Sequence record: NC_055781.1
Direction: 5' to 3' (one strand)
DNA: 64,000 nt
Source: Escherichia phage p000v
Part shown: positions 1 through 64,000 of the stretch, one piece after another
Layout: every line of letters begins with the position of its first letter
How positions within the stretch are numbered: the first letter of the stretch is position 1
The notes under the pieces: generated by a model
Seen by the model: only the letters and a program-made list of their open reading frames with translations
The model's database searches: none
Told to the model about the DNA's origin: nothing
Program-made: the position numbers and the translations under genes

Positions 1-489
1 GTCTATTGCTTCTATTACTTGGATTTGGTTCTCTTCAGTCAAATCATTCCATGGGTACCATTCATCATTATAATATATTTCTTTTATGTTTTCACTTATC
101 ATTAATGCTTTATTGTCATAAAACTTTTCAGGGAAAGAAAAACGTATTTTTATACCAGCAACATCAAGTTCAGGTTCGACTAGTTCTTTTTGATATATCT
201 CAAATGGTGCAGTTTTTTCTTTAGAGCATTTAGGGCAAGTGAAAATAACGGGAACTTTTGTTTTGCCTATAGATCCTGCAAAAACTTGCAGGAATATAAA
301 TGGTTGCCATGTTTTAGGGTACTCGCCAAAATAATCATCAATCAGATCGGCAATTATTTCTTTTTGTTCTTGCGGCGAACGATGTTCGATATCATTTCTA
401 ACTAGTAAAAAGTCTCTATAATCCGCCACAGTGAACGGCTTAAAACGATGAACACCATCCGGTAATTTACAACGAATTATATTAGCCAT
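1..489 (-). CDS. Baseplate hub protein, paralogue of gp26, at the position of T4 gene 51 (N-terminal 163 codons; gene continues beyond window start)
   Basis: ATG at 487-489 on minus strand, open in frame to position 1 with no stop (so absent from ORF track). Translation [28 protein letters not shown]...TCPKCSKE...[28 protein letters not shown] aligns by eye with gp26 (537-1163). Gene-51 assignment is by position only. Confidence 0.55.
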
Positions 490-506
490 AATTACTCCTT
501 TTCTAT

Positions 507-518
507 TATTTATAAATA
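507..518. promoter_or_regulatory. Overlapping divergent late promoters (TATAAATA on both strands within TATTTATAAATA)
   Basis: Plus-strand TATAAATA at 511-518, about 19 nt upstream of gp26 ATG (537); minus-strand TATAAATA at 507-514 upstream of the divergent ORF ATG (489). T4 late promoter consensus. Confidence 0.6.
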
Positions 519-536
519 CACAATAAAGGAGTTAAC

Positions 537-1163
537 ATGTACAAATATACGTTTACCGTACGTTTAGGCGATAAAGAAGTGAATTGTAGGGCCTTTACTT
601 TAAAAGAATATTTAGGGCTCATAGGTGCTCGGGCTACTGGTACTATTGAATCAGCAGTGAACAATATTATCACTAATTGCTCTAATGCTAAAAACTTGAC
701 TAAACAAGAAGCCGAGTTATTGTTGGTAAATCTGTGGGCACATTCATTAGGTGAAGTGAATCAAGAACACACCTGGAATTGTTCCTGTGGGCATTCATTT
801 CAAGTCTATATGAATTTATTGCACACTCAATTAGATGAACAGGCCGATCCCTGGTATTCGTTCAGCGGTATTAAAATTAAGTTCCGTCAACCTAAATTAT
901 TTGATGATAAAAATATCGCATTAATGATTGCTTCATGTATTGAGGCTGTTTTTGTCAATGGAGAGTCCATCCCTGTTGAAGATTTAACTGAAGCAGAAAT
1001 AAACGACCTTTATGGCCTTATAACGGAAGATGACATGATCAATATTAAAAATCTTTTAGTATCACCATCAATTTATCTAGCAACCCCTATTAAATGTCCC
1101 AAATGTGGGGCGTCACACGTTCACACAATACGAGGCCTCAAAGAATTCTTTGAGTTACTATAA
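537..1163 (+). CDS. 26: Baseplate hub subunit gp26
   Basis: 208 aa, same length as T4 gp26; directly upstream of gene 25 with TAATG overlap; SD AAAGGAG; late promoter upstream. Confidence 0.8.
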   Translation: MYKYTFTVRLGDKEVNCRAFTLKEYLGLIGARATGTIESAVNNIITNCSNAKNLTKQEAELLLVNLWAHSLGEVNQEHTWNCSCGHSFQVYMNLLHTQLDEQADPWYSFSGIKIKFRQPKLFDDKNIALMIASCIEAVFVNGESIPVEDLTEAEINDLYGLITEDDMINIKNLLVSPSIYLATPIKCPKCGASHVHTIRGLKEFFELL

Positions 1164-1561
1164 TGTCTAATATCAATAAACTTTATTCAGATATCGACCC
1201 AGAAATGCGTATGGATTGGAATAAGGACGTTGCTCGTTCTGTAGGACTTCGTTCTATTAAAAATAGTCTTCTTGGCATAGTGACAACTAGAAAAGGCTCA
1301 CGCCCCTTCGACCCTGAATTTGGATGCGATTTGGTTGATGAACTTTTCGAGAACATGACACCACTTACAGCCGATACTATTGAGCGTAATATCCAGGCAG
1401 CTGTTCGTAACTATGAGCCACGCATCGACAAACTTTCTGTAAGTGTAACGCCAGTATATGATGACTATACAGTTATAGTAGAGATTAGATTTTCAGTCGT
1501 AGACAACCCTGATGATATCGAACAAATCAAACTTCAGTTAGCATCAAGCAATAGAGTGTAA
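1163..1561 (+). CDS. 25: Baseplate wedge / sheath initiator gp25
   Basis: 132 aa, T4 gp25 length; conserved gp25 (GPW/lysozyme-like fold) sequence character; position between 26 and uvsY. Confidence 0.88.
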   Translation: MSNINKLYSDIDPEMRMDWNKDVARSVGLRSIKNSLLGIVTTRKGSRPFDPEFGCDLVDELFENMTPLTADTIERNIQAAVRNYEPRIDKLSVSVTPVYDDYTVIVEIRFSVVDNPDDIEQIKLQLASSNRV

Positions 1562-1641
1562 TGCTTCAAGGCAACCTATGTATAATGGTTTTAGGTCCTT
1601 CCGATACAGCCGGGAGATTATTAGTTAAAAGAGAGAACATT

Positions 1642-2055
1642 ATGAAGCTGGAAGATTTACAGGAAGAGTTAGACGCAGACTTAGCTATTGATATGACAAA
1701 GTTGCAATATGAGACGGCGAATAATGTTAAGTTATACAGCAAATGGCTACGTAAGCACTCATTTATTCGTAAAGAAATGTTGCGTATAGAGACTCAGAAG
1801 AAAACTGCTCTAAAAGCAAGATTAGACTACTACTCGGGACGAGGTGATGGTGATGAATTCAGTATGGACCGATACGAAAAATCTGAAATGAAAACTGTCC
1901 TGGCCGCAGATAAAGATGTGCTTAAAATAGAGACTACTTTACAATACTGGGGAATTTTACTTGAGTTCTGTAGTGGTGCACTTGACGCAGTTAAGTCTCG
2001 TAGTTTTGCACTTAAACATATCCAGGATATGCGAGAATTTGAAGCGGGGCAATAA
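1642..2055 (+). CDS. uvsY: Recombination mediator protein UvsY
   Basis: Start taken at M28 of the 1561-2055 ORF (MKLEDLQEELDADLAIDMTKLQ...), giving 137 aa as in T4 UvsY. Confidence 0.85.
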   Translation: MKLEDLQEELDADLAIDMTKLQYETANNVKLYSKWLRKHSFIRKEMLRIETQKKTALKARLDYYSGRGDGDEFSMDRYEKSEMKTVLAADKDVLKIETTLQYWGILLEFCSGALDAVKSRSFALKHIQDMREFEAGQ

Positions 2056-2279
2056 TGCGTTATTCAATTGAAGATGCCTTTAATAATGATGAAGAATTTG
2101 AAACAGAAATTAAATTCTTAATGGAAAAGTATCGTCTACGACGTCAGGATATTCGTATCCTGGCAGACCACCCTTGTGGTGAAGACGTCCTTTATATTAA
2201 AGGGAAGTTTGCTGGGTATATCGACGAGTATTTTTATACAAAAGATATGGGTATCGATATGTGCATGCGAGTGGTATAA
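2055..2279 (+). CDS. Conserved hypothetical protein (T4 uvsY.-1 position)
   Basis: 74 aa ORF, ATG overlapping uvsY stop (ATAATG); same strand and order as T4. Confidence 0.6.
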   Translation: MRYSIEDAFNNDEEFETEIKFLMEKYRLRRQDIRILADHPCGEDVLYIKGKFAGYIDEYFYTKDMGIDMCMRVV

Positions 2280-2311
2280 ATAGATATGTAATTTCAACTT
2301 AGGAGGCAATC

Positions 2312-2479
2312 ATGTCAGATAAGATTTGTGTTGTCTGTAAAACTCCAATCGATTCTGCATTGGTTGTTGAAACAGACAAAGGTCCAGCACATCCTGGTCC
2401 TTGTTATAATTATGTCCAACAATTGCCGGTTTCAGAAAGTTCAGAAGAGCAATTGAACGAAACCCAACTTTTACTATAG
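2312..2479 (+). CDS. Small Cys-containing protein (T4 uvsY.-2 position), 55 aa
   Basis: Not in ORF track (<60 aa). Perfect SD AGGAGG 6 nt before ATG 2312; MSDKICVVCKTP...HPGPCYNY (CxxC plus a third Cys, zinc-ribbon-like); stop TAG 2477-2479; followed by a terminator hairpin. Confidence 0.5.
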   Translation: MSDKICVVCKTPIDSALVVETDKGPAHPGPCYNYVQQLPVSESSEEQLNETQLLL

Positions 2480-2505
2480 TGTTACCTTTTTTGCCTATGG
2501 TTTTT

Positions 2506-2534
2506 GGCCCTTCCAAAAAGGTCGGGCCTTTTTT
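2506..2534 (+). terminator. Rho-independent terminator after the uvsY operon
   Basis: GGCCC-loop-GGGCC hairpin followed by TTTTTT. Confidence 0.5.
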
Positions 2535-2536
2535 AA

Positions 2537-2770
2537 TTAGAAGTCTTCTTCCTCATCCTCATCATCGTCGCCTTCAAGTTCGGCACGCTTACCTGCTAAG
2601 GCATCCCTGACAGAAATATCATCTGTATCTTTTAATTCCGTTTCTTTTATACGTTTCTTATAATAAGCTTCCAATTCTTCAAGCCCTTCTAAGGTATGAC
2701 AACTAGCAATTTTACCCATGAATTCGTCAATAGATGCTTCGTATAAAAATTGTTTAAATTCAAGTACCAT
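2537..2770 (-). CDS. uvsW.1: UvsW.1 (small acidic protein downstream of UvsW)
   Basis: 77 aa, acidic C-terminus, immediately 3' of uvsW on the same strand as in T4. Confidence 0.75.
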   Translation of the reverse strand: MVLEFKQFLYEASIDEFMGKIASCHTLEGLEELEAYYKKRIKETELKDTDDISVRDALAGKRAELEGDDDEDEEEDF

Positions 2771-2795
2771 TTTTATCTCCTAAGGGCCGAAGCCC

Positions 2796-4310
2796 TTATA
2801 AATTAATTGTTTTCATTACATAGTTAAATTTCTCATCAGCGTAACGCTGGATACGATCAATACCGTGTTTTAACAAGTAATTAAGATGAGTATACTTCTT
2901 TTTAGTATTTAATGATTTAGGTTTTACACCTGCGTCATCGATGAGATCCCAAACTGTAGCAACGGCTTTAGAACCATGCTTACGAAGCACACGACCTACT
3001 GTTTGAAGTACGATAATTTTTGATTTAACACCATGGGCAAAAATAACATGATGAAGATTCTTGACTGAAATACCGGTAGAGAATACTCCATATGATGCGA
3101 CAATAATAATGCCTTTACCATTTTCTGCCATGACTTTAAGCGCGTTACGTGTTTCAGTATCAACTTCACCTGATACGTAATAAACTTTTTCGTATCCAAG
3201 CTCTTTAATAGCTTCAAATATTTCTTTACCATGTGTAACATGTTTAAACATTACAAAGGCGTTCTCGTCTTTCTTAGCCAATTTGACCGAAAGTTGAGCA
3301 ATCCACTTTGTACGACGTTTTAGTCCGGTAATAATTTTAACTTCTTCTTGGTATGTTTTACCTTTTAATTTAACGGTGAATTCGTCCGGATAACGAAGGA
3401 AAATACTATTAATCTTAAGCTCAGTTACTTGACCGTCTTCCATTAATTTAGACGTGCTAACAGGACGGAAGATTTCGCCGAACATACCTACGTACTGCAT
3501 TACATTGGCTTTTCCGTCTCTTAATGAGCCGGATAAACCGAATTTAAACATACAATTATTTAATCCTGAGATGATTGAAGAAATACTTTTGCCTGTTGCT
3601 AAGTGGCATTCATCGTTCATCATCATACCGAACTGAGAGAACCATTCTTTAGGCTGCTTAACTACCGTTTGCCATGTGCCAACAATAATTGGAGCGTCGT
3701 TTTTAGATTTGTCCGCTTTATCGGCACCACCGCCAATTTTCTTAATCATCGAATGACTAAACAAGCGATAATCAACAAAATCATTAGCCATCTGGGTTGT
3801 CAATGCTGTTGTAGGGACGATAATGAGAATTTTACCTTCATAGTTCTCTAGATAATATCGAGCTAAAAGTGCTTGGATGAGTGATTTACCTGCTGATGTC
3901 GGAAGGTTTAAAATTCGACGACGATTAACTAGACCTTCATATACTGCATCTTTTTGATACCAATGTGGTTCGATTTTGGCGTTGCCTGAATAAATTTCTT
4001 GTTTAGAAAGCCATGCGTCAAAATCTTCCCTGGTAAGGTCTTCAGTCTCAAAGATTTTAGGGTCAATCCATACAGAATAACTCATATTGTTACAGAACTT
4101 TTTTATTTGTCCTACAAGTCCATATGGTAACAAACGATTGTAATCTAAAAGTCGAATTCTACCATCCCATTGCCCATAGCGATATTTTGGGTTAAATTTA
4201 TACCCGTCGGCTTCAAAGCTAAAAAAGTCACGAAGTTCGTAAAACGTACTTTCGTCGCATTCAATGCGCACGTGACTAAAATCATAAAAATGTACTTTAA
4301 TGTCAGTCAT
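2796..4310 (-). CDS. uvsW: UvsW SF2 helicase (RNA-DNA / DNA-DNA helicase)
   Basis: 504 aa; Walker A LPTSAGKS, DECH box (MMNDECHLA), helicase C-terminal motifs; T4 UvsW length about 503 aa. Confidence 0.9.
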   Translation of the reverse strand: MTDIKVHFYDFSHVRIECDESTFYELRDFFSFEADGYKFNPKYRYGQWDGRIRLLDYNRLLPYGLVGQIKKFCNNMSYSVWIDPKIFETEDLTREDFDAWLSKQEIYSGNAKIEPHWYQKDAVYEGLVNRRRILNLPTSAGKSLIQALLARYYLENYEGKILIIVPTTALTTQMANDFVDYRLFSHSMIKKIGGGADKADKSKNDAPIIVGTWQTVVKQPKEWFSQFGMMMNDECHLATGKSISSIISGLNNCMFKFGLSGSLRDGKANVMQYVGMFGEIFRPVSTSKLMEDGQVTELKINSIFLRYPDEFTVKLKGKTYQEEVKIITGLKRRTKWIAQLSVKLAKKDENAFVMFKHVTHGKEIFEAIKELGYEKVYYVSGEVDTETRNALKVMAENGKGIIIVASYGVFSTGISVKNLHHVIFAHGVKSKIIVLQTVGRVLRKHGSKAVATVWDLIDDAGVKPKSLNTKKKYTHLNYLLKHGIDRIQRYADEKFNYVMKTINL

Positions 4311-4339
4311 GTCAAATTACCATGTAATAAATATAGTTA

Positions 4340-4347
4340 TATTTATA
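4340..4347 (-). promoter_or_regulatory. Late promoter (TATAAATA) for uvsW
   Basis: Minus-strand TATAAATA about 30 nt upstream of uvsW ATG (4310). Confidence 0.6.
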
Positions 4348-4360
4348 ATGAGGAAATACC

Positions 4361-5029
4361 ATGATCGATAAAGACTATATTGAAGAGTTACGTGCTCTTT
4401 CTGATAAAAAGGAAGCCAAAGCTAAACTGTTTGAATATGCGGAACAATTTGGCATTAGTGTTAAGAAAACAAAATCATTCGATAATATTGTTATTGATAT
4501 CGAAGAAGCTCTTAACGCACTGGCTGATGAACCGTTACCTGAAACTGATGGATTATCTATCACCGATTTAATTACTGCCGCAGATGATGTGGACGGTGTT
4601 AATTTCACCAACGAAGAAGTTAAAGAAGAAGCTATTCTGTTGTTTGATTCTCCAACAGACCAAGTTGAAGTATTAGAAGTTGTCGAACAAGAAAAAGAAT
4701 TCGACCATGATAAATTCGAAGAAGCAATTACTCAGGTTGTTGAATCTGAAAAAGAGCCTGAGTCAGAGGTAAATAAAGAAGTAAAATTTGTTCTGCCTGA
4801 AAATTTTAGTCCTACACTCATTAAATTAGGCAAAGGCCCAGGGTATGTTACTGTTCCTTGGTGGATTTATCAATGGATAGCCGAAACCCCAGATTGGAAA
4901 TCTCGCCCAACTAGTTTTGTGCACGCTTCTGCCCACCAAACATTATTTAGCTTAATTTATTATATTAATCGCGATGGATCAGTTCTAATTCGTGAAACTC
5001 GTAATTCTTCTTTTGTAACATTAAAATAA
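4361..5029 (+). CDS. inh: Inh-like protein (inhibitor of prohead protease), acidic
   Basis: 222 aa; acidic central region; located between uvsW and hoc as T4 inh. Assignment by position and composition. Confidence 0.6.
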   Translation: MIDKDYIEELRALSDKKEAKAKLFEYAEQFGISVKKTKSFDNIVIDIEEALNALADEPLPETDGLSITDLITAADDVDGVNFTNEEVKEEAILLFDSPTDQVEVLEVVEQEKEFDHDKFEEAITQVVESEKEPESEVNKEVKFVLPENFSPTLIKLGKGPGYVTVPWWIYQWIAETPDWKSRPTSFVHASAHQTLFSLIYYINRDGSVLIRETRNSSFVTLK

Positions 5030-5038
5030 GGATAACTT

Positions 5039-6169
5039 ATGGCTTTTACAGTTGATATAACTCCTAAAACACCTACTGGAGTTATAGATGAGACTAAGCA
5101 GTTTACTGCTACTCCCAGTGGTGAAACTGGAGGTGGAACTATTACCTATGCATGGAGTGTAGACGATGCTCCTCAAGTAGGATCGGCAGAAACTTTTGAT
5201 TACGTGTTAAAAGGACCCGCTGGAACAAAAACAATTAAAGTTGTTGCAACAAATACTATTCCTGATACTGATGCCGAAACGGCAGAAATTACTACGACTA
5301 TCACGGTTAAAAATAAAACTCAGTCAACTACTTTGGCAGTAACTCCCGATAGTCCTTCAGCTGGAGTAATTGGAACCCCAGTTCAATTTACTGCTGCCTT
5401 AGCTTCTCAACCGGCTGGAGCGTCTGCTACGTATCAGTGGTATGTAGATGATTCACAGGTTGGTGGAGAAACTAACTCTACATTTAGCTATACTCCAACT
5501 ACAAGTGGAGTAAAAAGAATTAAATGTGTAGCTCAAGTAACTGCGACAGATTATGATGCAAAGGAAGTTACTTCGAATGAAGTATCATTAACGGTTAATA
5601 AGAAGACAATGAATCCACAGGTTACATTGACTCCTCCTTCTATTAACGTTCAACAAGATGCTTCGGCTACATTTACTGCTAATGTGACTGATGCTCCGGA
5701 AGAAGCGCAAATTGCGTATTCATGGAAGAAAGATTCTTCTCCTGTAGAAGGGTCAACTAATGTATATACCGTTGATACTTCATCTGTTGGAAGTCAAACT
5801 ATTGAAGTGACTGCCATCGTTACTGCAGATGACTATGATAGCAAAACTATTACAGCAGAAGGTCAAGTTCAAGTGACTGATAAAGTTGCTCCGGAACCAG
5901 AAGGTGAATTACCTTATGTTCATCCTCTTCCACATCGTACTTCAGCTTACATCTGGTGCGGTTGGTGGGTTATGGATGAAATCCAAAAAATGACTGAAGA
6001 AGGTAAAGATTGGAAAACTGAAGATCCAGATAGTAAATACTACCTGCATCGTTACACTCTTCAGAAGATGATGAAAGACTATCCGGAAGTTGATGTTCAA
6101 GAATCACGTAATGGATACATCATCCATAAAACTGCTTTGGAAACTGGTATCATCTATACATATCCATAA
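5039..6169 (+). CDS. hoc: Hoc, highly immunogenic outer capsid protein (Ig-like repeats)
   Basis: 376 aa (T4 Hoc length); three or four repeated Thr/Val-rich Ig-like segments and a conserved C-terminal capsid-binding region (WCGWWVMDEIQKM...). Confidence 0.85.
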   Translation: MAFTVDITPKTPTGVIDETKQFTATPSGETGGGTITYAWSVDDAPQVGSAETFDYVLKGPAGTKTIKVVATNTIPDTDAETAEITTTITVKNKTQSTTLAVTPDSPSAGVIGTPVQFTAALASQPAGASATYQWYVDDSQVGGETNSTFSYTPTTSGVKRIKCVAQVTATDYDAKEVTSNEVSLTVNKKTMNPQVTLTPPSINVQQDASATFTANVTDAPEEAQIAYSWKKDSSPVEGSTNVYTVDTSSVGSQTIEVTAIVTADDYDSKTITAEGQVQVTDKVAPEPEGELPYVHPLPHRTSAYIWCGWWVMDEIQKMTEEGKDWKTEDPDSKYYLHRYTLQKMMKDYPEVDVQESRNGYIIHKTALETGIIYTYP

Positions 6170-6173
6170 TCGT

Positions 6174-6200
6174 AAGGGGCTTCGGCCCCTTTCTTCGTTT
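6174..6200 (+). terminator. Rho-independent terminator after hoc
   Basis: AGGGGC-TTCG-GCCCCT hairpin followed by a T-rich run. Confidence 0.6.
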
Positions 6201-6270
6201 TTAAAGCATACAAAACACAACTTGAGATTGATGTATATAATGGCACAAACCAAATAATACGGGATTGATT

Positions 6271-6465
6271 ATGAGAGCTGAAGTTGAAGTTTATACATTA
6301 CATGAGGCGGGATTTTCATTCGTAGAAATTGCTCAAAAAATTGGTTTACAACCTAAAGAAGTTGGATTACTATGGACTAAAGCCGAGACAGCTCGGTCAA
6401 AGTTTAAAGCAAAAGAAAAAGTTGTATACCGTAAACGTTTGATTAACAAAAAGGTGAAGAAATGA
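6271..6465 (+). CDS. Small basic protein with putative helix-turn-helix
   Basis: ATG at M3 of the 6265 ORF (track start is TTG); 64 aa; FSFVEIAQKIGLQPKEVGLLWTKA resembles an HTH; Lys-rich C-terminus. Confidence 0.45.
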   Translation: MRAEVEVYTLHEAGFSFVEIAQKIGLQPKEVGLLWTKAETARSKFKAKEKVVYRKRLINKKVKK

Positions 6466-6713
6466 GTTTTGCACAGGAATTAAGAGAAAGGGCTCTGGCC
6501 ACTAAAGCCAATTTGTTGAGTGATTTTATTACTAACTTCTCTGTGATGGCAGAGAAAGCCGCTGACAAAGGCCAGACACAATTCACGTACTATCCATCAA
6601 AGAATGATTTAACTATCACCGAGCAAGTCGGTCAATGGCTTCGTGATAACGGCTTTCAGTACAAAATTAATCACGACCAACGTGATGGTCATTGGATAGA
6701 AATCAAGTTCTAA
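6462..6713 (+). CDS. Hypothetical protein
   Basis: 83 aa ORF, ATGA start/stop overlap with upstream ORF. Confidence 0.5.
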   Translation: MSFAQELRERALATKANLLSDFITNFSVMAEKAADKGQTQFTYYPSKNDLTITEQVGQWLRDNGFQYKINHDQRDGHWIEIKF

Positions 6714-6742
6714 TATGCTTTACATTTTTTGATGGTATAATG
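6714..6742 (+). promoter_or_regulatory. Candidate MotA-dependent middle promoter for rnlB
   Basis: ATGCTTTA (MotA box) followed about 13 nt later by TATAAT with an upstream TG; about 90 nt upstream of rnlB ATG. Confidence 0.4.
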
Positions 6743-6832
6743 AATCTAGGTTCTATCCATTCAAATTAAACATCTGGTCAGAGACAGAGTCTCTGCTAAT
6801 TATTTTGATATTATTATTTATAATGGTGATTT

Positions 6833-7840
6833 ATGTTTAAGAAATACAGCAGTCTTGAAAACCACTACAACTCTAAGTTTATTGAAAAACTCTACACTAA
6901 TGGTTTGACTACTGGTGTTTGGGTAGCACGTGAGAAAATCCATGGGACTAACTTCTCGTTAATAATTGAACGTGACAACGTCACATGCGCCAAGCGCACA
7001 GGCCCTATTCTTCCAGCAGAAGATTTTTATGGTTATGAAATCGTACTCAAGAAGTATGATAAGGCTATTAAAGGTGTTCAAGAAGTCATGGGCAGTATTT
7101 CAACTTCAGTGCCAGTGACATATCAAATCTTTGGTGAATTCGCTGGTGGTGGAATTCAGAAAGGTGTTGACTACGGTGAAAAAGATTTCTATGTATTCGA
7201 TATCATCATAAACACGGAAAGCGGTGATACTTATTACATGAGTGATTACGAAATGCAAGATTTCTGTAATGAATTCGGTTTTAAAATGGCACCAATGCTT
7301 GGTCGTGGAACATTTGATTCTCTTATCATGATTCCAAATGACCTTGATTCCGTCTTAGCCGCTTATAACGCTACGGCATCGGAAGACCTTGTCGAAGCAA
7401 ATAATTGTGTATTTGATGCTAATGTTATTGGTGATAATACGGCAGAAGGATATGTTCTGAAGCCTTGTTTCCCTAAATGGCTGCCAAACGGTACTCGTGT
7501 AGCTATTAAGTGCAAGAACTCTAAATTCAGTGAAAAGAAAAAGTCTGATAAGCCTATTAAAACTCAGGTTCCATTAACTGAAATTGACAAAAACTTGCTT
7601 GATGTTCTAGCTTGTTATGTTACATTAAATCGTGTTAACAATGTGATTTCTAAGATTGGGACTGTAACGCCAAAAGATTTTGGCAAAGTGATGGGATTGA
7701 CTGTTCAAGATATTCTGGAAGAAACTTCTCGTGAAGGTATTGTATTAACATCATCTGATAATCCAAATCTTGTTAAGAAAGAATTAGTCCGAATGGTGCA
7801 AGATGTTCTGCGTCCTGCATGGATTGAATTAGTATCATAA
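6833..7840 (+). CDS. rnlB: RNA ligase 2 (Rnl2)
   Basis: 335 aa (T4 Rnl2 334 aa); nucleotidyltransferase motif I KIHGTN with the active-site Lys; ligase motifs downstream. Confidence 0.9.
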
Positions 7841-7850
7841 CAAAAAAAAA

Positions 7851-7875
7851 AGGGACCTTACGGTCCCTTTTTAGT
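7851..7875. terminator. Bidirectional rho-independent terminator (rnlB on plus, gene 24 on minus)
   Basis: GGGACC-TTAC-GGTCCC hairpin flanked by an A-run upstream and a T-run downstream. Confidence 0.7.
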
Positions 7876-9159
7876 TTATTCATCTATAATAATTTTAGGC
7901 AATTTAACACCGAGTAAAACAGACAAGTCTGAACGTCCTGCCATTTTATCCATGTCCCCGCCATCAATTACTCTCGCTTCTTTTTCATCTTTTGCTACTG
8001 TGTAAGGATTTGCTGATAAAGCATATCTAACCAATAAACCTATAGACGGTTGTAAGCTTTCCGGATCAACTACAACTTTAAATGCACCGACATGTTCCGG
8101 GTCGTCTAAATCCATTCCTTCAGTGTATGGAGCATAAAAGATGGACCCTACAATCTCTTTTTCGCCGATATTTTCTACAACACCCACAATAACATAATCT
8201 AACGGACTGTTGGTATCGCAGTAAAGAGGTAATCCATTTGCCAAGAATCCATAAGCATTTTGTGAAAGATACTTGTCATCTTCTGGCTTATGTTTTAACC
8301 AACCAGAAGCAGCAAGAATAGCAGCTGCACGAGCTGAAGCTACGCAAAACGTTGCAGTATAAGTTGACTCTTTTTGGATATGCGAAACCATTTCACACAC
8401 CATTCGATATAACGAACGACCTGCTTCCGGAGCGGATGCATAGCTCAAGTCAATAAATCCGGTGTCAGTAATTCCAGTAACTTTATAACGTTTCGATACA
8501 GTAATTAAAGACTGAAGAATATCTTTATTAATTTCATCAGCCATTTCAGTAGCAAGCAAATCTTCTAAGAAGTTAGGGGCATCAAATCCATTCGCTTCCA
8601 AATCTTGCGCTAATTCAACCGTGAGGCCGGTTTTAAGTTTACGAGATTTGACTGAAGTTTGCCATTTATTAATCTGGAATCTTGCATCAGAAATTTCGCT
8701 ACCAGAGCTTTCAAATTTGCTTGTTACCGCTGCATCTGAAAATAACCGTACCTTTAAATGAACGACCGCAATCTGAAGAGCTAATTCTAGATCACTTTCC
8801 TGAATATCTGCAAACGGTGTATCTTCTAACACTTTATAGACTATATTATTATATTTGAAAAAATCACCTTTATTTAGTGTGGCTTTTGATTCTTCTGTGA
8901 GCTCGGTAATTTTTTCTCGGTCTACATATCCAGCTTCACCTGCATAAGTAGCACCAGTTTTAAATGTTAATTCGTTGTCTGGGTTAAGATATTTAATACC
9001 ATAAAAAGCAGCAACAGGTTGATTAGTTCTTTGTGTTGCCACAATGTCAGAATATATTAATTTAGTCGTAGCGCGAGTCAAAGCAACGAGATTTGGGCGA
9101 CCGATTGAGTTGCTAGTAGACGTTGTAGATTCACGCAATAATTTTTGGATTTTACTCAT
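7876..9159 (-). CDS. 24: Capsid vertex protein gp24
   Basis: 427 aa (T4 gp24 length); gp23-like fold; position upstream of gene 23. Confidence 0.93.
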   Translation of the reverse strand: MSKIQKLLRESTTSTSNSIGRPNLVALTRATTKLIYSDIVATQRTNQPVAAFYGIKYLNPDNELTFKTGATYAGEAGYVDREKITELTEESKATLNKGDFFKYNNIVYKVLEDTPFADIQESDLELALQIAVVHLKVRLFSDAAVTSKFESSGSEISDARFQINKWQTSVKSRKLKTGLTVELAQDLEANGFDAPNFLEDLLATEMADEINKDILQSLITVSKRYKVTGITDTGFIDLSYASAPEAGRSLYRMVCEMVSHIQKESTYTATFCVASARAAAILAASGWLKHKPEDDKYLSQNAYGFLANGLPLYCDTNSPLDYVIVGVVENIGEKEIVGSIFYAPYTEGMDLDDPEHVGAFKVVVDPESLQPSIGLLVRYALSANPYTVAKDEKEARVIDGGDMDKMAGRSDLSVLLGVKLPKIIIDE

Positions 9160-9185
9160 TGCATTTTTCCTTATGTGATATAGAT

Positions 9186-9193
9186 TATTTATA
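9186..9193 (-). promoter_or_regulatory. Late promoter (TATAAATA) for gene 24
   Basis: Minus-strand TATAAATA about 27 nt upstream of gp24 ATG. Confidence 0.65.
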
Positions 9194-9199
9194 AAGATT

Positions 9200-9259
9200 G
9201 TTTACAACGTATTTGGTATGTGATACTATAGACTTATCAACTACAGAGGAGTAAACAAA
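9200..9259 (+). promoter_or_regulatory. Early promoter plus leader cassette (PeSL-like)
   Basis: GTTTAC -35 (9200-9205), TGATACTAT extended -10, CTATCAA leader, SD GAGGAG; the last 45 nt are identical to the leader at about 46950-46995. Confidence 0.6.
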
Positions 9260-9529
9260 ATGACTAAAGCACGTTTCTTAAGAGATACTTTAAAAGTTCT
9301 AGAAGCTGAAGAAGTTAAGTTAGTAGAAAAATATGGTGCAAAAGTTAACGGTAATGCCTTCAACAAAGTATGGATGAAAGTTGATTCTGAAGCTCGAGCT
9401 AAAGGTTATTGGGCCACTGATAAACTTGCATCATTCAAAAACAAAGACGGTTCTCCGGCATATGTCCAAGAAGGTATGCCTAATTGGCAAAATATTTTGA
9501 AAACTTACATCGAAATTGCACAGAAATAA
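9260..9529 (+). CDS. Hypothetical early protein (89 aa) between genes 24 and 23
   Basis: ORF on the opposite strand to the late genes, driven by the PeSL-like promoter; occupies the slot where T4 has segD. Confidence 0.6.
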   Translation: MTKARFLRDTLKVLEAEEVKLVEKYGAKVNGNAFNKVWMKVDSEARAKGYWATDKLASFKNKDGSPAYVQEGMPNWQNILKTYIEIAQK

Positions 9530-9537
9530 AACCAAAA

Positions 9538-9562
9538 AATGGGAGACCGAAGTCTCCCAAAA
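9538..9562 (-). terminator. Rho-independent terminator after gene 23
   Basis: GGGAGAC-CGAA-GTCTCCC hairpin followed on the minus strand by a T-run. Confidence 0.6.
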
Positions 9563-9582
9563 TAAGATTTAATCAATTAAGA

Positions 9583-11151
9583 TTAGATGCCTTTTACATA
9601 TACACGGCGGAAGTAAGCGTTCTTACCAAGGCTGTTCAGGATAGACGGCATACCGGACTGGATGCGAGCACCTGGAGCCTGCAGGGAACTTTCAGCAAAC
9701 GGGTTAACACCGATACCGTAACGAGTTTTAAAGCCCATTACCGGCTGGAAGTTCTTAGGATCGGAACCACGCAGTGGGGTAAGTGCAACGTAAGGAGCAT
9801 AGTAAATACCTGCATCCATTTCGTTAGCGCCTTTGTAACCAACGGTGAAGTAATCCTGTTTAGCATACTGGTCGATGTATACGCGGTATTTACCACCAAG
9901 TACACCGGCAAATACAGACTTAGTAGTGTCGGTATTAAAACCAGAAGCCAGACCCTGTGCAGCGTAAGAAATACCAGTATCAACTGAAGCCAGTACGTTA
10001 ACTACGTTACGGGAAGCGATAATGAAGTTACCTTCACCACGGCCGGTTTGACGAGCAATTTCAACTGCTTCTTTATCAATCTGGAACAATAGAGATTTAA
10101 AGCTTTCACCGGCCCAACGAGCACCACGGATATCAATCGGGTCCTGGAAGTCAAATACACCAGCTTTAGAACCCGGAGTCAGGGTCATACCAGATTTACC
10201 AACCTGTGCTGAGTAGTTAATCCAATCAACAACTTCACGGTTGATTTCTAGCATAATTTCTGTAGCCAGAATACCGCTCAGTTCAGCATCAGCATCCATA
10301 CCGTGTACTGCACGGAGGTCTTGTGCTAATTCGATAGAGTAAGCAGCTTTCAGCTGGCGAGATTTAGCTTCGATAACTTGTTTATCGATACGGAAGCCCA
10401 TTTCATTCCATGGGTTATCGGTAGAACCGTTGAAACCTTCCTGGAGTTCAGCGATAGAAGTAGCCATACCTTCAGCGATTTCTACCAGTGCACCAGCTTC
10501 CATTTGTTTCTTAACTTCTGCATCTAATTTAGCAGCATCAGTTGCACCGGCATCGATTGTTACTTGAACAGAAGCTTGCAGATATACAGTACCAGTTTCC
10601 TGGAAGAAGTGAGTATAGATATCACCTACTGTGGTTTGTGTGCTAGCAGCCAGAGCTGGGAATTTCTTAGCAGCACCCTGACCAGAGAACATTGCATCCG
10701 GAGCATACATCGGATGGAAAGCTTCTTTAGCGCCAGCAGCGATAGGGTCTTTACCATATACTGCACGGAGAGCAAATACCTGACCGGTCGGGCTGTTCAT
10801 AGGCTGAACACCACAAATATCAAAAGCGATCAGATTAGGAATAGCACGACGAACCATACCCATAACTGCAGGCCCAATTTGGGTTACTGCACCAGAGGTT
10901 TGACCTGCTGCGATGTTCTGAGCATTATAACCATGGTCACCACCAATTTCAGCTTCGGTCAAGAAAGAACCAAATGCCTGAGCGATTTTCTCGTCTTTAT
11001 ATTCAGGGGATACTTCGAAATCTTTTTCCTGGTTTTCGAAGATTTTAGCGATAATAGCCTGCTTGCTATTAGCGATTTCCGGCAGGCCTTCACCTTCCAG
11101 CAGTTCTTTCCATTTGTCTACGAGCTGAGCTTTAGTTTTGATAGTAGTCAT
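9583..11151 (-). CDS. 23: Major capsid protein gp23
   Basis: 522 aa; N-terminal propeptide MTTIKTKAQLVDKWKELLEGEG... with LxE protease sites; unmistakable T4 gp23 sequence. Confidence 0.97.
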   Translation of the reverse strand: MTTIKTKAQLVDKWKELLEGEGLPEIANSKQAIIAKIFENQEKDFEVSPEYKDEKIAQAFGSFLTEAEIGGDHGYNAQNIAAGQTSGAVTQIGPAVMGMVRRAIPNLIAFDICGVQPMNSPTGQVFALRAVYGKDPIAAGAKEAFHPMYAPDAMFSGQGAAKKFPALAASTQTTVGDIYTHFFQETGTVYLQASVQVTIDAGATDAAKLDAEVKKQMEAGALVEIAEGMATSIAELQEGFNGSTDNPWNEMGFRIDKQVIEAKSRQLKAAYSIELAQDLRAVHGMDADAELSGILATEIMLEINREVVDWINYSAQVGKSGMTLTPGSKAGVFDFQDPIDIRGARWAGESFKSLLFQIDKEAVEIARQTGRGEGNFIIASRNVVNVLASVDTGISYAAQGLASGFNTDTTKSVFAGVLGGKYRVYIDQYAKQDYFTVGYKGANEMDAGIYYAPYVALTPLRGSDPKNFQPVMGFKTRYGIGVNPFAESSLQAPGARIQSGMPSILNSLGKNAYFRRVYVKGI

Positions 11152-11168
11152 TTGTGTTAACCTTTAAA

Positions 11169-11981
11169 TTAGAAACGAGATGCGACTTTCGCATATAAAC
11201 TTACATTAGAATTCTGTTCTACCTGAGTTGTGGTAGTGTCAACTGCTTCGGCAACAAAATTAAGACCGGCAGCGTCATTGTCAACTGTATTTATACTTTC
11301 GGTAATAGCGGCTTCTTCTTTAGTAGAACCTTTAACCATTTCTACAATAGCAGTTAACTTAGTACCAAATGCGTCAGAATAATCCATACCTTCAACCAGG
11401 CCAATAACTTTTTCTTTCTGAGATTCAGTCAGGTCTTTTACGCTTTCATTAATAGCGGTTTCACGCTGAACGTAATTGATATATGCATCACGTTTGGTAA
11501 CTTCTTCGAACAAACGAGCGGTTTCTTCTTTATGTTCGGCCAGCTCTTCTTCCATTTCTGCTACAACATCTACAGATTCTTCTGGAACAACAACGTTATG
11601 TTCAACAAACAGTTCTTTCAGACCACCAAGCATGGATTCAAACAAATCAGCTTTAATGCCTTTATCAACTGCGATTTGGTTTTCTGCGAGCCATTCTTTT
11701 GCAAGATGGTCCATGAATTTAGAAGCTTGTTCAGCCAATTTTTTATCAGCTTTCTCTTCAGCATCTTCTTTAGCCTTTTCAACTTCTTCTTCGGCTTTTT
11801 CGGCGATAGCTTTGATATGAGATTCAGCTAGTTTGACTGCTTCCTGCTTAACGGTGGCTTCGAATACAGTGCTGAAATTAGCTTTAACGTCCGGAGACAG
11901 TTCTACTGATTCGAAAACACTATTAAGAGCAACTGAAGTCTCGATATTCTGAGCTTCTTTCAAAAGTTGTTCTTTGATCAT
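11169..11981 (-). CDS. 22: Prohead core scaffold protein gp22
   Basis: 270 aa, highly acidic/helical, between genes 21 and 23. Confidence 0.9.
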   Translation of the reverse strand: MIKEQLLKEAQNIETSVALNSVFESVELSPDVKANFSTVFEATVKQEAVKLAESHIKAIAEKAEEEVEKAKEDAEEKADKKLAEQASKFMDHLAKEWLAENQIAVDKGIKADLFESMLGGLKELFVEHNVVVPEESVDVVAEMEEELAEHKEETARLFEEVTKRDAYINYVQRETAINESVKDLTESQKEKVIGLVEGMDYSDAFGTKLTAIVEMVKGSTKEEAAITESINTVDNDAAGLNFVAEAVDTTTTQVEQNSNVSLYAKVASRF

Positions 11982-12011
11982 TTTAGTGTCCTGTGGTTTA
12001 GATTACATTAT

Positions 12012-12019
12012 TATTTATA
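12012..12019 (-). promoter_or_regulatory. Late promoter (TATAAATA) for gene 22
   Basis: Minus-strand TATAAATA about 30 nt upstream of gp22 ATG, overlapping the 3' end of gene 21. Confidence 0.65.
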
Positions 12020-12656
12020 ATGCTTTTAAACTCTCTGCGAGAGCTTTAAATGCTTCATCAGCACTGTTTTTGGTGATTTCCACCGAATTTTCTGATTCTG
12101 ATATTTGTTTAGGAGTAACCCAAGCATCTGGAGCAGAAGGTCCCCATACGGCATCTACGCCGACGGTTAATTTAAATCCTTCGTTCACGATACGGTACCC
12201 TTTATTGGTGTCGGTTAAAGAACCAAGACCACGAGAGGAAACACCTGGAATCCAACCAGCTCGTATATTAGCAGCTAATTTATCGCCGGGACCATGGTCG
12301 CCTTCAATAATTCTAGCGCGTCCATATACATCGTTTCCTTTCCACCACATATCTTCAATAATGATAGCGGCTTGCATAGGGTCAACATTTGCGCGAGGTG
12401 GATGGTTTAATTCTCCAAGGGCTTGTTTGGTTGCGACTTGTTCTTTAATATAGTCACTTACTGCTTTTTCCAAAACGCGTTTAGGATATAAACGTTTATT
12501 TCGGTTAACAACCTCTGCCTGAAGAAAAATACCTTCTATATAAAGCCCTGGTTTTAAGCCAGAATCTTTTCCATCATGAGATTCCAACATTGGAACGCCA
12601 TCAATAATCTCACCGGGTTGACCCCAAGTTTCAATAAGTAACTCGGGTTTATTCAT
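12015..12656 (-). CDS. 21: Prohead core protease gp21
   Basis: 213 aa; [20 protein letters not shown]...; T4 gp21 length and sequence character. Confidence 0.93.
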   Translation of the reverse strand: MNKPELLIETWGQPGEIIDGVPMLESHDGKDSGLKPGLYIEGIFLQAEVVNRNKRLYPKRVLEKAVSDYIKEQVATKQALGELNHPPRANVDPMQAAIIIEDMWWKGNDVYGRARIIEGDHGPGDKLAANIRAGWIPGVSSRGLGSLTDTNKGYRIVNEGFKLTVGVDAVWGPSAPDAWVTPKQISESENSVEITKNSADEAFKALAESLKAL

Positions 12657-13081
12657 TAGCTTAATCCTAATGCTTTACGACGTTTAAGAGCTTTTTTACG
12701 CTTACGCATGCCTTTAACTTGGCCTGAAGGGTTAGCTTTTTTAGCTTTAACGACCTTACGAGCGATTTGTCTACGTTTTGCTTTAGAAAGACCGGTTGTT
12801 TGGAACGCGTTACGTTCACGAGTTTTACGGTCTTTAGTGCGGGTGACTTCACCACGAGAAGAAACATGTTTAACGATAAACTCATTTAACTGTTCTTCAT
12901 TAATAATGGAAGCCATTGCAACAGCTAAATCCGTTTCAGTTTCAAGCATGTTCTCGATAATAGTATTTATATCGTCAATATCGAGAGCAGAAGACAATGC
13001 ATCGATTCGGCCCTGTGCTTCAGGAATAAGTGCTTCGACATTTTCGAGTACCAATTCATAAGATTCAGGGATAAGATACAT
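12656..13081 (-). CDS. 68: Prohead core protein gp68
   Basis: 141 aa, basic C-terminus; same size and position as T4 gp68. Confidence 0.85.
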
Positions 13082-13317
13082 TATTCATCGTCCTCATCAT
13101 CTTCGTCTTCGTCGTCATCGCCTTCATCAGCGTCGTCTTCTGAAGCTTTAGCTTTCTTTTCTTCTTCAGGTTCTTCGCCTTCAATCAAAAATTGAGAAGC
13201 GATTTCTGCTTTGCGTGCTTCAATCAAACGAACCGTTTTTTCTGCCATTGCACTTTCAAAAAACTTTCGAGTAGCAACGAGGTCGTTTGATTTAATAGCT
13301 TGAATTAAATCGTCCAT
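13081..13317 (-). CDS. 67: Prohead core protein gp67
   Basis: 78 aa with poly-acidic C-terminus ([15 protein letters not shown]), between genes 20 and 68. Confidence 0.85.
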
Positions 13318-14888
13318 TAAAAATCCTCTTGTTCTTGGTCGGGGTCTTGGAAACGAGCCTCTTTCGACTCTTCTTCAATTTGCTTAGCCTCTTGTTCAAT
13401 TTCCTCGTCAGACATCTGAAGAATATCTTTCATAGCTGTTCTGTGAGAAATATATTTACCAATAAATGGTTCGGCCATCTGAAGCATATTAATGCGACGC
13501 TCCAGAATCTCAGCATCCTTTAATTCCGAGAAATAACTATCCCGATGAAATTTTATCTTAATATTATTTATTTCATCATTCCACTCATCTTCTGTAATAA
13601 TTCCTTTAAGAATTAAATTAGTTTTAAGCGGGTCTAGGAATATCTCTTCAAATTTATGTTGCAGCTCACGAATAAATTTACCAAATGACAATTCATCTCG
13701 TGTAATAGAAGTACCAGCATCAAACTGTATACCACCTTGGTCGCTTGGAATACGGGTAATAGGAATACGTAAAGCCATATAAAGCGCATTACGGAACCAA
13801 CGTACATCTTCCATATTTCCAGTATTATCTGCACCCGGTAATGTATCAACTTCTGTTACTGCTTTACCATCACGTCGTTGTAACCAATAATCTTCGGTCA
13901 TCGACATAATATGCTGCTGGTTTTTAATCTTGCCTGTAGTGGCATCATATGCAATACGGTTTTTCATCGTATTCATAACATGTTGCATATGTTCTGCTGC
14001 TTTTCTTGAAGGCATATTACCTGTATCAACGTACCATACACGACGATCGGGAGCACGAGTAATACGATAAATTACAACAGCATCTTCAAGAAGTTTTAAT
14101 TGGTTTGCCGGCTTAATAGCCCGATGCAAATAACCAATGATATTTTTACCACAACAATCAACTAAACCAGAATGGGCATAAACAATCGCGGCTTTAGGGA
14201 TTTTTATTTTTGTGCCAGCTTCATATATGCGACCATCACAAGCATAAGATTCGTGTGATGTGTCATAAATGAAATATTCCTTATAACCCTTGACTATTTT
14301 AACACCAGCTTCAGTGGTTGTAATAACTTCACGGACATATTGAACTTGACGTGGGTCTAAACGACGAAGCTCTTTAATACCTTCTTTAGGGCGTTTAGGG
14401 TCAATAATTTTATGGAAGAAAATTCGAGAATCTACGTACCAACGTCTAAAATGGTCTGAACCTTTACGTTGGAAAGATAAATGATTTAACACTTCGTTAA
14501 ATTCATCCAATATCATTGATTTGATATTTGGACTAAATTTTGTGTTGTCTAAATTTATAGAAACGACTTCTGTATCATCTTCATATACGATAGCATCGGA
14601 AACTATTTCAGAGACTGCATTATCCACTTCATAGTTCGTCATCAAATTTCGATACGTATCGATTAATTCACGCGTTGATTTGAGCCCTGGTTCTTGGCTA
14701 CCGAACATTCTCTGAAACATAGCATTATATGTTTGCTGTGCTTCATTTTCAGATACTTCGTATTCTTTAGCGCCGTCGTCTAATTTTGGTGTGGTGATCG
14801 ATTCTAAATTTTCTTTTTCTTGGTCTTTGTAATCACGTTCGTCCATTTTTGCCCATGGAGCAAACAAACTTAAGATATTAAATTTCAT
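13317..14888 (-). CDS. 20: Portal vertex protein gp20
   Basis: 523 aa; T4 gp20 length and sequence character. Confidence 0.95.
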
Positions 14889-14916
14889 TGTATTCTCCGA
14901 ATGGGAATTATAGTTA

Positions 14917-14924
14917 TATTTATA
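14917..14924 (-). promoter_or_regulatory. Late promoter (TATAAATA) for gene 20
   Basis: Minus-strand TATAAATA about 30 nt upstream of gp20 ATG. Confidence 0.65.
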
Positions 14925-14972
14925 TGGACTTCTCCGTCATCACGGGAAGCTGGGGATTTCTCCCCAACCAGA

Positions 14973-15464
14973 TTATTCCCACCAATCAAGAGCAAGAGTT
15001 ACTTCGAACGTTTCAATCTCGTTATTGCTGTCCCAGTCAAGAGATACTTCGCCAACGTTAGTAGGCCACAAGCCGACAATTTCAACTTCTTTAGTGACCG
15101 TTTTAGCATCACGAGCAAATTGACGAACGATAGCAGTCTTTTTATATTCAGCAGGTTTACCACCAGTAATTTCATTACCTTGTCCTGCTGCAATACCTTG
15201 CCAATCAACAAATTTCTGACGAATGCTATGAGCATCATCGTTCATTACTGTAATAGTCCAATCATCAAATGTACGATCACCGGCCACGTTAATTTTACGG
15301 TTCATATAAGAAACAGGAACCTTTTCAACGATTGCAGCAGGAAGAGCCGTAGCACGACACTGGAAGCTAAAGTTTTGCCCAAGATAAGAGATTTCTACTT
15401 CGAACAGGTTAGGGCGAGCGAAATCACCAGATTCGAAGGCACGAGTTACGTCATCTACAAACAT
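14973..15464 (-). CDS. 19: Tail tube protein gp19
   Basis: 163 aa, T4 gp19 length; follows gene 18. Confidence 0.95.
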   Translation of the reverse strand: MFVDDVTRAFESGDFARPNLFEVEISYLGQNFSFQCRATALPAAIVEKVPVSYMNRKINVAGDRTFDDWTITVMNDDAHSIRQKFVDWQGIAAGQGNEITGGKPAEYKKTAIVRQFARDAKTVTKEVEIVGLWPTNVGEVSLDWDSNNEIETFEVTLALDWWE

Positions 15465-15536
15465 ATTAGCCTCTGTAGTAATATGGGCTTAGGATTAACC
15501 GGACGCCCATAGAATTAATTTTTAAACGATATAGTA

Positions 15537-15544
15537 TATTTATA
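15537..15544 (-). promoter_or_regulatory. Late promoter (TATAAATA) for gene 19
   Basis: Minus-strand TATAAATA about 73 nt upstream of gp19 ATG. Confidence 0.55.
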
Positions 15545-15565
15545 TGGGCTACCGAAATAGCCCAT
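15544..15565 (-). terminator. Stem-loop after gene 18 (attenuating terminator / RNA stability element)
   Basis: ATGGGCTA-CCGAAA-TAGCCCAT inverted repeat immediately 3' of the gp18 stop, abutting the gp19 promoter. Confidence 0.45.
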
Positions 15566-15576
15566 CAGGCGTCTTA

Positions 15577-17559
15577 TTAACCACCTACAGCACCAATCAG
15601 TTCGTCGAAATCGGCACCAGTTGCTGTTGCTACAAAGTTCAACGTAATATAATTTATCGAGCGGGCAGGTTGTAAGTAGAAAGTAGCTACAAATTCATTA
15701 CGGTCGATAACTGCTGGGGTGTTATTGGTAGTATCACAAACAACTTTAAAGTTATATACACCACCGAGAGCTTTAATACCCTGTAGATATTGAGAAGTCT
15801 CTGTACGGAAAGAAGAACGGGTAAATGCGTTGTTCAATTCAAACAGGCGATATTTAGATGCTGAACCAATGTTCGTTTTAACCATATTGAACAAACGACG
15901 AACGTTAATACGGTCAAATGGCGAAGGAACGGAAGTGGCAGTTTTATCACCATACAGAACATATCCATCACCACCGGTACCAGTAACAGGGTTAATAGCT
16001 TCCTGATACAAACGATCACGTTGTGGTTGACGAGTTTCAATTGCAAGCTTAATAACGTTAAGAATTTGTCCACGGTTATAACCGGCTGGAGACATCCAAG
16101 GCTGAGAAATATTGTCTGTGCGAGCACAAAGACCAGCGATATCAGCAGCTAATGGAACCCAACGATTCACGTCATTATATTTGTCATATTGATATTTATA
16201 GTTACCGTCAATAGCAGCATAAGTAGAACTTACATTAAAGTTATTATCAGTGTAAGTTCCTGACGCAGTACGCCAATCAACCAGATTATCAACTGCACGA
16301 TTAACAGGAATACCAACTATAGTTGAACGCGGTGGTGAGCAAAGAACCAAGCAATCTTGACGAGAATCACCAATTGCTACAACATGTTTCTGAACCGTGG
16401 AAGCAACTTCTAAAGATTCACCTGCACAAGAACCGGCAATAAACAACTGCGCATTAACAGATTCGCGGTCGGCAAACAAATCCCAAGCTTCCATTAAATC
16501 ACCAGCGTCAACCGTTTCATTAGATGATAAGCCACCACCCAGTTTGATTACGCCAGAGAAACCTTTTGGCCAACCTTGTGCCGTAGCGAAAATATAATTG
16601 CTTGCGCCTTTAGCAAAGAAATCATCAATGAAGATATTGCTACCATAAATATCTCGTTCACCGCGTTTAGTAGAAAGAACTACGCTCTGGACTACAGCAT
16701 CGTTACGACGAACGATAATTGCATATTGGTCATCAGTTTGTGGGCCATATCCAAAGATTGCTTTAGCAGTAGATGCACGAGTACCGCCATCAGGATAAAT
16801 TTTTAACTGAGCTGAAGCACCTTTGTCATAGTCTGCTTTAGATACGATTTCAATTTCGAGCTGGTCGCCAAGTTCACCAGGATAAAGAGCAACTACGCCT
16901 GGGACACCATATTTTTTAATAGATTCTTGGAAAGTTAGAGAAGTAATAGCTTCTTCTGAAGTTTCAACTTCAGTCAACAGAATACCTGAATCGGTTACGA
17001 TAGAACCAATTGTAATAACGCCAGAGAGTCCAGAAGAAGAACTGGCAACTTCGGCGGTCCAGTTAGAACCCAATGCCGGATATTCATTAATTTCTTTTGC
17101 ACGAGCAATAATTTTACCGGTCGGGATATAAATGTTAAGAATTTTACCATCGACATCAACTGAAGTGACATAACCATCTGCTTCAACAGTTTCGGTCAAA
17201 TACTTAACGATAATTTTATCACCAACTGCATAGTTACTACCAGCAGCAGAGATTGTGAATTCAATATTGCCTGCTACAGGAGATGAGTTCTTAGCAGTAT
17301 CACGATCAACTGCGCGTACAACACGAAGGTCATTACCGTATTGAAGGAAGTTCATAGCAGACATGAAATAATCTGCTGTATCCGTATTAGGAGTACCAAA
17401 CATATCAACTAATGCAACTTCATCAGTGATTTGTTTAATCTGGAATGCAGGTCCCCATTGGAATTTTCCAGCCAGGGCAGCAGTACCAGTGGAGTTATTA
17501 ACTACAGTACTCTGTACGGTAGTTTCTTTGAGCTCAACGCCCGGAGAGAGAAGTGCCAT
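15577..17559 (-). CDS. 18: Tail sheath protein gp18
   Basis: 660 aa; T4 gp18-like throughout. Confidence 0.97.
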   Translation of the reverse strand: MALLSPGVELKETTVQSTVVNNSTGTAALAGKFQWGPAFQIKQITDEVALVDMFGTPNTDTADYFMSAMNFLQYGNDLRVVRAVDRDTAKNSSPVAGNIEFTISAAGSNYAVGDKIIVKYLTETVEADGYVTSVDVDGKILNIYIPTGKIIARAKEINEYPALGSNWTAEVASSSSGLSGVITIGSIVTDSGILLTEVETSEEAITSLTFQESIKKYGVPGVVALYPGELGDQLEIEIVSKADYDKGASAQLKIYPDGGTRASTAKAIFGYGPQTDDQYAIIVRRNDAVVQSVVLSTKRGERDIYGSNIFIDDFFAKGASNYIFATAQGWPKGFSGVIKLGGGLSSNETVDAGDLMEAWDLFADRESVNAQLFIAGSCAGESLEVASTVQKHVVAIGDSRQDCLVLCSPPRSTIVGIPVNRAVDNLVDWRTASGTYTDNNFNVSSTYAAIDGNYKYQYDKYNDVNRWVPLAADIAGLCARTDNISQPWMSPAGYNRGQILNVIKLAIETRQPQRDRLYQEAINPVTGTGGDGYVLYGDKTATSVPSPFDRINVRRLFNMVKTNIGSASKYRLFELNNAFTRSSFRTETSQYLQGIKALGGVYNFKVVCDTTNNTPAVIDRNEFVATFYLQPARSINYITLNFVATATGADFDELIGAVGG

Positions 17560-17586
17560 TTTAATTCCTCTTAATTTGCTTTATTT

Positions 17587-19912
<2,326 letters not shown>

Positions 19913-20734
19913 TTATTGTTTTCTAGGACCAGGAGGGGTTGGTGGAGTCGGGATTGGAATATCATGAGTATAAGTTTGTTCAACTTCACCATTCCAATCT
20001 TGTGCTTCAACGTCTCTCGGTTTAATTTCTGTATCAACTGATTCAAAAACACTGGCGGCTGTTTGAAGGTCTCGTTCATTAGCATGAAAATCAAGATAAG
20101 TCGTTTTAATAAGGCCTTCAGCTGCGCCTACCGGAGGATACATCCATCCATTTACTTCAAATGTTAATGACCACTCTAAACGTCGACGGGATAAATTATC
20201 ACCGTCTATTTGTTCATCCATTGCTGCTGCCATCCATACGACTTTAATATCCCTTTCAAATGGAATATCCTGCCCATACTGCTCAATCATAGTCGTATTA
20301 AAATGCGGCTGAAAATATGGAATAATTTGCTCAACAATTTGGAACATATCATCTTCATAACGAGTAAAGATGCTCAGTTCAAAAATCATTTTAATTGGTG
20401 ATGGGTTGTATTGGTCTACAATATCCTTAGTCGATTTACTCAAAAGAGAGTTATTCAATATATTCGTTTTAAACGTTGGGTTATAAACGAAATCTACCAT
20501 TTGGAGATTTATACGTGGTAGAATAGTTTCGACTTTAGCCACATCTTCTTGTGAGTTTATAGAGGTCCATTTATTAAGTTTCATCATAAAGTGCTCTTTA
20601 GATGCATACGTAATAGGAACTCTAATTAATTTATTGCCTGTAGACAATTGACGGTTAACTTGGATATTTGAAAACAAATCGCCCATCATTGTGATATATC
20701 GCCTGAACGACGAGTTGTAAAAATAGCCAAACAT
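19913..20734 (-). CDS. 15: Tail sheath stabilizer / tail completion protein gp15
   Basis: Start at second Met of the track ORF (MFGYFYNSSFRRY...); about 273 aa. Confidence 0.9.
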   Translation of the reverse strand: MFGYFYNSSFRRYITMMGDLFSNIQVNRQLSTGNKLIRVPITYASKEHFMMKLNKWTSINSQEDVAKVETILPRINLQMVDFVYNPTFKTNILNNSLLSKSTKDIVDQYNPSPIKMIFELSIFTRYEDDMFQIVEQIIPYFQPHFNTTMIEQYGQDIPFERDIKVVWMAAAMDEQIDGDNLSRRRLEWSLTFEVNGWMYPPVGAAEGLIKTTYLDFHANERDLQTAASVFESVDTEIKPRDVEAQDWNGEVEQTYTHDIPIPTPPTPPGPRKQ

Positions 20735-20786
20735 CATTTCTCCTAACCGGCCTTTCGACCGGTGTTTGCTTTATCTTATCTATTTA

Positions 20787-21551
20787 TTAATTCATAAACC
20801 CATCGTCAAACGGTGAATTTTGTCTACCACGGTTGTTAACTACTACGTACGGTTCAATGTATTCACTTGCCTCTGAATTGATTTGCTCAACTTCAGAATA
20901 TTCATCGATATTAATGTCATGGATACCGTCAAGATTTCTAACAGGGTTAAGTTCCAAGTCACTAAATTCAGGTATATTGATACCTTCATTTTTCTGAAGC
21001 ACCGGATTGATTTCTTCGCCAGAGTAAATAAACTTGCCTGCAGTAATTTTACGAATCGCATTTTTACCTACTTGATAGAATGGGTCATATGGTTCAACCC
21101 AGTTAATCTCAAACAAACTGTTGTCCATTGGGAAGTATATTAAATCACCTTCCTTAGGCTCCTGATTGTTGACCTGGTGTTTGAAAAGACCTGGGTTAAT
21201 AGATAATGTAACTTCGTCTTGAACTTGCATTCCGAAGTTGCTGAAGAACGATTTCGCTCCTTCATAACCTTCAAAAGAGTTCAGATATGCAGCAAATTTC
21301 CATGCTTTAGTAAATTTATTTTTAAGGTCCTCACCAAAGATAAGGTCCACAGCAACATATTCACGTGGAACATAAAAACATTCAATGCCGCGCATCTGTA
21401 TGCTTTCTGCCACTAGAACATCGGCTAATGTCTGACCATTCTCATAATTATTAAAATTGACAAATGGATTGAGGATTTCGGTCTCATTTGTCTGAGAATA
21501 CCCACCACGATTTTCTAGTTTGGCGAAAAGATTTTTATCATAAGTTGCCAT
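20787..21551 (-). CDS. 14: Neck protein gp14
   Basis: 254 aa, T4 gp14-like, between genes 13 and 15. Confidence 0.9.
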
Positions 21552-21552
21552 A

Positions 21553-22479
21553 TTAACCTACCAAAATACCTGCAGGAGGGTCCAGTAAATATAACTCTTC
21601 TCGTAAAGCTTCTTTCTCTAAACGAGCCTCTTCAATTAATCGAACACCGTCAACAGTGACACCACCAGGTAACATCATACCTTGATGTTTAGCAAGAATT
21701 TGTCCATTAAGCTCTTTAGCTAATGCAGTTGCGTAATCTTTAACCCAGCGGTTGTTATATGCGCCTTGTTTGGTTGCAGGATCTTCACCGACTCGTCGTC
21801 CGACCAAATTATGGTCTGGGTTGTCATAACGTTCAGAAATAGACCATGAATCACGAGGACCGACCTGACCATACCCTACTGTATTTCCTACCATCTTATG
21901 GGTCTCGATATAAGAGCGAACATACGATTCAACGATAATGACATCTTTCTGTCTAAAGTTACCCATTACTTTTAATTGCTCGTTTGCAGAGTTAAACCAA
22001 AAATCTGGAAGAGGAGCAATCATATCTTGAAGCATACCCATATAAGATACTAATTGAGAATAATACCCGAGGTCGGCGCCAAAAGCGTTCGGGCCGTAGA
22101 ATTTACCACAATTACTACCCATACCACCTGAAACGCCAGCCATTCCTAAAAGGAAATCAGTGAACCATGGATAAGTTGCATTACCATCCATTGAAGTAAT
22201 AGAGCCAACGTTTGTTCTTATAATTCTTGTTACAGCAAATACATTAGAACCACGCATATCAAATACGCCATGACGGTATTTTTCTTCGTCATCAACAAAA
22301 AATACATGGAAACCTTTATTCAACCCGTCAAAATGGTATTCGCCGTAAAGTTCTAACGCTCGTGAAATACAATCGTAAATTTGGTCTGTAGTTAATTCAA
22401 CATTTACAATAGGAGCGCCTAAACGACGTAATATTACATCCTTTAATTCTTTAGGGTTTTGTGCATTATAACCTGACAT
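21553..22479 (-). CDS. 13: Neck protein gp13
   Basis: 308 aa, T4 gp13-like. Confidence 0.9.
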
Positions 22480-22511
22480 ATAAATCCTTTAGGGCCCGAA
22501 GGCCCTTTTCA

Positions 22512-23960
22512 TTAAGCTGTAGGAAGTTCAACCCAGGCACCATCTTTGCGAACATAGAATTTACCATCTGAAGGAGCATCTTCAATATATCCAGCTTCCT
22601 TAAGAGTTTGGATTTCAGCTTCTGCAGCGGCCAAATCAGTTTCAAGAGTAGCAATTCTAGAAGTTAAACTATTAATTGTCGTATCATGACTTTTAACTGT
22701 AGGCAATATACCACGTTCTTCAACGGTCGAACCATTTGGGTTGGTGCCATTTATAAGAGTATTTAATGTGTTTACAGAACCCTTAATTCCTGTGGAATTA
22801 GTCCCAACATCAGTTTGAATATTCTGAATGTCATTACTCATCCCACTGATAGTTCCTTCAAGCTCTCGAGTACGATAAAGCAAAGAGCCGTCTGGTTCTG
22901 GTTTACCGCCTGAAGCGTCAACACCAACTACGTTATTTAACCACGACACATTAAAACGCAGTCCTGATGAAGAATCAGAGCCGACAACGGTGTTCAATGC
23001 TCCGATAGCATCAGTATTGAGTTTAATACGACCTTGGATTGTAGTAGGCAAATCATCAGCGCCAATGGCAGTTTCTACTGTGGTCAAACGAGGTTTAATA
23101 CCGCCTGATTGATTGAGCTCAAGATTAATGTCGTTTATTGCTGAACTATTCGCATTAGTTGTAGTAATAATAGAAGTCGTATTAGGATACCCAATAGACT
23201 GTTTAATGCCATCCAAGTCAGCATTTTGACGCGACAAAGTTAAATCAATACCGGAAAGACGACTAAACACTGGAGTAGTGAAAGAAGTACGAGGTCCCAT
23301 TTCTTCGCGCAAGTGTTCAACTTCAATAGTTAAAGAGCCGACGTCAGAATCAGCAAATTTAGTTTCTAAATCTGTTAAACGAACACCATGGTCGACAATT
23401 ACAGAGCTATTGGTCATAATACGGCGTTTCATACCGGTGCTATCATTTCCTGGAGTAGGAACCCCATTAATATCTTGACCAGTATATTGTCCTAATTCGT
23501 TTTTAATCCAAAGTAGGTCATTACGAACCGTTCTATAAACTGAATCTGTTTCCTGATTATAAACACCAATATCAGCAGTATTCGCATCAATATGTTCATT
23601 CAAATCATTCAATTCACTAGCATGGGTTTGAACTGTGACTTTAATGACATCGATATCTTGGGTGTTCTGGCCTATCTGTGCAAGAGCATCAACATCCCCA
23701 GAAACATCTAAAATACCTTGAATAACTTTAATATCTTCATTGGCCGTATTCAAAGAAGATGCTATAGTTTTAATATTAACATCTAACGCTTCTACGTTAC
23801 GTTGAACTTCAACAATAGGACGGTTCATTACACCTTCAGAACCGTATTTTGTGTCAGCACCTGTTATTTCTTCATCGTTTTTAATCCATTCAATACGACT
23901 CTGACCCGCGTCTGGCGGGCCGTCAACATATGGTAAATCTACCAGAGTTATATCAGCCAT
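22512..23960 (-). CDS. wac: Fibritin (whisker antigen control, Wac)
   Basis: 482 aa; coiled-coil segments and conserved C-terminal foldon GYIEDAPSDGKFYVRKDGAWVELPTA. Confidence 0.92.
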   Translation of the reverse strand: MADITLVDLPYVDGPPDAGQSRIEWIKNDEEITGADTKYGSEGVMNRPIVEVQRNVEALDVNIKTIASSLNTANEDIKVIQGILDVSGDVDALAQIGQNTQDIDVIKVTVQTHASELNDLNEHIDANTADIGVYNQETDSVYRTVRNDLLWIKNELGQYTGQDINGVPTPGNDSTGMKRRIMTNSSVIVDHGVRLTDLETKFADSDVGSLTIEVEHLREEMGPRTSFTTPVFSRLSGIDLTLSRQNADLDGIKQSIGYPNTTSIITTTNANSSAINDINLELNQSGGIKPRLTTVETAIGADDLPTTIQGRIKLNTDAIGALNTVVGSDSSSGLRFNVSWLNNVVGVDASGGKPEPDGSLLYRTRELEGTISGMSNDIQNIQTDVGTNSTGIKGSVNTLNTLINGTNPNGSTVEERGILPTVKSHDTTINSLTSRIATLETDLAAAEAEIQTLKEAGYIEDAPSDGKFYVRKDGAWVELPTA

Positions 23961-25543
23961 TATTTTACCTTAATGATATAGTTTAAAGAAATATTCCATG
24001 GGCGAGTTTCATTTCCAATTAATTCTGGACGATTCATGGTATATCTAGAGTTACGTTGAGACGCTGGATCAATTTCATATCCATCGTTAGTAAAATATGA
24101 ACGGTTATCCCAGTCAAGTCCTTTACGAGTACCAACAAAGTTTGAACGACGAGTATTACCAAATGCACCGGAATCATCATGTTCGCCAAAACCACCAGCA
24201 TGCTTATGATATGACATCTGTTGTTTTTGCACTTCACCGACATATCCACCAGTACAACCTACCGCCAGACGAGGCTTACCAAATTGGTCATTACCATTAA
24301 CATTAGGGTTAGTTAAATGGTTACCACGACCTGAGCCGCGAACAAATAATCCACGCATATCAGGCAAGCCTGGGTTAGAAGAACTACCACCATATCGTGT
24401 CCCAATTCTGGAAGCATATACCGGACATTCTGAAGCAGAAACGGTCCCGCCGTGACAGAAGCGCCAGTCCGAACTCGGTAAACTATCTGCTGCCCACATT
24501 GTAATAGCACCGACTGGAAGAATTCGGTCTAATTCATTTTGAGTCACAATACGATTGCCTTGAATATAACCACCGGTCATATTGACATTACCAGTTATAT
24601 TAGCACCACCAGAACCAACCGTCAACGTATTATTAATGCGAAGCGTGCCATTAATAGTTTGTCCGCCTCGTTGGTGGATAACATCAGCATTCCAAGCAAG
24701 GGCAGAAGAACCATCACCACCTGATTGACTACCTGCTTGTGTAGTTAAACGAACAACTCCACGTAAAGAAGTTGTAGCGCCGCGACCATTTAATGTTGCG
24801 CCGGTCACTACAACTGAAGAGTTGTTACTATTTACTTCAGTCTGTGTCCCTAGTTTAACGACGCCTTTATTAGTTTCTGATGCTACTGAATTCATAAAGG
24901 TATAAGGTGAAATTGCATAGCCTTCACGCAGGGTGCCTTGTTGTGCTTGTGCAACTGTAGCTAAACGAACAACACCGGTAATAGATTCGGTGGCGTCACT
25001 ATTATTTGGAGCAATTTGTGAAATAAGTTTAATTGCTAATTGTTGCGTTTTTAACGGAGTCATTGCCGTTGTATCGTCAGAACCAGCTAATGCCGCAGCA
25101 GAAGTTGAAATTTTAATTACACCATTTGTTGCTTCTGTTGACACTTTTGTCTGAAATACATTGTCTATTTTTTGATTCAATTTAAGCGGAGTAATTGATG
25201 CATCGTCAATTACTCCGGCTACTGCTTCATCTTCAGTAGCATAACGAGTTAAACCATATTGAGTTTCTGTCGCATTAGGATATTGTAGTCGAGCATTAAG
25301 TGTGGCTGGAGTAACAGCTTTACTATTATCTAATCCATCAATAACTTCTTGAGGAGTAGCTATTTGAATAATTCCTGGTGTAGTAGTTGTTGCTTCTGGT
25401 ACACCATTAACACCTGAAGGAGAAATAGCAGCTAATGCGGCTTGGACATTAGTGACTGTATCTGGAAAATTCGACCCAGTAGGGTCGAATTCAACGTAAA
25501 CGGATTCGTTTGAAACGTGTTGGTATGTATTGTTATTACTCAT
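23960..25543 (-). CDS. 12: Short tail fiber protein gp12
   Basis: 527 aa, T4 gp12 length; N-terminus [14 protein letters not shown]... Confidence 0.95.
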
Positions 25544-26199
25544 GAGGCTCTCACAAAGTGGTAGAAAACGGTAGGAGTATCATGGTTATCAAGAGTAACC
25601 GTTTGGGCACCCAATAAATTCCATGTTCCGTATCCGGATTTTGCTTCAGACAAAATTTCTTGCGAAATTGTTACACCAAACGAAGCATATGTTGGCAACA
25701 CATGACGTTGGTTATCTAAATATGTCACCTGAAGTTTATTACCTTCGGACGGATGGTCTTTATAAGAAGAAATAGCGATTTGATTAGCAATGGCTTCTTG
25801 TAAAGCTATACGAACTTGTGCAGTTAATTCGTTATCAGTCATACCAACTGTTGCTTTAACAGCAAGTCCAAATACGTTAATAACGACCGGCGTTCCAGGG
25901 GCCAAAGTATCGTCGAGAACATCACCAGAAAAAGTCCAATAATCAACTTGTGCTGTACCTTCAGGCGATATGCCTGAAGTGTTTGTGACAACAGTACCAA
26001 TATCAGCTCGTGCCATATTATGGACATCATTTATTGCAGATTCTACGTTATCATCATAAAAACCGCGAGCTAACTGAGAAATAGTCACGGAACCTACAGC
26101 TTGGTTGTTTAAAACATCAATTTGAGCTGGATTTTTTCTGTAATTCAAAAAATCAGCATGGCGGGAAATAACTCCCGCCTTTGTATTAAGTACAGTCAT
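25540..26199 (-). CDS. 11: Baseplate wedge protein gp11
   Basis: Start set at M7 of the track ORF ([18 protein letters not shown]...), giving 219 aa and an ATGA-type overlap with the gp10 stop. Confidence 0.9.
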
Positions 26200-28004
26200 T
26201 ATGCAATCCTTACCCAACGGTATACAGTTATAGATGGCTGAATATTAGTTATAGAACGCGCTGGAACATGAGATCCGTTAGTCTTTGCATGGTCTTCACG
26301 ATATTTAGTGTAAATAGGACCTTCTGCATCCGGGTCATATTGGCAACCGCCTATAATTACTGTACCATTATCATCAGAAATAAGAACCTTTTCATCGGTT
26401 TGTGTAGCTGGTAAATCAGCATTTTCTAATGTGATAGTTGTTACGCCAACAGTACCACCTGCGGTATGAGTAGGGTTACCATTGACGTCAAGGTCATTAT
26501 TATTTAATGCAAAATTAGGATCGGATGCGTCGTCATTCCAACCTGCTAATACTTTGCCTTGTCCCCAAATTTTCCACGAACCAAAACCTAAATAAGTGGC
26601 CGGATTATTAGGGTTAACCGCATTTTCGTAAATAGTCCCGACAGGATAAATTGTATCAAATATTGCTGAGATAGTCGAGAATTCACGTTCATACTTAGGA
26701 ACAGGTTCTACGTTAGGCCATCCAATTTTATCGAAATCAGTTAACGCAACGTCGCCAGTAATTTCAATGTTAGACCCTTGAGAAACATATTTCTCATCAG
26801 CGACATCAAGGATTTCTTCCATTTCAAGAAGAGTTCCTAAATCGTTATTAAACCATGTGATGGTAATAATGTCCTGGTCTTCAAATTGACGGTCAAACAG
26901 AATTGCGCTAGGGATATTATCAGTATATTCAATCGCATAATCTGTATATGATTGAGTCCATGTCCCACCGAGATTAGCGCATGACTCTTCAGAATCAGCA
27001 TCCACACCTTCACAACGGAAAATAGGAGTTCCAACAGTACCAGCTAATTCTTGGAGAATACCGTTGAAGCGAACTTCTAATGAATTCGGGTTAGGTGGTT
27101 CTGTAGGATTAATACCAAATGCTGTAAATGGAATAGACCGGAACGTACTCAAATCAGTGACGTAAATACTTCCGTCAATAGACTTTTTAGCAGTCAATTT
27201 ACTATCTAAAATGCGAACTTGGCGACGTGTATATGAACTACGCCACTGAGAAACACCGTCTAGGAATGTCTCAATTTGTACAGTGTCCCCAACATTACAC
27301 GGTTGACGTAATCTAATATTAAATCCATCAAGTGCAACCAGTTCACCAGGATTAGCGCCTGGAGAACCAAAATCACTATTATCACTGAATACATCACCAT
27401 AATACAATTCGTTGCCACGATGTTTTACGCGAATATTGTTAACGTTATAAGAGGTTCCATTAAAAACATCCATGAAATCGGTCTGACCTTGGGTTTCAAC
27501 CAGATATTCTCTACGAGCAACATTACTAATGTCAGAGCTAACTATTTTGTCGATTTGTTTGTTCTTGATGTATTCCCAACGTCCAGGAGCACAATAAACT
27601 AATTCTAAATCAGAGAACTGGACGTTAATTTCTACCGGAGATGAAGAACCTTTAATCGTGTCCCCGTTTGCCGGAATTAAAGTAACAGGGTTGATGTTCC
27701 AAGTTGCAAATACGTCACGAGCACGAATAACTTTATTATAGTCTGCAATTGTCCCTTTAGGAAGATTTACCGAAACTCGCCCAGAAGTAGTATTAATTGC
27801 ATAAGATTTACCCCAAGCAGCCTTAAGATTAAGACCATCAGCCGCATCATAGGTCTTCCATGCACCAGCGGCATAAGGAACTTCACCGTCACCTAATTCA
27901 TAATAGATTTCGTCAAAGTTCTCATTTATCTTTTCACCACCTCGACGAAGGTAATCGCCTTGTCCGTCATCAACGACGTTACCAATTTTAATATTTTGTT
28001 TCAT
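26199..28004 (-). CDS. 10: Baseplate wedge protein gp10
   Basis: 601 aa, T4 gp10-like. Confidence 0.95.
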
Positions 28005-28876
28005 TATTGAGCGACCCCAATTTTCTGAGTTGAGATAATTTTAACTGCTGAACGTAATCCAATAATATCGGATGTAATCGTCATAGTAGCAAAGTTGTTA
28101 ATAATACTAAAGCTAATATTAGCAATCTCGTCGGTTTCATCTACATTACCAACTCGCATTACTGCAAATTCGGTAGAAAGAACTTCTGAGTTAATTGTAT
28201 CTATTAGAATATTTATTTCGCATGTTTTTATTTTTCTACCGTCGGCGGATTGGCATGTAACAAGCAATTTAGCCATGTTATAATCCGTGCGATAAAACAG
28301 AGGAATAGAAACTGTGTTTCCTGTAAGACTCCAAGTCCCATCTACAGGAGATTCTTTCTGTCCAAACATGCTATCAGTAGAATAATTCCATACTGAAGTC
28401 GGCCCATTAATTTCAACACAACGAAGAACAACATGGGTATAAGGTGTGGAAATAACAAGATTATTAAGAACACCTTTAATCGAACCATCGGTTACTTGGA
28501 TACTTAAAGGATTGTTAACAGAAATAGACCCATTAGAGTTTATGAATTCTACAGAGTCACCTAATTCAGGACGGTCAATAATAACAATCACACCACCATC
28601 AGAAGCATCAATATCATGCATGGTGCCTGGTTTAATAGGAGTTTGATAATCGGCCGCCTTTCCTTTTTGATAATAACCTGTGGCATGAATAGTTTGACCT
28701 GTAGGTCCGGTTCCATCTGCTACGGCCATTTTACGTTGATCGCCAAATGCATTGTAAATAGCGTTGATATCGTCATTTATTTTATTACCACCGTCGAATA
28801 AGATATCACCTGTTGAGGCATTACCAATTTCGCCGGTATCGATTAATTGTTTAGGAGTTTGCTTAAAAAATGCCAT
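28004..28876 (-). CDS. 9: Baseplate wedge protein gp9 (long tail fiber socket)
   Basis: 290 aa, T4 gp9-like. Confidence 0.95.
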   Translation of the reverse strand: MAFFKQTPKQLIDTGEIGNASTGDILFDGGNKINDDINAIYNAFGDQRKMAVADGTGPTGQTIHATGYYQKGKAADYQTPIKPGTMHDIDASDGGVIVIIDRPELGDSVEFINSNGSISVNNPLSIQVTDGSIKGVLNNLVISTPYTHVVLRCVEINGPTSVWNYSTDSMFGQKESPVDGTWSLTGNTVSIPLFYRTDYNMAKLLVTCQSADGRKIKTCEINILIDTINSEVLSTEFAVMRVGNVDETDEIANISFSIINNFATMTITSDIIGLRSAVKIISTQKIGVAQ

Positions 28877-28908
28877 AATTCTGCCTTTTGTTGTCCGATA
28901 TTATATTC

Positions 28909-28916
28909 TATTTATA
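28909..28916 (-). promoter_or_regulatory. Late promoter (TATAAATA) for gene 9
   Basis: Minus-strand TATAAATA about 33 nt upstream of gp9 ATG. Confidence 0.65.
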
Positions 28917-28927
28917 GATACAAAAAT

Positions 28928-28945
28928 GGGAGCCCGAAGGCTCCC
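28928..28945 (-). terminator. Rho-independent terminator after gene 8
   Basis: GGGAGCC-TTCG-GGCTCCC hairpin followed on the minus strand by ATTTTTG. Confidence 0.6.
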
Positions 28946-28948
28946 TAA

Positions 28949-29953
28949 TTAAAACATAAACAAAATGTTAATTTCTTCTGTTTGGTCCATTGCCATAATA
29001 ACAGGTGGTCGGTTTTCCATATAAATCATTTCACCGGAATGACGTTGCAGGTCTCTAGGGTCGTAATAATCCTTTTCTGCTTTAACATTAGGGTCATTTG
29101 GATTTTTCTTAGCTTCTAATGGGTTTGTGATAATTGATATCTGTCTAAAACCCTTGTTACCAGGCAAAGCTGCCTCAGGGAAATAAACAGAATCAAAATA
29201 TGCTTTAAACCGCATCGTATTGGCTTTAACACGGTAAATCAAGCCGTAGTCATCTTGTTGCCAAGTTAAGTTATTTTCATATCCCCAACGCGTAGGGTCT
29301 TCTTTAATTTCTTCCGGCCATGGAACTACAAGATATTCGTTAGTGCAACGGTTAATTGACACATCGGCAGGAATCTCATAAAGATATTCCCAAATATATC
29401 CATCACCGGTTTCGATAACCCCATTAGCATCGCCTCTGCCTTCAGGAGGAGACATAGAACGAACAGACGGGGTCCATTTACCACCTAATTTAAGACATTC
29501 ATCTTTATTATCTAAAGATTCTATTGAACAGAGCCCTACGTCAGGGACGTCTAAACAACGGTAAATTAACCAACCAGCTCCAACTTCTGTCGCGTTGTAC
29601 GGAGCAGTATTACACGCGACTATATCGTTAATTCTAAACGTGTAAGGGTCTGGATATCGCACATCTCCCCAATCACGCCTAGGAATAACAGAATCTAACA
29701 TTGAAGGTAAAACTTTAACGGTACCCATCATATGGGTCCACATATCAGTAACACCAAGAACAGAATCTGTAGGATAAGGTGGGGCGAAGCCCACCTCATT
29801 TTCATTTGACGCCCAAGGCTCTGAACGTCCAAACGTAATATAAATGGAGTTCTTATCATCTCCATCCCCAACTGAATTATAAAAATTCAGCATTTTCTCT
29901 GTTCTAAATTTTGATGTAACTATTGCACGATAGATAACACTTGAATCATTCAT
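28949..29953 (-). CDS. 8: Baseplate wedge protein gp8
   Basis: 334 aa, T4 gp8 length. Confidence 0.95.
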   Translation of the reverse strand: MNDSSVIYRAIVTSKFRTEKMLNFYNSVGDGDDKNSIYITFGRSEPWASNENEVGFAPPYPTDSVLGVTDMWTHMMGTVKVLPSMLDSVIPRRDWGDVRYPDPYTFRINDIVACNTAPYNATEVGAGWLIYRCLDVPDVGLCSIESLDNKDECLKLGGKWTPSVRSMSPPEGRGDANGVIETGDGYIWEYLYEIPADVSINRCTNEYLVVPWPEEIKEDPTRWGYENNLTWQQDDYGLIYRVKANTMRFKAYFDSVYFPEAALPGNKGFRQISIITNPLEAKKNPNDPNVKAEKDYYDPRDLQRHSGEMIYMENRPPVIMAMDQTEEINILFMF

Positions 29954-32900
29954 CTAATTTAACCTGTGGTGGATTCACGGGGTCTCTTGGATTTCCTACA
30001 TTATCGATTAACCGTTGTTCAACCAAATCTCTAAATCTAGAGAATGTTGTTCCGGACGCATCAAATAATGGGCTCATCAGTTTACGTCGTTCCGATGGAA
30101 GTTGACCTTGAAATATGGAGTTATTGTTTTCAGCGTTATAATCTTCAGGCAATGGATAATCTTGACCCGCCATAGGGCCTATTTCATATATCGCTTTACC
30201 TGTAATAGGGTCAAACTCAACATTTCCTTGTGGGTCTAATTTAGCCACTCGGTCTGCATATTTAGTCGGTAATCCAGAATCCCACTTATAGTTTTTGTAT
30301 TTATTAATAATGGTTTCAACATGTTTAAGTGTTAATCCGGTGTTAATAAACATTGTGAGAAGGGTGATTGCGATAAATCCAAATCCAACCGGATGAACAA
30401 AACGTAATACGTCTGATTTCCAACGAGATGATGGAAGTTTAGATTTAATCTTCATTACGTAGTATGCTCTACCACGATTTATGTAATCGATGTTGTTCTG
30501 AGAAAGCTCTTTACCTTTAATACCACGAACAATTTCACCTTCAAAGCCAGGGAGTCTTTCAGCTTTAACTTCCTGTCCTTGGATTAAACGACCTAAGAGG
30601 TTGTGAATTGTTACGGTCCATTGTAATTTACCTTTAGAGTAACTTCTCTCGATATACGTCACATTACAACGTCCTGTCGCGGTGTATATGGTTTGTCCGA
30701 CCAAATCTTCTGACAACGAATCAGATTCAATGATGATATCATATTCGGTCCCAGAACTAGATTCAATTTCAATTTCAACATCTTCGTTATAAAGCACTTT
30801 AAACAAGAATTTATATGATGCTTCAGTTCCTTTAGTTGAATAGAAGTCATAACTTCTTGATTCAAAGAAACGAGACACTAAATCGCGTTTTTCGGCGTTT
30901 AAGTAAATGTTTCTTTTATAAATCTCAGACCATAAGTATTCCCACGCATGTTCTTCGCGTGGATATTGATTTTTAATAAGATTTAAAAGATTGTTATAAT
31001 GGGTCCCATAGCCGTCAGAAAGATACTGAATATAAGCCTCACAGAACGCTTCGAAGTTTGTATTATCTAAAAGATAAGACTCTGGCATCATTGTAGTGAG
31101 CAACGGACGTAAATCCGGGTCTGCAATACCGTTCTCTTCCACAGGAGTCCATGTGGTATCTTTTTCTTGGTTTTGTAATGATGCTGTTAAGAATATATTA
31201 GTAGGCTTCCAAATTATAGAAACATTATCTCTAACACGATAACTAAAATCATAATAAGAAATAATCTCACCTGATGATTTATAGAAAATCATGCCGGATG
31301 CATATTTTTTAAATCCGGTGAAATCTACGTTAGGCATCACTATTGTACAGTCACCGTCCTTCCAATATTCATGAACTTCACGGTCTGAAGAACTAAGTGG
31401 ATGATTCTCAATAACCTTAGTGTAAAGTAAATCAGAATAAATTACAACGGCCTTGTCTGAGTTATTAATCCAACAACGAGTACCAGACTTTCTAGAATAA
31501 CTAAAGAATGGCTCAGCGTAGTATTCCATTGGTTGAGGAGTGAACGATTCCCATTGAGAGTCTTCAGTTGAAATAAATGCCATCATATGATAATGTTTAT
31601 CAGCCAGCCATTCACGAGGATACTCATATTTGACAGCACCGATTAAACCGTACTTGACTTGTGTTTTTTGGTCATCAACAATATCTGATTCTAGAAATTT
31701 AAAATTACTAGATGAAATAGATAACTCAACACCATCAGTAGACATACTGGTGTACCCTGGTTCAATACGACGGCGTTCTTCTTCAGTATTACCAAACACA
31801 CGTTTAAATGTGCCAGCATCATGGTCTAGAACGTAAACACCCTTATCGGCAGAATCAACAATAGGAGTGGTCCTCGGGTCGTCATTAAGATTAACAACTT
31901 CGCCGATAATCAGTGCAAATATTTTACCACCGACAGAATCCATTTTATAGCAAACTGCCTTAGGGTTGCCTGTGATGTTAAATGTTTCTTGTTCAAACAA
32001 ACGTTCGGAATATGTCGGAGATAACGGGTCTGAATCAATAGGGGCATTACTAGTTTTAATAAAACGAACTTTATCTCGAGCAGCAACATATACATAATCG
32101 TCATTGCAAACGATAGCTTCTGCAATACGTGATACGTTAGCAGGTAATGATGCGTAGTTACCAAATATTTCTACATCAAATCCTAAATTTAGTTGGTCAC
32201 CAATTTTAGCAAATGTTATATCTTGAGAACTAAATCTCACATCATCAGCAGACCAACGAACGTCAGATGATTTACGGCCGTAAAATAATTTATCATACCC
32301 AAGAACATACGTGGTGTAATCTGTCTGGTAATACACTGTTCTTGATACAGGGTACCCTACACGGTCATTAAACAATTTAACCGATTTCCAGGTTTGTCCC
32401 TTATCATTAGAGACTTTAACCACAGGCTGATACCGTTCAAACAAATAAAGAATTCCTTCAGATTCCATCAAATAAACACGGTTTATATCATGACACACCT
32501 GTTGAATCGAACCTTGAATTTCATGATACTCATTTTCGCCAATAATGAAATTTTTAATAGATGAAATATCCGCATAAGCAGGGCTAAATTGGAACGATTC
32601 ATTCATTAGAGCTGCCATTATAGTGTCGTTATTAAAATCGACATAAGCCATGTTGTTATTTGTAAATTTTTCTCTAATAAAAGTGTTAGCCAATTGCATT
32701 TCAATCATATGTTGAAATGTATACGCGTTAGTCTGAAATGATTCAAATATTTCGGTATATACCCAATCGGATCTCTCGAAGCCTTCGGCGGCAGTTGATA
32801 CACGAATAATATAAGAAGTTAATGGGTCTAAGCTACTTTCGAACCAGTTGCTATTAGGAGTATATCCTAAATTTATCCATCTGTAGCTGGCAGGGGGAAT

Positions 32901-33044
32901 TATTTCCCCGTCTTCCGTTTTAGTCTCAGCGATTTCTACGAAATAGTAGAAATTAGCACCAACGTCATCCCAGCGTATTTGAACTTGGTTAGCGGACAAC
33001 TTGGATATTCTGAGACTTGTGACTGCTGGCGCTTTTACTGTCAT
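29946..33044 (-). CDS. 7: Baseplate wedge protein gp7
   Basis: 1032 aa, exactly T4 gp7 length. Confidence 0.95.
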   Translation of the reverse strand: MTVKAPAVTSLRISKLSANQVQIRWDDVGANFYYFVEIAETKTEDGEIIPPASYRWINLGYTPNSNWFESSLDPLTSYIIRVSTAAEGFERSDWVYTEIFESFQTNAYTFQHMIEMQLANTFIREKFTNNNMAYVDFNNDTIMAALMNESFQFSPAYADISSIKNFIIGENEYHEIQGSIQQVCHDINRVYLMESEGILYLFERYQPVVKVSNDKGQTWKSVKLFNDRVGYPVSRTVYYQTDYTTYVLGYDKLFYGRKSSDVRWSADDVRFSSQDITFAKIGDQLNLGFDVEIFGNYASLPANVSRIAEAIVCNDDYVYVAARDKVRFIKTSNAPIDSDPLSPTYSERLFEQETFNITGNPKAVCYKMDSVGGKIFALIIGEVVNLNDDPRTTPIVDSADKGVYVLDHDAGTFKRVFGNTEEERRRIEPGYTSMSTDGVELSISSSNFKFLESDIVDDQKTQVKYGLIGAVKYEYPREWLADKHYHMMAFISTEDSQWESFTPQPMEYYAEPFFSYSRKSGTRCWINNSDKAVVIYSDLLYTKVIENHPLSSSDREVHEYWKDGDCTIVMPNVDFTGFKKYASGMIFYKSSGEIISYYDFSYRVRDNVSIIWKPTNIFLTASLQNQEKDTTWTPVEENGIADPDLRPLLTTMMPESYLLDNTNFEAFCEAYIQYLSDGYGTHYNNLLNLIKNQYPREEHAWEYLWSEIYKRNIYLNAEKRDLVSRFFESRSYDFYSTKGTEASYKFLFKVLYNEDVEIEIESSSGTEYDIIIESDSLSEDLVGQTIYTATGRCNVTYIERSYSKGKLQWTVTIHNLLGRLIQGQEVKAERLPGFEGEIVRGIKGKELSQNNIDYINRGRAYYVMKIKSKLPSSRWKSDVLRFVHPVGFGFIAITLLTMFINTGLTLKHVETIINKYKNYKWDSGLPTKYADRVAKLDPQGNVEFDPITGKAIYEIGPMAGQDYPLPEDYNAENNNSIFQGQLPSERRKLMSPLFDASGTTFSRFRDLVEQRLIDNVGNPRDPVNPPQVKLDE

Positions 33045-35014
33045 TGTGAAATAGGCTCCAAATCTATAGTTAAGTACTGAGGACGTAAGTCATTTTCAAA
33101 TACGATTAAAGAACCATCCTTTGTAAAAATAATATCATCTGCAGGGTCGGAATAAAGTTCAATTGTTTGAACTTCAAAACGGTCTGAAGTGAGGTCAATT
33201 TTAGCAATGTTCCAATAAATCGAATCGGCAGGATAATTCACTTCACCAATTGAATAGTATTTGTTTCGTCCGTCAGTAACAGCAAGTTTATTAAAATCAT
33301 TACCTGTATAAGGTTGTATATTTTCGTTTTCAACAACATCGCCGTCTGCAAATGGGCCAATAATAACTTGACCTATGCCACGGTCATTACGGTCAGAAGA
33401 TACTATGCGAACACCGTATTTAATAGTTTCGTTTGCATTTTCTGGATTAGGTCTGTGCGAATCAAACGAGAATATATTAGATTCCATCGATCTATCTTTA
33501 ATCTGATTATTGTATTTAATACCGGCCTCAGGCGTTTTATAAAAGTTCTGTACTTCGCGAACCATTTGAATAGTAGCCGAAGAACCAATAATAGAAATAT
33601 CTGCATCATCGACATAAGTTAGCATTTTAGATTTTGCAAACGATGAGTTAAAAATTTCTACATCTTCAATATAATATCGGTCAATTTTATTAATAATCTG
33701 TCCTTCAAGGTATTGCTCTGATTCTTGAAGTTTATTCAACGCGTATGTAACTTTGATATTCATTTTGATAAACAAATAATCAGGCGAAATAACAACAGGT
33801 GTAATAGTCCCTAAGTTATAATCATTTAAATAGTTTTTGATGTCGTCGCGTTGAACAGAAGTCAAATACAATCCAGATTTAGGCTTAGCAGCAATATATG
33901 CGTACCCGGGTTTAGACGAATCTGTGAATGTTTGAACTGCTTGAATAATAGAACCAAACCGCTCAGAGACGAATGTGTCATAGTCGGAAGCGGTTACACA
34001 ACGTTGTTGAGTTTCACGTTTAATTGTGCCTAATTCTCGAATACGTTCAATATCTTCAGGGTCACCGCCACCATCAGCCCCGACAAAGTCTGGGTTATTG
34101 CTAGGGTTCTCGTTAATATCGATTACAGTGATATTAGCTAATGTATCAGCATAAGAAAATCCTACAGCACCGTTAGCATCTGCGCCATTAGTAGAAATAT
34201 ACTCAATTACGATTTTAGAACCCTGAACAGGCTTAAGGCCACCAATATAGTTGGATGTTAACGCGCCTTCTGATGTGTTAATAGAGATTTCGCCTTCACC
34301 AAAATAAAATTCGGTGTTCCCATCAACAGTTTCACGCATATAATAGATTGTTGACGTAGAACCAGCGTGAACCATCGACTTACGAGTCCAGTTAATCCAT
34401 TCTGCTCCGTCAACATACAACTTAACCAAATTACGGTCAATATTCTTATCACGAATAATGATAGGTTTTAATTTATCAAATGTTAATTCAGTGCGAACAA
34501 TACGACCCTGAGCTAATCGAAGACGTGGGAAATATTGATTATTTTTGTCTTTAACTACAATGACATCTTCAGTAGAAACAAAGTTATACGGGTTAACAGA
34601 AGTATCTTTAGCATATGCTAAGAAACGAGTGCCACGTGGAATGGTGATATAGTTTCTATTTAATGCATCTGTACATGTGAGCATAATTTCTGTTTGTGCC
34701 GCTGATTTAGATGAAGGCAGATATCCGTTATCTTGAGCCGCTTGTACAACAGAGCTACGCAAGTTTGCAGTGCGCATAAAACTTTCATACACTGCGCTAT
34801 TACTAAACTGTTGGATGTAAAGAGTGTTATATGCTAAAAGGTCGCACAATACGTTTAAGCGTGAACCTTCAAAATCATAATCAAGAAATTCATTCTGTCC
34901 ATGGAGCCATTCGATAATGTTTTGTTTGATTTCGGCAAATGTGCCCCCGATAAAAATCTCGGGAATAGCATTCGCTGTTCGGGTTAATTGATAATTTACA
35001 GGAGTGTTTGCCAT
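33041..35014 (-). CDS. 6: Baseplate wedge protein gp6
   Basis: Start set at M20 of the track ORF (MANTPVNYQLTRTANAIPEIF...); 657 aa. Confidence 0.93.
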   Translation of the reverse strand: MANTPVNYQLTRTANAIPEIFIGGTFAEIKQNIIEWLHGQNEFLDYDFEGSRLNVLCDLLAYNTLYIQQFSNSAVYESFMRTANLRSSVVQAAQDNGYLPSSKSAAQTEIMLTCTDALNRNYITIPRGTRFLAYAKDTSVNPYNFVSTEDVIVVKDKNNQYFPRLRLAQGRIVRTELTFDKLKPIIIRDKNIDRNLVKLYVDGAEWINWTRKSMVHAGSTSTIYYMRETVDGNTEFYFGEGEISINTSEGALTSNYIGGLKPVQGSKIVIEYISTNGADANGAVGFSYADTLANITVIDINENPSNNPDFVGADGGGDPEDIERIRELGTIKRETQQRCVTASDYDTFVSERFGSIIQAVQTFTDSSKPGYAYIAAKPKSGLYLTSVQRDDIKNYLNDYNLGTITPVVISPDYLFIKMNIKVTYALNKLQESEQYLEGQIINKIDRYYIEDVEIFNSSFAKSKMLTYVDDADISIIGSSATIQMVREVQNFYKTPEAGIKYNNQIKDRSMESNIFSFDSHRPNPENANETIKYGVRIVSSDRNDRGIGQVIIGPFADGDVVENENIQPYTGNDFNKLAVTDGRNKYYSIGEVNYPADSIYWNIAKIDLTSDRFEVQTIELYSDPADDIIFTKDGSLIVFENDLRPQYLTIDLEPISQ

Positions 35015-35022
35015 TTTAATTC

Positions 35023-35316
35023 CTATTTGATAAAGACTTTTGACGAGGCCTGAGAAACAGTATCCCCGCATGAAATTGGGTCAGCCATTTGAACGGCCTT
35101 TTTACCGGTGACGTATACTTTAGATGTACGAGGTTCAGTAACACCTCCATGAGTCTCGTATGGTTTTTTAATTTCTGTATGAGGTGTTATTTGGTCTCCT
35201 GCTACAAGAACAGGAATACCGCCGGTGAACACTTTAGATTGGGAAGCATTTATTACAGTAGGAGGCCATGCTTCATGACCTGTTGTAACGCACTTGTCGT
35301 AACTTAAGCCAGACAT
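35023..35316 (-). CDS. 5.4: PAAR-repeat spike tip protein gp5.4
   Basis: Start at M19 of the track ORF gives 97 aa (T4 gp5.4 length); sits between genes 5 and 6; Gly-rich beta-type sequence. Confidence 0.75.
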
Positions 35317-35318
35317 TT

Positions 35319-35834
35319 TTATGGCCTCGCATAAACATAGTTTCGTAATTGTTGAGCCCATTTGCTCCAATTTCCTACTATAGTTTTTGTATAAACCTTA
35401 GTAAGAGTTTTTTGTACTGGAGCCGGTGGAGGTTCTGTACCAGAGTCACTTCTAGAGCCGCCTGATGAACTTTCTTCTTGGTAGTTATAAATCATTTCAA
35501 CCGTATAACTAAACACTTTACGAAGATTCTGAGGAGCTCTCCACAAATATAACTGTGTGGATTCATCTTTTGGTAAATCATCCCATGAAGATGCAGTTTT
35601 AAAATCATCATTTAATCGATATTTCAATGCATCCGAAGAAAAGCTAAACACACTTTCATATGTTCCATATAAATGATTACCATCAACAGTAATGCCTTGT
35701 GTCGGTTCATAATCTATTATATTTATTGACACTAAAGTTTCGGACGTTTCTAACTGTGGAGTAAAAAGGACGTCAATAGACGCCCCTTCCATGTCTTCTC
35801 CTAAGTCGGTATTTAAAGGAAGTATTTGTGCCAT
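35319..35834 (-). CDS. Conserved hypothetical protein (T4 gene 5.1 position)
   Basis: 171 aa ORF directly 3' of gene 5 on the same strand. Confidence 0.6.
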
Positions 35835-35837
35835 ATA

Positions 35838-37571
35838 TTACCCAATATCAATACGAGATCCGTCAACAGTGTATTGTCCTGAAGCTACTGAGCTCATTGT
35901 AGACATCGTTTCTGCCCAATCCCCGGCAACAGTCATATCAACATTACCATTAACAGTCCATTTAACGTTTCCGTTGACGGTGTAATCATGATTCCCTTCG
36001 ACCTGAGTTTTAGCATCACCTTTAACAAGAATATCTGCATTTCCGTCAACAACTATTTTGATATTACCCTTAACGTAAAGAGTTCCATCGCCTTCAACAG
36101 TTTTAGTTTGGTTACCACGAATAAAGATTGTGTCATTGCCGTCTATTTGATGGAGGCGATCTGCCATGTTATAATATATTTCATTAGCACCAACGTTAAC
36201 AAGCTTATCACCAGAAATCAAGAAGTTCCCATCGCCATTAGTGATGTCAAAAAGGTCTTCTACAGTTTTACGAGTACGACGCCCGGATGGAGAAACTTCC
36301 TCATATGACCCTGTTGGATGAACTAAGCGATAACGTTCATTACCTGGAGTGTCATCAAATTCTTGGATATGACCACTTTCTGTTTCCATAGCATGAACAT
36401 ATGGATACTCACCACGATAACTTGATTCCGGTTCTTTAAAAAGGATGCGTGAATCTAATGGAACAGGAGGACCGGCCGGGTCTTCTGAATCGGTATTTCT
36501 AGTAACTAAATCGGCACCAACTCCTGGTGAAGGTGGTGTTTTAACAGGAACACCGTACGATTCCATGTTACCAGTTAAAATAATTGTTGTTACGCGTGAA
36601 GCACGTCCTTTAGTCTGTTGGAACCATAATGAATCACGCCCGGATTTGTATGCAGTTTTCCAATCACCTGTGGCCATTGCTTTAAGCATAGTATTGAATT
36701 TTGCTACGCCACCAACGCCCATTTGGAAGCACATGTTTTCTAATGCCATTTGACGAGACCTGTTCATTTTAGCATAAACAGGACCTACTTTGGAATTAGA
36801 ACGAATGTCTTTCTGCATCTTAGCAAGGTCTTTCTCAAATAACGCTGTTGCTTCTTCTAATGTAATAGTTCCCGGATTTCCTGTTACTTCACGCCCTACT
36901 TGATCGGATAACAATTTATTAATTCGAGACATATCTCGGGTCTTTTCCATTACGATAAGGTGTCCAATACCTACTGTAGGATATCCGAGATGGTCCCAAT
37001 ACACTTTATCACGAAGTCCTTCGTCACGACGTAACATTTCCGTTATTGTAAAATTAGGGTCATCATCTTCTGGAATATTTGCTAAATCTGTATCGTCTGG
37101 GTTTATACCATAATCCAAGTTGTTATCTTGAATTACGTTAGAGTTTGAATAATAACCGGCTTCACCACCTTGGTTTAATACGTTAGTATCATTACCTAAA
37201 CGTCGTGGATATTGGCCTGTCGGGTCTGAAAAACCTTCAAGTCTATTAGGCTTTTCACGTACGATTCCGCCGTATGTACCAAGTACAATCCCGTTTGTTT
37301 TCCATTTGTCTAAGAAATGACCATATACTCGAGTTCCTTCAACAGGACCTGTAACAGAACCACCAATACCTGACATTGATGCGGACGTAATAGGTTGAAT
37401 AACAGTCATCCATGGAAGTTTTTCTGTAGGAATACCTTGCACATCACCTTGTGCTCTCTGTGCTGGATGAAGACCAACGACTCGAACTCGAACTCGCCCT
37501 TGTTTTAATGGGTCCATTCTGTCCTCGACAACACCCACGAACCAATTAAGGCTACTGCTAATCATTTCCAT
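35838..37571 (-). CDS. 5: Baseplate hub + tail lysozyme gp5 (cell-puncturing device)
   Basis: 577 aa; OB-fold N-terminus, central T4-lysozyme-like domain (EGLRDKVYWDHLGYPTVGIGHLI...), C-terminal VxGxxxxx beta-helix repeats. Confidence 0.95.
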   Translation of the reverse strand: MEMISSSLNWFVGVVEDRMDPLKQGRVRVRVVGLHPAQRAQGDVQGIPTEKLPWMTVIQPITSASMSGIGGSVTGPVEGTRVYGHFLDKWKTNGIVLGTYGGIVREKPNRLEGFSDPTGQYPRRLGNDTNVLNQGGEAGYYSNSNVIQDNNLDYGINPDDTDLANIPEDDDPNFTITEMLRRDEGLRDKVYWDHLGYPTVGIGHLIVMEKTRDMSRINKLLSDQVGREVTGNPGTITLEEATALFEKDLAKMQKDIRSNSKVGPVYAKMNRSRQMALENMCFQMGVGGVAKFNTMLKAMATGDWKTAYKSGRDSLWFQQTKGRASRVTTIILTGNMESYGVPVKTPPSPGVGADLVTRNTDSEDPAGPPVPLDSRILFKEPESSYRGEYPYVHAMETESGHIQEFDDTPGNERYRLVHPTGSYEEVSPSGRRTRKTVEDLFDITNGDGNFLISGDKLVNVGANEIYYNMADRLHQIDGNDTIFIRGNQTKTVEGDGTLYVKGNIKIVVDGNADILVKGDAKTQVEGNHDYTVNGNVKWTVNGNVDMTVAGDWAETMSTMSSVASGQYTVDGSRIDIG

Positions 37572-38146
37572 TATGCAATCTCCATCTCACGAATCAAATC
37601 AGTAATAAACGAGTTTATATCTTCTTTTGCAACAATTTTTATTTTACGAAGTTTTTCATTATCTAATACTGCCGCTTCATAAGTATCTACTGCAGCTAAA
37701 GGTCCTTTATATTGCGGATACTTACGAGCTTCGTCACCTTTGTCATACCACACTAAAGGCTCATCCGGATATGAAACTAAATTGTAAAATTTCTCACGGT
37801 TCTCGTTAATATGGTAAAGAATTTGGTCTCCGCCAGCATTTGCATATTTCTGAATAGACGCTTGATACGCTGCTTCCTGAGATGTAATCCAACCATAATA
37901 TGGGTCATAGTTATCATTGCACATCAAAAGGACCCAGTATAATTGAGGGTTGCCATAAATTATGTTTGCTAGTTCTTCAGGACGCGGAGAGCCTTTAATA
38001 TAATAAGAACGTAATCTATAATTAGCAGCAACACGCTTAAAGTACTCTTTATAGTTACGAAATATGTCTGTCATAGGAATAGTAGGTGCATTCTTATCAA
38101 CTGTTTTAGCACTATATCCTATTGGGTCGAAGAATGTAAATAACAA
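37571..38146 (-). CDS. 53: Baseplate wedge protein gp53
   Basis: 191 aa; (M)LFTFFDPIGYSAK...; first codon at 38144-38146 reads TTG on the minus strand, with SD AAGGAG 6 nt upstream. Confidence 0.88.
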   Translation of the reverse strand: MLFTFFDPIGYSAKTVDKNAPTIPMTDIFRNYKEYFKRVAANYRLRSYYIKGSPRPEELANIIYGNPQLYWVLLMCNDNYDPYYGWITSQEAAYQASIQKYANAGGDQILYHINENREKFYNLVSYPDEPLVWYDKGDEARKYPQYKGPLAAVDTYEAAVLDNEKLRKIKIVAKEDINSFITDLIREMEIA

Positions 38147-38173
38147 AATAGTCTCCTTCCAATATGAAATTGG

Positions 38174-38181
38174 TATAAATA
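38174..38181 (+). promoter_or_regulatory. Late promoter (TATAAATA) for gene 4
   Basis: Plus-strand TATAAATA about 27 nt upstream of gp4 ATG (38208). Confidence 0.6.
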
Positions 38182-38188
38182 ATAATAC

Positions 38189-38196
38189 TATTTATA
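38189..38196 (-). promoter_or_regulatory. Late promoter (TATAAATA) for gene 53 and the baseplate operon
   Basis: Minus-strand TATAAATA about 43 nt upstream of the gp53 start. Confidence 0.6.
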
Positions 38197-38207
38197 AGGA
38201 GGACAAC

Positions 38208-38657
38208 ATGGCCTACTCTGGTAAATGGGTCCCAAAAAATTTAAAAAAATACCGTGGAGACCATACCAAAATAACGTATCGTTCAAACTGGGAAAAATTC
38301 TTTTTCGAATGGTTAGATAAAAATCCAGAAATTATTGCATGGGGCAGCGAAACGGCAGTAATTCCATATTTCTGTAACGCAGAAGGTAAAAAACGTCGAT
38401 ACTTTATGGATATATGGATGAAAGATGCATCAGGTCAAGAGTTCTTTGTAGAAATAAAACCAAAGAAAGAAACTCAACCACCTATTAAGCCTGCAAATCT
38501 TACGACCGCAGCAAAGAAACGTTATATGAATGAAATCTACGTGTGGTCTGTGAACTGCGACAAATGGAAAGCTGCGTCAGCATTAGCGGCTAAAAGAAAT
38601 ATTAAATTCAGAATTCTCACAGAAGACGGTTTACGTCGTTTAGGATATAAGGGATGA
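38208..38657 (+). CDS. 4: Head completion protein gp4
   Basis: Start at M49 of the track ORF (SD AAGGAGG, ATG 38208) gives 149 aa (T4 gp4 about 150 aa); position next to genes 53 and 2. Confidence 0.75.
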   Translation: MAYSGKWVPKNLKKYRGDHTKITYRSNWEKFFFEWLDKNPEIIAWGSETAVIPYFCNAEGKKRRYFMDIWMKDASGQEFFVEIKPKKETQPPIKPANLTTAAKKRYMNEIYVWSVNCDKWKAASALAAKRNIKFRILTEDGLRRLGYKG

Positions 38658-38658
38658 T

Positions 38659-39309
38659 ATGTATACTGTATATAAAATAACTAACATCGTAAATAATAAA
38701 ATTTATATAGGTGTTCATAAAACTAATAACCCGGATGATTCTTATAAAGGAACAGGTAAAATTATCTTAAAAGCCCATGCTAAATACGGATTAGATAATT
38801 TTGTAAAAGAAGTATTATATGTGTATGATACCGGTGACGAATTACTAAATGAAGAAATGGCTTTCCAAAAGGAAGCAGAATTAGTTGATCAATCTTTTGT
38901 GGATAGAGAAGATACATATAATATAGACCTAGGAGGAAAGGGAGGACGAGGCCGTTCTATTGATGTGCGAAAAAGAATAGGCGATTCATCCAGAGGTAGA
39001 AAATTAGGTCCTATTTCCGAAGAATCTAAAAAGAAAATGAGTTTAGCTAAGAAGGGTAAGAAATTATCCGAAGAGCATAAAGCTAAAATAGGTAAAGCAG
39101 GCCGAGGCAGGATAATGCCTAAAGAGATTAGAGACAAAATAAAAAATACTCTTACGGGACGAAATAGAACTCCTGAAGAAAAGGAAAACATGAGATTAGG
39201 ATACTTAAATACTCCTAATAAGATATGCCAATACTGCGGTATAGAATGTAAACCTGCGCCTTATAAACGTTGGCATGGTGATAATTGTAAAATGAGGAAA
39301 GTTGAATGA
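38659..39309 (+). mobile_element. Free-standing GIY-YIG homing endonuclease gene (Seg-like) inserted between genes 4 and 2
   Basis: 216 aa; N-terminal GIY-YIG module (VYKITN...KIYIGVHKT), several NUMOD3-like repeats (KKMSLAKKGKKLSEEHKAKIG..., KEIRDKIKNTLTGRNRTPEEKENM), C-terminal Cys pair; ATGA-type overlaps at both ends. Confidence 0.8.
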
Positions 39310-40127
39310 GCATATTCCAAATTATATCTGAAGGCGTACAAGCCCCTAAGATTGCTCAGTCTATTAACGAAAGAAAATGGATTAAGGTGGGATTAGAGTA
39401 CAAGAAAGCTAAAGAGAAAGGAATCACTGCAAAAGCATTTGCAGAATCAAAAGGAATAAAATACTCGACGTTTAAGTCTGCAATGTCTAAATATGCATCG
39501 GCTATTAAAACTGAACAGAAAATTGAAACACTTGAATCTAAACCTAAAAATAAACTCAATAAGCAAGAACGTCAACTTCTGATGATAAACTCGTTTCGCA
39601 GTTCAATACGAGAAAAGATTAGAAATGAAGGCGCAGCAGTAAACAACAAATCATCTAAGTGGTTTGTTGAAACAATTAAGAAAAGTGTAAAAGGTCATAA
39701 AGTAGTCAAGCCTACGCCAGGCAAAATTTATACTTACGTGTATGATGCTAAACATAAAGATACTCTGCCATACTGGGACAGATATCCTTTGATTATTTAT
39801 TTAGGATTAGGTAAACATAATTTGTTGTATGGGTTAAACTTGCACTATATCCCACCTAAAGCACGACAACAGTTTCTTGAAGAATTGCTGAAGCAATATG
39901 CTAGCACAACTACTATTACTAATAACACAAAGTTGAAGATAGACTGGAGCAAGGTGAAAGGATTTCAAGGTGCTGACAAAATGATTAAAGCATACCTGCC
40001 AGGCCACATTAGAGGAACAATAACAGAAATCGCTCCTAAAGACTGGGCTAACATAATCATGTTACCTACTCAGCAGTTTATGTCAAAAGGAAAACGTTTC
40101 TCTGCGAATACTGTTTGGAAATCTTAA
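39306..40127 (+). CDS. 2: DNA end protector protein gp2
   Basis: 273 aa (T4 gp2 274 aa); position between genes 4 and 3. Confidence 0.88.
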
Positions 40128-40229
40128 TTCTATTCTCTTCCGTTCTTCTGATATTCTGTTGAACCAGATTAATGGAAGAGACCTAAAACCATTATACTGC
40201 ATTTTTATTAAAGCGTTTTTGAGGTGCTT

Positions 40230-40814
40230 ATGACTCGTCCAACGAGACAGATTTTTAACCAAACAAATATAACAAACTTTGTTGTGGATATCCCGGATAG
40301 TACACGAACTTCAGGTTTTGTGCTCAATGCCCAAACGGCACCATTGCCAGGTGTGAGAATTCCTGTTGTTGAAACTGTGACAGGCACAATGGGGTTAGGA
40401 CGTGCAATGCGTGCAGGCACCACATTTGAATACGACCCTTTTGTTGTACGATTTATAGTTGATGAAGACATGACGTCCTGGATGAACATGTATAAATGGA
40501 TGCTCAGCACTAATAACTATATAACCGGACATAATACAGCCCACTCCGATGGTCCTGAGTTTGTTACTTTGCACATTTTAAATAACAATAAGACAGAAGT
40601 AGTTTTGACGGCAAATTTCTATAAACCATGGATTTCTGATTTGAGTGAAATTGAATTTAGTTACACTGAAGACTCTGACCCTGCCGTTACGTGCGTAGCA
40701 ACTATTCACTATGCGTATATGACGATAGAAAAGGATGGTGAAGTCATTGTATCTCAACAACCGCGTCAAGCGGTCGAATCTAAATCCATTTCTAGACACC
40801 CTTCCTTGCGTTAA
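40230..40814 (+). CDS. 3: Tail tube terminator / tail completion protein gp3
   Basis: ATG at M3 of the track ORF; about 194 aa; position between genes 2 and 1. Confidence 0.8.
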   Translation: MTRPTRQIFNQTNITNFVVDIPDSTRTSGFVLNAQTAPLPGVRIPVVETVTGTMGLGRAMRAGTTFEYDPFVVRFIVDEDMTSWMNMYKWMLSTNNYITGHNTAHSDGPEFVTLHILNNNKTEVVLTANFYKPWISDLSEIEFSYTEDSDPAVTCVATIHYAYMTIEKDGEVIVSQQPRQAVESKSISRHPSLR

Positions 40815-40867
40815 TCGCTTCTAGCTCCGTATGTTATAATCACTTATAAATTATATGAGGAAAACCT

Positions 40868-41602
40868 ATGGAGCTAATCTTTTTAAGTGGCATCAAACGT
40901 AGTGGTAAAGACACTACTGCTGATTACATCAATTCAAACTTTAAATCCGTAAAATACCAATTAGCATATCCAATTAAAGACGCTCTAGCAATAGCCTGGG
41001 GACGTAGGCATGCTGAAAATCCTGATGTATTCACAGAGTTGAAATACGAATACTTTGAAGGCATTGGATACGACCGTGAAACACCATTAAATCTCAATAA
41101 GTTGGATGTTATTGAATTATTGGAAGAAGCGCTAATTTATTTGCAAAGTCAATATTTACCAATTAATAATGTTAAAGTATTATCATCGTTAGAAGGTGGA
41201 TATTCATATCTAGATATTAAACCATATGAAGCCCTGCGTGAAGCTATAAATAATATCAACGACACATGGTCAATCCGCCGTCTTATGCAAGCCCTCGGTA
41301 CGGATGTTGTCGTTAATTTATTTGACCGTATGTATTGGGTTAAGCTTTTTGCATTAAACTATATGGATTATATTGGAAGTGATTTCGATTACTATGTCGT
41401 AACCGATACACGCCAAGTCCATGAAATGGAAACCGCTAGAGCGATGGGTGCCACAGTTATTCATGTGGTTCGCTCTGGTACGGAATCCACCGATAAACAT
41501 ATTACAGAAGCTGGGTTGCCTATTGAAGAAGGTGATTTAGTTATTACAAACGACGGCTCTTTAGAAGAGCTTTATTCTAAAATTGAAACAATCTTAAGGT
41601 AA
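40868..41602 (+). CDS. 1: Deoxynucleoside monophosphate kinase gp1
   Basis: 244 aa; P-loop SGIKRSGKDT; T4 gp1-like. Confidence 0.9.
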   Translation: MELIFLSGIKRSGKDTTADYINSNFKSVKYQLAYPIKDALAIAWGRRHAENPDVFTELKYEYFEGIGYDRETPLNLNKLDVIELLEEALIYLQSQYLPINNVKVLSSLEGGYSYLDIKPYEALREAINNINDTWSIRRLMQALGTDVVVNLFDRMYWVKLFALNYMDYIGSDFDYYVVTDTRQVHEMETARAMGATVIHVVRSGTESTDKHITEAGLPIEEGDLVITNDGSLEELYSKIETILR

Positions 41603-41606
41603 TAAA

Positions 41607-42292
<686 letters not shown>

Positions 42293-42304
42293 TTTCACAA
42301 AACA

Positions 42305-42368
42305 GTTTACATAAGGATGATGGTGTGTTACTATCATCCTATCAAATAAACAACCTCAAGGAAATAAA
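42305..42368 (+). promoter_or_regulatory. Early promoter + stem-loop cassette (PeSL-like) upstream of ipI-like gene
   Basis: GTTTAC (42305-42310), TGTTACTAT -10 inside the inverted repeat AGGATGATGG...CTATCATCCT, CTATCAA leader, SD AAGGAA. Confidence 0.6.
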
Positions 42369-42680
42369 ATGAAAACGTATCAAGAGTTTATCGCAGAAGC
42401 TACTAAAGCCGATAAAAATTTTATTATTAACACCACCGGTCCGTTAGATGATGAATACGCTAATGCTATTATTAAGTCAATTTCTAATCAAGGCGTTGAA
42501 GTAACAAATTTCGAATATAAGAAAAATGATACTTATATGGTAATTAGTATCAAAAAAGGTTCAAAGGCTAAAATTAAATCTGCATTTGGTGTTATGCGAG
42601 TCGACCAAATCGATAACCACGATTTTTCACAAACAGGGGTCAAACGCCAGAATACTATTTCATCTAAAGGCATAAAATAG
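42369..42680 (+). CDS. Internal protein (IPI locus) with capsid targeting sequence
   Basis: 103 aa; N-terminus MKTYQEFIAE|A matches the T4 internal-protein CTS with IxE protease site; located next to 57B as T4 ipI. Confidence 0.7.
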   Translation: MKTYQEFIAEATKADKNFIINTTGPLDDEYANAIIKSISNQGVEVTNFEYKKNDTYMVISIKKGSKAKIKSAFGVMRVDQIDNHDFSQTGVKRQNTISSKGIK

Positions 42681-42746
42681 TTTACATGCTGATAGGACTA
42701 TGTTATAGTAGTCCTATCAAAACAAATGAGTAAATGGAGAAATAAA
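42680..42746 (+). promoter_or_regulatory. Early promoter + stem-loop cassette (PeSL-like)
   Basis: GTTTAC (42680-42685), TGTTATAGT -10 inside the inverted repeat ATAGGACTA...TAGTCCTAT, leader CTATCAAAACAA, SD GGAG. Confidence 0.6.
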
Positions 42747-42932
42747 ATGAAACGCGCTGAACTGATTCGTAATGTTGCTGTAGTAATTGCTTCAATGGCT
42801 TTTAGTTTTTCGATGTTTGTAGGATTCATTTGTGGACTACTGACAACAACTGAAAATTCTATCTCATTGGTAGTAGCATTTCTAATCGGCTTAATCGCTA
42901 TCGTTATGGATAAAATTGCAAAAGGTGAGTAA
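42747..42932 (+). CDS. Small membrane protein (two predicted TM helices)
   Basis: Start at M8 of the track ORF (SD GGAGA 7 nt upstream); 61 aa; hydrophobic segments VAVVIASMAFSFSMFVGFICGLL and ISLVVAFLIGLIAIVM. Confidence 0.55.
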   Translation: MKRAELIRNVAVVIASMAFSFSMFVGFICGLLTTTENSISLVVAFLIGLIAIVMDKIAKGE

Positions 42933-43295
42933 ATGAAATATCATGTATATGCGGATTTTGAAGCAAATCCTTCTAAAGACCCTGATTGTCGTTTGATACG
43001 CAGACCATTTGATTCGGCAGCTCAAGCCTGGGCCTGGATTAAATCTAAATCGCCTGGTTATATGTTCTTTGAAGTAGTCGATGACAATGGTACACTGCAT
43101 CCGGCCCCTACAGAAACTATTAATTTCCTTCTGTTTGCTGGTTATGAATATTATCCTTATGGCGGTATTGACGACTTATACGCTAAAGGAAAAACTGTTG
43201 AGGCTCTTCGCGAAATTTATAAAAACGCTGAAGAAAATTTTGACTGGTATCATATTGTTGATGCTCACACCTTTGAAGTGGTGGAACATTCATGA
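42933..43295 (+). CDS. Hypothetical protein
   Basis: 120 aa ORF; SD GGTGAG; tight packing with neighbours. Confidence 0.55.
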   Translation: MKYHVYADFEANPSKDPDCRLIRRPFDSAAQAWAWIKSKSPGYMFFEVVDDNGTLHPAPTETINFLLFAGYEYYPYGGIDDLYAKGKTVEALREIYKNAEENFDWYHIVDAHTFEVVEHS

Positions 43296-43582
43296 TTCTT
43301 TATGCTAAAGTATCATCCGTCAAGAACGGTTATGAAAGCGACCAACGTGCAGCTAAAGCACTAGTTGATGACTACGGTATTCTGACCCTCTTTGAAGTTG
43401 AAAAGGTTTATATTGACCGTTCATCTTCACAGGTTAAATTACTCTGGGAAGACCGTAAATTTAATAGTGTGAACTTTGATTTCTTTATTGAAACAGAAAA
43501 AGGCCCTCTTGAATATGATATTTTCAAGAATCCTTTAAATCTTGAATGTATTGAGTATACTTACATTAATATGGTACGGTGA
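43292..43582 (+). CDS. Hypothetical protein
   Basis: 96 aa ORF with ATGA overlap. Confidence 0.55.
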   Translation: MILYAKVSSVKNGYESDQRAAKALVDDYGILTLFEVEKVYIDRSSSQVKLLWEDRKFNSVNFDFFIETEKGPLEYDIFKNPLNLECIEYTYINMVR

Positions 43583-43586
43583 GTAA

Positions 43587-44102
43587 ATGAATATTCGTTT
43601 AGGCAGTACAATTACTAAGGGCTACGTAATTGATGTCACTACCTATGAAAATGATGGTGACAACTATAAAACCAAAACATTGTTTGAAGTGGAAGAACAT
43701 GAGCTCCAACAGTTTAAATATCTCTTGAAGAAATTTAAGAGCCGTCATTCTAGCACCAAAGCCGAACGCTATTGCGGTAATACACCATTCAGTGATTGCT
43801 CGCTTATTATCTACGAATATCTGGTTGAAGGACTGTTCTCAGACCAACTCCAACCGGAATTTATTAAAAAGGTCTTTGGTATCGAAGTAGACCTTGGTGA
43901 TAAATCTGAAGAAGACGAAGCCCGCGTATTCGACCTGTTCTTTGTGAAAGGCGATGAGATATCTCAAGGACTTATTGATATTCTTGGCTATGCTTCTGAA
44001 TACTATGATTACGATTTCTTGCGTGTAGTTGAACGTGTCGAATTTGCTTATATTGAAAAAGAAATTGTTTTGCCAACAGTTAAAATGGTTGATTTGCTTT
44101 AA
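43587..44102 (+). CDS. Hypothetical protein
   Basis: 171 aa ORF; SD GGTGAG identical in context to the 42933 start. Confidence 0.55.
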   Translation: MNIRLGSTITKGYVIDVTTYENDGDNYKTKTLFEVEEHELQQFKYLLKKFKSRHSSTKAERYCGNTPFSDCSLIIYEYLVEGLFSDQLQPEFIKKVFGIEVDLGDKSEEDEARVFDLFFVKGDEISQGLIDILGYASEYYDYDFLRVVERVEFAYIEKEIVLPTVKMVDLL

Positions 44103-44181
44103 GAATTATGTGTTATTATTAATTCATACCCTCTATTACCAAAGGTGCTCTAAAGTGCCTTTCATAATAGAAAGTTATTAA

Positions 44182-44253
44182 GGCCCTGTAGCTCAATGGG
44201 AGAGCTGTCAGCTCATAACTGATAGGTAGCTGGATCGAAACCAGCCAGGGCCA
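44182..44253 (+). tRNA. tRNA with anticodon CAU (Met, or Ile if C34 is modified)
   Basis: Cloverleaf folded by hand: acceptor GGCCCTG/CAGGGCC (7 bp), D-stem GCTC/GAGC, anticodon stem GTCAG/CTGAT with loop CTCATAA (anticodon CAT at 44214-44216), 5-nt variable loop, T-stem GCTGG/CCAGC with loop ATCGAAA, discriminator A. No encoded CCA. Confidence 0.8.
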
Positions 44254-44294
44254 TATTTTGGGAACATAAATACTCTTAGAAATAGGAGATATTT

Positions 44295-44963
44295 ATGTTC
44301 CATTACACTTATAAAATAACAAATAAAATTAATAATAAAATCTATATAGGCGCTCATTCTACCGAAAATTTAGATGATGGATATATGGGTTCTGGTAAAT
44401 TATTAAAAAGAGCCCAAGACAAGTATGGTATAGAAAATTTTAATAAAGAAATTTTAGAATTCTTTGACACTAAAGAGCAGATGTTTGAAGCCGAGAAAAA
44501 TATCGTAAACGAAGAATTTTTGAATCGTTCTGACGTATATAATTTAAAACTTGGTGGCGAAGGTGGTTGGGACCATTTAAATACTTACGAATTTAATTAT
44601 AAAAAGAAAGAAGCCTCTATTAAAGGAGCCAAAGCTTTTAAAGAGAGATTTGATTCTGATGAAGTGCTTCAAGAAAAATATCGTAAAATGGGTTCAGAGA
44701 AATTAAAGCATCTGTGGACTTTACCTGAATACAGAGAAAAATTCTCTAGCACTAAGTCGTTTTTAAATAAAAATCATACTTCCGAAACTATTGCTAAAAT
44801 GAAAGATACCCACGCCAGGAACAAACACCAACAAGGCGAGAAAAATTCCCAGTTTGGTACTATGTGGATTCATTCATTAGAAGAAAAGAAATCTAAGAAA
44901 ATTAAGAAAACCGATCCTATTCCGGAAGGTTGGATTAAAGGCTATAAACTAAAATTTAAGTGA
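44295..44963 (+). mobile_element. GIY-YIG homing endonuclease gene, SegB-like (adjacent to tRNA)
   Basis: 222 aa (T4 SegB 221 aa); N-terminal GIY-YIG module YTYKITNKINNKIYIGAHST; basic C-terminal DNA-binding region; located beside the tRNA gene as T4 segB. Confidence 0.75.
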
Positions 44964-44970
44964 GGAAAAT

Positions 44971-45316
44971 ATGAAAGGTAATATTTATCTGGTAGTTCAT
45001 GATTTAACGTTTTATTTTAACGAACAGGATACAGTTATTTCGCGACCGGTTGATTAATTCATTATATCAACACGCTGATTACGTTTATTTCCAAAATGAA
45101 TTTGGCCATTGGAAGTTCCTTAAAAATCGTTCCGGGTTAACTAGTTTTGAATACTTTGACCGTAAAGACCTTTTAAACGAAATTCCATTGCAACATCGGT
45201 TCCAGAAACGCGAATCATTATATTATTGCCGTCATATACCAAACGCAGAATGTGCCAATGAAGCGATTAATCTATGGCGTAGACGTAGAGAACAAATTGA
45301 TGATATGCCAAAATAA
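44971..45316 (+). pseudogene. Possible frameshift-split gene (28-codon ATG ORF followed by an 88-codon ORF lacking an ATG start)
   Basis: ATG 44971 with SD GAGGAAAAT opens a 28-codon ORF ending at 45057; the 45050-45316 track ORF is in another frame and has only a TTG start with no internal Met until the last residues. Confidence 0.3.
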
Positions 45317-45484
45317 GAAGCCGGGTCGCTACCGGCAAGACGTCGGACTGATGTTCCCTGGGTAAGGACTGGTCTTAATAAATCTTTACGATTTGTTAAT
45401 ATCCCCTTACATCACAGCAGAAACGGCGCGCAGAATTATCGATTCGAGGAAATATCTTTGCCGTAAGCCGAGTAGCGTTTTTGA

Positions 45485-45576
45485 CGGAACGTTCGGATAT
45501 GGTCGAGATATGGCCTTTTAAAAATATTGAGTAGCGTCAACTGCTTAATAACCGGGTTCGAATCCCGGCGTTTCGT
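45485..45576 (+). ncRNA. tRNA-like element (canonical T-arm and acceptor pairing; D/anticodon arms do not fold convincingly)
   Basis: CCGGG-TTCGAAT-CCCGG T-arm followed by CGTTTCG, which can pair with CGGAACG about 85 nt upstream; could be a degenerate tRNA or a small stable RNA as in the T4 tRNA region. Confidence 0.25.
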
Positions 45577-45617
45577 ACAAACACTTACCTAGTAGGTGGA
45601 AACCCCGACAAGGTATA

Positions 45618-45648
45618 AAGCCCCTTCCGAAAGGTTGGGGCTTTTTTG
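45618..45648 (+). terminator. Rho-independent terminator
   Basis: AAGCCCC-TTCCGAAAGGTT-GGGGCTT hairpin followed by TTTTTTG; near-identical copy at about 61579-61608. Confidence 0.7.
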
Positions 45649-45656
45649 TATAAATA
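45649..45656 (+). promoter_or_regulatory. Late promoter (TATAAATA)
   Basis: Plus-strand TATAAATA about 36 nt upstream of ATG 45692, immediately after the terminator. Confidence 0.6.
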
Positions 45657-45691
45657 TAGTAAACAATAAACCTACTTTCTAAGGACCATCG

Positions 45692-46318
45692 ATGTATACT
45701 TTTAATGAATTTTTAGCCGAAACGGAAGTAATCACCGAAGCCGGTGTACGTATGACAAAAGAGAAATGGCAAGCTGCTTACGATGCTATTTCTGGTACAA
45801 AAACTAGTACAGAGTTTTTCAAAAACGTTCAAGCCATGTACGGTATCGACACTTCCAGCCAAAAAGAATATTACAGAGCTTCTAAAGCATTCAAAGATAT
45901 TGTTAGTGGTGGTGTTTCTGCTAAATCTGGTTCGCCTAAAGTAAAACCTGCTCCTACCATTCCTAAACCTGCGACCCCTAAAGCAATAGCAAAACCTGAG
46001 CCTAAGCCTGAAGTAAAAGCAACTCCTAAAGCTCCTGCTCTTAAGTTTGATACTTCTAGCCTGGAAAAAAAATATAGACAACTATCTTCGCTTGTTCGTG
46101 ATATTGAATCCGATACATCTTCACTCGTTCGTGAATTCAATAGTCTTCGTAATGGCCAACATATCAACAACCTTGATACCCCAGACCTTTATCGTCTTTA
46201 TTTGACTATCGAAGGTTTGAAGTATACTCAACCACTTCATGATGAGATTAAAGAAAAACTTCGACAAGCAGGTCGTTTGGCTGCTGACGCTGCTCAGTAT
46301 GCAAAAACTCGTAAGTAA
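45692..46318 (+). CDS. Late-expressed protein with CTS-like N-terminus (candidate capsid internal protein) and Pro/Lys-rich linker
   Basis: 208 aa; N-terminus MYTFNEFLAE|T resembles the internal-protein CTS (LxE site at residues 8-10); central PKVKPAPTIPKPATPKAIAKPEPKPEVKATPKAP; late promoter upstream. Confidence 0.55.
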   Translation: MYTFNEFLAETEVITEAGVRMTKEKWQAAYDAISGTKTSTEFFKNVQAMYGIDTSSQKEYYRASKAFKDIVSGGVSAKSGSPKVKPAPTIPKPATPKAIAKPEPKPEVKATPKAPALKFDTSSLEKKYRQLSSLVRDIESDTSSLVREFNSLRNGQHINNLDTPDLYRLYLTIEGLKYTQPLHDEIKEKLRQAGRLAADAAQYAKTRK

Positions 46319-46320
46319 AG

Positions 46321-46342
46321 AATGGGGACTTCGGTCCCCATT
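46321..46342 (+). terminator. Stem-loop (possible terminator or RNA processing site)
   Basis: AATGGGGA-CTTCGG-TCCCCATT hairpin after the 45692 gene; no strong T-run. Confidence 0.35.
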
Positions 46343-46370
46343 AGGGGGTCTATAACTTACTGAAAAAGTT

Positions 46371-46429
46371 GTTTACTTCTTCCCTAGATGTGTTACTATA
46401 GAACCTATCAACAACATGAGGAAAATGTT
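46371..46429 (+). promoter_or_regulatory. Early promoter + leader cassette (PeSL-like)
   Basis: GTTTAC (46371-46376), TGTTACTAT -10, CTATCAACAA leader, SD GAGGA. Confidence 0.55.
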
Positions 46430-46933
46430 ATGAGTCTTTACACTGAACTGAATAAAAAATCTGAAGAATCTGCTGAAACTATTTTTAAAAACGTGCAAAA
46501 GCGTATTTTAGAAAAGATGTATAACGCTGCATCTAAAGGTGAAAAATCTTGCCAGTTTCCGATGAGGTGTTCTTCTGATTTATGCGCAAATACTATTGAA
46601 TGGTTGGAAAGTGAAGGTCTTACAGTAGAGAAAAACCCGGCGACTTCTATTGACAGTGAATCATATATTAGTATTTCTTGGGATAAATCAAGGGTAGAAG
46701 AGAAAGATGGTGATTGGGTTGTAGATGTTAAAACTTCTGATGGTGGACGTTCTGTTGAAGTTTCAGCTGTAGTTAAAGGTACCCACGAACAAAGGACTTG
46801 GGGCTGGGGTGGTGAAGAAAAAGAAATTGTTCTTAGTGTGATTGCCAGGTCAACTAGTAATAAAATTGCACAAAGCATCATTGACGCTGCAATTGCTGAA
46901 GCAGAAAAAATTTGCAAAATTAAAAATAAATGA
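46430..46933 (+). CDS. Hypothetical protein
   Basis: Start at M15 of the track ORF (SD GAGGA); 167 aa. Confidence 0.55.
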   Translation: MSLYTELNKKSEESAETIFKNVQKRILEKMYNAASKGEKSCQFPMRCSSDLCANTIEWLESEGLTVEKNPATSIDSESYISISWDKSRVEEKDGDWVVDVKTSDGGRSVEVSAVVKGTHEQRTWGWGGEEKEIVLSVIARSTSNKIAQSIIDAAIAEAEKICKIKNK

Positions 46934-46992
46934 TGTACAATCACCAAGGATGGTGATACTATAGACTTATCAACTACAGAGGAGTAAACAAA

Positions 46993-47157
46993 ATGACTAC
47001 TTTAATTATTTGGTTCGATGAAAATGAAGAAACATACTGTGTGAATATTGGTGAAAGCCCAATGCCTGAATTTGAATCCTCAGATAAAAACTCTGTTGTA
47101 TCTTGGGCTGAAGGTTATAAAGCAGCTAAAGGTGACGTTGAAATAATTTACATCTAA
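46993..47157 (+). CDS. Small hypothetical protein (54 aa), not in ORF track
   Basis: ATG 46993 preceded by the duplicated 45-nt leader with SD GAGGAG; MTTLIIWFDENEETYCVNIG...; stop TAA 47155-47157. Confidence 0.5.
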   Translation: MTTLIIWFDENEETYCVNIGESPMPEFESSDKNSVVSWAEGYKAAKGDVEIIYI

Positions 47158-47203
47158 GTAAGTTTATGTTATAGTAGTTCTATCAAAACAAGAGGAAAAC
47201 AAA
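47147..47203 (+). promoter_or_regulatory. Decayed early promoter cassette (TTTACA-17-TGtTATAGT) + leader
   Basis: TTTACA at 47147-47152, 17-nt spacer, TATAGT preceded by TG; leader CTATCAAAACAAGAGGAAAACAAA-ATG; upstream IR arm missing compared with the full cassettes. Confidence 0.5.
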
Positions 47204-47431
47204 ATGGCTAAAGTTAGTATTGATGTCGTTGATTATGAATACACAGAAGAAGTTATTCGCAACCGTCACCCTGAAGTTCGTATCGATTCAGTACAAGATT
47301 CCAAGTTCTGGACAACTGAGCTTAATCTGAGTGGTCCTTATGAAGCTGTTAAGAAGTTCATGGTTGAAGAATACTGCGAAGGCATGCACCCCGAAGACGC
47401 CAAGTTTTATGTCAATTTGATTAAAAAATAA
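47204..47431 (+). CDS. Hypothetical protein
   Basis: 75 aa ORF with cassette leader and SD GAGGA. Confidence 0.55.
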   Translation: MAKVSIDVVDYEYTEEVIRNRHPEVRIDSVQDSKFWTTELNLSGPYEAVKKFMVEEYCEGMHPEDAKFYVNLIKK

Positions 47432-47432
47432 T

Positions 47433-47501
47433 TTACAAACTCTTGAGAGCAGAGTATAATGCTCTCGTTGGATAATAAACCACCAATTGAAAGGTAATAA
47501 T
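47433..47501 (+). promoter_or_regulatory. Sigma70-type promoter (TTTACA-17-TATAAT) with inverted repeat flanking the -10
   Basis: TTTACA, 17-nt spacer, TATAAT; GAGAGCA...TGCTCTC inverted repeat around the -10; SD GAAAGG before ATG 47502. Confidence 0.55.
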
Positions 47502-48095
47502 ATGAACACACTGAAGAAACTTGTTGAATTCATCCGCACTAAACTGGGTACTGCTATGGCTAAAAATCTGACTGTAGAAGAACAGTATAACGCAGCTGCA
47601 GATAAGTTGATTACCCAAATCAAAGAACTAAAAACGGCTTCTGTTAAATCTATTAACGAAGAAAAACGTATTCGCGAACTTGTTAATGAAAAGAACAAGC
47701 AAGCCGCTTCTAAGGAACGTGAAATTCGTAAGCTCCTGGCTGAAGGACAAGATGTTACCATGCATGCTAAGCTTGGTCTTCTGTATCGTCGAACTGCCGA
47801 ACAACTTAATACAAAAGCTGACGGTTATGCCGCTATGCGAATTGAAATTGCTCGTAAGGTGGTTGAACTTGATGATGCTCGTCAGAACCTGGCAATCAAA
47901 CTCGAATACATTCGTGAAACTCGAGCAGCCAATGCCCTTGGTATCTCTACGGCTGATGATGTGATTGAAATTGCTGCACTGACTAAGGTTGATATCGAAG
48001 ACACTCTGACTCGTGTCGAAACATTCAATGGCACTCCAGCCGGTGTCGAAACCACTTCTGCTGATGTACAAGAATATATTAACTCTTTGAAATAA
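47502..48095 (+). CDS. PspA/IM30-like coiled-coil protein
   Basis: Start at M6 of the track ORF; 197 aa, almost entirely helical with heptad-like charge pattern ([33 protein letters not shown]...[14 protein letters not shown]) resembling phage-shock protein A. Confidence 0.45.
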
Positions 48096-48103
48096 AATAA
48101 TAC

Positions 48104-48126
48104 GGAGGACTCCGGTCCTCCTTTTG
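48104..48126 (+). terminator. Rho-independent terminator
   Basis: GGAGGAC-TCCG-GTCCTCC hairpin followed by TTTTGG. Confidence 0.6.
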
Positions 48127-48144
48127 GATAATAAAGGAGTTAAC

Positions 48145-48747
48145 ATGCGAAACCAAAATAATGATATTGACTCAATGTTCGAAGAGTTCCGAGATAAGGT
48201 AAATCCACCTACGTCTTTAGTTGATTCATTACGATATGTTGCAACTGGGCGTAAATGGTACTGGTCGTCTTCTTATGAGACCACCGAGAAAACAGCTAGC
48301 CATAGCAGAAAATCTTTATTGGCCCCGGGTATTATGATTCATGATATCGGAGCTATTGCTAAACTAGTTGCAGACCATGATATTAGATTCACTGATTTCG
48401 TTGCTCCTACGTGGTCTGTTTGTTGTTTAAACACTGAATGGGAATATATCAGCGAACGCTCTGAAGATTATTATGGTTTTAGAGATAAGCTTCTGAGGTC
48501 TAATATGTTTTATATCGATACAGAAGTTCTAGTCGATAATAAAAAATATTACTTTACGTTAATCATCGATTCTGAAACTATGTATGAAGGCAAGCCTTTG
48601 CTTAAAAGAGTTGATGCTTTAAGTGCTATTGATGCGCTTTATGAAACTATGGTTGTTAGTCCTAATTTCACTAACAATTTAATCCTTGAGCAATTTATTA
48701 TGGAATGTAGAGAATATGTCAAAGCCAACCCTATACATGCCAAGTAA
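48145..48747 (+). CDS. Hypothetical protein with C-terminal QFIMECR motif
   Basis: Start at M8 of the track ORF (SD AAAGGAG); 200 aa; C-terminus ...LILEQFIMECREYVKANPIHAK shares a motif with 48716, 51356 and 52349. Confidence 0.55.
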   Translation: MRNQNNDIDSMFEEFRDKVNPPTSLVDSLRYVATGRKWYWSSSYETTEKTASHSRKSLLAPGIMIHDIGAIAKLVADHDIRFTDFVAPTWSVCCLNTEWEYISERSEDYYGFRDKLLRSNMFYIDTEVLVDNKKYYFTLIIDSETMYEGKPLLKRVDALSAIDALYETMVVSPNFTNNLILEQFIMECREYVKANPIHAK

Positions 48748-49108
48748 GCCCTGGGCGTATGAATACAAGCGTAAATTAATCCCAAATGAAGTACTATTTG
48801 GCCCTATTTTAGCTTTAGCATTTTTAATCTTTATGATTATAGGAGCTGTTTTAGATTCTAGTGAAGTTATATCGTCTGATGCAGCATTTTCATTAATGTT
48901 CGTCGCACCACTTATTATACCGTTTTTATTAATGCCTATTAACTGGATGGGATATTGGTACCAAGGACGTCATCACAGAGCCCGATTAAGAGAATGGAAA
49001 GTTCAGTGCGCAAAAGCCCAAGCTCAGTATGATGAAGCTGTTAAAAAGTATGAATATGAAGAAGCTATGGAATTCGTTAAGGAAATAAGATGCAAAAGCC
49101 TTAACTGA
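48716..49108 (+). CDS. Membrane protein (two TM helices) with C-terminal EFVKEIRCK tail
   Basis: Start uncertain (ATG 48716 or 48737; track ORF begins with TTG at 48686); TM segments ILALAFLIFMIIGAVL and FSLMFVAPLIIPFLLMPI; helical C-terminal tail. Confidence 0.5.
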   Translation: MSKPTLYMPSKPWAYEYKRKLIPNEVLFGPILALAFLIFMIIGAVLDSSEVISSDAAFSLMFVAPLIIPFLLMPINWMGYWYQGRHHRARLREWKVQCAKAQAQYDEAVKKYEYEEAMEFVKEIRCKSLN

Positions 49109-49206
49109 ATTTATGCTGTTTACGCTTCTCAAATGATTAGTTATAATGAACTCCTAGCTAAACGTGAAAATGAAACAATCGAAAACTTTATTAAGGAATG
49201 TAGAAA

Positions 49207-49512
49207 ATGAGTAAGATTATTGAAATTAAAGTACCAGAGTTTAATGATGCCAAATCCGCTTCAGATGCAATTTATAAACTTCTGAATCAAGCTGAACGTA
49301 TCGAAGAAGAAGCAACAAAGATCGCAGACCAATACGCTGTATCGTTTTCTGTAGGTGATTATGGTAGCGGTCGTACTTATTATCCTAAGGGTGAAATCGT
49401 ATCCCAGTGGATGAAAAATGAAATTGAAAATAATGGTGGCGACGTTAAGCGTGAAGGTAATGGTTACGTTATTACTGAAGGTGCTTGGGTTTCGTCTTCT
49501 GCGTTGTGCTAA
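49207..49512 (+). CDS. Small protein, member A of tandem triplicated family (C-terminal GAWVSSSALC)
   Basis: 101 aa; shares helical N-terminus and C-terminal G-W-V-S/A-S-S-x-x-C motif with 49522 and 49804. Confidence 0.6.
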   Translation: MSKIIEIKVPEFNDAKSASDAIYKLLNQAERIEEEATKIADQYAVSFSVGDYGSGRTYYPKGEIVSQWMKNEIENNGGDVKREGNGYVITEGAWVSSSALC

Positions 49513-49521
49513 GGAATCATT

Positions 49522-49794
49522 ATGTCTAAAGAACAAACCGAACTGGCTGAAGCCGTAGCAAAAATCTATGCAGCTATTGAGGCTGCCAAAGAAATTGCTA
49601 ATAAACAAAACACAACATTCGACTTGTATCCAGCTTATGGCATGGGTGGAACCTATCATTCACCAGGACATCTTAAAGCCGATCTTGAACGTTGTACAAA
49701 AAACGGCTATGCTGAATGGGCTGACGTTTACCAATACGACTACAACTTGAGCCTTGAAGATGGCGGTTGGGTTGCATCTTCTCACACTTGTTAA
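49522..49794 (+). CDS. Small protein, member B of tandem triplicated family (C-terminal GGWVASSHTC)
   Basis: 90 aa; paralogue of 49207 and 49804. Confidence 0.6.
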   Translation: MSKEQTELAEAVAKIYAAIEAAKEIANKQNTTFDLYPAYGMGGTYHSPGHLKADLERCTKNGYAEWADVYQYDYNLSLEDGGWVASSHTC

Positions 49795-49803
49795 GGAAAT
49801 CAT

Positions 49804-50001
49804 ATGTCTCGTGAATTAGATTGTGCTGTACGTACAGCAGTAGCTGCCCTAGAAAACCTGTTCCAGATTGCAACCGAAGAGCGTGAAGAAGTTACATTGT
49901 GGATTGAAGATAACGCAGGTCTGAATCTCCAGGACGCAATCTCGTTATCAAATAATAGTATTACTGTTCAAGGCTGGGTATCATCTAGTTATTCTTGCTA
50001 A
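49804..50001 (+). CDS. Small protein, member C of tandem triplicated family (C-terminal QGWVSSSYSC)
   Basis: 65 aa; paralogue of 49207 and 49522. Confidence 0.6.
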   Translation: MSRELDCAVRTAVAALENLFQIATEEREEVTLWIEDNAGLNLQDAISLSNNSITVQGWVSSSYSC

Positions 50002-50005
50002 AACA

Positions 50006-50063
50006 GTTTACAACAAGATAGGGCTATGTTATAGTAGTCCTATCAAATTAAATGGAGTCTACA
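50006..50063 (+). promoter_or_regulatory. Early promoter + stem-loop cassette (PeSL-like)
   Basis: GTTTAC (50006-50011), TGTTATAGT inside the inverted repeat ATAGGGCTA...TAGTCCTAT, leader CTATCAAATTAAA, SD GGAG. Confidence 0.6.
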
Positions 50064-50303
50064 ATGATTTATTATGAAAGTATCGGAACCGAAGTAGTTG
50101 CTAAAACTATTACTCGTGAAAAGTTTGCAAAGATATTCGATATGCGTTATAAAAAATCTGAACACAAAGGCATCCGATTCGAAGATGCGCACTGTACAAT
50201 TTGCCCTTATAATGAAGACATAAACGGTACAATCGTTCCATTGGTAGAGGCTTCACATGATGACCTCTGGGATGAATATAATATCGCATGTCGCGAAATT
50301 TAA
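50064..50303 (+). CDS. Hypothetical protein
   Basis: Start at M5 of the track ORF (SD GGAG 6 nt upstream); 79 aa. Confidence 0.5.
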   Translation: MIYYESIGTEVVAKTITREKFAKIFDMRYKKSEHKGIRFEDAHCTICPYNEDINGTIVPLVEASHDDLWDEYNIACREI

Positions 50304-50328
50304 GTAATCTAAATTCGAGGAAATTATT

Positions 50329-51285
50329 ATGATGTTAGTTATTGGTTCTCGTGCACTTCACTATCACGGCCTTATTGATTCTAGCGCTATCAAAAATAGT
50401 GATTGGGACTTTATTGCGGACCAAGGTTCTTGGAATGTATTCAAAAATCAAATGATGGGCGTATATGTTCACCAAGATAACCCTGATGTCCAAGTTTTCA
50501 AATGCTTCCATAATGGACGCGAAACTCATTTTGAAGCATACATTGTTCCGGCAATCACTAATGTCCGTGAATTAGTCGGTGAACTCACTCCTGAAGATTT
50601 CACGTCTTCTTATGACCTTTTAAAATACGCCAAGAAAAATTTGACTAAAGACCGTTTGAACGGGTTTTACTGGGCAACTCCTGAGATGTGTCTTGCAATT
50701 AAGATGTCTCATCGTTTCAAGAAAAATAATCCATTCTTTTTAAAGACTATGAACCATATTCAGTATCTTCGTGGTAAAGGTGTTACACTGAACGATGAAC
50801 TTACTGAAATTATGCTGAAACGCCAGAAAGAAACCTTGAATTATGCTCACCCGGTTCTTGACACTTCTAAAAGCGCATTCTTTAAAGATGACATCTACAC
50901 ATACGATCATGATACTATTCACGAAGCCATTGCACTAACAGACCGTCCAGCGTATACATTTTATATGAAAGATGGTTCTGAAGTCATGACCTCACGCGAG
51001 AAGTTCGAATCATTACCGGAAATGGTCAAATTGGCCGGCGTATACGAAGAATCATGTGTACTAGCATTAGAACGTTCTCAGATTCCTAATAACTTTGAAA
51101 TCCATCCACGTGATAGTTTTATGATAGCTCTTGAAAAGGTCTGTACTTCAATCACGTCAGGCTGGTTCCGTGAGTATGCCTGGGAGAACTATGGCAAAGT
51201 AGTAAGTATGTATCAAAGCTTAGGACATGACGATTATGTCAAACGTTTCAAACAAAATTTCCATATGGTAAAACCTTTCAAATAA
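50329..51285 (+). CDS. Hypothetical protein with Pol-beta-type nucleotidyltransferase-like motif
   Basis: 318 aa; N-terminal LVIGSRALHYHGL...NSDWDFIAD (GS...SDxDF pattern similar to the 63423 protein); rest alpha-helical. Confidence 0.4.
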   Translation: MMLVIGSRALHYHGLIDSSAIKNSDWDFIADQGSWNVFKNQMMGVYVHQDNPDVQVFKCFHNGRETHFEAYIVPAITNVRELVGELTPEDFTSSYDLLKYAKKNLTKDRLNGFYWATPEMCLAIKMSHRFKKNNPFFLKTMNHIQYLRGKGVTLNDELTEIMLKRQKETLNYAHPVLDTSKSAFFKDDIYTYDHDTIHEAIALTDRPAYTFYMKDGSEVMTSREKFESLPEMVKLAGVYEESCVLALERSQIPNNFEIHPRDSFMIALEKVCTSITSGWFREYAWENYGKVVSMYQSLGHDDYVKRFKQNFHMVKPFK

Positions 51286-51297
51286 CTTCACAAAACT

Positions 51298-51355
51298 GTT
51301 TACAACAAGATAGGACTATGTTATAGTAGTCCTATTAAAACACGAGGAGAATATT
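51298..51355 (+). promoter_or_regulatory. Early promoter + stem-loop cassette (PeSL-like)
   Basis: GTTTAC (51298-51303), TGTTATAGT inside the inverted repeat ATAGGACTA...TAGTCCTAT, SD GAGGAG. Confidence 0.6.
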
Positions 51356-51661
51356 ATGAAATTAGGCGAAACCAACCGAATTGGTCTTTTAACAATATTT
51401 GCATCACCTTTTTACGCAGCTCTTTCTGTTGCAGTATTACAAAAGGCTTACGATATGGATGGTGTTCCTGGTTGTATATTCTTATCACCATTTTTGTTAT
51501 TCGTTGGAGCACTGCTATTATACGCCACGACTAGTTTCGACCATAATGTCTGGGTTAATTATAAATGTAAATTGTCTGAAGAAGAACACGCAGAAGCTCG
51601 TAAAAAAGCTATTGAATCTACCAATCTAGAAAATTTCATTAAAGAATGTCGAGGAAAATAA
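51356..51661 (+). CDS. Membrane protein with C-terminal ENFIKECR tail
   Basis: 101 aa; two hydrophobic segments (IGLLTIFASPFYAALSVAVL, CIFLSPFLLFVGALLLYA); C-terminus ...NLENFIKECRGK. Confidence 0.55.
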   Translation: MKLGETNRIGLLTIFASPFYAALSVAVLQKAYDMDGVPGCIFLSPFLLFVGALLLYATTSFDHNVWVNYKCKLSEEEHAEARKKAIESTNLENFIKECRGK

Positions 51662-51662
51662 T

Positions 51663-52349
51663 ATGAATAGTTCTAAAGTGTTTAATAGTCAAGCTCGTGC
51701 AGTAGGTGGTTTCGCTGGCCGTATCAGTAATGATAAAATTAAAAATGAGCCTATGTTCTTCAACTGCGACCTGAAGTTTGCTTTTGATAACGGCGGTCCT
51801 ATCACTCGTTCTTTCATCATGAATCTGCCTGATGACTGGAACACTAATGAAGTAGTATTCGATTCACGTGTTCATATGCTTATGCCTGGCTGGTATCCTG
51901 CTATTCCTGGATACCACCATGACGATGTTCCTCGCCCTGATATTCCAGTCGGCCAACACTTTATTACTGCAGGACAACCTGACTATGATAACCCTCGTTA
52001 CCATTCTGAACATATTCTTGGTCTTGTTAACGCTGACGTGTGTCCTACTCATTTTGCAACAGGAACTGCAGAGTTCAGTCAGATTCCTGATGGCGAACTT
52101 ATCTATCGCCAGTGGCACAAAGAAGTCCTCGAAAAAATCGAAAAAGGCGAACTAGAGAAATGGGAAGCTCCAGACCGTACTCTTCTTCAGTTTGATTGGC
52201 AAACATGGCACACTGGTTCTCGTGCAATTAGTAATGGATGGCGTTGGTTCGGGCGTGTATCTCGTAATACAGACCGAGTTAAAAAGATTACCAATGAAAT
52301 TCGTGTCAACGCTCAAGTTTATCTAGAATTCCCTATGGAAGGCTGGTAA
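51663..52349 (+). CDS. Hypothetical protein
   Basis: 228 aa ORF tightly packed after 51356; His/Asp-rich segment (YHHDDVPRPD...HSEH). Confidence 0.5.
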   Translation: MNSSKVFNSQARAVGGFAGRISNDKIKNEPMFFNCDLKFAFDNGGPITRSFIMNLPDDWNTNEVVFDSRVHMLMPGWYPAIPGYHHDDVPRPDIPVGQHFITAGQPDYDNPRYHSEHILGLVNADVCPTHFATGTAEFSQIPDGELIYRQWHKEVLEKIEKGELEKWEAPDRTLLQFDWQTWHTGSRAISNGWRWFGRVSRNTDRVKKITNEIRVNAQVYLEFPMEGW

Positions 52350-52840
52350 TGATTAACAAAACATATTGGTCTAATATTGACGACGGCAATGAAGGTATTT
52401 CGTACTATTCAGTGGATTGGACAGGATGTCCATCCTACTTAGTGAAACGTATTTGCCAAGAATTTAAAATCGACCAGCCAGCAGGTATTATCGTGAACAG
52501 ATACATTAATGGATATCAACCTATCGATGAAGTAATACGAACAACTCAAGCTGATCTTGAAAAGTTTTTCAATAAGTGCCAATGGATAACAGGATGGATT
52601 ATATTTGTACCGTCGGTATGGTTTTTTAGTACTAAGGTGAGTTCTTTCGGTTTTGTTGATATTATTGCTATCTTATTAGCATCTACTATCGTAAGTATAA
52701 TTGGTGGTATAATTGGTGGAGGTACTATAGGCATCATTATTAATCTTGTTAAAAGTAGTTTACAGGAACGTAAAGACAAGATAAAGGCCAAGAATAACGA
52801 AGTTGAACGTTTTATTACCGAATGCAGGAATTTGAGATGA
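52349..52840 (+). CDS. Membrane protein with C-terminal ERFITECR tail
   Basis: 163 aa; soluble N-domain, two TM segments (WIIFVPSVWFF, FVDIIAILLASTIVSIIGGIIGGGTIGIIINLV), C-terminus ...NNEVERFITECRNLR. Confidence 0.55.
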   Translation: MINKTYWSNIDDGNEGISYYSVDWTGCPSYLVKRICQEFKIDQPAGIIVNRYINGYQPIDEVIRTTQADLEKFFNKCQWITGWIIFVPSVWFFSTKVSSFGFVDIIAILLASTIVSIIGGIIGGGTIGIIINLVKSSLQERKDKIKAKNNEVERFITECRNLR

Positions 52841-53073
52841 GTATAGCAATTTACATTAAATCAGAATCATGCGATAGTTATCTGTACACGTATGATAAAG
52901 ATGTGTCAGAAGAAAAAATCAAAGACGATCTTAATATGGACCTTGATATGTTCTGTCCTATTGCAGATTACAAACTTGCGGTCTCTAATAGTGAAAGTCC
53001 ATCTAAAGAAACGCGTATTGAAGAATTTATGTCCGAATTAATGGCCAAATCATGGGACCGAGATGATGAGTAA
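52837..53073 (+). CDS. Hypothetical protein
   Basis: Start at M6 of the track ORF (ATGA overlap with 52349 stop); 78 aa. Confidence 0.5.
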   Translation: MSIAIYIKSESCDSYLYTYDKDVSEEKIKDDLNMDLDMFCPIADYKLAVSNSESPSKETRIEEFMSELMAKSWDRDDE

Positions 53074-53521
53074 GAAAAATAAAGTGAAAGAACTATCAGC
53101 CGGTATTATCTTCATGACAAAAGATAAAGAATTATTCATGGGACGTGTAACTGGTTCTCGTCCTAAAGGTTCTTTAGCTCATCGGTGGGATATTCCTAAA
53201 GGACGTGTCGAGCCCGGTGAATCGCCTATTGAAGCTGCTATTCGTGAATGCGAAGAAGAAACTGGGTTTACACAATATGACCCTGCCTTCCTGAAAGACC
53301 TAGGTGAACATCATTACTCAGACAATAAGAATATTCATCTGTTCCTATATACCATCCCTGTAGAGCACGAGCAATTCAGAAACAGTGTTTGTAATTCCTA
53401 TCATACATTCCAAGACGGACGACAGATTCCTGAATTTGATGCATTCGCTTTAATTAAACCTTCTCAATGGGAATATGTGATGGGCAAATCATTATATAAG
53501 GTGCTCACTACCATCCTATAA
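53063..53521 (+). CDS. nudE: Nudix hydrolase (NudE / e.1)
   Basis: 152 aa; Nudix box GRVEPGESPIEAAIRECEEETGF; immediately upstream of lysozyme e as in T4. Confidence 0.88.
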   Translation: MMSKKNKVKELSAGIIFMTKDKELFMGRVTGSRPKGSLAHRWDIPKGRVEPGESPIEAAIRECEEETGFTQYDPAFLKDLGEHHYSDNKNIHLFLYTIPVEHEQFRNSVCNSYHTFQDGRQIPEFDAFALIKPSQWEYVMGKSLYKVLTTIL

Positions 53522-53555
53522 GTAATAAATACCTCCTATAAACGTGGGAGGTATT

Positions 53556-54044
53556 ATGAATATATTTGAAATGCTTCGTAATGACGAAGGTCTTAGACTG
53601 ACTTTATACAAAGACACCGAAGGCTTTTGGACGATTGGCATAGGCCATTTGGTAACAAAGAACCCGTCTTTAGCCGTAGCTAAAGCTGAACTTGACAGAA
53701 TGATCGGTCGTAAATGCAACGGCACAATTACCCTTGATGAGGCTGAAAAGCTATTTAATGAAGACGTTGATAAAGCCGTTCGTGGAATCTTGGGTAATGC
53801 TAAACTTAAACCAGTGTATGATTCTTTAGACGCGGTTCGTCGATGTGCATTAGTCAATATGGTCTTCCAAATGGGTGTAGCAGGCGTCGCAGGTTTTACT
53901 AATTCTCTTCGTATGCTTCAACAGAAACGTTGGGATGAAGCGGCAGTAAATCTAGCCCAATCTAAATGGTATCGTCAGACACCTAATCGCGCGAAACGCG
54001 TAATCTCAACATTTAAAACAGGAACTTGGAAAGCGTATATATGA
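53556..54044 (+). CDS. e: Endolysin, T4 lysozyme (gene e)
   Basis: Start at M5 of the track ORF (SD GGGAGG); 162 aa; [32 protein letters not shown]... essentially T4 lysozyme with catalytic Glu11/Asp20/Thr26 context. Confidence 0.95.
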
Positions 54045-54322
54045 AAACATATAGTGAATTTTTATCAGAATCTATTCTTAACGAAGCTACCGACACATTT
54101 GCAACTAAGCTAGGTGCAGCTTTGGTTGAAGCGGAAAGTCTATTAGCACGTATTTCTGAACTTGCCAGTAAGATAGATACTCGCAAATTTGAACGTACCA
54201 GTGATATCGTTAAGCTTGAAGCCTTGTTGCGTATGTGCGATAAACCGGAAGAAATCGCTAAGAACGGCTCGTTAATGAAACAACGTCTTGAAAAATATAT
54301 TTCAGGCGCTTCAGAAAAATAG
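54041..54322 (+). CDS. Small protein with CTS-like N-terminus (candidate internal protein)
   Basis: Start at M6 of the track ORF, ATGA overlap with the e stop; 93 aa; N-terminus [10 protein letters not shown]|S (LxE site). Confidence 0.55.
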
Positions 54323-54323
54323 T

Positions 54324-54380
54324 GTTTACTTCCTCCAAGGACTTTGATACTATACATTCATCAACTACTTGGAGGAAATT
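54324..54380 (+). promoter_or_regulatory. Early promoter + stem-loop cassette (PeSL-like) upstream of denV
   Basis: GTTTAC (54324-54329), TGATACTAT -10; inverted repeat TTCCTCCAAG...CTTGGAGGAA pairs the region after -35 with the SD. Confidence 0.6.
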
Positions 54381-54794
54381 ATGACTCGTATCAATTTAAC
54401 ACTTGTTTCTGAACTGACCGACCAACATCTTATGGCTGAGTATCGTGAATTACCACGCGTATTTGGTGCAGTCCGTAAACATGTTCAAAATGGTAAACGT
54501 GTAAAGGATTTTAAAATCTCTCCAACATTTATCTTAGGCACAGGTCACGTAACATTCTTTTACGACAAACTTGAATTTTTACGTTTACGTCAAATCGAGC
54601 TAATCGTGGAATGTTTAAAACGCGGTTTCAAAATCAAGGACACGACAGTCCAGGATATTTCCGACATTCCTGTAGAATTTCGTAATAATTATGTCCCGTC
54701 CGAAGCGTCCATTGCGATAAGTCAAGCACGCTTAGATGAAAAAATTGCTCAACGTCCGACTTGGTACAAATACTATGGTAAATCAATTTACTAA
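54381..54794 (+). CDS. denV: Endonuclease V, pyrimidine dimer DNA glycosylase (DenV)
   Basis: Start at M5 of the track ORF; 137 aa; [34 protein letters not shown]... near-identical in character to T4 endo V. Confidence 0.93.
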
Positions 54795-54806
54795 GGAAAA
54801 ACGAAA

Positions 54807-55061
54807 ATGTATCAAGAATTTACCGCTGAAGCAGATGCCAAAGGCCCAAAGTTTAAAGTTAAAGCTTTCATTGGTGATGCGGAAGACTTTGGCTCATTAA
54901 AATGTAATGGGTATTCTTTCTTAGGTGGCGATGGTAAAGAAATCAACACCTATGCAAAACGTAGTGAAATTGCTTATGTTGTAGCAAGTCCTAAAGTAGA
55001 TGTTGACGATATTGAATACGATTTTAACAACTTCGGAATTATTTCTGGCGGTAAAGCTTAA
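54807..55061 (+). CDS. Hypothetical protein with degenerate CTS-like N-terminus
   Basis: 84 aa; N-terminus MYQEFTAEA resembles MKTYQEFIAEA lacking two residues. Confidence 0.5.
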   Translation: MYQEFTAEADAKGPKFKVKAFIGDAEDFGSLKCNGYSFLGGDGKEINTYAKRSEIAYVVASPKVDVDDIEYDFNNFGIISGGKA

Positions 55062-55065
55062 AATT

Positions 55066-55125
55066 GTTTACGCTTAAGTATTAATATGGTATAATTACTC
55101 TATCAAAACAAACAAGGAAACAAAA
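55066..55125 (+). promoter_or_regulatory. Early promoter + leader cassette (PeSL-like)
   Basis: GTTTAC (55066-55071), TGGTATAAT extended -10, leader CTATCAAAACAAACAAGGAAACAAAA. Confidence 0.6.
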
Positions 55126-55440
55126 ATGAAAACGTATAAAGAATTTATTGCAGAATCCGCCAACCAACGCGTTGAAGGTGGTTATATTTGGATTGAACAA
55201 GTTGAGCCACCGAGCCGCACTTCTACAGGTAAATGGAAAATTACCGTTGATGGTCCTGGTGGTAAACGTAGGACTCTTAAAGAAATTAACGGGTACTATG
55301 AAGAAGCTCTTTCGGATGCAGGAACTTACATGATGCAAATCATGATTAAAAACCCTGAAAACCGTTTTGCAGCTAAAGTCTTCCGCCGCATCGGTAATAA
55401 ACTTTATGATGCATACTCTAAAAACTTCCCTAAAGAATAA
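55126..55440 (+). CDS. Internal protein (IPII-like) with capsid targeting sequence
   Basis: 104 aa; N-terminus MKTYKEFIAE|S; basic; size close to T4 IPII (100 aa). Confidence 0.65.
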   Translation: MKTYKEFIAESANQRVEGGYIWIEQVEPPSRTSTGKWKITVDGPGGKRRTLKEINGYYEEALSDAGTYMMQIMIKNPENRFAAKVFRRIGNKLYDAYSKNFPKE

Positions 55441-55465
55441 CATAAATTAAAACAATAGGAACAAA

Positions 55466-56044
55466 ATGAAAACTTATAAAGAATTTATCGCCGAGGCCTT
55501 TGCAGGAAAAGCTCAAGGCATTAATAAGGACGAGTGGAATTATCGTGGCGGAAACGGCTTTGACCCTAAAACTGCTCCACTTGAACGATATCTAGCCACA
55601 AAAGCTTCTGATTTTAAAGCATTCGCTTGGGAAGGACTTCGCTGGCGTAACGATCTAAATATTGAAGTTGACGGACTCAAATTTGCTCATATTGAAGATG
55701 TTGTTGCTAGTAACTTAGATGCAGCTTTTGTTAAAGCCGACAGCGACCTTCGTCGCTGGAATTTAAAACTGTTCTCTAAACAAAAAGGCCCGAAGTTTGT
55801 GCCTAAAGCAGGTAAATGGGTTATTGATAATAAATTGGCTAAAGCTGTCAACTACGCTGGGCTTGAATTTGCCAAGCATAAATCATCATGGAAAGGTCTT
55901 GATGCAATGACTTTCCGTAAAGAATTTGCCGATGTTATGGCTAAAGGCGGCTTTAAGGCAGAAATAGATACCTCTAAAGGTACGTTTAAAGACGCTAATG
56001 TTCAGTACGCTTACGCCGTTGCTAATGCAGCCCGTGGTAATTAA
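55466..56044 (+). CDS. Internal protein (IPIII-like) with capsid targeting sequence
   Basis: 192 aa; N-terminus MKTYKEFIAE|A; size close to T4 IPIII (194 aa). Confidence 0.65.
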   Translation: MKTYKEFIAEAFAGKAQGINKDEWNYRGGNGFDPKTAPLERYLATKASDFKAFAWEGLRWRNDLNIEVDGLKFAHIEDVVASNLDAAFVKADSDLRRWNLKLFSKQKGPKFVPKAGKWVIDNKLAKAVNYAGLEFAKHKSSWKGLDAMTFRKEFADVMAKGGFKAEIDTSKGTFKDANVQYAYAVANAARGN

Positions 56045-56222
56045 TAAGGCCTAAGTATAGGCCTATTTACATTTAAATAAAATGGGAACAACCTGGACCT
56101 CATGATTCTATGAGGGATTCCCGCCAACCTGTAATAAGGTCGAGCCCAAGTGCGGTAATGGGTAAATACAGAAATGGACAATTCATGCGCCACGGAATGG
56201 CCCAAACCTTAAGAGAAATAAT

Positions 56223-56762
56223 ATGAGAACATTTTTAACTGGACCTTATCTATCCCTGATGAATGCTTTTACACACCATTCTGATGCTAGAGTAGAAGAA
56301 ATTTGTAAGAACGGTTATATCCCACCGTTTGAAGACGTACTCAAGCAGTACTGTACACTTCGTTTAGACGGCGGCCGACAATCAGGTAAATCAATTGCTG
56401 TGACTAACTTTGCTGCTAATTGGCTGTATGATGGTGGAACAGTTATTGTTCTTTCTAATACTTCAGCTTATGCTAAAATTTCTGCTGGCAACATTGAAAA
56501 AGAATTTTCTCGTTATTCTAGCGACGATATTCGATTCCGTTTATTTACTGATTCTGTCCGTAGTTTTATTGGCAATGAAGGTTCTAAATTCCGTGGATTA
56601 ACGCTTTCTCGTATTCTGTACATAATTGACGAGCCTATTAAAGCTCCTGATATGGATAAGATTTACGACATACATATTAAAACAGTCCAACACTGTTGCA
56701 AAAGCAAATATTGCAACGGCGGTAATGCTCGTCCTCAATTTTTTGTGATTGGAATGCAATGA
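56223..56762 (+). CDS. Predicted P-loop NTPase
   Basis: 179 aa; Walker A GGRQSGKS and Walker B-like ILYIIDEP. Confidence 0.5.
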   Translation: MRTFLTGPYLSLMNAFTHHSDARVEEICKNGYIPPFEDVLKQYCTLRLDGGRQSGKSIAVTNFAANWLYDGGTVIVLSNTSAYAKISAGNIEKEFSRYSSDDIRFRLFTDSVRSFIGNEGSKFRGLTLSRILYIIDEPIKAPDMDKIYDIHIKTVQHCCKSKYCNGGNARPQFFVIGMQ

Positions 56763-57067
56763 TGACCACTATTGAAGTTTTTGAGTATTGTTATAACAGC
56801 TCAGTATGCAATAAAAGGGCTCTTGTAGAAAATTACGAGATTTACCATTTTAAACCTAAACGATATCGTTTGACTAAAGGTCCGTTCGCAGGGCAGCAGG
56901 TTCTTTGTACTGCTCCTAATGCACGACTGATGACTAGTATTCCGCATTTCAAAATGGAATTTATTGATGGACCATTTAAGGGATTAATCACTCAAAGTTT
57001 AATGGCGTTTAATTCTGACCCATTTTTGATTAAAGAAAAAACTTGGATAAATTTATTTTCTAATTGA
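56759..57067 (+). CDS. Hypothetical protein
   Basis: 102 aa ORF with ATGATG overlap. Confidence 0.5.
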   Translation: MMTTIEVFEYCYNSSVCNKRALVENYEIYHFKPKRYRLTKGPFAGQQVLCTAPNARLMTSIPHFKMEFIDGPFKGLITQSLMAFNSDPFLIKEKTWINLFSN

Positions 57068-57073
57068 GGTTAT

Positions 57074-57436
57074 ATGAAAGCATATCAAATTCTTGAAGGT
57101 GTACATAAAGGCACTATTTATTTTGAAGACGGTACTCAAGCCCGGATTATTGTCTCTAAGACTTTTAAAGAAGACACTATTGTAGACCCTGAAATTTTCT
57201 ACGGTTTGAATGCCCGTGAAATTGAAATTGAACATCAACCTAAAGTTAAAATTGAAGGTGGTCAACATTTGAACGTTAACGTTCTGCGTCGTGAAACTCT
57301 GGAAGATGCAGTTAAGCATCCGGAAAAATATCCGCAGCTGACCATCCGTGTATCCGGTTATGCAGTTCGCTTTAACTCTCTGACTCCAGAACAGCAACGC
57401 GACGTTATCGCTCGTACCTTTACTGAGAGCCTATAA
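57074..57436 (+). CDS. Autonomous glycyl radical cofactor (GrcA/YfiD-like; T4 Y06I-like)
   Basis: 120 aa; C-terminal half [61 protein letters not shown] carries the glycyl-radical RVSGY motif and matches E. coli GrcA as I recall it. Confidence 0.8.
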
Positions 57437-57660
57437 TGGCTAAATTGATTATAGAAGGGTCTGAAGATGTTTTAAAATGTTTTGCCGCCTGGTTTAGTTG
57501 CTCAGGCGAGCAATCATTCATTGAAGCATTTAGAATGGGTGATATTACTGGAAGCTATCCGACAACTGATATCACTGTACGTGGATATGGTATTAATGAG
57601 CCTATCCAATTGGTCGAATATGACCTTGCCACTGATGAGGAAATTCCTTATGTCGATTGA
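57436..57660 (+). CDS. Hypothetical protein
   Basis: 74 aa ORF, TAATG overlap with the grcA-like stop. Confidence 0.5.
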   Translation: MAKLIIEGSEDVLKCFAAWFSCSGEQSFIEAFRMGDITGSYPTTDITVRGYGINEPIQLVEYDLATDEEIPYVD

Positions 57661-57916
57661 AGACATCAAAGGCTACAAGCCGCATACCGATGATAAAATC
57701 GGTAAAGTGAACGCTATTAAAGATGCAGAAGTCCGTCTTGGATTGTTGTTTGATGCTCTGATTGAAGAAGCCTATATCTTGAAAGAAAATGAAACAGAGC
57801 AACAAACCAAAGAAGATATGGATGCAGTGCAGGCTCTTAAGTACGCTAAGCAACATTTAAAAGAAGCCAGCATGTGGGCCTGTCGTGCAGTATTTCGACC
57901 TGAGGAAAAATACTAA
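57650..57916 (+). CDS. Hypothetical protein
   Basis: Start at M57 of the track ORF (ATG 57650 overlapping the upstream stop); 88 aa. Confidence 0.45.
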   Translation: MSIEDIKGYKPHTDDKIGKVNAIKDAEVRLGLLFDALIEEAYILKENETEQQTKEDMDAVQALKYAKQHLKEASMWACRAVFRPEEKY

Positions 57917-58131
57917 TGGCTTCTACTATTACTGGGTTATTGGACTTTCAAGAAAAGGTCAACAAAATTTGTAGTGAATACTTAAAGTATCTTGAAGAAG
58001 ACCTTGAAGATTGTAAGGAAGAAGGCGAAGAAGATTATGCTGACCAGCGTCGTCGCCAAATCGAAGAGATGAGGCATTTTGCCAATATGGTATCTAAAGA
58101 ATCTTGGGCTTTAACTCCATTTTATCAATAA
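57916..58131 (+). CDS. Hypothetical acidic protein
   Basis: 71 aa ORF, TAATG overlap. Confidence 0.5.
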   Translation: MASTITGLLDFQEKVNKICSEYLKYLEEDLEDCKEEGEEDYADQRRRQIEEMRHFANMVSKESWALTPFYQ

Positions 58132-58135
58132 AGTA

Positions 58136-58192
58136 GTTTACTTCTCCTCTAGTTGTGTTACTATAGACCTGTCAACTAGAGGAGAAATCAAA
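58136..58192 (+). promoter_or_regulatory. Early promoter + stem-loop cassette (PeSL-like) upstream of regB-like gene
   Basis: GTTTAC (58136-58141), TGTTACTAT -10 within the inverted repeat CTCTAGTTG...CAACTAGAG, SD GAGGAG. Confidence 0.6.
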
Positions 58193-58651
58193 ATGACTAT
58201 CAATTCGGAAGTTTTTATCCGTCGCAATAAACTCCGTCGAATCTTTGAAACGGAGTTTCGTCAAATCAACGCCAGTATAAAAGATGCTGCAAAGTCTCTT
58301 GGACTACCAGGCTTTCATATAAAGTATTCTCAACATCTCTTAGATCGTGCCATCCAGAGAGAAATAGATGAGAATTACGTTTTTGAATTATTTCATAAAG
58401 TAAAAAATCATGTTAAAGAAGTTGCAGAATTTTTATCAATGCCGGCACGTCCAGATGTTGATGAAGATTTTGTCGAAGGTGTCGAATATCGCCCAGGCCG
58501 TTTAGAAATAACTGACGGAAATCTTTGGTTAGGACTTACAGTCTGTCGCGAAAATCCAGCATTCAAAATGAAGACTCTTCAATGCAGAATGGCTATTATT
58601 AACAGTAAACGACTACCAGGAAAAGCTTCTAAAGCAGTGATTAAAATCTAG
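58193..58651 (+). CDS. regB: RegB-like endoribonuclease
   Basis: 152 aa (T4 RegB 153 aa); MTINSEVFIRRNKLRR... matches my recollection of the RegB N-terminus; location between denV and tk. Confidence 0.55.
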   Translation: MTINSEVFIRRNKLRRIFETEFRQINASIKDAAKSLGLPGFHIKYSQHLLDRAIQREIDENYVFELFHKVKNHVKEVAEFLSMPARPDVDEDFVEGVEYRPGRLEITDGNLWLGLTVCRENPAFKMKTLQCRMAIINSKRLPGKASKAVIKI

Positions 58652-58659
58652 AGGTAAAC

Positions 58660-59202
58660 ATGAGAAAAGCACTACTCGCTGGTCTATTTGCTCTTTCGTT
58701 ATCAGCACATAGCTCCGAGCATACTTTTAGTAATGTCCAACTCGATAACTTGAATTATGCTTATCAGTTTGGGGAACAGTTTTCTAAGGATGGAAAATTT
58801 AAAACGCATGAAAATATGCATAAGAAAGGACTTGGATACATAATGGCCGCAATACTATGGCAGGAATCATCTGCCGGTATTAATCTTAAAGATAAGAAAG
58901 GTCACCATGCGTATGGAATGTTCCAAAACTATCTACCAACAATGAGGGCAAGAATTAACCAGCTCGGTTATAATATGACTGATGCCCAAATTAAGAAAAT
59001 GCTATCTAAGCGGTCTAATTCAGCAAGATGGGCTTATATCGAATTTTCTTATTGGTTAAATATACATAACGGGGATATAAGAAAAGCTATATCCTCATAT
59101 AATGCGGGATGGAAGACAAGTGCTGGAAGTAAATATGCTTCTGAAGTCCTAGAAAAGGCTAATTACCTTAAATCAAATAAACTACTGGAAATAAAAGAAT
59201 GA
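58660..59202 (+). CDS. Secreted lytic transglycosylase (SLT-domain protein with signal peptide)
   Basis: 180 aa; signal peptide MRKALLAGLFALSLSAHS; SLT motifs ILWQESSAG (catalytic Glu-Ser), GMFQ, SYNAGW. Confidence 0.7.
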   Translation: MRKALLAGLFALSLSAHSSEHTFSNVQLDNLNYAYQFGEQFSKDGKFKTHENMHKKGLGYIMAAILWQESSAGINLKDKKGHHAYGMFQNYLPTMRARINQLGYNMTDAQIKKMLSKRSNSARWAYIEFSYWLNIHNGDIRKAISSYNAGWKTSAGSKYASEVLEKANYLKSNKLLEIKE

Positions 59203-59546
59203 CCAAAATGTTGGCTTTAATAGTTGGCTTGGTTTCATTTAACGCTCTTGCTAATACTACATATACTGATGTAACGGAGTATACAAACAGAACGGCGTCT
59301 GATTATTGTGGTAAAAGTCAAGAGTGTAAAGTAGATTTTTCACAAAAATTGTTATATGCATATAAAGACGGAGAAAAAGATGGGGCGTCTAGTAGGTTCA
59401 AGGCGTCTACCTTAATTAAAAGATACTATAAAAAATGGCAAATATTAGAATGCTCGGTGGCGGAACCTAAAGATAAGGCAGCATGCAATTCTATGGTGGA
59501 CCGTCTAGTTGACTCTTATACTAGAGGACTTGCAGCAAGTGATTAA
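59199..59546 (+). CDS. Secreted Cys-rich protein (115 aa) with signal peptide
   Basis: Signal peptide MTKMLALIVGLVSFNALA; six Cys in the mature part; 115 aa corresponds by position and size to T4 vs, but the signal peptide makes that identity uncertain. Confidence 0.5.
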   Translation: MTKMLALIVGLVSFNALANTTYTDVTEYTNRTASDYCGKSQECKVDFSQKLLYAYKDGEKDGASSRFKASTLIKRYYKKWQILECSVAEPKDKAACNSMVDRLVDSYTRGLAASD

Positions 59547-60006
59547 AAACTATATCAAGGGCGATATTGTCGCCCTGTTTTCTGAAGGTAAAAATGTTGC
59601 TCATGGTTGTAACTGTTTCCATACAATGGGCGCAGGAGTAGCCGGGCAATTAGCGAAGGCCTTTCCAAAGATTTTAGAAGCCGATAAACTTCAAACCGAA
59701 TTCGGAGACGAGTCTAAACTTGGGTCTTATTCGGTTTATGAAAAATATTTTAAGACCCATAAAGCTTATTGCTTTAATCTTTATACACAGTTTGAGCCGG
59801 GACCTAATTTTGAGTACTCTGCTTTAATGAATTGTATAATAGAATTAAATGAATTCGGAAAAAATAAGATAACAAAGCCTGTAATTTATATGCCAAGAAT
59901 TGGTGTAGGTATAGGTGGTGGAAACTGGGATATCATTGAAGAAATTCTTGATACATATTCCACTAAACTAGAAATTGTGATTGTTGATTGGGAACCATTG
60001 CTATGA
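59539..60006 (+). CDS. Macro-domain-like protein (putative ADP-ribose binding / hydrolase)
   Basis: Track ORF starts with TTG at 59509 and has no ATG; GTG 59539 with SD GAGGA 10 nt upstream proposed. Motifs GDIVALFSEGKNVAHGCNC...GAGVAG and IGVGIGGGNWD resemble macro domain glycine-rich loops. Confidence 0.45.
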   Translation: MIKNYIKGDIVALFSEGKNVAHGCNCFHTMGAGVAGQLAKAFPKILEADKLQTEFGDESKLGSYSVYEKYFKTHKAYCFNLYTQFEPGPNFEYSALMNCIIELNEFGKNKITKPVIYMPRIGVGIGGGNWDIIEEILDTYSTKLEIVIVDWEPLL

Positions 60007-60215
60007 AAGTACATTACCCACATCCGTTTGATCCTAAAAATAAAGCAGTAATTATTCGTCAATGGGAACGCATTTGTCGTACTAAATGTCCAATTAATAG
60101 TCCACATGACGTAGATAAAGACTACATCGGAACATTCGTTGAATATACCTTTATTGATAAGAAAGGTCGTAAACAACATGTAGAAGAATATTGCTTAAAG
60201 GTGACATGGTTATGA
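60003..60215 (+). CDS. Hypothetical protein
   Basis: Start at M6 of the track ORF (ATGA overlap); 70 aa; CxxC...C...H pattern. Confidence 0.5.
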   Translation: MKVHYPHPFDPKNKAVIIRQWERICRTKCPINSPHDVDKDYIGTFVEYTFIDKKGRKQHVEEYCLKVTWL

Positions 60216-60243
60216 GTCAAACAAAAATTCTTACAGGTGCTAA

Positions 60244-60426
60244 ATGAAATTGACTAAAGAAGAGAAAACTAAACTGTTCGAACTTATCCATGACCTATTG
60301 GATGAGCAAGCAGCCACCAATGCGTACGATGAATATGCTCCTTTAACAGATGAAGAATATCAAGCATTGTTGGAATCATTTGACAGGAAAGAACAAGAAC
60401 TCATTGACTACGTGAATTCACTATAA
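60244..60426 (+). CDS. Hypothetical acidic protein
   Basis: 60 aa ORF just upstream of tk. Confidence 0.5.
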   Translation: MKLTKEEKTKLFELIHDLLDEQAATNAYDEYAPLTDEEYQALLESFDRKEQELIDYVNSL

Positions 60427-60435
60427 GGGACTCTT

Positions 60436-61017
60436 ATGGCTAGTTTAATTTTTACCTATGCCGCTATGAACGCTGGTAAGTCTGCTTCATTACTTACTGC
60501 CGCACATAACTATAAAGAACGTGGCATGGGTGTATTAGTTCTTAAACCGGCTATTGATACTCGCGATTCAAAAGGTGAAATAGTCTCTCGTATCGGTATT
60601 CGTCAGGATGCCAATATAATTACAAAAGACATGGATATCTTTGAATTTTATAAATGGGCAGCAGCACAAAAGGATATTCATTGTGTATTTGTTGACGAAG
60701 CTCAGTTCTTAACTACTGAAAAGGTGTATCAACTTAGTCGTATTGTTGACGTATACAATGTGCCAGTAATGGCATATGGACTACGAACAGATTTTAAAGG
60801 TAATCTATTTGAAGGTTCTCAAGCATTAATGGCTATTGCCGATAAGCTTGTTGAACTTAAAGGTGTCTGTCATTGCGGTAAAAAAGCCACAATGGTAGCT
60901 AGAGTCACGGAAGACGGACTTCCAATTACAGATGGCAGTCAAATTGAAATTGGTGATACCGATAGATACGTGTCATTATGCCGGAAGCATTGGAATGATT
61001 TGACAGGGTTGTTATAA
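60436..61017 (+). CDS. tk: Thymidine kinase
   Basis: 193 aa (T4 Tk 193 aa); P-loop MNAGKS, VDEAQF, zinc-binding CHCG...C...C motif. Confidence 0.93.
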   Translation: MASLIFTYAAMNAGKSASLLTAAHNYKERGMGVLVLKPAIDTRDSKGEIVSRIGIRQDANIITKDMDIFEFYKWAAAQKDIHCVFVDEAQFLTTEKVYQLSRIVDVYNVPVMAYGLRTDFKGNLFEGSQALMAIADKLVELKGVCHCGKKATMVARVTEDGLPITDGSQIEIGDTDRYVSLCRKHWNDLTGLL

Positions 61018-61044
61018 ATACTAATATCTAACCAAGAGGTATAT

Positions 61045-61257
61045 ATGCAGCAATTAAACGAAAGACAACTTCGTAATCTTACTGTAACCCAATTGGATGA
61101 AATCCGAAGAGAATTAGGACATTCTATTTCTCATTTAAACGAGGATATCCGTCAAACTGGTTCTAAAGCTGATTATACACGCAAGCGCAAGCTGGAAAAA
61201 TACCTCACAGATGTTAAGGCCGTCCAAAGGCGAAAAATAAATACTGGCCAAAATTAA
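61045..61257 (+). CDS. Hypothetical protein
   Basis: 70 aa basic helical ORF downstream of tk. Confidence 0.5.
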
Positions 61258-61269
61258 CAGGAGGCCTAT

Positions 61270-61572
61270 ATGGCCTTAAGAGCGATAGCTGTCATGGCGA
61301 TGCTGGGTTTTTTTGCAGCAACAACTCCTATCGTTGGTACTGCACGTATTGACCCATATTTTGATAACTTTATGGAATCAGGGATTAAAAACGTATATAC
61401 TTTGTTCGAAATTCAAAATGTTGAGAATTCTGAAAAATTCTATAAGTATATGGCAAAGCATTACAAAAATAGCCCCTGTGATGATGCATTTGAATGTCAT
61501 GAACAAGGCATAAAAACTGCCAGACAATTTGCTGAGTTCATGAAAATAAAATTAGAGCCTACATCTATCTAA
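61270..61572 (+). CDS. rI: RI-like lysis inhibition regulator (antiholin), membrane-anchored/periplasmic
   Basis: 100 aa; N-terminal signal-anchor MALRAIAVMAMLGFFAAT; resembles T4 RI (97 aa) in size, N-terminus and position next to tk. Confidence 0.6.
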   Translation: MALRAIAVMAMLGFFAATTPIVGTARIDPYFDNFMESGIKNVYTLFEIQNVENSEKFYKYMAKHYKNSPCDDAFECHEQGIKTARQFAEFMKIKLEPTSI

Positions 61573-61578
61573 TTTACT

Positions 61579-61608
61579 AGCCCCTTCCTTATGGTTGGGG
61601 CTTTTTTG
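61579..61608 (+). terminator. Rho-independent terminator (copy of the 45618 hairpin)
   Basis: AGCCCC-TTCCTTATGGTT-GGGGCT followed by TTTTTTG; same stem sequence as at 45618. Confidence 0.7.
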
Positions 61609-61617
61609 TATCTATCA

Positions 61618-61673
61618 GTTTACTTCTCCGCAGGTTGTGTTATAGTAGTCTTTACTTACTAGAGGAGAACGTT
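61618..61673 (+). promoter_or_regulatory. Early promoter + stem-loop cassette (PeSL-like)
   Basis: GTTTAC (61618-61623), TGTTATAGT -10, inverted repeat TTCTCC...GGAGAA pairing with the SD. Confidence 0.6.
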
Positions 61674-61853
61674 ATGTCACGTAAAGAAAAAATTTCTAAG
61701 TTAATGTTTTTGATTGAAGAGTACGCTAATGCCGTATCTGATTGGGAGAATGCCCACGGGTGCGAAGATGGCGATATTGATATCAATAAGGCAATGAAAA
61801 AGATGGCTGACGCCCACACCGAATTGCAAATGTATGTTAACGAGATTATGTGA
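61674..61853 (+). CDS. Hypothetical protein
   Basis: Start at M14 of the track ORF (SD GAGGAG); 59 aa. Confidence 0.5.
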   Translation: MSRKEKISKLMFLIEEYANAVSDWENAHGCEDGDIDINKAMKKMADAHTELQMYVNEIM

Positions 61854-61860
61854 GGACATT

Positions 61861-62067
61861 ATGCTTTACGATTATACTGGAAAATCTGAAGACGGTGTAC
61901 TTGAACTTTTACCTGAAAGCGCTGAAGATGATGATACGGTGGTGATGTTTTGTAAAAATGGTCCTGGGGATAAGGGATGGATTTATCTTCGTCAAGAAAA
62001 TGATCTAATTGTTTTGGACCCAAAACAAGTTGAAGAACTTTATCAACATTTAAAACATAATCGGTAG
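61861..62067 (+). CDS. Hypothetical protein
   Basis: Start at M10 of the track ORF (SD GAGGA); 68 aa. Confidence 0.5.
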   Translation: MLYDYTGKSEDGVLELLPESAEDDDTVVMFCKNGPGDKGWIYLRQENDLIVLDPKQVEELYQHLKHNR

Positions 62068-62124
62068 TTTACATCTTGGTAGGATTATGTTATAGTAGTC
62101 CTACCAAAACGAACGGAGAACAAA
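62067..62124 (+). promoter_or_regulatory. Early promoter + stem-loop cassette (PeSL-like)
   Basis: GTTTAC (about 62067-62072), TGTTATAGT inside the inverted repeat TGGTAGGA...TCCTACCA, SD GGAGAA. Confidence 0.6.
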
Positions 62125-62235
62125 ATGAAACTTTTGCTTATCGCTTATGTTGTAGTACAATACAATTATCCGATGTTTACTTATAACATGGTAAACGGCA
62201 TAGTGAATCTTATTGAAACGAGTATGGTAAAATGA
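62125..62235 (+). CDS. Small hydrophobic peptide (36 aa), not in ORF track
   Basis: ATG 62125 after the cassette leader; MKLLLIAYVVVQYNYPMFTYNMVNGIVNLIETSMVK; stop TGA overlaps the next ATG. Confidence 0.4.
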   Translation: MKLLLIAYVVVQYNYPMFTYNMVNGIVNLIETSMVK

Positions 62236-62411
62236 CCCGTGAACAAGCTATTAAATTGATGGAACTTATCCGTAACTTACGTGAAGCCGATTCAGATTTG
62301 AATGATGTAGCTTATCATGCAGTAAATGATAACGAAGACTTTTATGAAAAACAGGTTGATGCTTGTCTGAATGATTTGGTGAATTTTGTTGAAACTTTAA
62401 TTGGTGAATAA
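62232..62411 (+). CDS. Small acidic protein (59 aa), not in ORF track
   Basis: ATG 62232 (ATGA overlap); MTREQAIKLMELIRNLREADSDLNDV...; stop TAA 62409-62411. Confidence 0.45.
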   Translation: MTREQAIKLMELIRNLREADSDLNDVAYHAVNDNEDFYEKQVDACLNDLVNFVETLIGE

Positions 62412-62412
62412 T

Positions 62413-62943
62413 ATGAAAATTGTAATTGAAACAACCGAGTTGTTTGGTGATTTATGTATCGAAAAACGTGGTTATGTGTATGTTCTGACACAAGAAGATG
62501 ATTCTGTTACTATTCTTCCTATGGAACTGGACAAGATTTTGAAACTCAATCCGCCTGGCCATGCATCTGTAATTAACATCGATGAAGACCTTCAAGTTCG
62601 TTTTTATCACGGTCTTTATAGTGGGGTTAATATCGAAACAGAAGATGAATGCCTTTCTATTAATAATTGGAAAACATTCGTCACTAAGGTGAAAGAATTA
62701 ATGGAATCTGAAACAGCCAAAAAGGCCAAACTTCAATGGGCTAAATGCCGTAATGCTTTTATTACAAATCAGGACCGCCCTGACTATACAACAGTCCTAG
62801 GTGTTAATCCTTCTTATGAAGATGGCGATGTTGTAGTTATTCGTCAAATTGATGACCTTCGTCAGCATATCGTTACATTAGACAAAGATGAAGCAGTTGC
62901 TCTTAAAGCTTATCTCGATTCTATTATCCCAACTTTGAAATAA
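62413..62943 (+). CDS. Hypothetical protein
   Basis: Start at M5 of the track ORF; 176 aa. Confidence 0.55.
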   Translation: MKIVIETTELFGDLCIEKRGYVYVLTQEDDSVTILPMELDKILKLNPPGHASVINIDEDLQVRFYHGLYSGVNIETEDECLSINNWKTFVTKVKELMESETAKKAKLQWAKCRNAFITNQDRPDYTTVLGVNPSYEDGDVVVIRQIDDLRQHIVTLDKDEAVALKAYLDSIIPTLK

Positions 62944-62952
62944 GGAATTATT

Positions 62953-63426
62953 ATGATTATCAATGAAAACTCTTGGCACTTTAAAATTTATGCCGCGTTT
63001 AATAGTACATGGAATCGCCCGAAAACGTTGTGTGCTTATTTTTGGAAAACGTTAATCCCGGTATTGGCTGTTTCAATTATTGGATTTGCGATTTTAGCCG
63101 CAGTCACAATCATTGGCCAGGAAATTTTAACTAAATTCTTTGTTTTTAGCAGTCTATGGACATTAGTTCCAGCCTCAATTGGTGTAGGTGTTTTATTCAT
63201 TGCATTATGTGTTGGTATTTCTATAGTTTTAGTATTAGGCATACCGTGGCTAATCGACTTATACAGAGAGCGGAAGTATTATAAAGAAGTTGAGCTCATT
63301 GCACAAAACCAAGAACGAATTAAAAATGGACTTGAGCCTATTGAACGTAAGAAATCATTAATAGGTGAATACCTTAAAGCTCGTAAAGAAAAAGTCTGTC
63401 CTACTCTTGAATATAAGGCTAAATGA
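62953..63426 (+). CDS. Membrane protein (three or four predicted TM helices)
   Basis: 157 aa; hydrophobic segments LIPVLAVSIIGFAILAAVTII, LVPASIGVGVLFIALCVGISIVLVLGIPWLI; basic C-terminal tail. Confidence 0.55.
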   Translation: MIINENSWHFKIYAAFNSTWNRPKTLCAYFWKTLIPVLAVSIIGFAILAAVTIIGQEILTKFFVFSSLWTLVPASIGVGVLFIALCVGISIVLVLGIPWLIDLYRERKYYKEVELIAQNQERIKNGLEPIERKKSLIGEYLKARKEKVCPTLEYKAK

Positions 63427-64000
63427 TGAAAACGATTGTTAAGGCTTACTTTGGTAGCCACCTTTATGGAACGTCTACTCCTGAATCTGACGTCGATTTT
63501 AAAGAAATTTATGTCCCTCATGCTCGTGATATCTTGACCGGTAACGTTAAAGAACACATGAGCAAGAACACGAATAACACATCTTCTAAGAACACAAAAG
63601 ACGACGTGGACCATGAGTTGTATAGTCTCAAATATTTCTTTAAACTAGCTGCGGATGGTGAAACCGTCGCATTAGACATGCTTCACACTCCACCAAGTCT
63701 AGTAGTTAAATCTGATTTGCCTGATGTATGGAAGTATATTCAAGATAACAGGTCTCGTTTCTATACCACTAACATGAAATCTTATTTAGGGTACGTCCGT
63801 AAGCAAGCTTCTAAATACGGTGTCAAGGGTTCTCGACTGGCTGTTCTTCGTCAAGCCCTTAAACGTTCTAATGAATGGGGACAATACTTTGATAACGGTG
63901 CAGTAATTCGTTTATCACATATGAAGAATGTTCTGCCTGTAGGTGAATTTGCTTCGTGGGTTGAAACCGAAAACGAGAAAACAGGTAAGCAAACATTCTA
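63423..64000 (+). CDS. Predicted nucleotidyltransferase (Pol-beta superfamily motif), truncated at window end
   Basis: ATG 63423 (ATGA overlap); no stop within window; N-terminus YFGSHLYGTSTPESDVDF fits the hG[GS]x(9-13)DhDh minimal nucleotidyltransferase signature. Confidence 0.55.
   Translation, partial: MMKTIVKAYFGSHLYGTSTPESDVDFKEIYVPHARDILTGNVKEHMSKNTNNTSSKNTKDDVDHELYSLKYFFKLAADGETVALDMLHTPPSLVVKSDLPDVWKYIQDNRSRFYTTNMKSYLGYVRKQASKYGVKGSRLAVLRQALKRSNEWGQYFDNGAVIRLSHMKNVLPVGEFASWVETENEKTGKQTF

Follow-up and report, generated by a model that had tools for sequence, protein, structure and literature searches.

Divergent genes 51 and 26 of Escherichia phage p000v: paralogous hub assembly genes separated by a palindrome of two predicted late promoters

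At the left end of the 64,000-nucleotide stretch of Escherichia phage p000v DNA analysed here (record NC_055781.1; the whole stretch is called the window below), two genes read away from each other across a gap of only 47 bp. A first-pass annotation, made from the letters alone, took their products to be relatives along their whole overlap and read the gap as a late promoter on both strands. Two questions follow from this layout: whether the two proteins are truly homologous, and whether so short a gap can carry a promoter for each of them. The region very probably represents the usual junction of gene 51 and genes 26-25 in Mosigvirus, in which paralogous hub assembly genes diverge from two overlapping late promoters. 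The products of genes 26 and 51 act in the assembly of the central baseplate hub and are not parts of the finished tail; to our knowledge, the way in which they act in hub assembly is still unsettled after fifty years. Both are listed as hub assembly chaperones, gp51 being absent from the particle, and the older T4 literature is split over whether gp26 becomes part of the hub (PMC3004832). The features discussed below are as follows.

Positions 1 to 489, minus strand: gene 51, baseplate hub assembly protein, the N-terminal 163 codons, cut by the window edge (from the translation).
Positions 495 to 500, minus strand: Shine-Dalgarno motif AAGGAG of gene 51, 5 nt before the ATG at 489-487 (read from the sequence).
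Positions 507 to 518, on neither strand in particular: perfect 12-bp palindrome TATTTATAAATA, two boxes back to back with 4 bp (511-514) in common.
Positions 507 to 514, minus strand: late-promoter box TATAAATA of gene 51, an exact match 17 nt from the ATG; predicted start near 501, leader of about 12 nt.
Positions 511 to 518, plus strand: late-promoter box TATAAATA of genes 26-25, an exact match 18 nt from the ATG; predicted start near 524, leader of about 13 nt.
Positions 526 to 531, plus strand: Shine-Dalgarno motif AAGGAG of gene 26, 5 nt before the ATG at 537 (read from the sequence).
Positions 537 to 1163, plus strand: gene 26, baseplate hub assembly protein of 208 aa, one complete PF12322 domain (by PF12322 and similarity to T4 gp26).
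Positions 876 to 878, plus strand: ATT codon (Ile114) at the position of the T4 gp26' internal start (by feature 26' of the T4 record).
Positions 1163 to 1561, plus strand: gene 25, baseplate wedge (PF04965, E=4.8e-19; PHROG 261).

The identity of the two genes is readily established by comparison with close relatives. Over its first 1.6 kb the window is 99.8% identical in DNA to Escherichia phage FP43, and about 150 records of Mosigvirus, the RB69 group of T4-like phages, are at least 95% identical to this segment. Both reading frames lie where the first-pass annotation had placed them, a truncated one on the minus strand (1-489) and gp26 (537-1163), reading apart. The minus-strand frame opens with the ATG at 489-487 and reaches the left window edge after 163 codons; this fragment is 100% identical to the N-terminus of the annotated gp51, or baseplate hub assembly protein, of Mosigvirus phages. 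The full protein has 250 aa in FP43, and with the DNA of the two phages 99.8% identical, FP43 gp51 served as the stand-in wherever a full-length gp51 was needed. The comparison with T4 that had been proposed as a check bears the names out: FP43 gp51 is 70% identical to T4 gp51 over 249 aa (E=2e-140), and gp26 is 62% identical to T4 gp26 over 208 aa. Gene context is consistent with these names as well. In FP43, T4 and their relatives gp51 heads the unit 51-27-28 and carries a C-terminal extension past PF12322, both of these parts lying beyond the window, and gene 26 combines full-length similarity to its T4 namesake with a gene 25 directly downstream. The arrangement of 25-26 beside 51-27-28 is common to FP43, T4 and nine further genera. 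Together these comparisons support the assignment of the minus-strand frame as the orthologue of T4 gp51 and of the plus-strand frame as that of T4 gp26.

The correspondence with T4, whose gp51 goes by the name 'hub assembly catalyst' and whose gp26 by 'hub subunit / assembly chaperone', extends to small details of the locus. The orthologues have near-equal lengths (gp51 250 against 249 aa; gp26 208 aa in both) and the same neighbours, 25, 27 and 28; the divergent layout, the palindrome TATTTATAAATA in the gap, the overlap between genes 26 and 25 and the ATT codon of the T4 internal start are all kept in the window. The T4 gap measures 50 bp against 47 bp here and differs in its flanking bases, with no difference in function to report. 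The stop of gene 26 and the start of gene 25 overlap in TAATG, and gene 25 would on that account belong to the late transcription unit of gene 26. The T4 record annotates 26' as an internal in-frame start giving gp26', the C-terminal 95 aa of the protein, and the core ATTAAAATTAA around this ATT codon has the same letters in T4 and in the window.

The relation between the two proteins is distant in sequence and unmistakable in its statistics. BLASTP aligns the gp51 fragment with gp26 at 25% identity over 151 aa (E=4e-10), and the full-length FP43 protein aligns with gp26 over 214 aa, up to the end of gp26, in a composition-adjusted search (E=2e-10). The pairwise alignment that the first-pass annotation had called for is thus significant for the fragment and for the whole protein alike, and its claim of a relation along the whole overlap is upheld. 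The segments that it had singled out also pair up in the alignment, GIKIRF with GIKIKF and NKALMIS with KNIALMIA. Could two proteins rich in lysine and isoleucine, encoded by an AT-rich genome, resemble each other in this way by chance or composition, their genes being unrelated? An identity of a mere 25%, and an E-value no better than 2e-6 for T4 gp51 against T4 gp26 (BLASTP), would fit such a reading; nevertheless the score of 41.2 bits for the real pair was approached in none of 2,000 shuffles of gp26, the maximum of which was 23.5 bits, and the E-value of 2e-10 already allows for composition. Profile comparisons argue in the same direction. Family alignments were built from database relatives (33 sequences of gp26 type and 41 of gp51 type), and their profiles match each other at 98.9% probability in hhalign (E=2.7e-17), with gp26 residues 13-208 lying on gp51 residues 11-203. 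A single curated Pfam model, PF12322 (T4_baseplate), fits both proteins end to end: with a gathering cut-off of 24.5 bits on the whole-protein HMM score, the gp51 fragment reaches 171.4 bits (E=2.9e-50), gp26 203.5 bits (E=4.5e-60) and full-length gp51 200.2 bits, and gp26 covers model positions 1-219 of 219. PHROG 150 (baseplate hub) likewise takes in both the gp51 fragment (E=2.2e-52) and gp26. The T4 proteins gp26 and gp51, like the pair in the window, match PF12322 essentially end to end, and PHROG 150 too. Independently computed AlphaFold2 models of the two proteins, described below, also agree in the order of their secondary-structure elements. The probability that the resemblance is fortuitous is therefore virtually nil, and gp26 and the first 203 or so residues of gp51 are true homologues, ancient paralogues sharing the one fold described by PF12322.

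A search of 1.84 billion representative proteins with the gp51 profile returned only 103 clusters with E-values of 0.001 or less, and its matches include proteins of gp26 length at 1e-13 to 1e-8. In domain terms, gp51 is a gp26-like domain followed by a helical C-terminal tail of about 47 residues, and gp26 is that domain alone; precomputed database annotation places the tail in a separate Pfam family, PF28602. The AlphaFold2 models of gp26 and gp51 have a pLDDT of 93.3 and 92.6, respectively, and follow the same sequence of secondary-structure elements, namely two strands, three helices, four strands, a helix, two strands, two helices, two strands and a helix. The gp51 model adds three C-terminal helices to those of gp26.

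The cysteines of the two proteins require a more careful reading. The first-pass annotation had listed a shared CxxC motif; both proteins do contain the string CPKC, while the two strings occupy non-homologous positions. In the alignment, C85-P-K-C88 of gp51 lies opposite C82-S-C84 of gp26, and C187-P-K-C190 of gp26 lies opposite C185-C186 of gp51, a pair beyond the window edge. Each protein thus has cysteines at both sites. Within the gp26 family C82, C187 and C190 never vary, and C84 is conserved to at least 90% (it is missing from the relatives P0014, P0016 and P0018); all four cysteines of the gp51 family, C85, C88, C185 and C186, are invariant. In more distant relatives both sites read CxxC. 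In the gp26 model C82 and C84 sit between strands 75-81 and 87-93, and C187 and C190 between 179-186 and 193-199, and in the gp51 model C85 and C88 sit between strands 78-84 and 91-97, and C185 and C186 between 179-184 and 188-193. Such a layout, with two distant hairpins, is that of a zinc ribbon. Judging from the models, the four conserved cysteines in the two beta-hairpin turns probably hold one structural zinc ion in each protein.

The fold of gp26 and gp51 is a confident prediction with no relative among solved structures. A sequence search of the PDB with both proteins found no solved relative (best E-values 0.34 and 0.39), and Foldseek searches of the PDB with both AlphaFold2 models gave nothing below E=0.1, the best being 0.19 for gp26 and 0.13 for gp51. 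Among predicted viral structures, 52 proteins share the fold at an E cut-off of 0.001, and most of them are 'baseplate hub' proteins of large myoviruses, including phages of Campylobacter, Bacillus, Ralstonia and Leptospira. No NCBIfam model matches gp26 or gp51. Pfam zinc-ribbon and rubredoxin matches, sought with all 69 alignment members at E up to 1, were at noise level only and were discarded.

How, then, are two genes that point apart transcribed from a gap of 47 bp? The gap, positions 490-536, reads AATTACTCCTTTTCTATTATTTATAAATACACAATAAAGGAGTTAAC. The phage sigma factor gp55 recognises an 8-bp late box, and late promoters require only this -10-type box; two late promoters can therefore be packed back to back. 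The consensus of the T4 late promoter is TATAAATA, located at -13 to -6 (PMC1524935, PMC2988020). The palindrome at 507-518 contains this consensus without mismatch once on each strand, in both cases just upstream of a late gene, as is the rule for T4 late promoters. From the position of the box, transcripts would start near 524 on the plus strand and near 501 on the minus strand, about 23 bp apart. The ribosome-binding regions are mutual reverse complements too, CTCCTTT at 495-501 and AAAGGAG at 525-531, and so the whole gap is nearly mirror-symmetric, off by one base; relatives have a GGAG-type motif at the position of the gene 51 Shine-Dalgarno sequence. Neither element is commonplace in this DNA: TATTTATAAATA occurs once in the 64-kb window against 0.02 expected, and TATAAATA occurs 19 times against 8.45 expected, a count reached by no shuffle. 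The claim that the gap can be read as a late promoter on both strands therefore holds for the sequence, with promoter activity as a prediction. The evidence supports the view that the palindrome supplies each strand with a consensus late-promoter box, at the right distance from each Shine-Dalgarno motif and ATG, from which transcription is predicted.

The palindrome is strikingly stable across the relatives of the window. It is present without change in 43 of 48 IMG/VR loci that carry the divergent 26/51 pair, down to 33% gp26 identity, and in T4 and seven other annotated phages. The phages with an exact copy in the 26/51 gap include Erwinia phage COW86c, Salmonella phage CF-SP2, Serratia phage X20, Acinetobacter phage KARL-1, Klebsiella phage 311F and Escherichia phage MX01. 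It is found in 21 distinct flanking contexts, with neighbouring bases at a majority frequency of about 55%. The bases 507-510 are private to the minus box and 515-518 are private to the plus box, and both sets are conserved as well as the four that the boxes share. Since these outer four bases on each side serve one box only and are kept all the same, both boxes are under selection.

This pattern bears directly on the possibility that a single box of the palindrome works as a promoter, the other being a by-product of symmetry and its gene being read from elsewhere. Such a reading draws on loci in which the boxes are separate, so that their overlap is dispensable: in Pseudomonas phage PspYZU05 the two boxes stand apart and the transcripts would cross, and in the gap between genes 4 and 53 of the window the two boxes are likewise separate. 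It is difficult to reconcile, however, with private bases that are as conserved as the shared four across all 21 contexts, and both genes stand first in their units with no upstream reading in their direction. A scan for sigma-70-type promoters over positions 1-3000 found 7 sites against a shuffled mean of 10.5, below the shuffled level, so no alternative promoter is indicated. We consider a single working promoter decidedly unlikely, and two predicted promoters, one for each gene, remain the preferred reading.

Five of the 48 loci are without the exact palindrome. The exceptions comprise Ac42, with 11 of the 12 letters, RB49-like phages with TATTTTATAAATA and Aeromonas phages with TATTTAAATA; together with PspYZU05 they indicate that overlap of the boxes is not obligatory. 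From these comparisons, the need would be for one box per direction, and the overlap would be a compact and the commonest way to provide it. The exceptions also inform a quite different explanation, namely that the palindrome serves chiefly to bind a dimeric DNA-binding protein, or marks a scar or hot spot of rearrangement, its match to the promoter consensus being secondary. Perfect dyad symmetry is typical of sites for dimers, and T4 DsbA is reported on A/T-rich sites that overlap two late promoters (PMC2988020), although the same source describes its binding as low in affinity and the protein as non-essential. A rearrangement would be suggested by a tandem order of the same genes in Klebsiella phage Miro and Cronobacter phage GAP161, considered below, since the break between tandem and divergent layouts falls exactly between 51 and 26. 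Against this stands the composition of the conserved unit, which amounts to precisely two copies of the 8-bp late consensus; loci with a broken palindrome, such as those of PspYZU05 and Ac42, keep a box resembling TATAAATA on each strand and not the symmetry, and a 12-bp sequence of A and T only has a negligible tendency to form a hairpin. A primary role as a dimer site or scar is thus extremely unlikely.

A pair of overlapping late promoters would be expected to work as follows. Genes 26 and 51 head opposite units, 26-25 and 51-27-28-29-48-54, and each needs a late promoter of its own because it is the head of its unit and nothing upstream reads its way. Each leader of 12-13 nt would amount to little more than AAGGAG, 5 nt and the ATG. 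An open complex on one box would cover the other box and the other start site, and going by the size of the polymerase footprint the two promoters would therefore fire alternately on one DNA molecule. As the recognised 8 bp are identical, the two promoters should be of similar intrinsic strength.

The divergent layout is not the only one in which this gene pair is found. Klebsiella phage Miro (Slopekvirus) and Cronobacter phage GAP161 (Pseudotevenvirus) carry the genes as 48-54-51-26-25, all on one strand. These phages have the same two paralogues with gene 25 next to them, while the end of 51 overlaps the start of 26, leaving no bidirectional promoter in between. In pairwise comparisons their long protein scores 89-124 bits with gp51 against 31 or less with gp26, and their short protein scores 37-48 bits with gp26 against 23-41 with gp51, which makes the placement of the short one less clear. 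The presence of the pair in Slopekvirus and Pseudotevenvirus too implies that the duplication predates the split of these genera. Of the two proteins, gp51 is the slower to evolve. One layout, tandem or divergent, was derived from the other by a rearrangement with its breakpoint between the paralogues. As for the tail, Sullivan et al. (2010) describe the gp51 of cyanophages and of marine vibriophages as the C-terminal region only (PMC3037559). If so, the T4-type gp51 would combine a gp26-like domain with a small conserved tail. No stand-alone tail protein was found with the gp51 profile among the 1.84 billion representatives, where the short matches P0157, P0163 and P0167 are assembly fragments of T4-type gp51, and the tail-only report is to that extent unconfirmed.

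A domain that occurs with and without a C-terminal extension is reminiscent of another system. In the lambda-like G/GT proteins (and E/E' of P2) there is likewise a pair that serves in assembly only, with a common domain and one member extended at its C-terminus, and both that pair and gp26/gp51 are needed for steps involving the tape-measure protein, gp29 in T4. Labels of 'tape measure chaperone' are scattered among the annotations of gp26/gp51 relatives. From that perspective, gp26 and gp51 could correspond, in the T4 group, to the G/GT tail assembly chaperones, as a domain with and without an adaptor tail that arose through duplication and not through a frameshift. Were that so, the identical and mutually exclusive back-to-back promoters could set the ratio of gp26 to gp51. 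The gene arrangement differs in both of its hallmarks: G/GT are produced from one gene by a programmed -1 frameshift and lie directly upstream of the tape-measure gene, whereas gp26 and gp51 come from two genes on opposite strands, with genes 27 and 28 between 51 and 29. Phage_TAC_3 gave a noise-level match in 2 of 69 alignment members (E=0.11). Foldseek aligned the gp26 model with the HK97 chaperone 2ob9_B below threshold (E=1.9, probability 0.33, TM 0.41, 86 columns), and in the Foldseek search with the gp51 model this match was absent; not being reproduced with gp51, it was rejected as evidence. Membership of gp26 and gp51 in the G/GT chaperones is not supported, and the broader idea of a functional counterpart is unlikely.

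The basic picture is already on record. The paralogy, which the first-pass annotation was unsure was documented, is so at the level of databases: PF12322 and PHROG 150 each hold both proteins, and the annotation of phage Miro labels both genes 'T4 gp26/gp51-like'. Both late promoters have been predicted in RB69 by Nolan et al. (2006), as Pl:118620 (+) and Pl:118672 (-) (PMC1524935, Additional file 5). The two predictions span the 26/51 gap of RB69, 118623-118669, which is identical in sequence to the gap in the window. These facts are known already, and unsurprising for this phage group. The RB69 list gives coordinates only, without comment on the palindrome, on the overlap of 4 bp or on its conservation. 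The T4 GenBank records consulted carry no promoter features. No wording on the gp26/gp51 paralogy or the palindrome, and no mapped transcripts from P26 or P51, turned up in the papers searched.

Taken together, the finding matters little beyond a tidy annotation of the junction. What it adds is small: a 12-bp palindrome that is strictly conserved, a probable zinc site of four cysteines, the relation of domain to domain-plus-tail, the tandem layout in other genera, and a confidently predicted fold with no solved relative. These additions may help later work on the role of gp26 and gp51 in the assembly of the baseplate hub.

Tandem arrangement of genes 51 and 26, which encode the paralogous hub assembly proteins gp51 and gp26, is found in two T4 relatives:

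L013 1501-2795, one strand: genes 51 and 26 in tandem, Klebsiella phage Miro locus
L014 1501-2794, one strand: genes 51 and 26 in tandem, Cronobacter phage GAP161 locus

In both phages the end of 51 overlaps the start of 26, and the pair is preceded by genes 48 and 54 and followed by gene 25. The gp26 homologues are shorter here (184-185 aa), and that of Miro, the one scanned, matches its Pfam profile only from position 61 onward.

The distant PF12322 relatives P0171 and P0172 (about 231-236 aa) carry a CxxC at each of the two cysteine knuckles, forming a clean four-cysteine pattern, whereas the knuckles read CxC and CxxC in T4-type gp26 and CxxC and CC in T4-type gp51. The knuckle degraded in T4-type gp26 is not the one degraded in T4-type gp51. 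Within gene 26, the window retains the ATT at 876-878 that in T4 serves as the start codon of the internal product gp26' (the C-terminal 95 aa), and the surrounding ATTAAAATTAA is likewise conserved between T4 and the window.

Further downstream, two features concern uvsY and its neighbors:

1561-2055, plus strand: uvsY ORF as listed (164 aa in the annotation of Escherichia phage FP43)
2275-2282, plus strand: exact TATAAATA, at the extreme end of uvsY.-1 (2055-2279)

This uvsY ORF, like the FP43 annotation, is probably too long at its 5' end. T4 UvsY (137 aa) is 83% identical to the window protein, the match starting at residue 28, which corresponds to the ATG at 1642. Within the 81-nt "extension", which is equivalent to the 25-uvsY spacer of T4 with its oriF, there is a terminator-like hairpin at 1598-1616. 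The TATAAATA at 2275-2282, with the small ORF uvsY.-2 (2312-2479) beginning 30 nt downstream, may be a late promoter within an otherwise early or middle region.

A further gap separating divergent late genes, with TATAAATA on each strand, lies at 38147-38208:

37571-38146, minus strand: gp53-sized ORF, identified by size and position only
38174-38181, plus strand: late-promoter box TATAAATA, by sequence match
38189-38196, minus strand: late-promoter box TATAAATA, by sequence match
ATG at 38209, plus strand: gp4-sized gene, identified by size and position only

RB69 has a candidate counterpart pair of predicted late promoters at 80613(+) and 80684(-) (Nolan et al. 2006, PMC1524935). As the boxes in the window gap are non-overlapping and "crossed", the predicted transcripts would share a few bases at their 5' ends.

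Follow-up and report, generated by a model that had tools for sequence, protein, structure and literature searches.

We show here that a predicted early promoter and leader located between the late genes 24 and 23 of Escherichia phage p000v are repeated, over exactly 47 bp, in front of an unrelated gene 37.7 kb away. The locus (positions 9200-9562) lies in a stretch of 64,000 nucleotides of sequence record NC_055781.1 that was analysed as a whole and is referred to below as the window. We consider it probable, and hold this with good confidence, that the locus represents an ordinary early transcription unit carrying the 47-bp footprint of an old ectopic recombination or gene conversion between two promoter-leader modules, in a module that would also be a recurrent site of crossover. 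Recombination had already been proposed as the source of the shared sequence in a preliminary description of this DNA, and it is the best explanation for what we find. The same description had called the event a recent transfer of a cassette, and here the evidence points elsewhere on both counts, as detailed below.

According to this account, 9200-9562 would form an early unit composed of a sigma-70 promoter with an extended -10 box, a 5' UTR of about 24 nt, the Shine-Dalgarno (SD) sequence GAGGAG and a gene for 89 amino acids (aa). The unit would be antisense between genes 24 and 23, with the late promoter of gene 24 on one side and the terminator of gene 23 on the other. Guided by homology between two early promoter-leader modules, an ectopic recombination or gene conversion would have overwritten one unit, from its -10 box to codon 2, with the corresponding segment of the other. 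We infer that this took place in the ancestor of the sampled Mosigvirus clade (the Mosigvirus stem); the two copies have since drifted independently. The conserved islands within the module, namely the -10/TATCAA start region, GAGGAG and the AAACAAAATG spacer, would have served as sites at which a 54-aa ORF was gained or lost at the second locus, and the same islands would have joined a diverged allele together with segD to the resident promoter.

The predicted early unit in the gap between genes 24 and 23

The gap of 423 bp between gene 24 (7876-9159, minus strand) and gene 23 (9583-11151, minus strand) holds the first copy of the repeat and the 89-aa ORF. A late-promoter box for gene 24, TATAAATA, can be read from the sequence at 9186-9193 on the minus strand (TATTTATA on the plus strand), the late-promoter consensus being well established for T4, and the string TATTTATAAA at this position is kept in all relatives aligned. 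Back to back with this box stands the predicted early promoter of the sigma-70 type (9200-9229, plus strand), with a -35 element GTTTAC(A), a 17-bp spacer and TGn followed by the -10 element TACTAT. In the consensus scan it matched at 9 of 12 positions (TTTACA at 9201-9206, 17-bp spacer, TG at 9221-9222, TACTAT at 9224-9229), GTTTAC itself occupying 9200-9205. Transcription likely starts near 9236-9239, at the TATCAA start region, both the activity of the promoter and its start being predictions from consensus. GAGGAG at 9246-9251 is followed by the ATG at 9260, a distance of 8 nt that is the same at the second locus. The ORF runs from 9260 to 9529 on the plus strand (phrog_6003; a gap resident with no function assigned) and is followed by an intrinsic terminator identified by a scan (9530-9559, minus strand; stem 9540-9559, UUCG loop, T-run 9530-9539). 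Since the T-run of this hairpin is on the minus strand, we assign the terminator to gene 23 rather than to the small ORF on the plus strand; the hairpin is identical in distant orthologous loci. The arrangement originally described, an early-type promoter, leader and small ORF placed antisense between two late genes, is therefore supported, with the promoter predicted from its consensus.

A structured RNA element in the leader was considered as well and dropped, as the 5' UTR folds no better than its shuffles: the predicted transcribed leaders appear unstructured at both loci (folding z-scores of +1.5 and +0.5). A search against Rfam gave no family at threshold, only weak chance matches on the gene 23 terminator. 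Locus 1 also contains an 8-bp inverted repeat between the -35 region (9198-9205, TTGTTTAC) and the leader (9251-9258, GTAAACAA). This repeat, which dominates the predicted DNA/RNA fold across the promoter, has no counterpart at locus 2 and is probably coincidental.

The protein encoded by the 89-aa ORF has no Pfam family above cut-off (best, DUF4859 with 18.2 bits against a cut-off of 22.6) and no GIY-YIG domain in the same search, and its family in PHROGs carries no function. The AlphaFold model, built on an alignment of five sequences, is mediocre (pLDDT 70.8). Foldseek returned nothing from the PDB at E <= 0.001 and a single match from BFVD, an 88-aa viral protein that probably belongs to the same family. 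In RB69 (37792-38032 of the retrieved stretch) and mogra (1154-1422 of the retrieved stretch) the ORF is split by frameshifts and annotated as two short ORFs, which suggests either that it is dispensable in the laboratory or that these records contain sequencing errors.

The window belongs to the Mosigvirus genus (RB69 group), and the sequence of the gap is 98-99% identical to that of more than 100 such phages. In tblastn, only Mosigvirus-like records yielded the 89-aa ORF, and a search of 5.8 billion proteins returned only 8 relatives, unannotated bar one with an implausible source label. Diverged members of the family nevertheless occupy the same gap: an allele with 31% identity is found there in the Mosigvirus phages JK45, mobillu and LF82-9, followed directly by segD, and also in Dhakavirus IME08, again with segD directly after it, while a related allele is found in Gaprivervirus VR7. 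Three orthologs from uncultured phages, with 60-70% identity, all (3/3) lie between gene 24 and gene 23. In IME08, VR7 and the three uncultured phages, the promoter spacer and the leader are different in each case; what is conserved are the late-promoter box and the hairpin of gene 23. This distribution makes the family a resident of long standing in the 24/23 gap, in phages of the genera Mosigvirus, Dhakavirus and Gaprivervirus as well as in uncultured relatives. IME08, VR7 and uncultured relatives additionally carry two tandem gene 24 paralogs (24a/24b) beside the small ORF, where the window has a single gene 24.

The content of the gap differs between phages, being the small ORF only, the small ORF with segD, or segD only. 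T4 represents the last arrangement, with segD, a GIY-YIG endonuclease gene, alone in the gap and antiparallel to genes 23 and 24. The preliminary description was thus correct about segD in T4, and the three arrangements bear out its idea of a slot with variable content. The unit in the window resembles T4 segD in its intergenic position and in its antiparallel orientation. It differs in that no GIY-YIG endonuclease ORF is present between 9160 and 9582, and the 89-aa ORF has neither a GIY-YIG nor any other Pfam domain. A putative endonuclease gene was observed at another place in mogra (13430-14065 of the retrieved stretch), between the neck-protein genes 13 and 14, and is absent from the other Mosigvirus records compared.

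An exact repeat of promoter and leader at two distant loci

The preliminary description had reported an exact 45-bp duplication, and the 45-mer indeed has two exact matches in the window, at 9221-9265 and 46954-46998, both on the plus strand and with 0 mismatches; two matches were found in 0 of 100 dinucleotide-preserving shuffles. When the window was compared with itself for differences between the copies, pairwise alignment and a repeat finder both gave 47 identical bp, with one extra base on each side of the 45-mer and unrelated flanks. The true repeat thus occupies 9220-9266 (copy 1) and 46953-46999 (copy 2), on the plus strand in both cases, and extends from the extended -10 box through the TATCAA start region, the 5' UTR and the SD GAGGAG to the first base of codon 3 (ATG ACT A). 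The two proteins headed by the repeat, of 89 and 54 aa, have no detectable similarity in a pairwise comparison, and so are unrelated as had been claimed.

At the second locus, the predicted early promoter (46934-46962, plus strand) has the -35 element TGTACA, a 17-bp spacer and TGn with the -10 element TACTAT. It matches 8 of 12 consensus positions, which is under the scan threshold: its -35 is weaker than that of locus 1, whereas the spacing and the TGn/-10 are identical. The spacer contains a 7-bp inverted repeat (ATCACCA at 46940-46946 and TGGTGAT at 46951-46957). The 54-aa early ORF (46993-47157, plus strand; phrog_5461, homolog of RB69ORF145c) is present or absent between close relatives and lies between a 181-aa ORF and a gene matching Pfam Phage_FRD3. 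The -35 element of the predicted early promoter for this latter gene, frd.3 (47147-47175, plus strand), falls inside the last codons of the 54-aa ORF, and this promoter is the recombination partner in deletions of the ORF. As to the 181-aa ORF, its promoter in APCEc01 (at 36796 of the retrieved stretch) and, at equivalent sites, in JK45, mobillu and one further relative has the same -10/+1 box (ATGATACTATAGACTTATCAAC) as the repeat copies; in the window (46390-46410) it has a different version, GTGTTACTATAGAACCTATCAAC.

Outside the clade, T2 carries a copy of the 54-aa ORF with 92.5% nucleotide identity. In comparison with T4, gene 23 is 90% and gene 24 is 87% identical, and this similar level of divergence indicates that the 54-aa ORF is as old as the resident 89-aa ORF. 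Horizontal transfer of the 54-aa ORF between genera was rejected, given that its identity to T2 does not exceed the level seen for genes 23 and 24 against T4. T2 shares the locus 2 promoter from the -35 to TATCAA and has a different leader. Directly after the ORF, T2 has an e.6 homolog, and the point of divergence is the -35 GTTTACA embedded in the last codons of the ORF. In a rank test the best match of the T2 leader among those of the window was the leader at 42709. This T2 leader (1430-1500 of the retrieved stretch) scored 37 with the window leader at 42709-42747 and only 19 with that of its own ortholog, which is another sign of leaders moving between genes.

Given that both ORFs are long-standing and have orthologs with other leaders, one of the two genes would have taken the -10-to-codon-2 segment of the other. 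As to the direction, copying from locus 2 to locus 1 was first favoured, as the distant alleles of the 89-aa ORF start with MNK and the T2 copy of the 54-aa ORF starts with ATGACTACT. It was dropped when closer orthologs were found to start with MTK, MNK or MKK, so that codon 2 varies within the family, and one ortholog was found to have a CAACTA...GTAAA...ATGACTAAA leader. In the rank test, no outgroup leader was closer to the repeated leader than to other leaders of the window.

These observations also bear on the idea that the promoter and ORF together had recently moved into the 24/23 gap as a whole cassette, for example by integration of a mini-circle of the PeSL type, a kind of promoter module discussed in the last section. 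Such mini-circles are documented in RB49/phi1, and the slot has a variable content, with segD there in T4. But the ORF family is found in the same gap of at least four diverged lineages with different leaders, and the repeat is found in about 140 records. Moreover, the identity ends at the first base of codon 3, which indicates that the ORF did not travel with the leader. We therefore regard a cassette move as very unlikely. It is the -10-to-codon-2 segment alone that appears to have been exchanged, in front of a gene already resident in the gap of several lineages. The preliminary description had set against its own proposal the case of the 9260 ORF being found at the same site in all relatives with a different leader, and this comes close to what we find.

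Could two such leaders have become identical without recombination, by convergence, with selection favouring strength in the early promoter and the ribosome-binding site? The window offers its own standard of comparison, as it contains 13 credible early promoter/leader units, all on the plus strand, of which 12 are located at 42-62 kb and the unit at 9229 is the only one in the late region. Early promoters of the T4 type are conserved over at least 40 bp, and exact runs of up to 27 nt, then 24 nt, are shared by other pairs of units in the window, as convergence would allow, against 47 nt for the repeat pair. Gapped identity over the 47-nt segment is 100% for the repeat pair and at best 82% (median 66%) for the others. 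The -10/+1 part (21 nt) is identical in the repeat pair and in one other pair, so it is the leader part (26 nt) that sets the repeat pair apart: 26 of 26 positions are identical, against a median of 60% and a next best value of 79% elsewhere. A leader identity so far beyond the range of the family makes the repeat pair too similar for functional convergence, and the orthologs of both genes use other leaders. Convergence is accordingly an explanation to which we give hardly any weight, slightly less than to a cassette move. Within its family the repeat pair stands at the extreme end, without forming a kind of its own. Its two members differ in setting: locus 2 lies in the variable early region, in which each small ORF has its own promoter, and locus 1 represents the rarer setting inside the virion module, beside a gene of no assigned function.

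Several further repeated elements were observed in the window. Two more distant members of the subfamily TCAACTA..GGAG..ATGACT head the ORFs at 54381-54794 and 58193-58651, the putative homologs of T4 denV and regB, respectively. A conserved SD and 5' end of the coding sequence are common to four small ORFs (42353-42397, 54785-54829, 55110-55154 and 55450-55494), with the motif ATGAAAAC(G/T)TAT(C/A)AAGA(G/A)TTTA.., giving MKTY(Q/K)EFI.; these ORFs have the look of paralogous early genes that form a dispersed or tandem family. A GC-rich hairpin with a T-run occurs in near-identical form (91%) at 45619-45651 and 61579-61611, and also at 2505-2537; from their sequence these elements look like terminators, a counterpart of the repeated promoters.

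Age, drift and crossover among relatives

The 47-mer was found in 140 phage records at 223 places, which means that roughly 80 genomes carry both copies. Two metagenome contigs carry it at both loci, and a wider search for the leader in the IMG/VR and JGI metagenomes returned only further Mosigvirus-like contigs. An assembly or sequencing artefact in the window has a practically negligible probability, with both copies present in dozens of independently sequenced isolates and in metagenome contigs.

To see how the copies have changed, 20 loci were read. At least 7 substitution events are private to one copy, and 0 are mirrored in the partner copy. RB69 has an exact copy at locus 2 and three changes in that at locus 1. 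An A4G change is found in APCEc01, JK45, mobillu and OCHD, at locus 2 only, and HX01 and one UViG have the SD changed from GAGGAG to GTGGAG at locus 2. LNA2, ESh27 and NHEP29 have one change each, at locus 1. As these private substitutions arise independently, the copies are not being homogenised. We see no sign of concerted evolution; in a clade with so little divergence (only 1-3%), the copies in the window are identical simply in having kept the ancestral sequence without mutation. The duplication would thus be old relative to the sampled genomes. With 140 records and 223 places, metagenome contigs among the carriers and copies that have since drifted independently, the description of the event as recent does not hold.

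The same data speak to the possibility that the leaders are held identical by ongoing gene conversion or by selection, for example through a shared trans-acting factor such as a translational repressor or RegB, which would cleave at GGAG. The two copies correspond to one and the same consensus 47-mer in most genomes. The leader does contain GGAG, and the presumed RegB homolog is encoded in the window at 58193-58651. In addition, the same A-to-G change (TATCAACT to TATCAGCT; TATCAA to TATCAG) is seen at locus 1 of RB69 and at locus 2 of an IMG/VR UViG, which could be explained by mutation in parallel or by a rare event of conversion from one locus to the other. Against this stand the private events, at least 7 in number and none mirrored, one of which affects the SD itself (HX01 and the UViG), and the fact that relatives function with other leaders on both genes. 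Furthermore, with a divergence of only 1-3% in the clade, no special force is needed for 47 bp to remain identical. We judge ongoing conversion or selection to be unlikely, and retain an old exchange followed by independent drift as the preferred explanation.

A comparison of the two loci among related phages, which the preliminary description had suggested, revealed a series of recombinants with breakpoints inside the promoter/leader module. At locus 1, mobillu has the promoter of the window up to TATCAA, where the other allele takes over with its leader, ORF and segD. In LF82-9 the promoter and leader of the window continue through GAGGAG, after which the other allele follows, while in JK45 the promoter is foreign too and the crossover lies just upstream of it. 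At locus 2, SHSML-52-1 and G53 are without the 54-aa ORF and have a hybrid promoter joined at TATCAA to the frd.3 leader. JQD51 and ESh27 are likewise without the 54-aa ORF, and their junction lies in the spacer between SD and ATG (GAGGAG|AAACAAAATGGCT). Four distinct breakpoints thus fall within the module, each locus having one at TATCAA and one in or after the SD, and a fifth, that of JK45, lies outside; breakpoints are detectable only in conserved islands with diverged flanks, so that their clustering in the module is partly an effect of ascertainment. The series points to the module as a recurrent crossover site in the Mosigvirus clade.

A stronger version of this idea would make the -10/TATCAA box an active hot spot of recombination, through R-loops or transcript-primed invasion (as at the origin promoters of T4) or through a phage nuclease. 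We consider this improbable, a little more so than ongoing conversion or selection. If it were true, any transcription unit could be plugged anew behind any early promoter with base-pair precision, in a manner similar to integrons, and the pair of 47-bp copies around 37.7 kb of structural genes would constitute a live substrate for large rearrangements.

Relation to known promoter-mediated gene shuffling

Conserved modules of early promoter, stem-loop and SD that flank small genes of no known function have been described as PeSLs (Arbiol et al. 2010, PMC2839356; Comeau et al. 2014, PMC4122927). Close relatives differ by indels and replacements that these modules mediate, a few of the cases lying inside the virion module (PMC2839356, PMC4122927). 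The elements studied here resemble PeSLs in their conserved early promoter, their AT-rich upstream sequence and the SD and start codon at the 3' end, as well as in their position before small genes of no known function. The junctions of indels and replacements between close relatives likewise fall inside the motif at both loci, and locus 1 would be comparable to the few PeSL elements found inside the virion-gene module beside genes of no known function. PeSLs are placed preferentially in hyperplastic regions, upstream of ORFans, and locus 2 agrees with this in its variable early surroundings.

There are two differences. Any stem-loop/terminator part would be weak at locus 1 and no more than modest at locus 2: around the -10 box of locus 1 there is only weak pairing (z = -1.8, with 13 of 200 shuffles folding as well), and locus 2 has the 7-bp spacer stem (z = -1.8, with 10 of 200 shuffles folding as well), while a strong stem surrounds the -10 box of other promoters in the window (e.g. 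50000-50067, z = -2.8). In addition, the segment exchanged between the loci comprises only the region from the -10 box to codon 2 and no ORF. PeSLs have been described in RB49/phi1, T4/PST and KVP40/nt-1, and the RB69 group is not among the published cases that we found (PMC2839356, PMC4122927). Because promoter, SD and junctions all agree with the PeSL description, we file the present case as an instance of known promoter-mediated shuffling in the RB69 group. What appears to be particular to this instance, going by the sequences compared, is that the youngest event exchanged the promoter/leader segment only, with no ORF.

The case illustrates cleanly, and with many natural representatives, how expression is rewired in T-even phages and how small early genes come and go, with the crossovers sitting in a few conserved bases of promoter-leader modules. 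The RB69-group recombinant series, with junctions at the start box, the SD and the spacer before the ATG, could be used to test the PeSL model, and the breakpoint sites could guide engineering as safe junctions for the insertion of genes.

No new type of element is revealed here, and prediction of both promoters in RB69 dates back to 2006, when the orthologous sites were given as the early promoters Pe:109605 (locus 1, score 29.9) and Pe:72567 (locus 2, score 33) (Nolan et al. 2006, Additional file 3, PMC1524935). According to the coordinates in that file, Pe:109605 is the sole predicted RB69 early promoter between 77187 and 112451, within the late-gene block. The entries of the list for these promoters consist of coordinates only, and the identical leader of Pe:109605 and Pe:72567 is not mentioned in them (PMC1524935). 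A related phenomenon is the shuffling of T-even internal-protein genes between conserved flanking segments (Repoila et al. 1994, as cited by Comeau et al., PMC4122927). As summarized there, variable small genes are swapped through short conserved regulatory or 5' segments, similar to what is seen here, although at another locus.

Follow-up and report, generated by a model that had tools for sequence, protein, structure and literature searches.

The DNA analyzed here is a 64,000-nucleotide stretch of Escherichia phage p000v (NC_055781.1), referred to below as the window, from a Mosigvirus (RB69-like) genome. Minus-strand genes 5 and 53 are followed on the plus strand by gene 4, an endonuclease gene, and genes 2, 3 and 1, which apart from the endonuclease gene is the T4/RB69 arrangement. 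The endonuclease reading frame, taken from a six-frame ORF list, comprises 216 codons with an ATG start at positions 38659-39309 of the plus strand and lies, as the initial annotation had described, between gene 4 (38208-38657, plus strand), which encodes a head completion protein of 149 amino acids (PF08722, E = 2.6e-20; homolog of RB69 gp4), and gene 2 (39306-40127, plus strand), which encodes a DNA end protector of 273 amino acids. The ORF list runs gene 4 back to 38064; comparison with the RB69 homolog of 150 codons places the real start at 38208 after an AGGAGG Shine-Dalgarno (SD) sequence. The insert had been described as fitted into the junction by start/stop overlaps on both sides. This is correct on the gene 2 side, where the gene 2 ATG (39306-39308) overlaps the endonuclease TGA (39307-39309) as ATGA, but not on the gene 4 side, where the gene 4 TGA (38655-38657) is followed by a single T at 38658 before the endonuclease ATG at 38659 and the two genes abut. 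There is no intron context around the ORF, which is free-standing between the conserved genes 4 and 2. T4 has no endonuclease at this position, in agreement with the initial annotation: its genes 4 and 2 abut directly with no gene between them and Table 1 of a review of T4 mobile elements has no seg or mob gene at the junction (PMC2988022). The second, SegB-like gene that had been placed beside a tRNA at 44295-44963 is real, and the tRNA is tRNA-Met.

The signals that may govern expression of the gene were examined next to those of its neighbors. The motif TATAAATA, the T4-type late promoter consensus, is located at 38174-38181 on the plus strand and precedes gene 4 by 27 nt. No other plus-strand copy is present between 2275 and 41245, and the window as a whole contains 19 copies compared to 8.45 expected. 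From established knowledge of T4 late promoters, this element is presumed to drive transcription of gene 4 and of the endonuclease gene and gene 2 behind it. A minus-strand copy of the motif faces gene 53. A separate promoter for the endonuclease gene was considered and rejected: no plus-strand TATAAATA is present from 38181 to 41245, and sigma-70-like matches did not exceed shuffle expectation. No terminator-like signal above shuffle expectation was detected. An RNA hairpin over the ribosome-binding site is known at mobE or I-TevI. A hairpin that hides the ribosome-binding site was rejected here, since the fold was no better than that of shuffled sequences (z = -1.4), and Rfam revealed nothing but the tRNA over 38000-45500. 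An SD-like AAGGGA sequence is present at 38649-38654 on the plus strand, 4 nt before the endonuclease ATG, and its counterpart in the insert-less phage RB69 (AAGGGG) is the SD of gene 2. The SD-like sequence GAGGAAAG at 39294-39301 on the plus strand lies in the 3' end of the endonuclease gene, 4 nt before the gene 2 ATG, and by its placement appears to replace the gene 2 SD that was taken over by the insert. Late co-transcription of the three genes is plausible given these signals, as is coupled translation given their spacing and SD placement.

The ORF product matched PHROG 314, 'homing endonuclease', with E = 1.7e-50, and 318 homologs were recovered from a large protein collection at E <= 1e-3, many of them with PF07460, PF19835 or PF01541. 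These matches and a dN/dS ratio of 0.06, described below, indicate that the reading frame is a genuine gene and not a chance ORF. Identical proteins in HX01 (YP_010246876.1, 100%), GADS24 and ChristianSchoenbein already are annotated 'homing endonuclease'. In Pfam searches with the query alone, NUMOD3 (PF07460) passed marginally with 20.7 bits compared to a cut-off of 20.4, PF19835 (SegE_GIY-YIG) scored 21.1 bits under its cut-off of 25, and PF01541 was not reported. When 36 aligned homologs were searched (E <= 1e-3), PF19835 was matched by 22, PF01541 by 13 and NUMOD3 by 26 (best E = 4e-31). The sub-threshold GIY-YIG score of the query reflects divergence of its sub-clade and not another fold. 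Matches to the annotated genes segB, segC, segD and segH were obtained with tblastn, and the catalytic domain is 48% identical to that of T4 SegB over amino acids 1-96.

A direct search of PDB sequences with the protein gave no match; I-TevI was reached only by a profile of the 36 homologs, for which the I-TevI catalytic domain was the sole real PDB match, and by the predicted fold. The AlphaFold (AF2) model had a mean pLDDT of 88.7 and shows a beta-beta-alpha-beta-alpha N-terminal domain with strands at residues 2-9 and 15-21, a helix at 34-43, a strand at 48-56 and a helix at 61-75. The three top Foldseek matches in the PDB all were to the I-TevI catalytic domain (1MK0, probability 1.00; 1LN0 chains, 0.97-0.98), with TM values of 0.53-0.57 on the target and one helix fewer in the query model than in I-TevI. 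The predicted catalytic GIY-YIG domain (amino acids 1-96; 38659-38946) is followed by an array of NUMOD3-like helical repeats (amino acids 100-184; 38956-39210) that is presumed to bind DNA. Three repeats, at amino acids 100, 120 and 137, are clear by regular expression and two are looser, and the model places helices under them at 101-111, 121-131, 138-148, 155-165 and 172-184. The C-terminus carries the zinc-knuckle-like CCHC motif CQYCGIECKPAPYKRWHGDNC of the form CxxC-x12-H-x3-C (amino acids 190-210; 39226-39288), which matched no Pfam family. This motif is kept in all members of the clade at the junction and in a small number of relatives at other positions; T4 SegB-E lack it. Thus, the aligned Tyr, Glu and Asn residues, the I-TevI fold match and NUMOD3 support assignment to the GIY-YIG/NUMOD3 family as originally proposed. 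By homology, modeled fold and population pattern, the product is recognizable as a Seg-type free-standing GIY-YIG endonuclease.

Residues Y5, Y16, E72 and N88 align with I-TevI Y6, Y17, E75 and N90, respectively. Among 122 homologs, the Y5 ('VYK') and Y16 ('YIG') columns are invariant in 121-122, N88 is kept in all 122 and E72 in 119. All 17 residues that are invariant in the clade are present in the query, including N9, N12, G18, D27, Y29, G31, G44 and F48, and K14, K42 and K/R50 are near-invariant basic positions. Of the catalytic Arg and Glu residues to which the initial annotation had drawn attention, the Glu is present, but no Arg could be aligned with I-TevI R27. Both HMMER and MAFFT placed the I-TevI segment 'FEKRWKRHF', which includes R27, in an insertion relative to the Seg clade, and the model has a loop at amino acids 22-33, containing the invariant D27, Y29 and G31, where I-TevI has helix alpha1. 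An alignable hallmark Arg also is absent from T4 SegB, SegC, SegD and SegE. As SegB, SegC and SegE are listed as active in Table 1 of the T4 review (PMC2988022), the lack of an alignable Arg does not by itself argue for inactivity or decay, and in the alignments it extends to the Seg clade in general. Inactivation by replacement of the catalytic Arg with Lys at K38 also was considered and rejected: the column is variable across the 122 homologs (K in 38, R in 28, N in 17, Q in 10 and A in 9), is occupied by N in T4 SegC, Q in T4 SegE, and Arg in SegB and the allele of phage ECO111, and aligns with I-TevI R47 and not with R27.

To assess the distribution of the insert, positions 38150-40150 were used as a megablast query on a set of 50,697 phage records. 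Matches were obtained in 678 records, 150 of which showed 95-99% identity and all of these were RB69-like (Mosigvirus). The whole query was covered by four records only, namely HX01 (twice), GADS24 and ChristianSchoenbein, and ECO111 5-P has a longer, different Seg insert at the same site. Among the matches listed, the other close records aligned as two pieces spanning ~1355 bp and therefore have no insert. The junction is empty in about 145 of ~150 close Mosigvirus records with flank identities of 95-97%, which corresponds to an occupancy of ~3% in the genus. In the insert-less form, the gene 4 TAA is followed by TT and the gene 2 ATG, and the RB69 junction reads GGATACAAGGGGTAA-TT-ATGAGC. 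Insert-less alleles are the rule, and universal presence of the gene in relatives, raised previously as an argument against a mobile insertion, is refuted by the large majority of close Mosigvirus records.

The protein sequence is the same in the five available copies of the gene, one from the window and four from records of three phages, and the ORF is intact in all five genomes. The four nucleotide polymorphisms that distinguish the copies all are synonymous third-position changes. Comparison with a homolog of 73% identity on Logan contig L018 gave a dN/dS ratio of 0.06, with dS saturated. This substitution pattern denotes purifying selection on the protein. In a sliding comparison over 14 kb, the insert and the preceding 81 nt showed 0-1 mismatches per 200 nt among carriers, whereas the flanks differed by 2-8% in shifting mosaic patterns. 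The 81 nt (38576-38656, plus strand) form the tail of gene 4 and differ from RB69 at 28 positions. In these codons 123-149, 19 of 27 codons are changed with four amino acid replacements, and the changes, which include codon-family switches, amount to 35% divergence that is mostly synonymous. Codons 1-122 of gene 4, by comparison, gave dN = 0 and dS = 0.06 with RB69. As gene 4 lengths differ and an ungapped comparison anchored on the stop codon is misleading, tail identities were anchored on the DKWKAA motif; the values were 67% to T4, 74% to contig L018 and 68% to RB69, compared to 98% to RB69 over the preceding 198 nt.

Across the 50,697 records, no record apart from the four that carry the insert matched the 81-nt tail at >= 99% identity, and every other Mosigvirus record showed an ~78% match over part of its length. 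No donor of the tail was found in this set. Downstream of the insert, in gene 2, the sequences of the other carriers match RB69 exactly to beyond 39700. The tail divergence, as judged from these identities, is at the level seen between genera. This divergence combined with the unchanged gene 2 side indicates that the element was imported from another lineage along with a piece of the gene 4 of that lineage, and that the two move as a unit.

The data in the preceding paragraphs bear on whether the protein could be a decayed or domesticated endonuclease that no longer cuts DNA and that persists by hitch-hiking, is kept because translation of gene 2 has come to depend on its 3' end, or acts as a DNA-binding regulator. 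Such a protein would fit with the lack of an alignable catalytic Arg and the Lys at the position where T4 SegB has Arg, as well as with the Pfam GIY-YIG score under threshold, the low Mosigvirus occupancy and the location of the gene 2 SD inside the ORF. However, the Arg column is variable in the clade, with N in SegC and Q in SegE that are listed as active (PMC2988022), and all clade-invariant residues are kept. Moreover, the intact ORF in five genomes with synonymous changes only, the low dN/dS ratio, and the persistence of a near-identical island in diverged backbones argue against decay, which is considered unlikely.

The gene 4/gene 2 junction also is occupied in other genera. Using tblastn, 59 records matched the query over >= 80% of its length with E <= 1e-25, and inspection of annotated regions revealed homologs that lie between genes 4 and 2, oriented and packed as in the window. 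These comprise genes in P479 (Gaprivervirus, 66% identity to the query; also in PSD2001 and Yersinia P8 by annotation), Acj61 (Acj61p156; Lasallevirus, 48-52%), KARL-1 (gp127; Lazarusvirus, 50%), STP4-a (STP4a_135; Gelderlandvirus, 45%) and RB16 (RB16p187; Pseudotevenvirus, 41%; also in GAP161 by annotation). In addition, two uncultured T4-like contigs have homologs of 73% and 50% identity between gp4-like and gp2-like genes. The homologs at the junction span 39-73% identity and at least five named genera besides Mosigvirus. The RB16 homolog is labeled 'Seg-like' in GenBank record HM134276, and no paper was found in the literature that describes or tests a seg gene at the gene 4/gene 2 junction. 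More distant relatives are located elsewhere: the homolog in Vibrio phi-ST2 (37%) is situated between regA and gene 62, that in P0022 (37%) adjoins RNA ligase, and none of 80 IMG/VR loci with homologs of <= 43% full-length identity had gp4 or gp2 within 2.5 kb. In a neighbor-joining distance tree without support values, the junction members except RB16 formed one group, and RB16 was placed beside the SegD branch.

Occupancy of the junction is patchy in each of these groups. Three of about 34 close records are occupied in Gaprivervirus, four of 68 in Pseudotevenvirus-type phages, and STP4-a alone among about 15 close records in Gelderlandvirus. In Lazarusvirus, ten records have the KARL-1 type, four have a different Seg gene (Kimel type), and the rest are empty among the matches listed. 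Other endonuclease families also were noted at or near this position, with an unrelated endonuclease at the gene 4/gene 2 junction in fPSFA and a MobB-like gene just downstream of the junction in Gaprivervirus.

Seven pairs of carrier and non-carrier phages were compared by counting mismatches per 50 nt outward from the junction. On the gene 4 side, the first three bins contained 18, 10 and 1 mismatches for the window and RB69; 21, 14 and 7 for P479 and VR7, for which values were high throughout; 13, 11 and 10 for RB16 and Lw1; 18, 7 and 6 for Kimel and Abraxas; 11, 2 and 5 for ECO111 and RB69; 5, 1 and 1 for KARL-1 and Abraxas; and 4, 0 and 0 for STP4-a and S16. The first bin on the gene 2 side had two mismatches for P479 and VR7 and one in each of the other pairs. 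Mismatches thus cluster near the 3' end of gene 4, over its final 50-150 nt, with no such cluster in gene 2, and the affected side is consistent in all seven pairs although the size of the tract varies. Relatives of the STP4-a and KARL-1 types have only 4-5 linked changes, which tells against the mechanism proposed below. At the other extreme, the whole of gene 4 is foreign in P479 compared to VR7 with 72% identity, whereas gene 2 is about 95% identical (95-99% across insert-less relatives).

As the divergence in the seven pairs is confined to the gene 4 side, the cleavage target probably is the 3' end of gene 4. The region of the 81-nt tail is a candidate for the target site in insert-less phages and, in its diverged form, for a determinant of immunity in carriers. 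Alternatively, the diverged tail could be a passive remnant of the donor from the first acquisition instead of an immunity determinant. I-TevI remains bound to one cleavage product and is associated with one-sided co-conversion (PMC2988022), and by analogy the one-sided divergence also fits with co-conversion of the I-TevI type.

A mechanism can be proposed from these patterns. The late promoter of gene 4 would drive late transcription of the endonuclease gene along with genes 4 and 2. Translation of the endonuclease would start from the SD that insert-less phages use for gene 2, and the insert would supply gene 2 with a new SD. In a cell that an insert-less relative has also infected, the protein would bind near the empty junction through its NUMOD3 and zinc-knuckle part, and the GIY-YIG domain would cut within the last ~80-150 bp of gene 4. 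Phage recombination would repair the break from the carrier genome and thereby copy the endonuclease gene together with the gene 4 tail beside it. The carrier itself would be immune as the insert splits the site and the gene 4 tail is ~35% diverged, mostly at synonymous positions. We assign a probability of roughly 0.7 to this reading as a whole, that is, a Seg-type homing endonuclease at the gene 4/gene 2 junction that acts by the full mechanism including homing and belongs to a lineage specialized in this junction of T4-like phages. The ~3% occupancy in Mosigvirus runs counter to efficient homing, for which so low a value is unexpected unless the element arrived recently or imposes a cost. 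The lack of an alignable hallmark Arg and the Pfam GIY-YIG score under threshold for the query also weigh against this reading.

A different emphasis would be that the nuclease is kept chiefly as a weapon against the genomes or essential late genes of co-infecting relatives, with its own spread as a by-product. Seg enzymes do cause localized marker exclusion (PMC2330249, PMC2988022), the presumed target gene 4 is essential, and two other endonuclease families occupy or neighbor the junction. Nevertheless, the mechanism would be the same as in homing and the two cannot be separated by sequence; as the principal reason for retention of the gene, this reading is judged improbable. It is more improbable still that the gene is ancestral at the junction in T4-like phages and was lost many times by deletion, as occupation of the same junction in several genera and subfamilies might imply, since ~145 Mosigvirus records all show the same clean empty site, the carriers resemble one another much more closely in the endonuclease gene than in their backbones, the 81-nt one-sided tract of inter-genus divergence denotes import from another lineage, the whole of gene 4 came along in Gaprivervirus, and two unrelated alleles are found at the same site in Mosigvirus and likewise in Lazarusvirus.

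The preferred reading, that of a homing endonuclease at the gene 4/gene 2 junction, can be extended tentatively. On a conjecture that we regard as rather less probable than its converse, the junction genes might represent an unnamed Seg lineage, marked by NUMOD3 and a terminal CxxC...WHGDNC knuckle, that tracks the gene 4/gene 2 junction through the Straboviridae (Tevenvirinae, Twarogvirinae and Pseudotevenvirus), always drags a resistant gene 4 tail with it, and competes with other endonuclease alleles. In the same conjecture, Seg enzymes might dispense with the hallmark Arg helix in catalysis, its role being taken by Lys42 or a different residue.

Among T4-like phages, marker exclusion and mosaicism stem in large part from free-standing homing endonucleases, and the gene described here flanks two essential late genes. 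It is an ordinary, uncharacterized member of a well-known type of element; its significance is local and not general, and knowledge of the element type is unchanged. What the analysis adds to the existing annotation is the insertion site shared across genera, the divergence confined to the gene 4 side, and the finding that the Arg is unalignable across the Seg clade. The carriers HX01, GADS24 and ChristianSchoenbein (BASEL collection) are described isolates and RB69 is a natural insert-less partner, such that the system is usable to study the choice by Seg enzymes of a target in the neighboring gene and immunity conferred by a short synonymous tract. The junction has been colonized repeatedly, with two Seg alleles each in Mosigvirus and Lazarusvirus, which suggests competition among selfish elements. 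The unalignable Arg in Seg enzymes, including those listed as active, merits a structural look.

The closest relatives of the gene in organization are the genes of HX01, RB16 (RB16p187), Acj61 (Acj61p156), STP4-a (STP4a_135) and KARL-1 (gp127), which share the junction, the orientation, the packing and the order of domains including the CCHC motif. Those outside Mosigvirus differ in sequence, with 41-52% identity, and the linked gene 4 tract ranges from four changes in STP4-a to the whole gene in P479. Among characterized enzymes of T4, homing with exclusion of flanking markers is documented for SegB, SegE, SegF and SegG (PMC2988022, PMC2330249). The window gene resembles segB in the type of catalytic domain, its free-standing location in a late-transcribed region, and its sporadic occurrence among relatives. 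SegB homing replaces neighboring DNA of the recipient and the gene lies in the tRNA cluster (PMC2330249). SegB differs in its C-terminal half, in which neither a NUMOD3 array nor the CCHC motif was detected, in its target, which is a tRNA T-psi-C sequence and not gene 4, and in having Arg in the column where the query has Lys; furthermore, its activity is known biochemically whereas that of the window protein is predicted from sequence. T4 SegG and SegF, which cause marker exclusion of genes 32 and 56 (PMC2988022), provide a parallel as free-standing GIY-YIG genes beside an essential gene. They cut inside the neighboring gene away from the insertion point and co-convert the flank, as we infer for the gene 4 tail. 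SegG and SegF occupy other genomic sites and have other sequences, and their cleavage sites have been mapped, whereas here the site is suggested by the asymmetric divergence of the flanks. The model finds its best structural match in the I-TevI enzyme of the T4 td intron, which has Tyr, Tyr, Glu and Asn in common with the query and likewise is modular, its catalytic domain being joined to an extended DNA-binding region with a zinc finger. Unlike the free-standing window gene, I-TevI is intron-encoded; its helix alpha1 with R27 is without counterpart in the query, and it binds DNA through a helix-turn-helix domain where the junction protein has NUMOD3 repeats and a terminal CCHC motif.

The junction between gene 4 and gene 2 hosts more than one type of mobile nuclease. 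Within Mosigvirus and within Lazarusvirus, a second Seg allele that is just 34-39% identical is located at the same site. The Mosigvirus example, an STP4-a-like gene encoding 240 aa, lies at positions 2011-2733 of the Escherichia phage ECO111 5-P comparison locus, and the Lazarusvirus allele is present in Kimel (Acinetobacter phage; 747-1490 of its locus), Octan and Meroveus. The two Mosigvirus alleles, of the window and ECO111 types, are exactly alike in their last ~32 nt, a shared terminus that suggests one endonuclease gene was swapped for another through recombination inside the 3′ end. The same junction is occupied in Shigella phage fPSFA by the gene for an unrelated Cys-rich protein of 242 aa (1053-1781 of its locus; PHROG 681 'endonuclease', E = 2.5e-29). 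A MobB-like endonuclease gene is positioned between genes 2 and 3 in Gaprivervirus phages, for example VR7 (2332-2988) and P479 (3469-4128; both in locus coordinates). The gene 4/gene 2 neighborhood is a mobile-nuclease hot spot. The head completion protein gp4 (38208-38657) matches the TnsA-like endonuclease N-terminal domain in Pfam (PF08722, E = 2.6e-20), and is annotated as a 'head completion nuclease' in some records.

Codons 20-75 of gene 2 (39365-39530) form a patch that is mutually identical in RB69, ECO111 and the three remaining carriers of the endonuclease gene but differs from them at 15 nt in the window. Seven codons are altered nonsynonymously and five synonymously. The patch showed ~93% identity in all matches listed, with four further records in the 95-99% band, and no exact match was detected among the phage records searched. 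An unsampled donor may have supplied this sequence as a co-conversion tract; alternatively, the patch may reflect diversifying change in gp2. Further downstream, two segments are strongly mosaic. At 41546-41845, the window differs from RB69 and ChristianSchoenbein at 37-43 positions per 200 nt, and GADS24 and HX01 are near-identical to it. The second segment (42364-42680) includes a 103-aa ORF at the internal-head-protein position, and from ~42364 the window is ~50% different from all four relatives.

The SegB-like GIY-YIG gene (44295-44963; Pfam GIY-YIG, 29 bits) follows tRNA-Met(CAU) (44182-44253). In RB69, ChristianSchoenbein and GADS24, tRNA-Met is succeeded by tRNA-Arg(UCU), which according to ARAGORN and Rfam is absent from window positions 44182-45060; the HX01 record has no tRNAs annotated at this position. 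The window's arrangement recurs in only two phage records, vB_VIPECOMC06 and LF82-4. During homing of T4 SegB, recipient tRNA genes, including tRNA-Arg, are replaced (PMC2330249).

The endonuclease at the gene 4/gene 2 junction carries the C-terminal motif CxxCG-x8-10-KRWHGDNCK (residues 190-210; 39226-39288), for which there is no Pfam model and which is predicted by structure modeling to adopt a short β-hairpin plus helix. The motif is present in all members of the junction clade, the homologs sited between genes 4 and 2, as well as in phi-ST2, P0018, P0022 and P0030, with two copies in some. T4 SegB-E lack this C-terminal element.

Follow-up and report, generated by a model that had tools for sequence, protein, structure and literature searches.

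PeSL-type early-promoter cassettes, many with a stem-loop, in the hyperplastic region of a Mosigvirus genome

Results

Cassette motif, positions and excess over chance

The window, that is, the whole 64,000-nucleotide stretch of Escherichia phage p000v (NC_055781.1) that was analyzed, contains 14 cassettes that are predicted strong early promoters of a T4-like phage of the RB69 group, many of them with a stem-loop, of a kind already described as PeSL. The finding is real and mostly ordinary: the cassettes are best classed as T-even-type PeSLs, or RB69-type early promoters. The window belongs to the genus Mosigvirus (RB69/JS09/mar005P1 group), with 95–96% identity to genomes of that group. Thirteen of the 14 cassettes are concentrated in the hyperplastic ipI to mobD region (42.3–62.1 kb), with a gene order corresponding to gene 1-57A-57B-ipI...e-denV-ip-vs-regB-tk-rI-mobD. 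The late-gene block at about 10–38 kb gave no cassette on either strand in a position-weight scan.

All the 14 sites listed in the original prediction were found, every one on the plus strand. Their positions stood as given except for three, which move from 46945 to 46933, from 47147 to 47146 and from 47433 to 47431 when counted from the G or A of (G/A)T(T/G)TAC. The strict pattern GTTTAC-N14-18-TGTTAYWRT had 8 matches versus 0.02 expected from shuffles. The motif search across the window that had been proposed as a check recovered the cassettes and none on the minus strand: in the position-weight scan the 14 copies scored 21–50 bits and everything else, on both strands, 12 bits or less, a separation that is partly circular because the scan was trained on the copies themselves, the empty minus strand being still informative. 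A motif-blind repeat search also placed the cassettes on top, as the direct-repeat families D1 and D2.

Each cassette consists of an A-rich tract, a GTTTAC −35 box, an extended −10 box (TGnTAnnnT), a (C)TATCAA start region, a Shine-Dalgarno sequence (SD) and ATG. The −35 box is exactly GTTTAC in 11 copies and has one or two changes in the other three; the spacing between −35 and −10 is 16–17, TG or TA precedes the −10 box in 13/14 copies, and the A-rich tract is present in 12/14. The marks of T4-type early promoters (GTTTAC at about −36 to −31, 17±1 to TAnnnT, a GT/TG-rich extended −10 and an A-rich tract at −40 to −44) are thus found, and the cassettes agree with the T-even early-promoter consensus TTTACW-N17-TAYWAT. 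T4 regB is preceded by the same kind of sequence, and its promoter, orthologous to that of the window, has been described from experiment as a typical early promoter; transcripts from the T4 denV promoter were also mapped. All 14 copies are intergenic and carry at their 3′ end the SD and start codon of the downstream gene, the ORF behind each copy matching annotated genes of relatives in length. In the copies checked, the upstream stop codon lies 0–13 nt ahead of the −35 box or overlaps it.

The cassette at 9200..9262 (41.6 bits) would drive an 89-aa ORF (9260–9529) located between the late genes 24 and 23 and antisense to both. It agrees exactly in its 3′ half with the cassette at 46933..46995, which precedes the ORF 46993–47157: the two copies, 37 kb apart, share 47 nt with 100% identity (9220–9266 = 46953–46999, repeat D3), running through leader, SD and first codons. 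Neighbouring cassettes match each other exactly over at most 20–27 nt. The copy at 46933 has a variant −35, ATGTAC, and those at 47146 and 47431 have ATTTAC. These had been taken as decayed copies indicating recent turnover, an interpretation not borne out by the comparison: all the close relatives examined have them in the same state, so they are old, stable variants.

Two kinds of stem-loop

An inverted repeat had been claimed for most copies, which turned out to be an overstatement. By folding against dinucleotide shuffles, seven copies had a clear structure, none of their 200 shuffles reaching the same stability (42305, 42680, 50006, 51298, 54324, 58136 and 62067), two were marginal (47431, 3/200; 46933, 6/200), and five showed no stem (9200, 46371, 47146, 55066 and 61618). 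The stems are of two kinds, both with the 5′ arm in the spacer between −35 and −10.

In class I, with six copies, the helix brackets the −10 box. The cassette at 42305..42371, ahead of an ipI-like internal protein gene (42369–42680), has a 12-bp hairpin (AGGATGATGGTG/TACTATCATCCT) that overlaps the −10 (−15.4 kcal/mol, z −4.3). The next one, at 42680..42749, precedes tRNA.4 (42747–42932) and has another 12-bp hairpin (TGATAGGACTAT/GTAGTCCTATCA) bracketing the −10 (z −5.1). The hairpins at 50006..50066 (ORF 50064–50303; z −3.7) and 51298..51358 (ORF 51356–51661; z −4.5) have 11 bp, one of them G.U in the former, and that at 62067..62127 (36-aa ORF 62125–62235; z −5.0) has 13 bp. The variant copy at 47431..47504 (ATTTAC...TATAAT, no TG; z −2.5), which precedes e.6 (47502–48095), forms GAGAGC/GCTCTC around the −10. 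The copy at 46933 has only a small hairpin within the spacer (TCACCA/TGGTGA; z −2.1).

In class II, the spacer pairs with the SD. This is the case of the cassettes of denV (54324..54383; gene 54381–54794), where the spacer TTCCTCCAAG forms 10 bp with the SD region CTTGGAGGAA (−17.6 kcal/mol, z −5.9), and regB (58136..58195; gene 58193–58651), where the spacer TTCTCCTCTAGTTG forms 14 bp with CAACTAGAGGAGAA, which includes the SD (−21.4 kcal/mol, z −5.2). Both helices include GGAG, and their loops are of 20–25 nt. At the cassette of mobD.2a (61618..61676; gene 61674–61853) the helix is weak, with 6 bp here and 8 bp in relatives (z +0.2). Pairing with the SD had been predicted at 54324, where it was confirmed, and at 61618, where it amounts to those 6 bp; the strongest such copy, 58136, had not been named for this pairing.

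No stem was found by folding in the cassettes at 9200 (z −0.03), 46371..46432 (z −0.05), ahead of a 167-aa ORF (46430–46933), 47146..47206 (z +1.1), ahead of the frd.3 homologue (47204–47431), and 55066..55128 (TGGTATAAT; z −0.1), ahead of an Ip10-like internal protein gene (55126–55440).

The complementarity was also evaluated over the window and its relatives, which together gave 130 distinct cassette families. The longest Watson-Crick helix joining the spacer to the 13 nt that follow the −10 had a mean of 4.99 bp versus 3.83 with permuted partners (sd of the mean 0.084), helices of at least 8 bp occurring in 15% versus 1.4%; between the spacer and the SD region, the mean was 4.97 versus 4.52, and helices of at least 8 bp occurred in 15% versus 3.1%, orthologues being included in all these figures and the families not being independent. 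Interior non-Watson-Crick pairs of class I stems were G.T in six cases and A.C in none, which is consistent with the helix existing in sense-strand RNA. In the stem at 62067, one pair varies as G-C, G.U or A-U among relatives.

The regB and denV helices are kept, with 9–15 bp, in T4, Mosigvirus and other lineages despite different non-SD arms (CTAGTTG/CAACTAG, CTTGACTG/CAGTTAAG, CTTTATG/CATAAAG and TGTAAGT/ACTTACA). That of denV has different arms in T4 and the genomes L013 and L014, and compensatory variants of that of regB occur in T4, L012 and L015. The spacer/SD arrangement has been kept, through compensatory changes, in several Tevenvirinae lineages.

Concerning class I, the helix ends near +1, and the hairpin is intercistronic, just past the upstream stop codon, within about 10–30 nt of it. 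No U-tract follows these stems, the sequence behind being A-rich instead, and a terminator scan of the plus strand does not call them. Thus, a "promoter-terminator" function of PeSLs is not evident from their sequence. Among the 14 copies, a canonical terminator upstream of the cassette was found only at 61618, which begins 7 nt past an intrinsic terminator (61579..61611, plus strand) and makes with it a composite terminator-promoter. This terminator is the second copy of a repeat (D7) whose first copy, AGCCCCTTCC..GGGGCTTTTTTGTAT, is at 45619..45651 on the same strand, at the left border of a variable slot.

Gene turnover and junctions among relatives

The window was compared with 14 relatives, counting indel or replacement events, and ORF gain, loss and swap bounded by cassettes were observed. 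There were 38 events, of which 15 touch or end in a cassette; the count rises to 17 when the terminator repeat and the repeat that encodes a capsid-targeting sequence (CTS) are included. The other 21 are free of these elements and comprise homing-endonuclease insertions, indels of the tk operon and internal deletions. Of 47 junction positions, 13 fall inside cassette zones, which cover 5.9% of the region (p = 2e-6 versus uniform). Any gene start is a fairer null than uniformity, and against it the excess was not significant (8/13 cassette starts versus 16/46 others; Fisher p = 0.08). Overlapping-homology footprints spanning 7–70 nt were seen at five junctions, four in cassettes and one in a terminator repeat.

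Several cassettes were found at such borders. Nine relatives have junctions at 42362 and 42391, at the 42305 cassette. In ESh15, the 42680 cassette precedes a second IP gene and tRNA.4 has a different cassette; in L026, the same cassette is duplicated around a 263-nt insert. The cassette at 46371 is the right border of the slot 45652–46364, with at least four alleles among relatives, the 3′ side of 47146 is mosaic among relatives, and 58136 is the right border of vs.3 replacements. At 51298, JS09, mar007P3, MRostami and p000y have an extra cassette with a 201-nt ORF, the junction being inside GTTTACAA, and L026 has a 662-nt ORF, endonuclease-like by eye. In L026, the terminator repeat at 61579..61611 is also duplicated, around a 591-nt module.

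Copies of the repeat D4 lie at 42353, 54785, 55110 and 55450. The last one (55450..55494, plus strand) has no promoter and contains the SD and first codons (MKTYKEFIAE, the CTS) of an internal-protein gene (55466–56044). It is used as a recombination junction, L003, L004 and L005 lacking 55155–55445 through the SD and CTS of this repeat. A possible "half" element lies at 56047–56070.

The predicted role in modular gene shuffling is partly supported, by the events that touch cassettes and their overlapping junctions, but not by an excess over other gene starts. Junctions also occur elsewhere than at cassettes, which do not form a statistically privileged class among them, and homing endonucleases and operon-internal indels account for many events. 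Where diverged ORFs have conserved flanks, purifying selection on the promoters, rather than preferential crossover, could be part of the reason.

Discussion

Relation to known elements

Published PeSLs combine an early promoter, a stem-loop and SD/ATG, are intergenic and dense in hyperplastic regions, and adjoin indels (PMC2839356, PMC4122927). The window cassettes share the promoter sequence, the SD/ATG, the intergenic position and the density in such a region, and in part the stem-loops and the adjacent indels, and the PeSL label proposed for them is appropriate. Like the PeSLs of RB49 and phi1 (Arbiol et al. 2010, PMC2839356), they have an AT-rich tract, −35 and −10 boxes, SD and ATG, and a stem between −35 and −10 or over −10, the commonest positions in those phages; in both cases the elements are intergenic, dense in the hyperplastic region, and lie next to ORFs in which close relatives differ. 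In RB49, the promoters are almost perfect TTGACA/TATAAT and the stems G/C-rich, GGGG...CCCC (PMC2839356), whereas the window has GTTTAC at −35 and stems that are richer in A/T, unrelated in sequence and missing from 5/14 copies. Terminator activity and mini-circles have been demonstrated for RB49/phi1 only (PMC2839356).

The cassettes also resemble the T-even-type PeSLs of PST and T4 and the IP-locus elements of Repoila et al. 1994 (Comeau et al. 2014, PMC4122927), which have the TTTACW-N17-TAYWAT promoter, occupy the same genome region including internal-protein loci, are associated in the same way with gene replacement, and include "half" elements. According to a figure legend, PST stems are just upstream of the promoter (PMC4122927), while in the window most 5′ arms are inside the spacer and an upstream, terminator-type stem occurs only at 61618. 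The PST/T4 PeSL papers did not cover the genus Mosigvirus (PMC4122927). The early promoters predicted in RB69 (Nolan et al. 2006, PMC1524935) have, as in the window, GTTTAC at −36 to −31, an A-rich tract at −40 to −44 and C at −3 to −1; Pe:57689 to Pe:77187 and Pe:109605 match window cassettes by spacing, not by alignment to RB69. That study considered neither stem-loops nor recombination (PMC1524935).

Interpretation and alternatives

We consider it probable that the cassettes act as early promoters that depend on sigma-70 and are joined to a short conserved leader, SD and start codon, with helices that form in read-through RNA only and with a role as homology patches for recombination. Such a fusion would let each small early gene or group of genes be expressed as a module complete in itself. 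The promoter spacer would, in about two thirds of the copies, also be the 5′ arm of an RNA helix. The transcript of the cassette itself would begin past that arm, about 7 nt beyond the −10, so that only RNA coming from upstream could form the helix. As homology patches, the cassettes are suggested by the recurrence of 40–70 nt every 0.2–4 kb in one orientation; the repeated terminator and the repeated 5′ end of internal-protein genes may act likewise, and recombination at these patches would add, delete or swap the ORFs lying between.

It is rather improbable that these are ordinary early promoters only, their similarity due to promoter constraint, the inverted repeats incidental and without any special role in turnover. 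The original prediction had named this alternative. In its favour, RB69 early promoters had been predicted at matching spacing without reference to stems, five copies are stemless, and junctions are not significantly more frequent at cassettes than at other gene starts. On the other hand, the complementarity is about 14 sd above partner-permuted controls, arms unrelated in sequence are found at one and the same position across cassettes and lineages, the 47-nt identity extends through leader, SD and first codons, and overlapping cassette homology is seen at junctions.

It seems unlikely, too, that the stem-loops are transcription terminators or attenuators insulating modules, as in the published composite promoter-terminator PeSLs. 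A G+C-rich RB49 stem-loop cut lacZ expression like rrnB T1 (PMC2839356), and the terminator ahead of 61618 and the closeness of class I hairpins to the upstream stop codon agree with such a function; however, class I tails are of the CAAAACAA type, with no U-run and no terminator call, and class II loops, with the SD included, point to translation control instead of termination. An action of the inverted repeats in DNA, where they would extrude cruciforms for a junction-resolving nuclease to cut or bind a dimeric protein, and so work as recombination hot spots or operators, is very doubtful. In its favour, the palindromes have their centre at or close to the −10, junctions cluster at cassettes, Arbiol et al. 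speculated on a stem-loop-binding recombination protein, and T4 early-promoter shut-off is incompletely understood (PMC3014915), a factor that shuts off early promoters being one possible binder. Yet the arms lack a common recognition motif and differ in register to the −10 (pair sums 46 versus 51 for 42305 and 42680), class II arms follow the SD and are separated by about 25 nt, and the 6:0 ratio of G.T to A.C favours single-stranded sense RNA.

Read-through-only helices

Within the preferred interpretation, the most likely role of class I hairpins, judged from their position and sequence, would be attenuation of read-through or protection of the 3′ end of the upstream RNA, not classical termination. 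Class II is another matter. In T4 e, soc, 49 and I-TevI, experiments have shown that a long read-through RNA hides the SD, while RNA begun inside the structure is translatable (PMC3014915). The window retains the known SD-sequestering hairpin of gene e (PMC3014915), and the cassettes of denV and regB have exactly this layout, with the SD paired to a 5′ arm upstream of an internal start. There is a difference: the internal promoter is late in the T4 genes, delaying translation (PMC3014915), while in class II it is an early promoter with the anti-SD in its own spacer, an arrangement that would restrict translation to the early phase. As the partner of the spacer is the SD, the read-through RNA is expected to be poorly translated, and expression of the gene would depend mostly on its own early promoter. 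No description of such an early-promoter anti-SD variant for regB or denV was found in the literature searched, the older T4 literature being outside the search.

We therefore propose only tentatively, as something a little short of an even chance, that some early-promoter spacers double as anti-SD and that the origin of the transcript may decide the translation of regB and denV, open in RNA from their own promoter and closed in read-through RNA. If so, the synthesis of an RNase and a repair enzyme would be limited to the first minutes of infection, and in the class I stems this read-through-only device would serve a different purpose.

Genomic Context of the Region

Megablast of positions 42000-62200, in which 1068 phage records matched, gave Mosigvirus genomes as the best matches (vB_EQ1, mar005P1, JS09, ESh15 and others; 95-96% identity, 87-93% coverage). 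With gene names taken from the annotation of JS09 and mar007P3, the plus strand carries at the start of the region gene 1, 57A, 57B, an ipI-type internal protein and then tRNA.4, tRNA.3 and tRNA.2. These are followed by a tRNA, the homologues of e.6, e.5 and e.4, ORFs of RB69 type, nudE, e and denV and, at the end, by internal proteins, vs.8 to vs.3, regB, vs.1, vs, tk.4 to tk, rI and mobD.x. It is the classical T4 hyperplastic region (57-75 kb of T4), read in the early direction.

The late genes 24, 23 and 22 lie on the minus strand at 7.9-13 kb. The strand opposite to them carries, between 24 and 23, a complete early-promoter cassette followed by a homologue of RB69ORF188c (89 aa, weak DUF4859 match); cassette and ORF together span 9200-9529. 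Early transcription from this cassette is predicted to be antisense, heading for the end of gene 23.

The Cassette Motif

The pattern GTTTAC-N14-18-TGTTAYWRT matched eight times, always on the plus strand, against 0.02 matches expected. Looser patterns recovered the cassettes at 9200 and 54324 (cassettes are named by the start of the -35), and a one-mismatch scan those at 47146 and 55066. All 14 copies of the array put forward in the original prediction are present. When anchored at the -10, they have in common an A-rich tract, (G/A)T(T/G)TAC, a spacer of 16-17 nt and TG/TA + TAnnnT, followed by (C)TATCAA around the predicted start, the SD and the ATG. When both strands were scanned with a weight matrix, the copies scored 21-50 bits and everything else at most 12 bits, and in an independent repeat search the cassettes made up the first two direct-repeat families by rank. 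The ORF opened by each cassette ATG has the same length as the annotated gene of the relatives.

Folding and Geometry of the Stem-Loops

The fold stability of each copy was judged against 200 dinucleotide shuffles. Seven copies (42305, 42680, 50006, 51298, 54324, 58136 and 62067) were clearly structured, with 0/200 shuffles as stable and z from -3.7 to -5.9. Two were marginal: 47431 (3/200 shuffles as stable) and 46933 (6/200; a small hairpin within the spacer). The remaining five (9200, 46371, 47146, 55066 and 61618) folded no better than shuffles. The statement in the original prediction that most copies carry a stem was too generous.

Two geometries were found. In class I (42305, 42680, 47431, 50006, 51298 and 62067), a hairpin of 8-13 bp brackets the -10, with the 5' arm in the spacer and the 3' arm extending from just past the -10 to about +4. 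In class II (54324 before denV, 58136 before regB and, weakly, 61618 before mobD.2a), the spacer (TTCCTCCAAG, TTCTCCTCTAGTTG) pairs with the SD region (CTTGGAGGAA, CAACTAGAGGAGAA). RNA begun about 7 nt past the -10 lacks the 5' arm in both classes, and it follows directly from the sequence that both kinds of helix can form in read-through RNA only.

Helices across Related Phages

Column-based covariation was dropped, because the MAFFT alignment of the regB, denV and mobD.2a cassettes set the arms out of register. Since, in addition, the class I register varies by family, per-sequence helix searches and partner-permutation tests were used instead. The sample comprised 182 distinct cassette sequences (130 spacer/downstream combinations) from the window, nine close relatives among GenBank phages, T4 and the 16 loci around regB obtained from IMG/VR. 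Between a spacer and the 13 nt past its own -10, the longest Watson-Crick helix averaged 4.99, versus 3.83 with permuted partners (sd of the mean 0.084), with helices of at least 8 bp in 15% versus 1.4%, and for the spacer and the SD region the mean was 4.97 versus 4.52, with at least 8 bp in 15% versus 3.1%. Orthologues are present among the families, and the trials behind these figures are therefore not independent.

In many cases the sequences of the stem arms bear no relation to one another: GGATGAT/ATCATCC, ATAGGACT/AGTCCTAT, GAGAGC/GCTCTC, GTTGACAAGATT/AATCTTGTCAAC, GATGAGGTA/TACCTCATC and GGGCC/GGCCC. The helix upstream of regB has 14 bp in the window, 15 bp in T4, and 15 and 12 bp in two other compared loci (L012 and L015), and that upstream of denV 10 bp in the window, 10 bp in T4, and 14 and 9 bp in L013 and L014. 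Across these lineages only the SD-complementary core is common, the remainder differing on both sides. In the 62067 family, one stem pair is G-C, G.U or A-U depending on the relative. The interior non-Watson-Crick pairs of class I, a small sample, were G.T in six cases and A.C in none, which fits sense-strand RNA rather than duplex DNA or antisense RNA.

Probable Promoter Activity and Predicted Roles of the Two Classes

The cassettes are probably early promoters. They match the T4 early promoter consensus described by Nolan et al. (PMC1524935), and their sequence layout is also that of the T4 regB promoter, which has been described as typical of early promoters. The GenBank records of T4 (NC_000866, AF158101) contain no promoter features. 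The spacing of predicted RB69 early promoters also agrees with the window; for example, Pe:57689 and Pe:58138 are 449 apart, as are 62067 and 61618; Pe:64193 and Pe:64934 are 741 apart (742 for 55066 and 54324); and Pe:67959 and Pe:69254 are 1295 apart (1292 for 51298 and 50006). From this spacing, we infer that the RB69 predictions correspond to the window cassettes.

The nearest precedent for class II is the SD-sequestering hairpin of the T4 genes e, soc, 49 and I-TevI, where the long RNA is silent and RNA begun inside the structure is translated (PMC3014915); class II differs in that its internal promoter is early. By this analysis, regB and denV would be translated from their own early transcripts only, and read-through RNA would not be translated. 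The classical T4 translational control is kept here at the lysozyme gene e (53556-54044), the SD of which is covered by the hairpin AATACCTCCTAT/GTGGGAGGTATT at 53528-53555.

Concerning class I, a role as intrinsic terminator was ruled out on sequence: the hairpins are followed by A-rich sequence with no U-run, and the plus-strand terminator scan did not call them, so they are not canonical terminators. Attenuation, or protection of the 3' end of the upstream cistron, seems a plausible role.

Gene Turnover at Cassettes and Other Junctions

Chained BLAST matches between positions 38-64 kb and 14 relatives in Mosigvirus yielded 38 distinct indel or replacement events with 47 junction positions. 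Cassette zones (ATG-85 to ATG+30), totalling 5.9% of the region, held 13 of the 47 positions (p=2e-6). Fifteen of the 38 events touched a cassette, and 17 touched either a cassette or one of two other repeats, the terminator repeat D7 and D4, the repeat of SD plus capsid-targeting sequence of internal-protein genes. The association has its limits: a junction was found at 8/13 cassette-bearing gene starts versus 16/46 others, a difference short of significance (p=0.08). The other 21 events involved none of these repeats, and they included two GIY-YIG-type homing-endonuclease ORFs, five indels within the tk.4-tk.2 operon and the e.3 deletion.

Several cases of exchange at these repeats are clean. 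An additional cassette with a 201-nt ORF is found at 51298 in JS09, mar007P3, MRostami and p000y, the junction lying within GTTTACAA. ESh15 and TH12 have an additional internal-protein gene between cassettes (overlap 30 nt); in that arrangement the 42680 cassette of the window heads the extra gene, and tRNA.4 has another cassette. One compared genome (L026) carries a 263-nt insert flanked by 70-nt duplicates of cassette 42680. The slot between the terminator at 45619-45651 and cassette 46371 occurs as four alleles (711, 563, 509 and 22 nt). Cassettes 9200 and 46933 are linked through their 3' halves by a 47-nt exact repeat, which is also exact in JS09 and has one mismatch in ESh15. The variant copies, first read as signs of recent turnover or decay, do not bear this out, as the same variant -35 copies are common to the relatives.

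One intrinsic terminator (AGCCCCTTCC..GGGGCTTTTTTGTAT) is present three times, at 2505-2537, 45619-45651 and 61579-61611, the second and third copies being 91% identical. Two of the three coincide exactly with indel junctions, so exchange takes place at terminators as well; in L026, a 591-nt module is enclosed by duplicates of the D7 terminator (61579-61611).

Four copies of SD + ATGAAAAC(G/T)TATAAAGAATTTAT, encoding the capsid-targeting start (MKTYKEFIAE type) of internal proteins, mark four IP-type genes (42353-42397, 54785-54829, 55110-55154 and 55450-55494). Two of the four have no promoter of their own, and these repeats act as recombination junctions. Through D4, 55155-55445 is absent from three relatives (L003, L004 and L005).

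The hairpin AGGCCTAAGTATAGGCCT at 56047-56070, directly followed by ATTTAC with no -10, may be a half cassette; several replacement events have their right-hand junction here (56053-56124). At 49106-49147 the e.3 homologue is cut short, with 11 nt where seven relatives have 250 nt. The deletion stops precisely at a promoter-like GTTTACG-N17-TATAAT, which in the relatives is part of the coding sequence of e.3 and which by spacing matches the low-scoring RB69 prediction Pe:70143. Phage BEU50 (L030) lacks 3.7 kb (e.5 to ORF132c) relative to 48444-52159, with an 8-nt junction overlap and a cassette at neither end; either the phage has undergone a large deletion in nature or the gap is due to misassembly in an unverified record.

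A GIY-YIG (Seg-type) homing-endonuclease ORF (44295-44963; PF01541, E=1.3e-6) follows the only tRNA of the window, tRNA-Met (44182-44253), which was also the sole Rfam match at gathering thresholds. Close relatives carry tRNA-Met and tRNA-Arg(tct) within 82 bp, and p000y a 10-tRNA cluster; here 698 bp occupy the same place, so this phage appears to lack tRNA-Arg. A 216-aa ORF between genes 4 and 2 (38659-39309), with weak SegE GIY-YIG and NUMOD3 matches and about 30 bp in its place in seven relatives, probably encodes another homing endonuclease of the free-standing kind.

Relation to Known PeSL Elements

PeSLs were first defined in RB49/phi1 as a strong promoter, a variably placed stem-loop and SD/ATG, the stems lying mostly between the -35 and -10 or over the -10. 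They are dense in hyperplastic regions and flank differential ORFs; terminator activity was demonstrated for one stem, and mini-circles were demonstrated too (PMC2839356). The concept was extended to PST/T4 with the consensus TTTACW-N17-TAYWAT (PMC4122927), and in the view of the PeSL authors the T-even elements that Repoila et al. 1994 described at the IP locus are analogues, their stems being weaker and richer in A/T. The likeness to PeSLs drawn in the original prediction was right in kind: the window cassettes are of the T-even type, in a genus (Mosigvirus) outside the scope of those papers. The feature is real, well supported and largely known already. The anti-SD embedded in the promoters of regB and denV, which is conserved, may be the sole element beyond the accessible literature, with some uncertainty about an earlier description of class II. 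It would restrict translation, in a simple and testable way, to RNA begun at the early promoter of the gene itself.

The region is a well-documented example, from the RB69/Mosigvirus group, of accessory genes that T4-like phages carry in the form of self-expressing modules and swap at short regulatory repeats, and this modular layout is of use in annotating T4-like genomes and engineering therapeutic phages.
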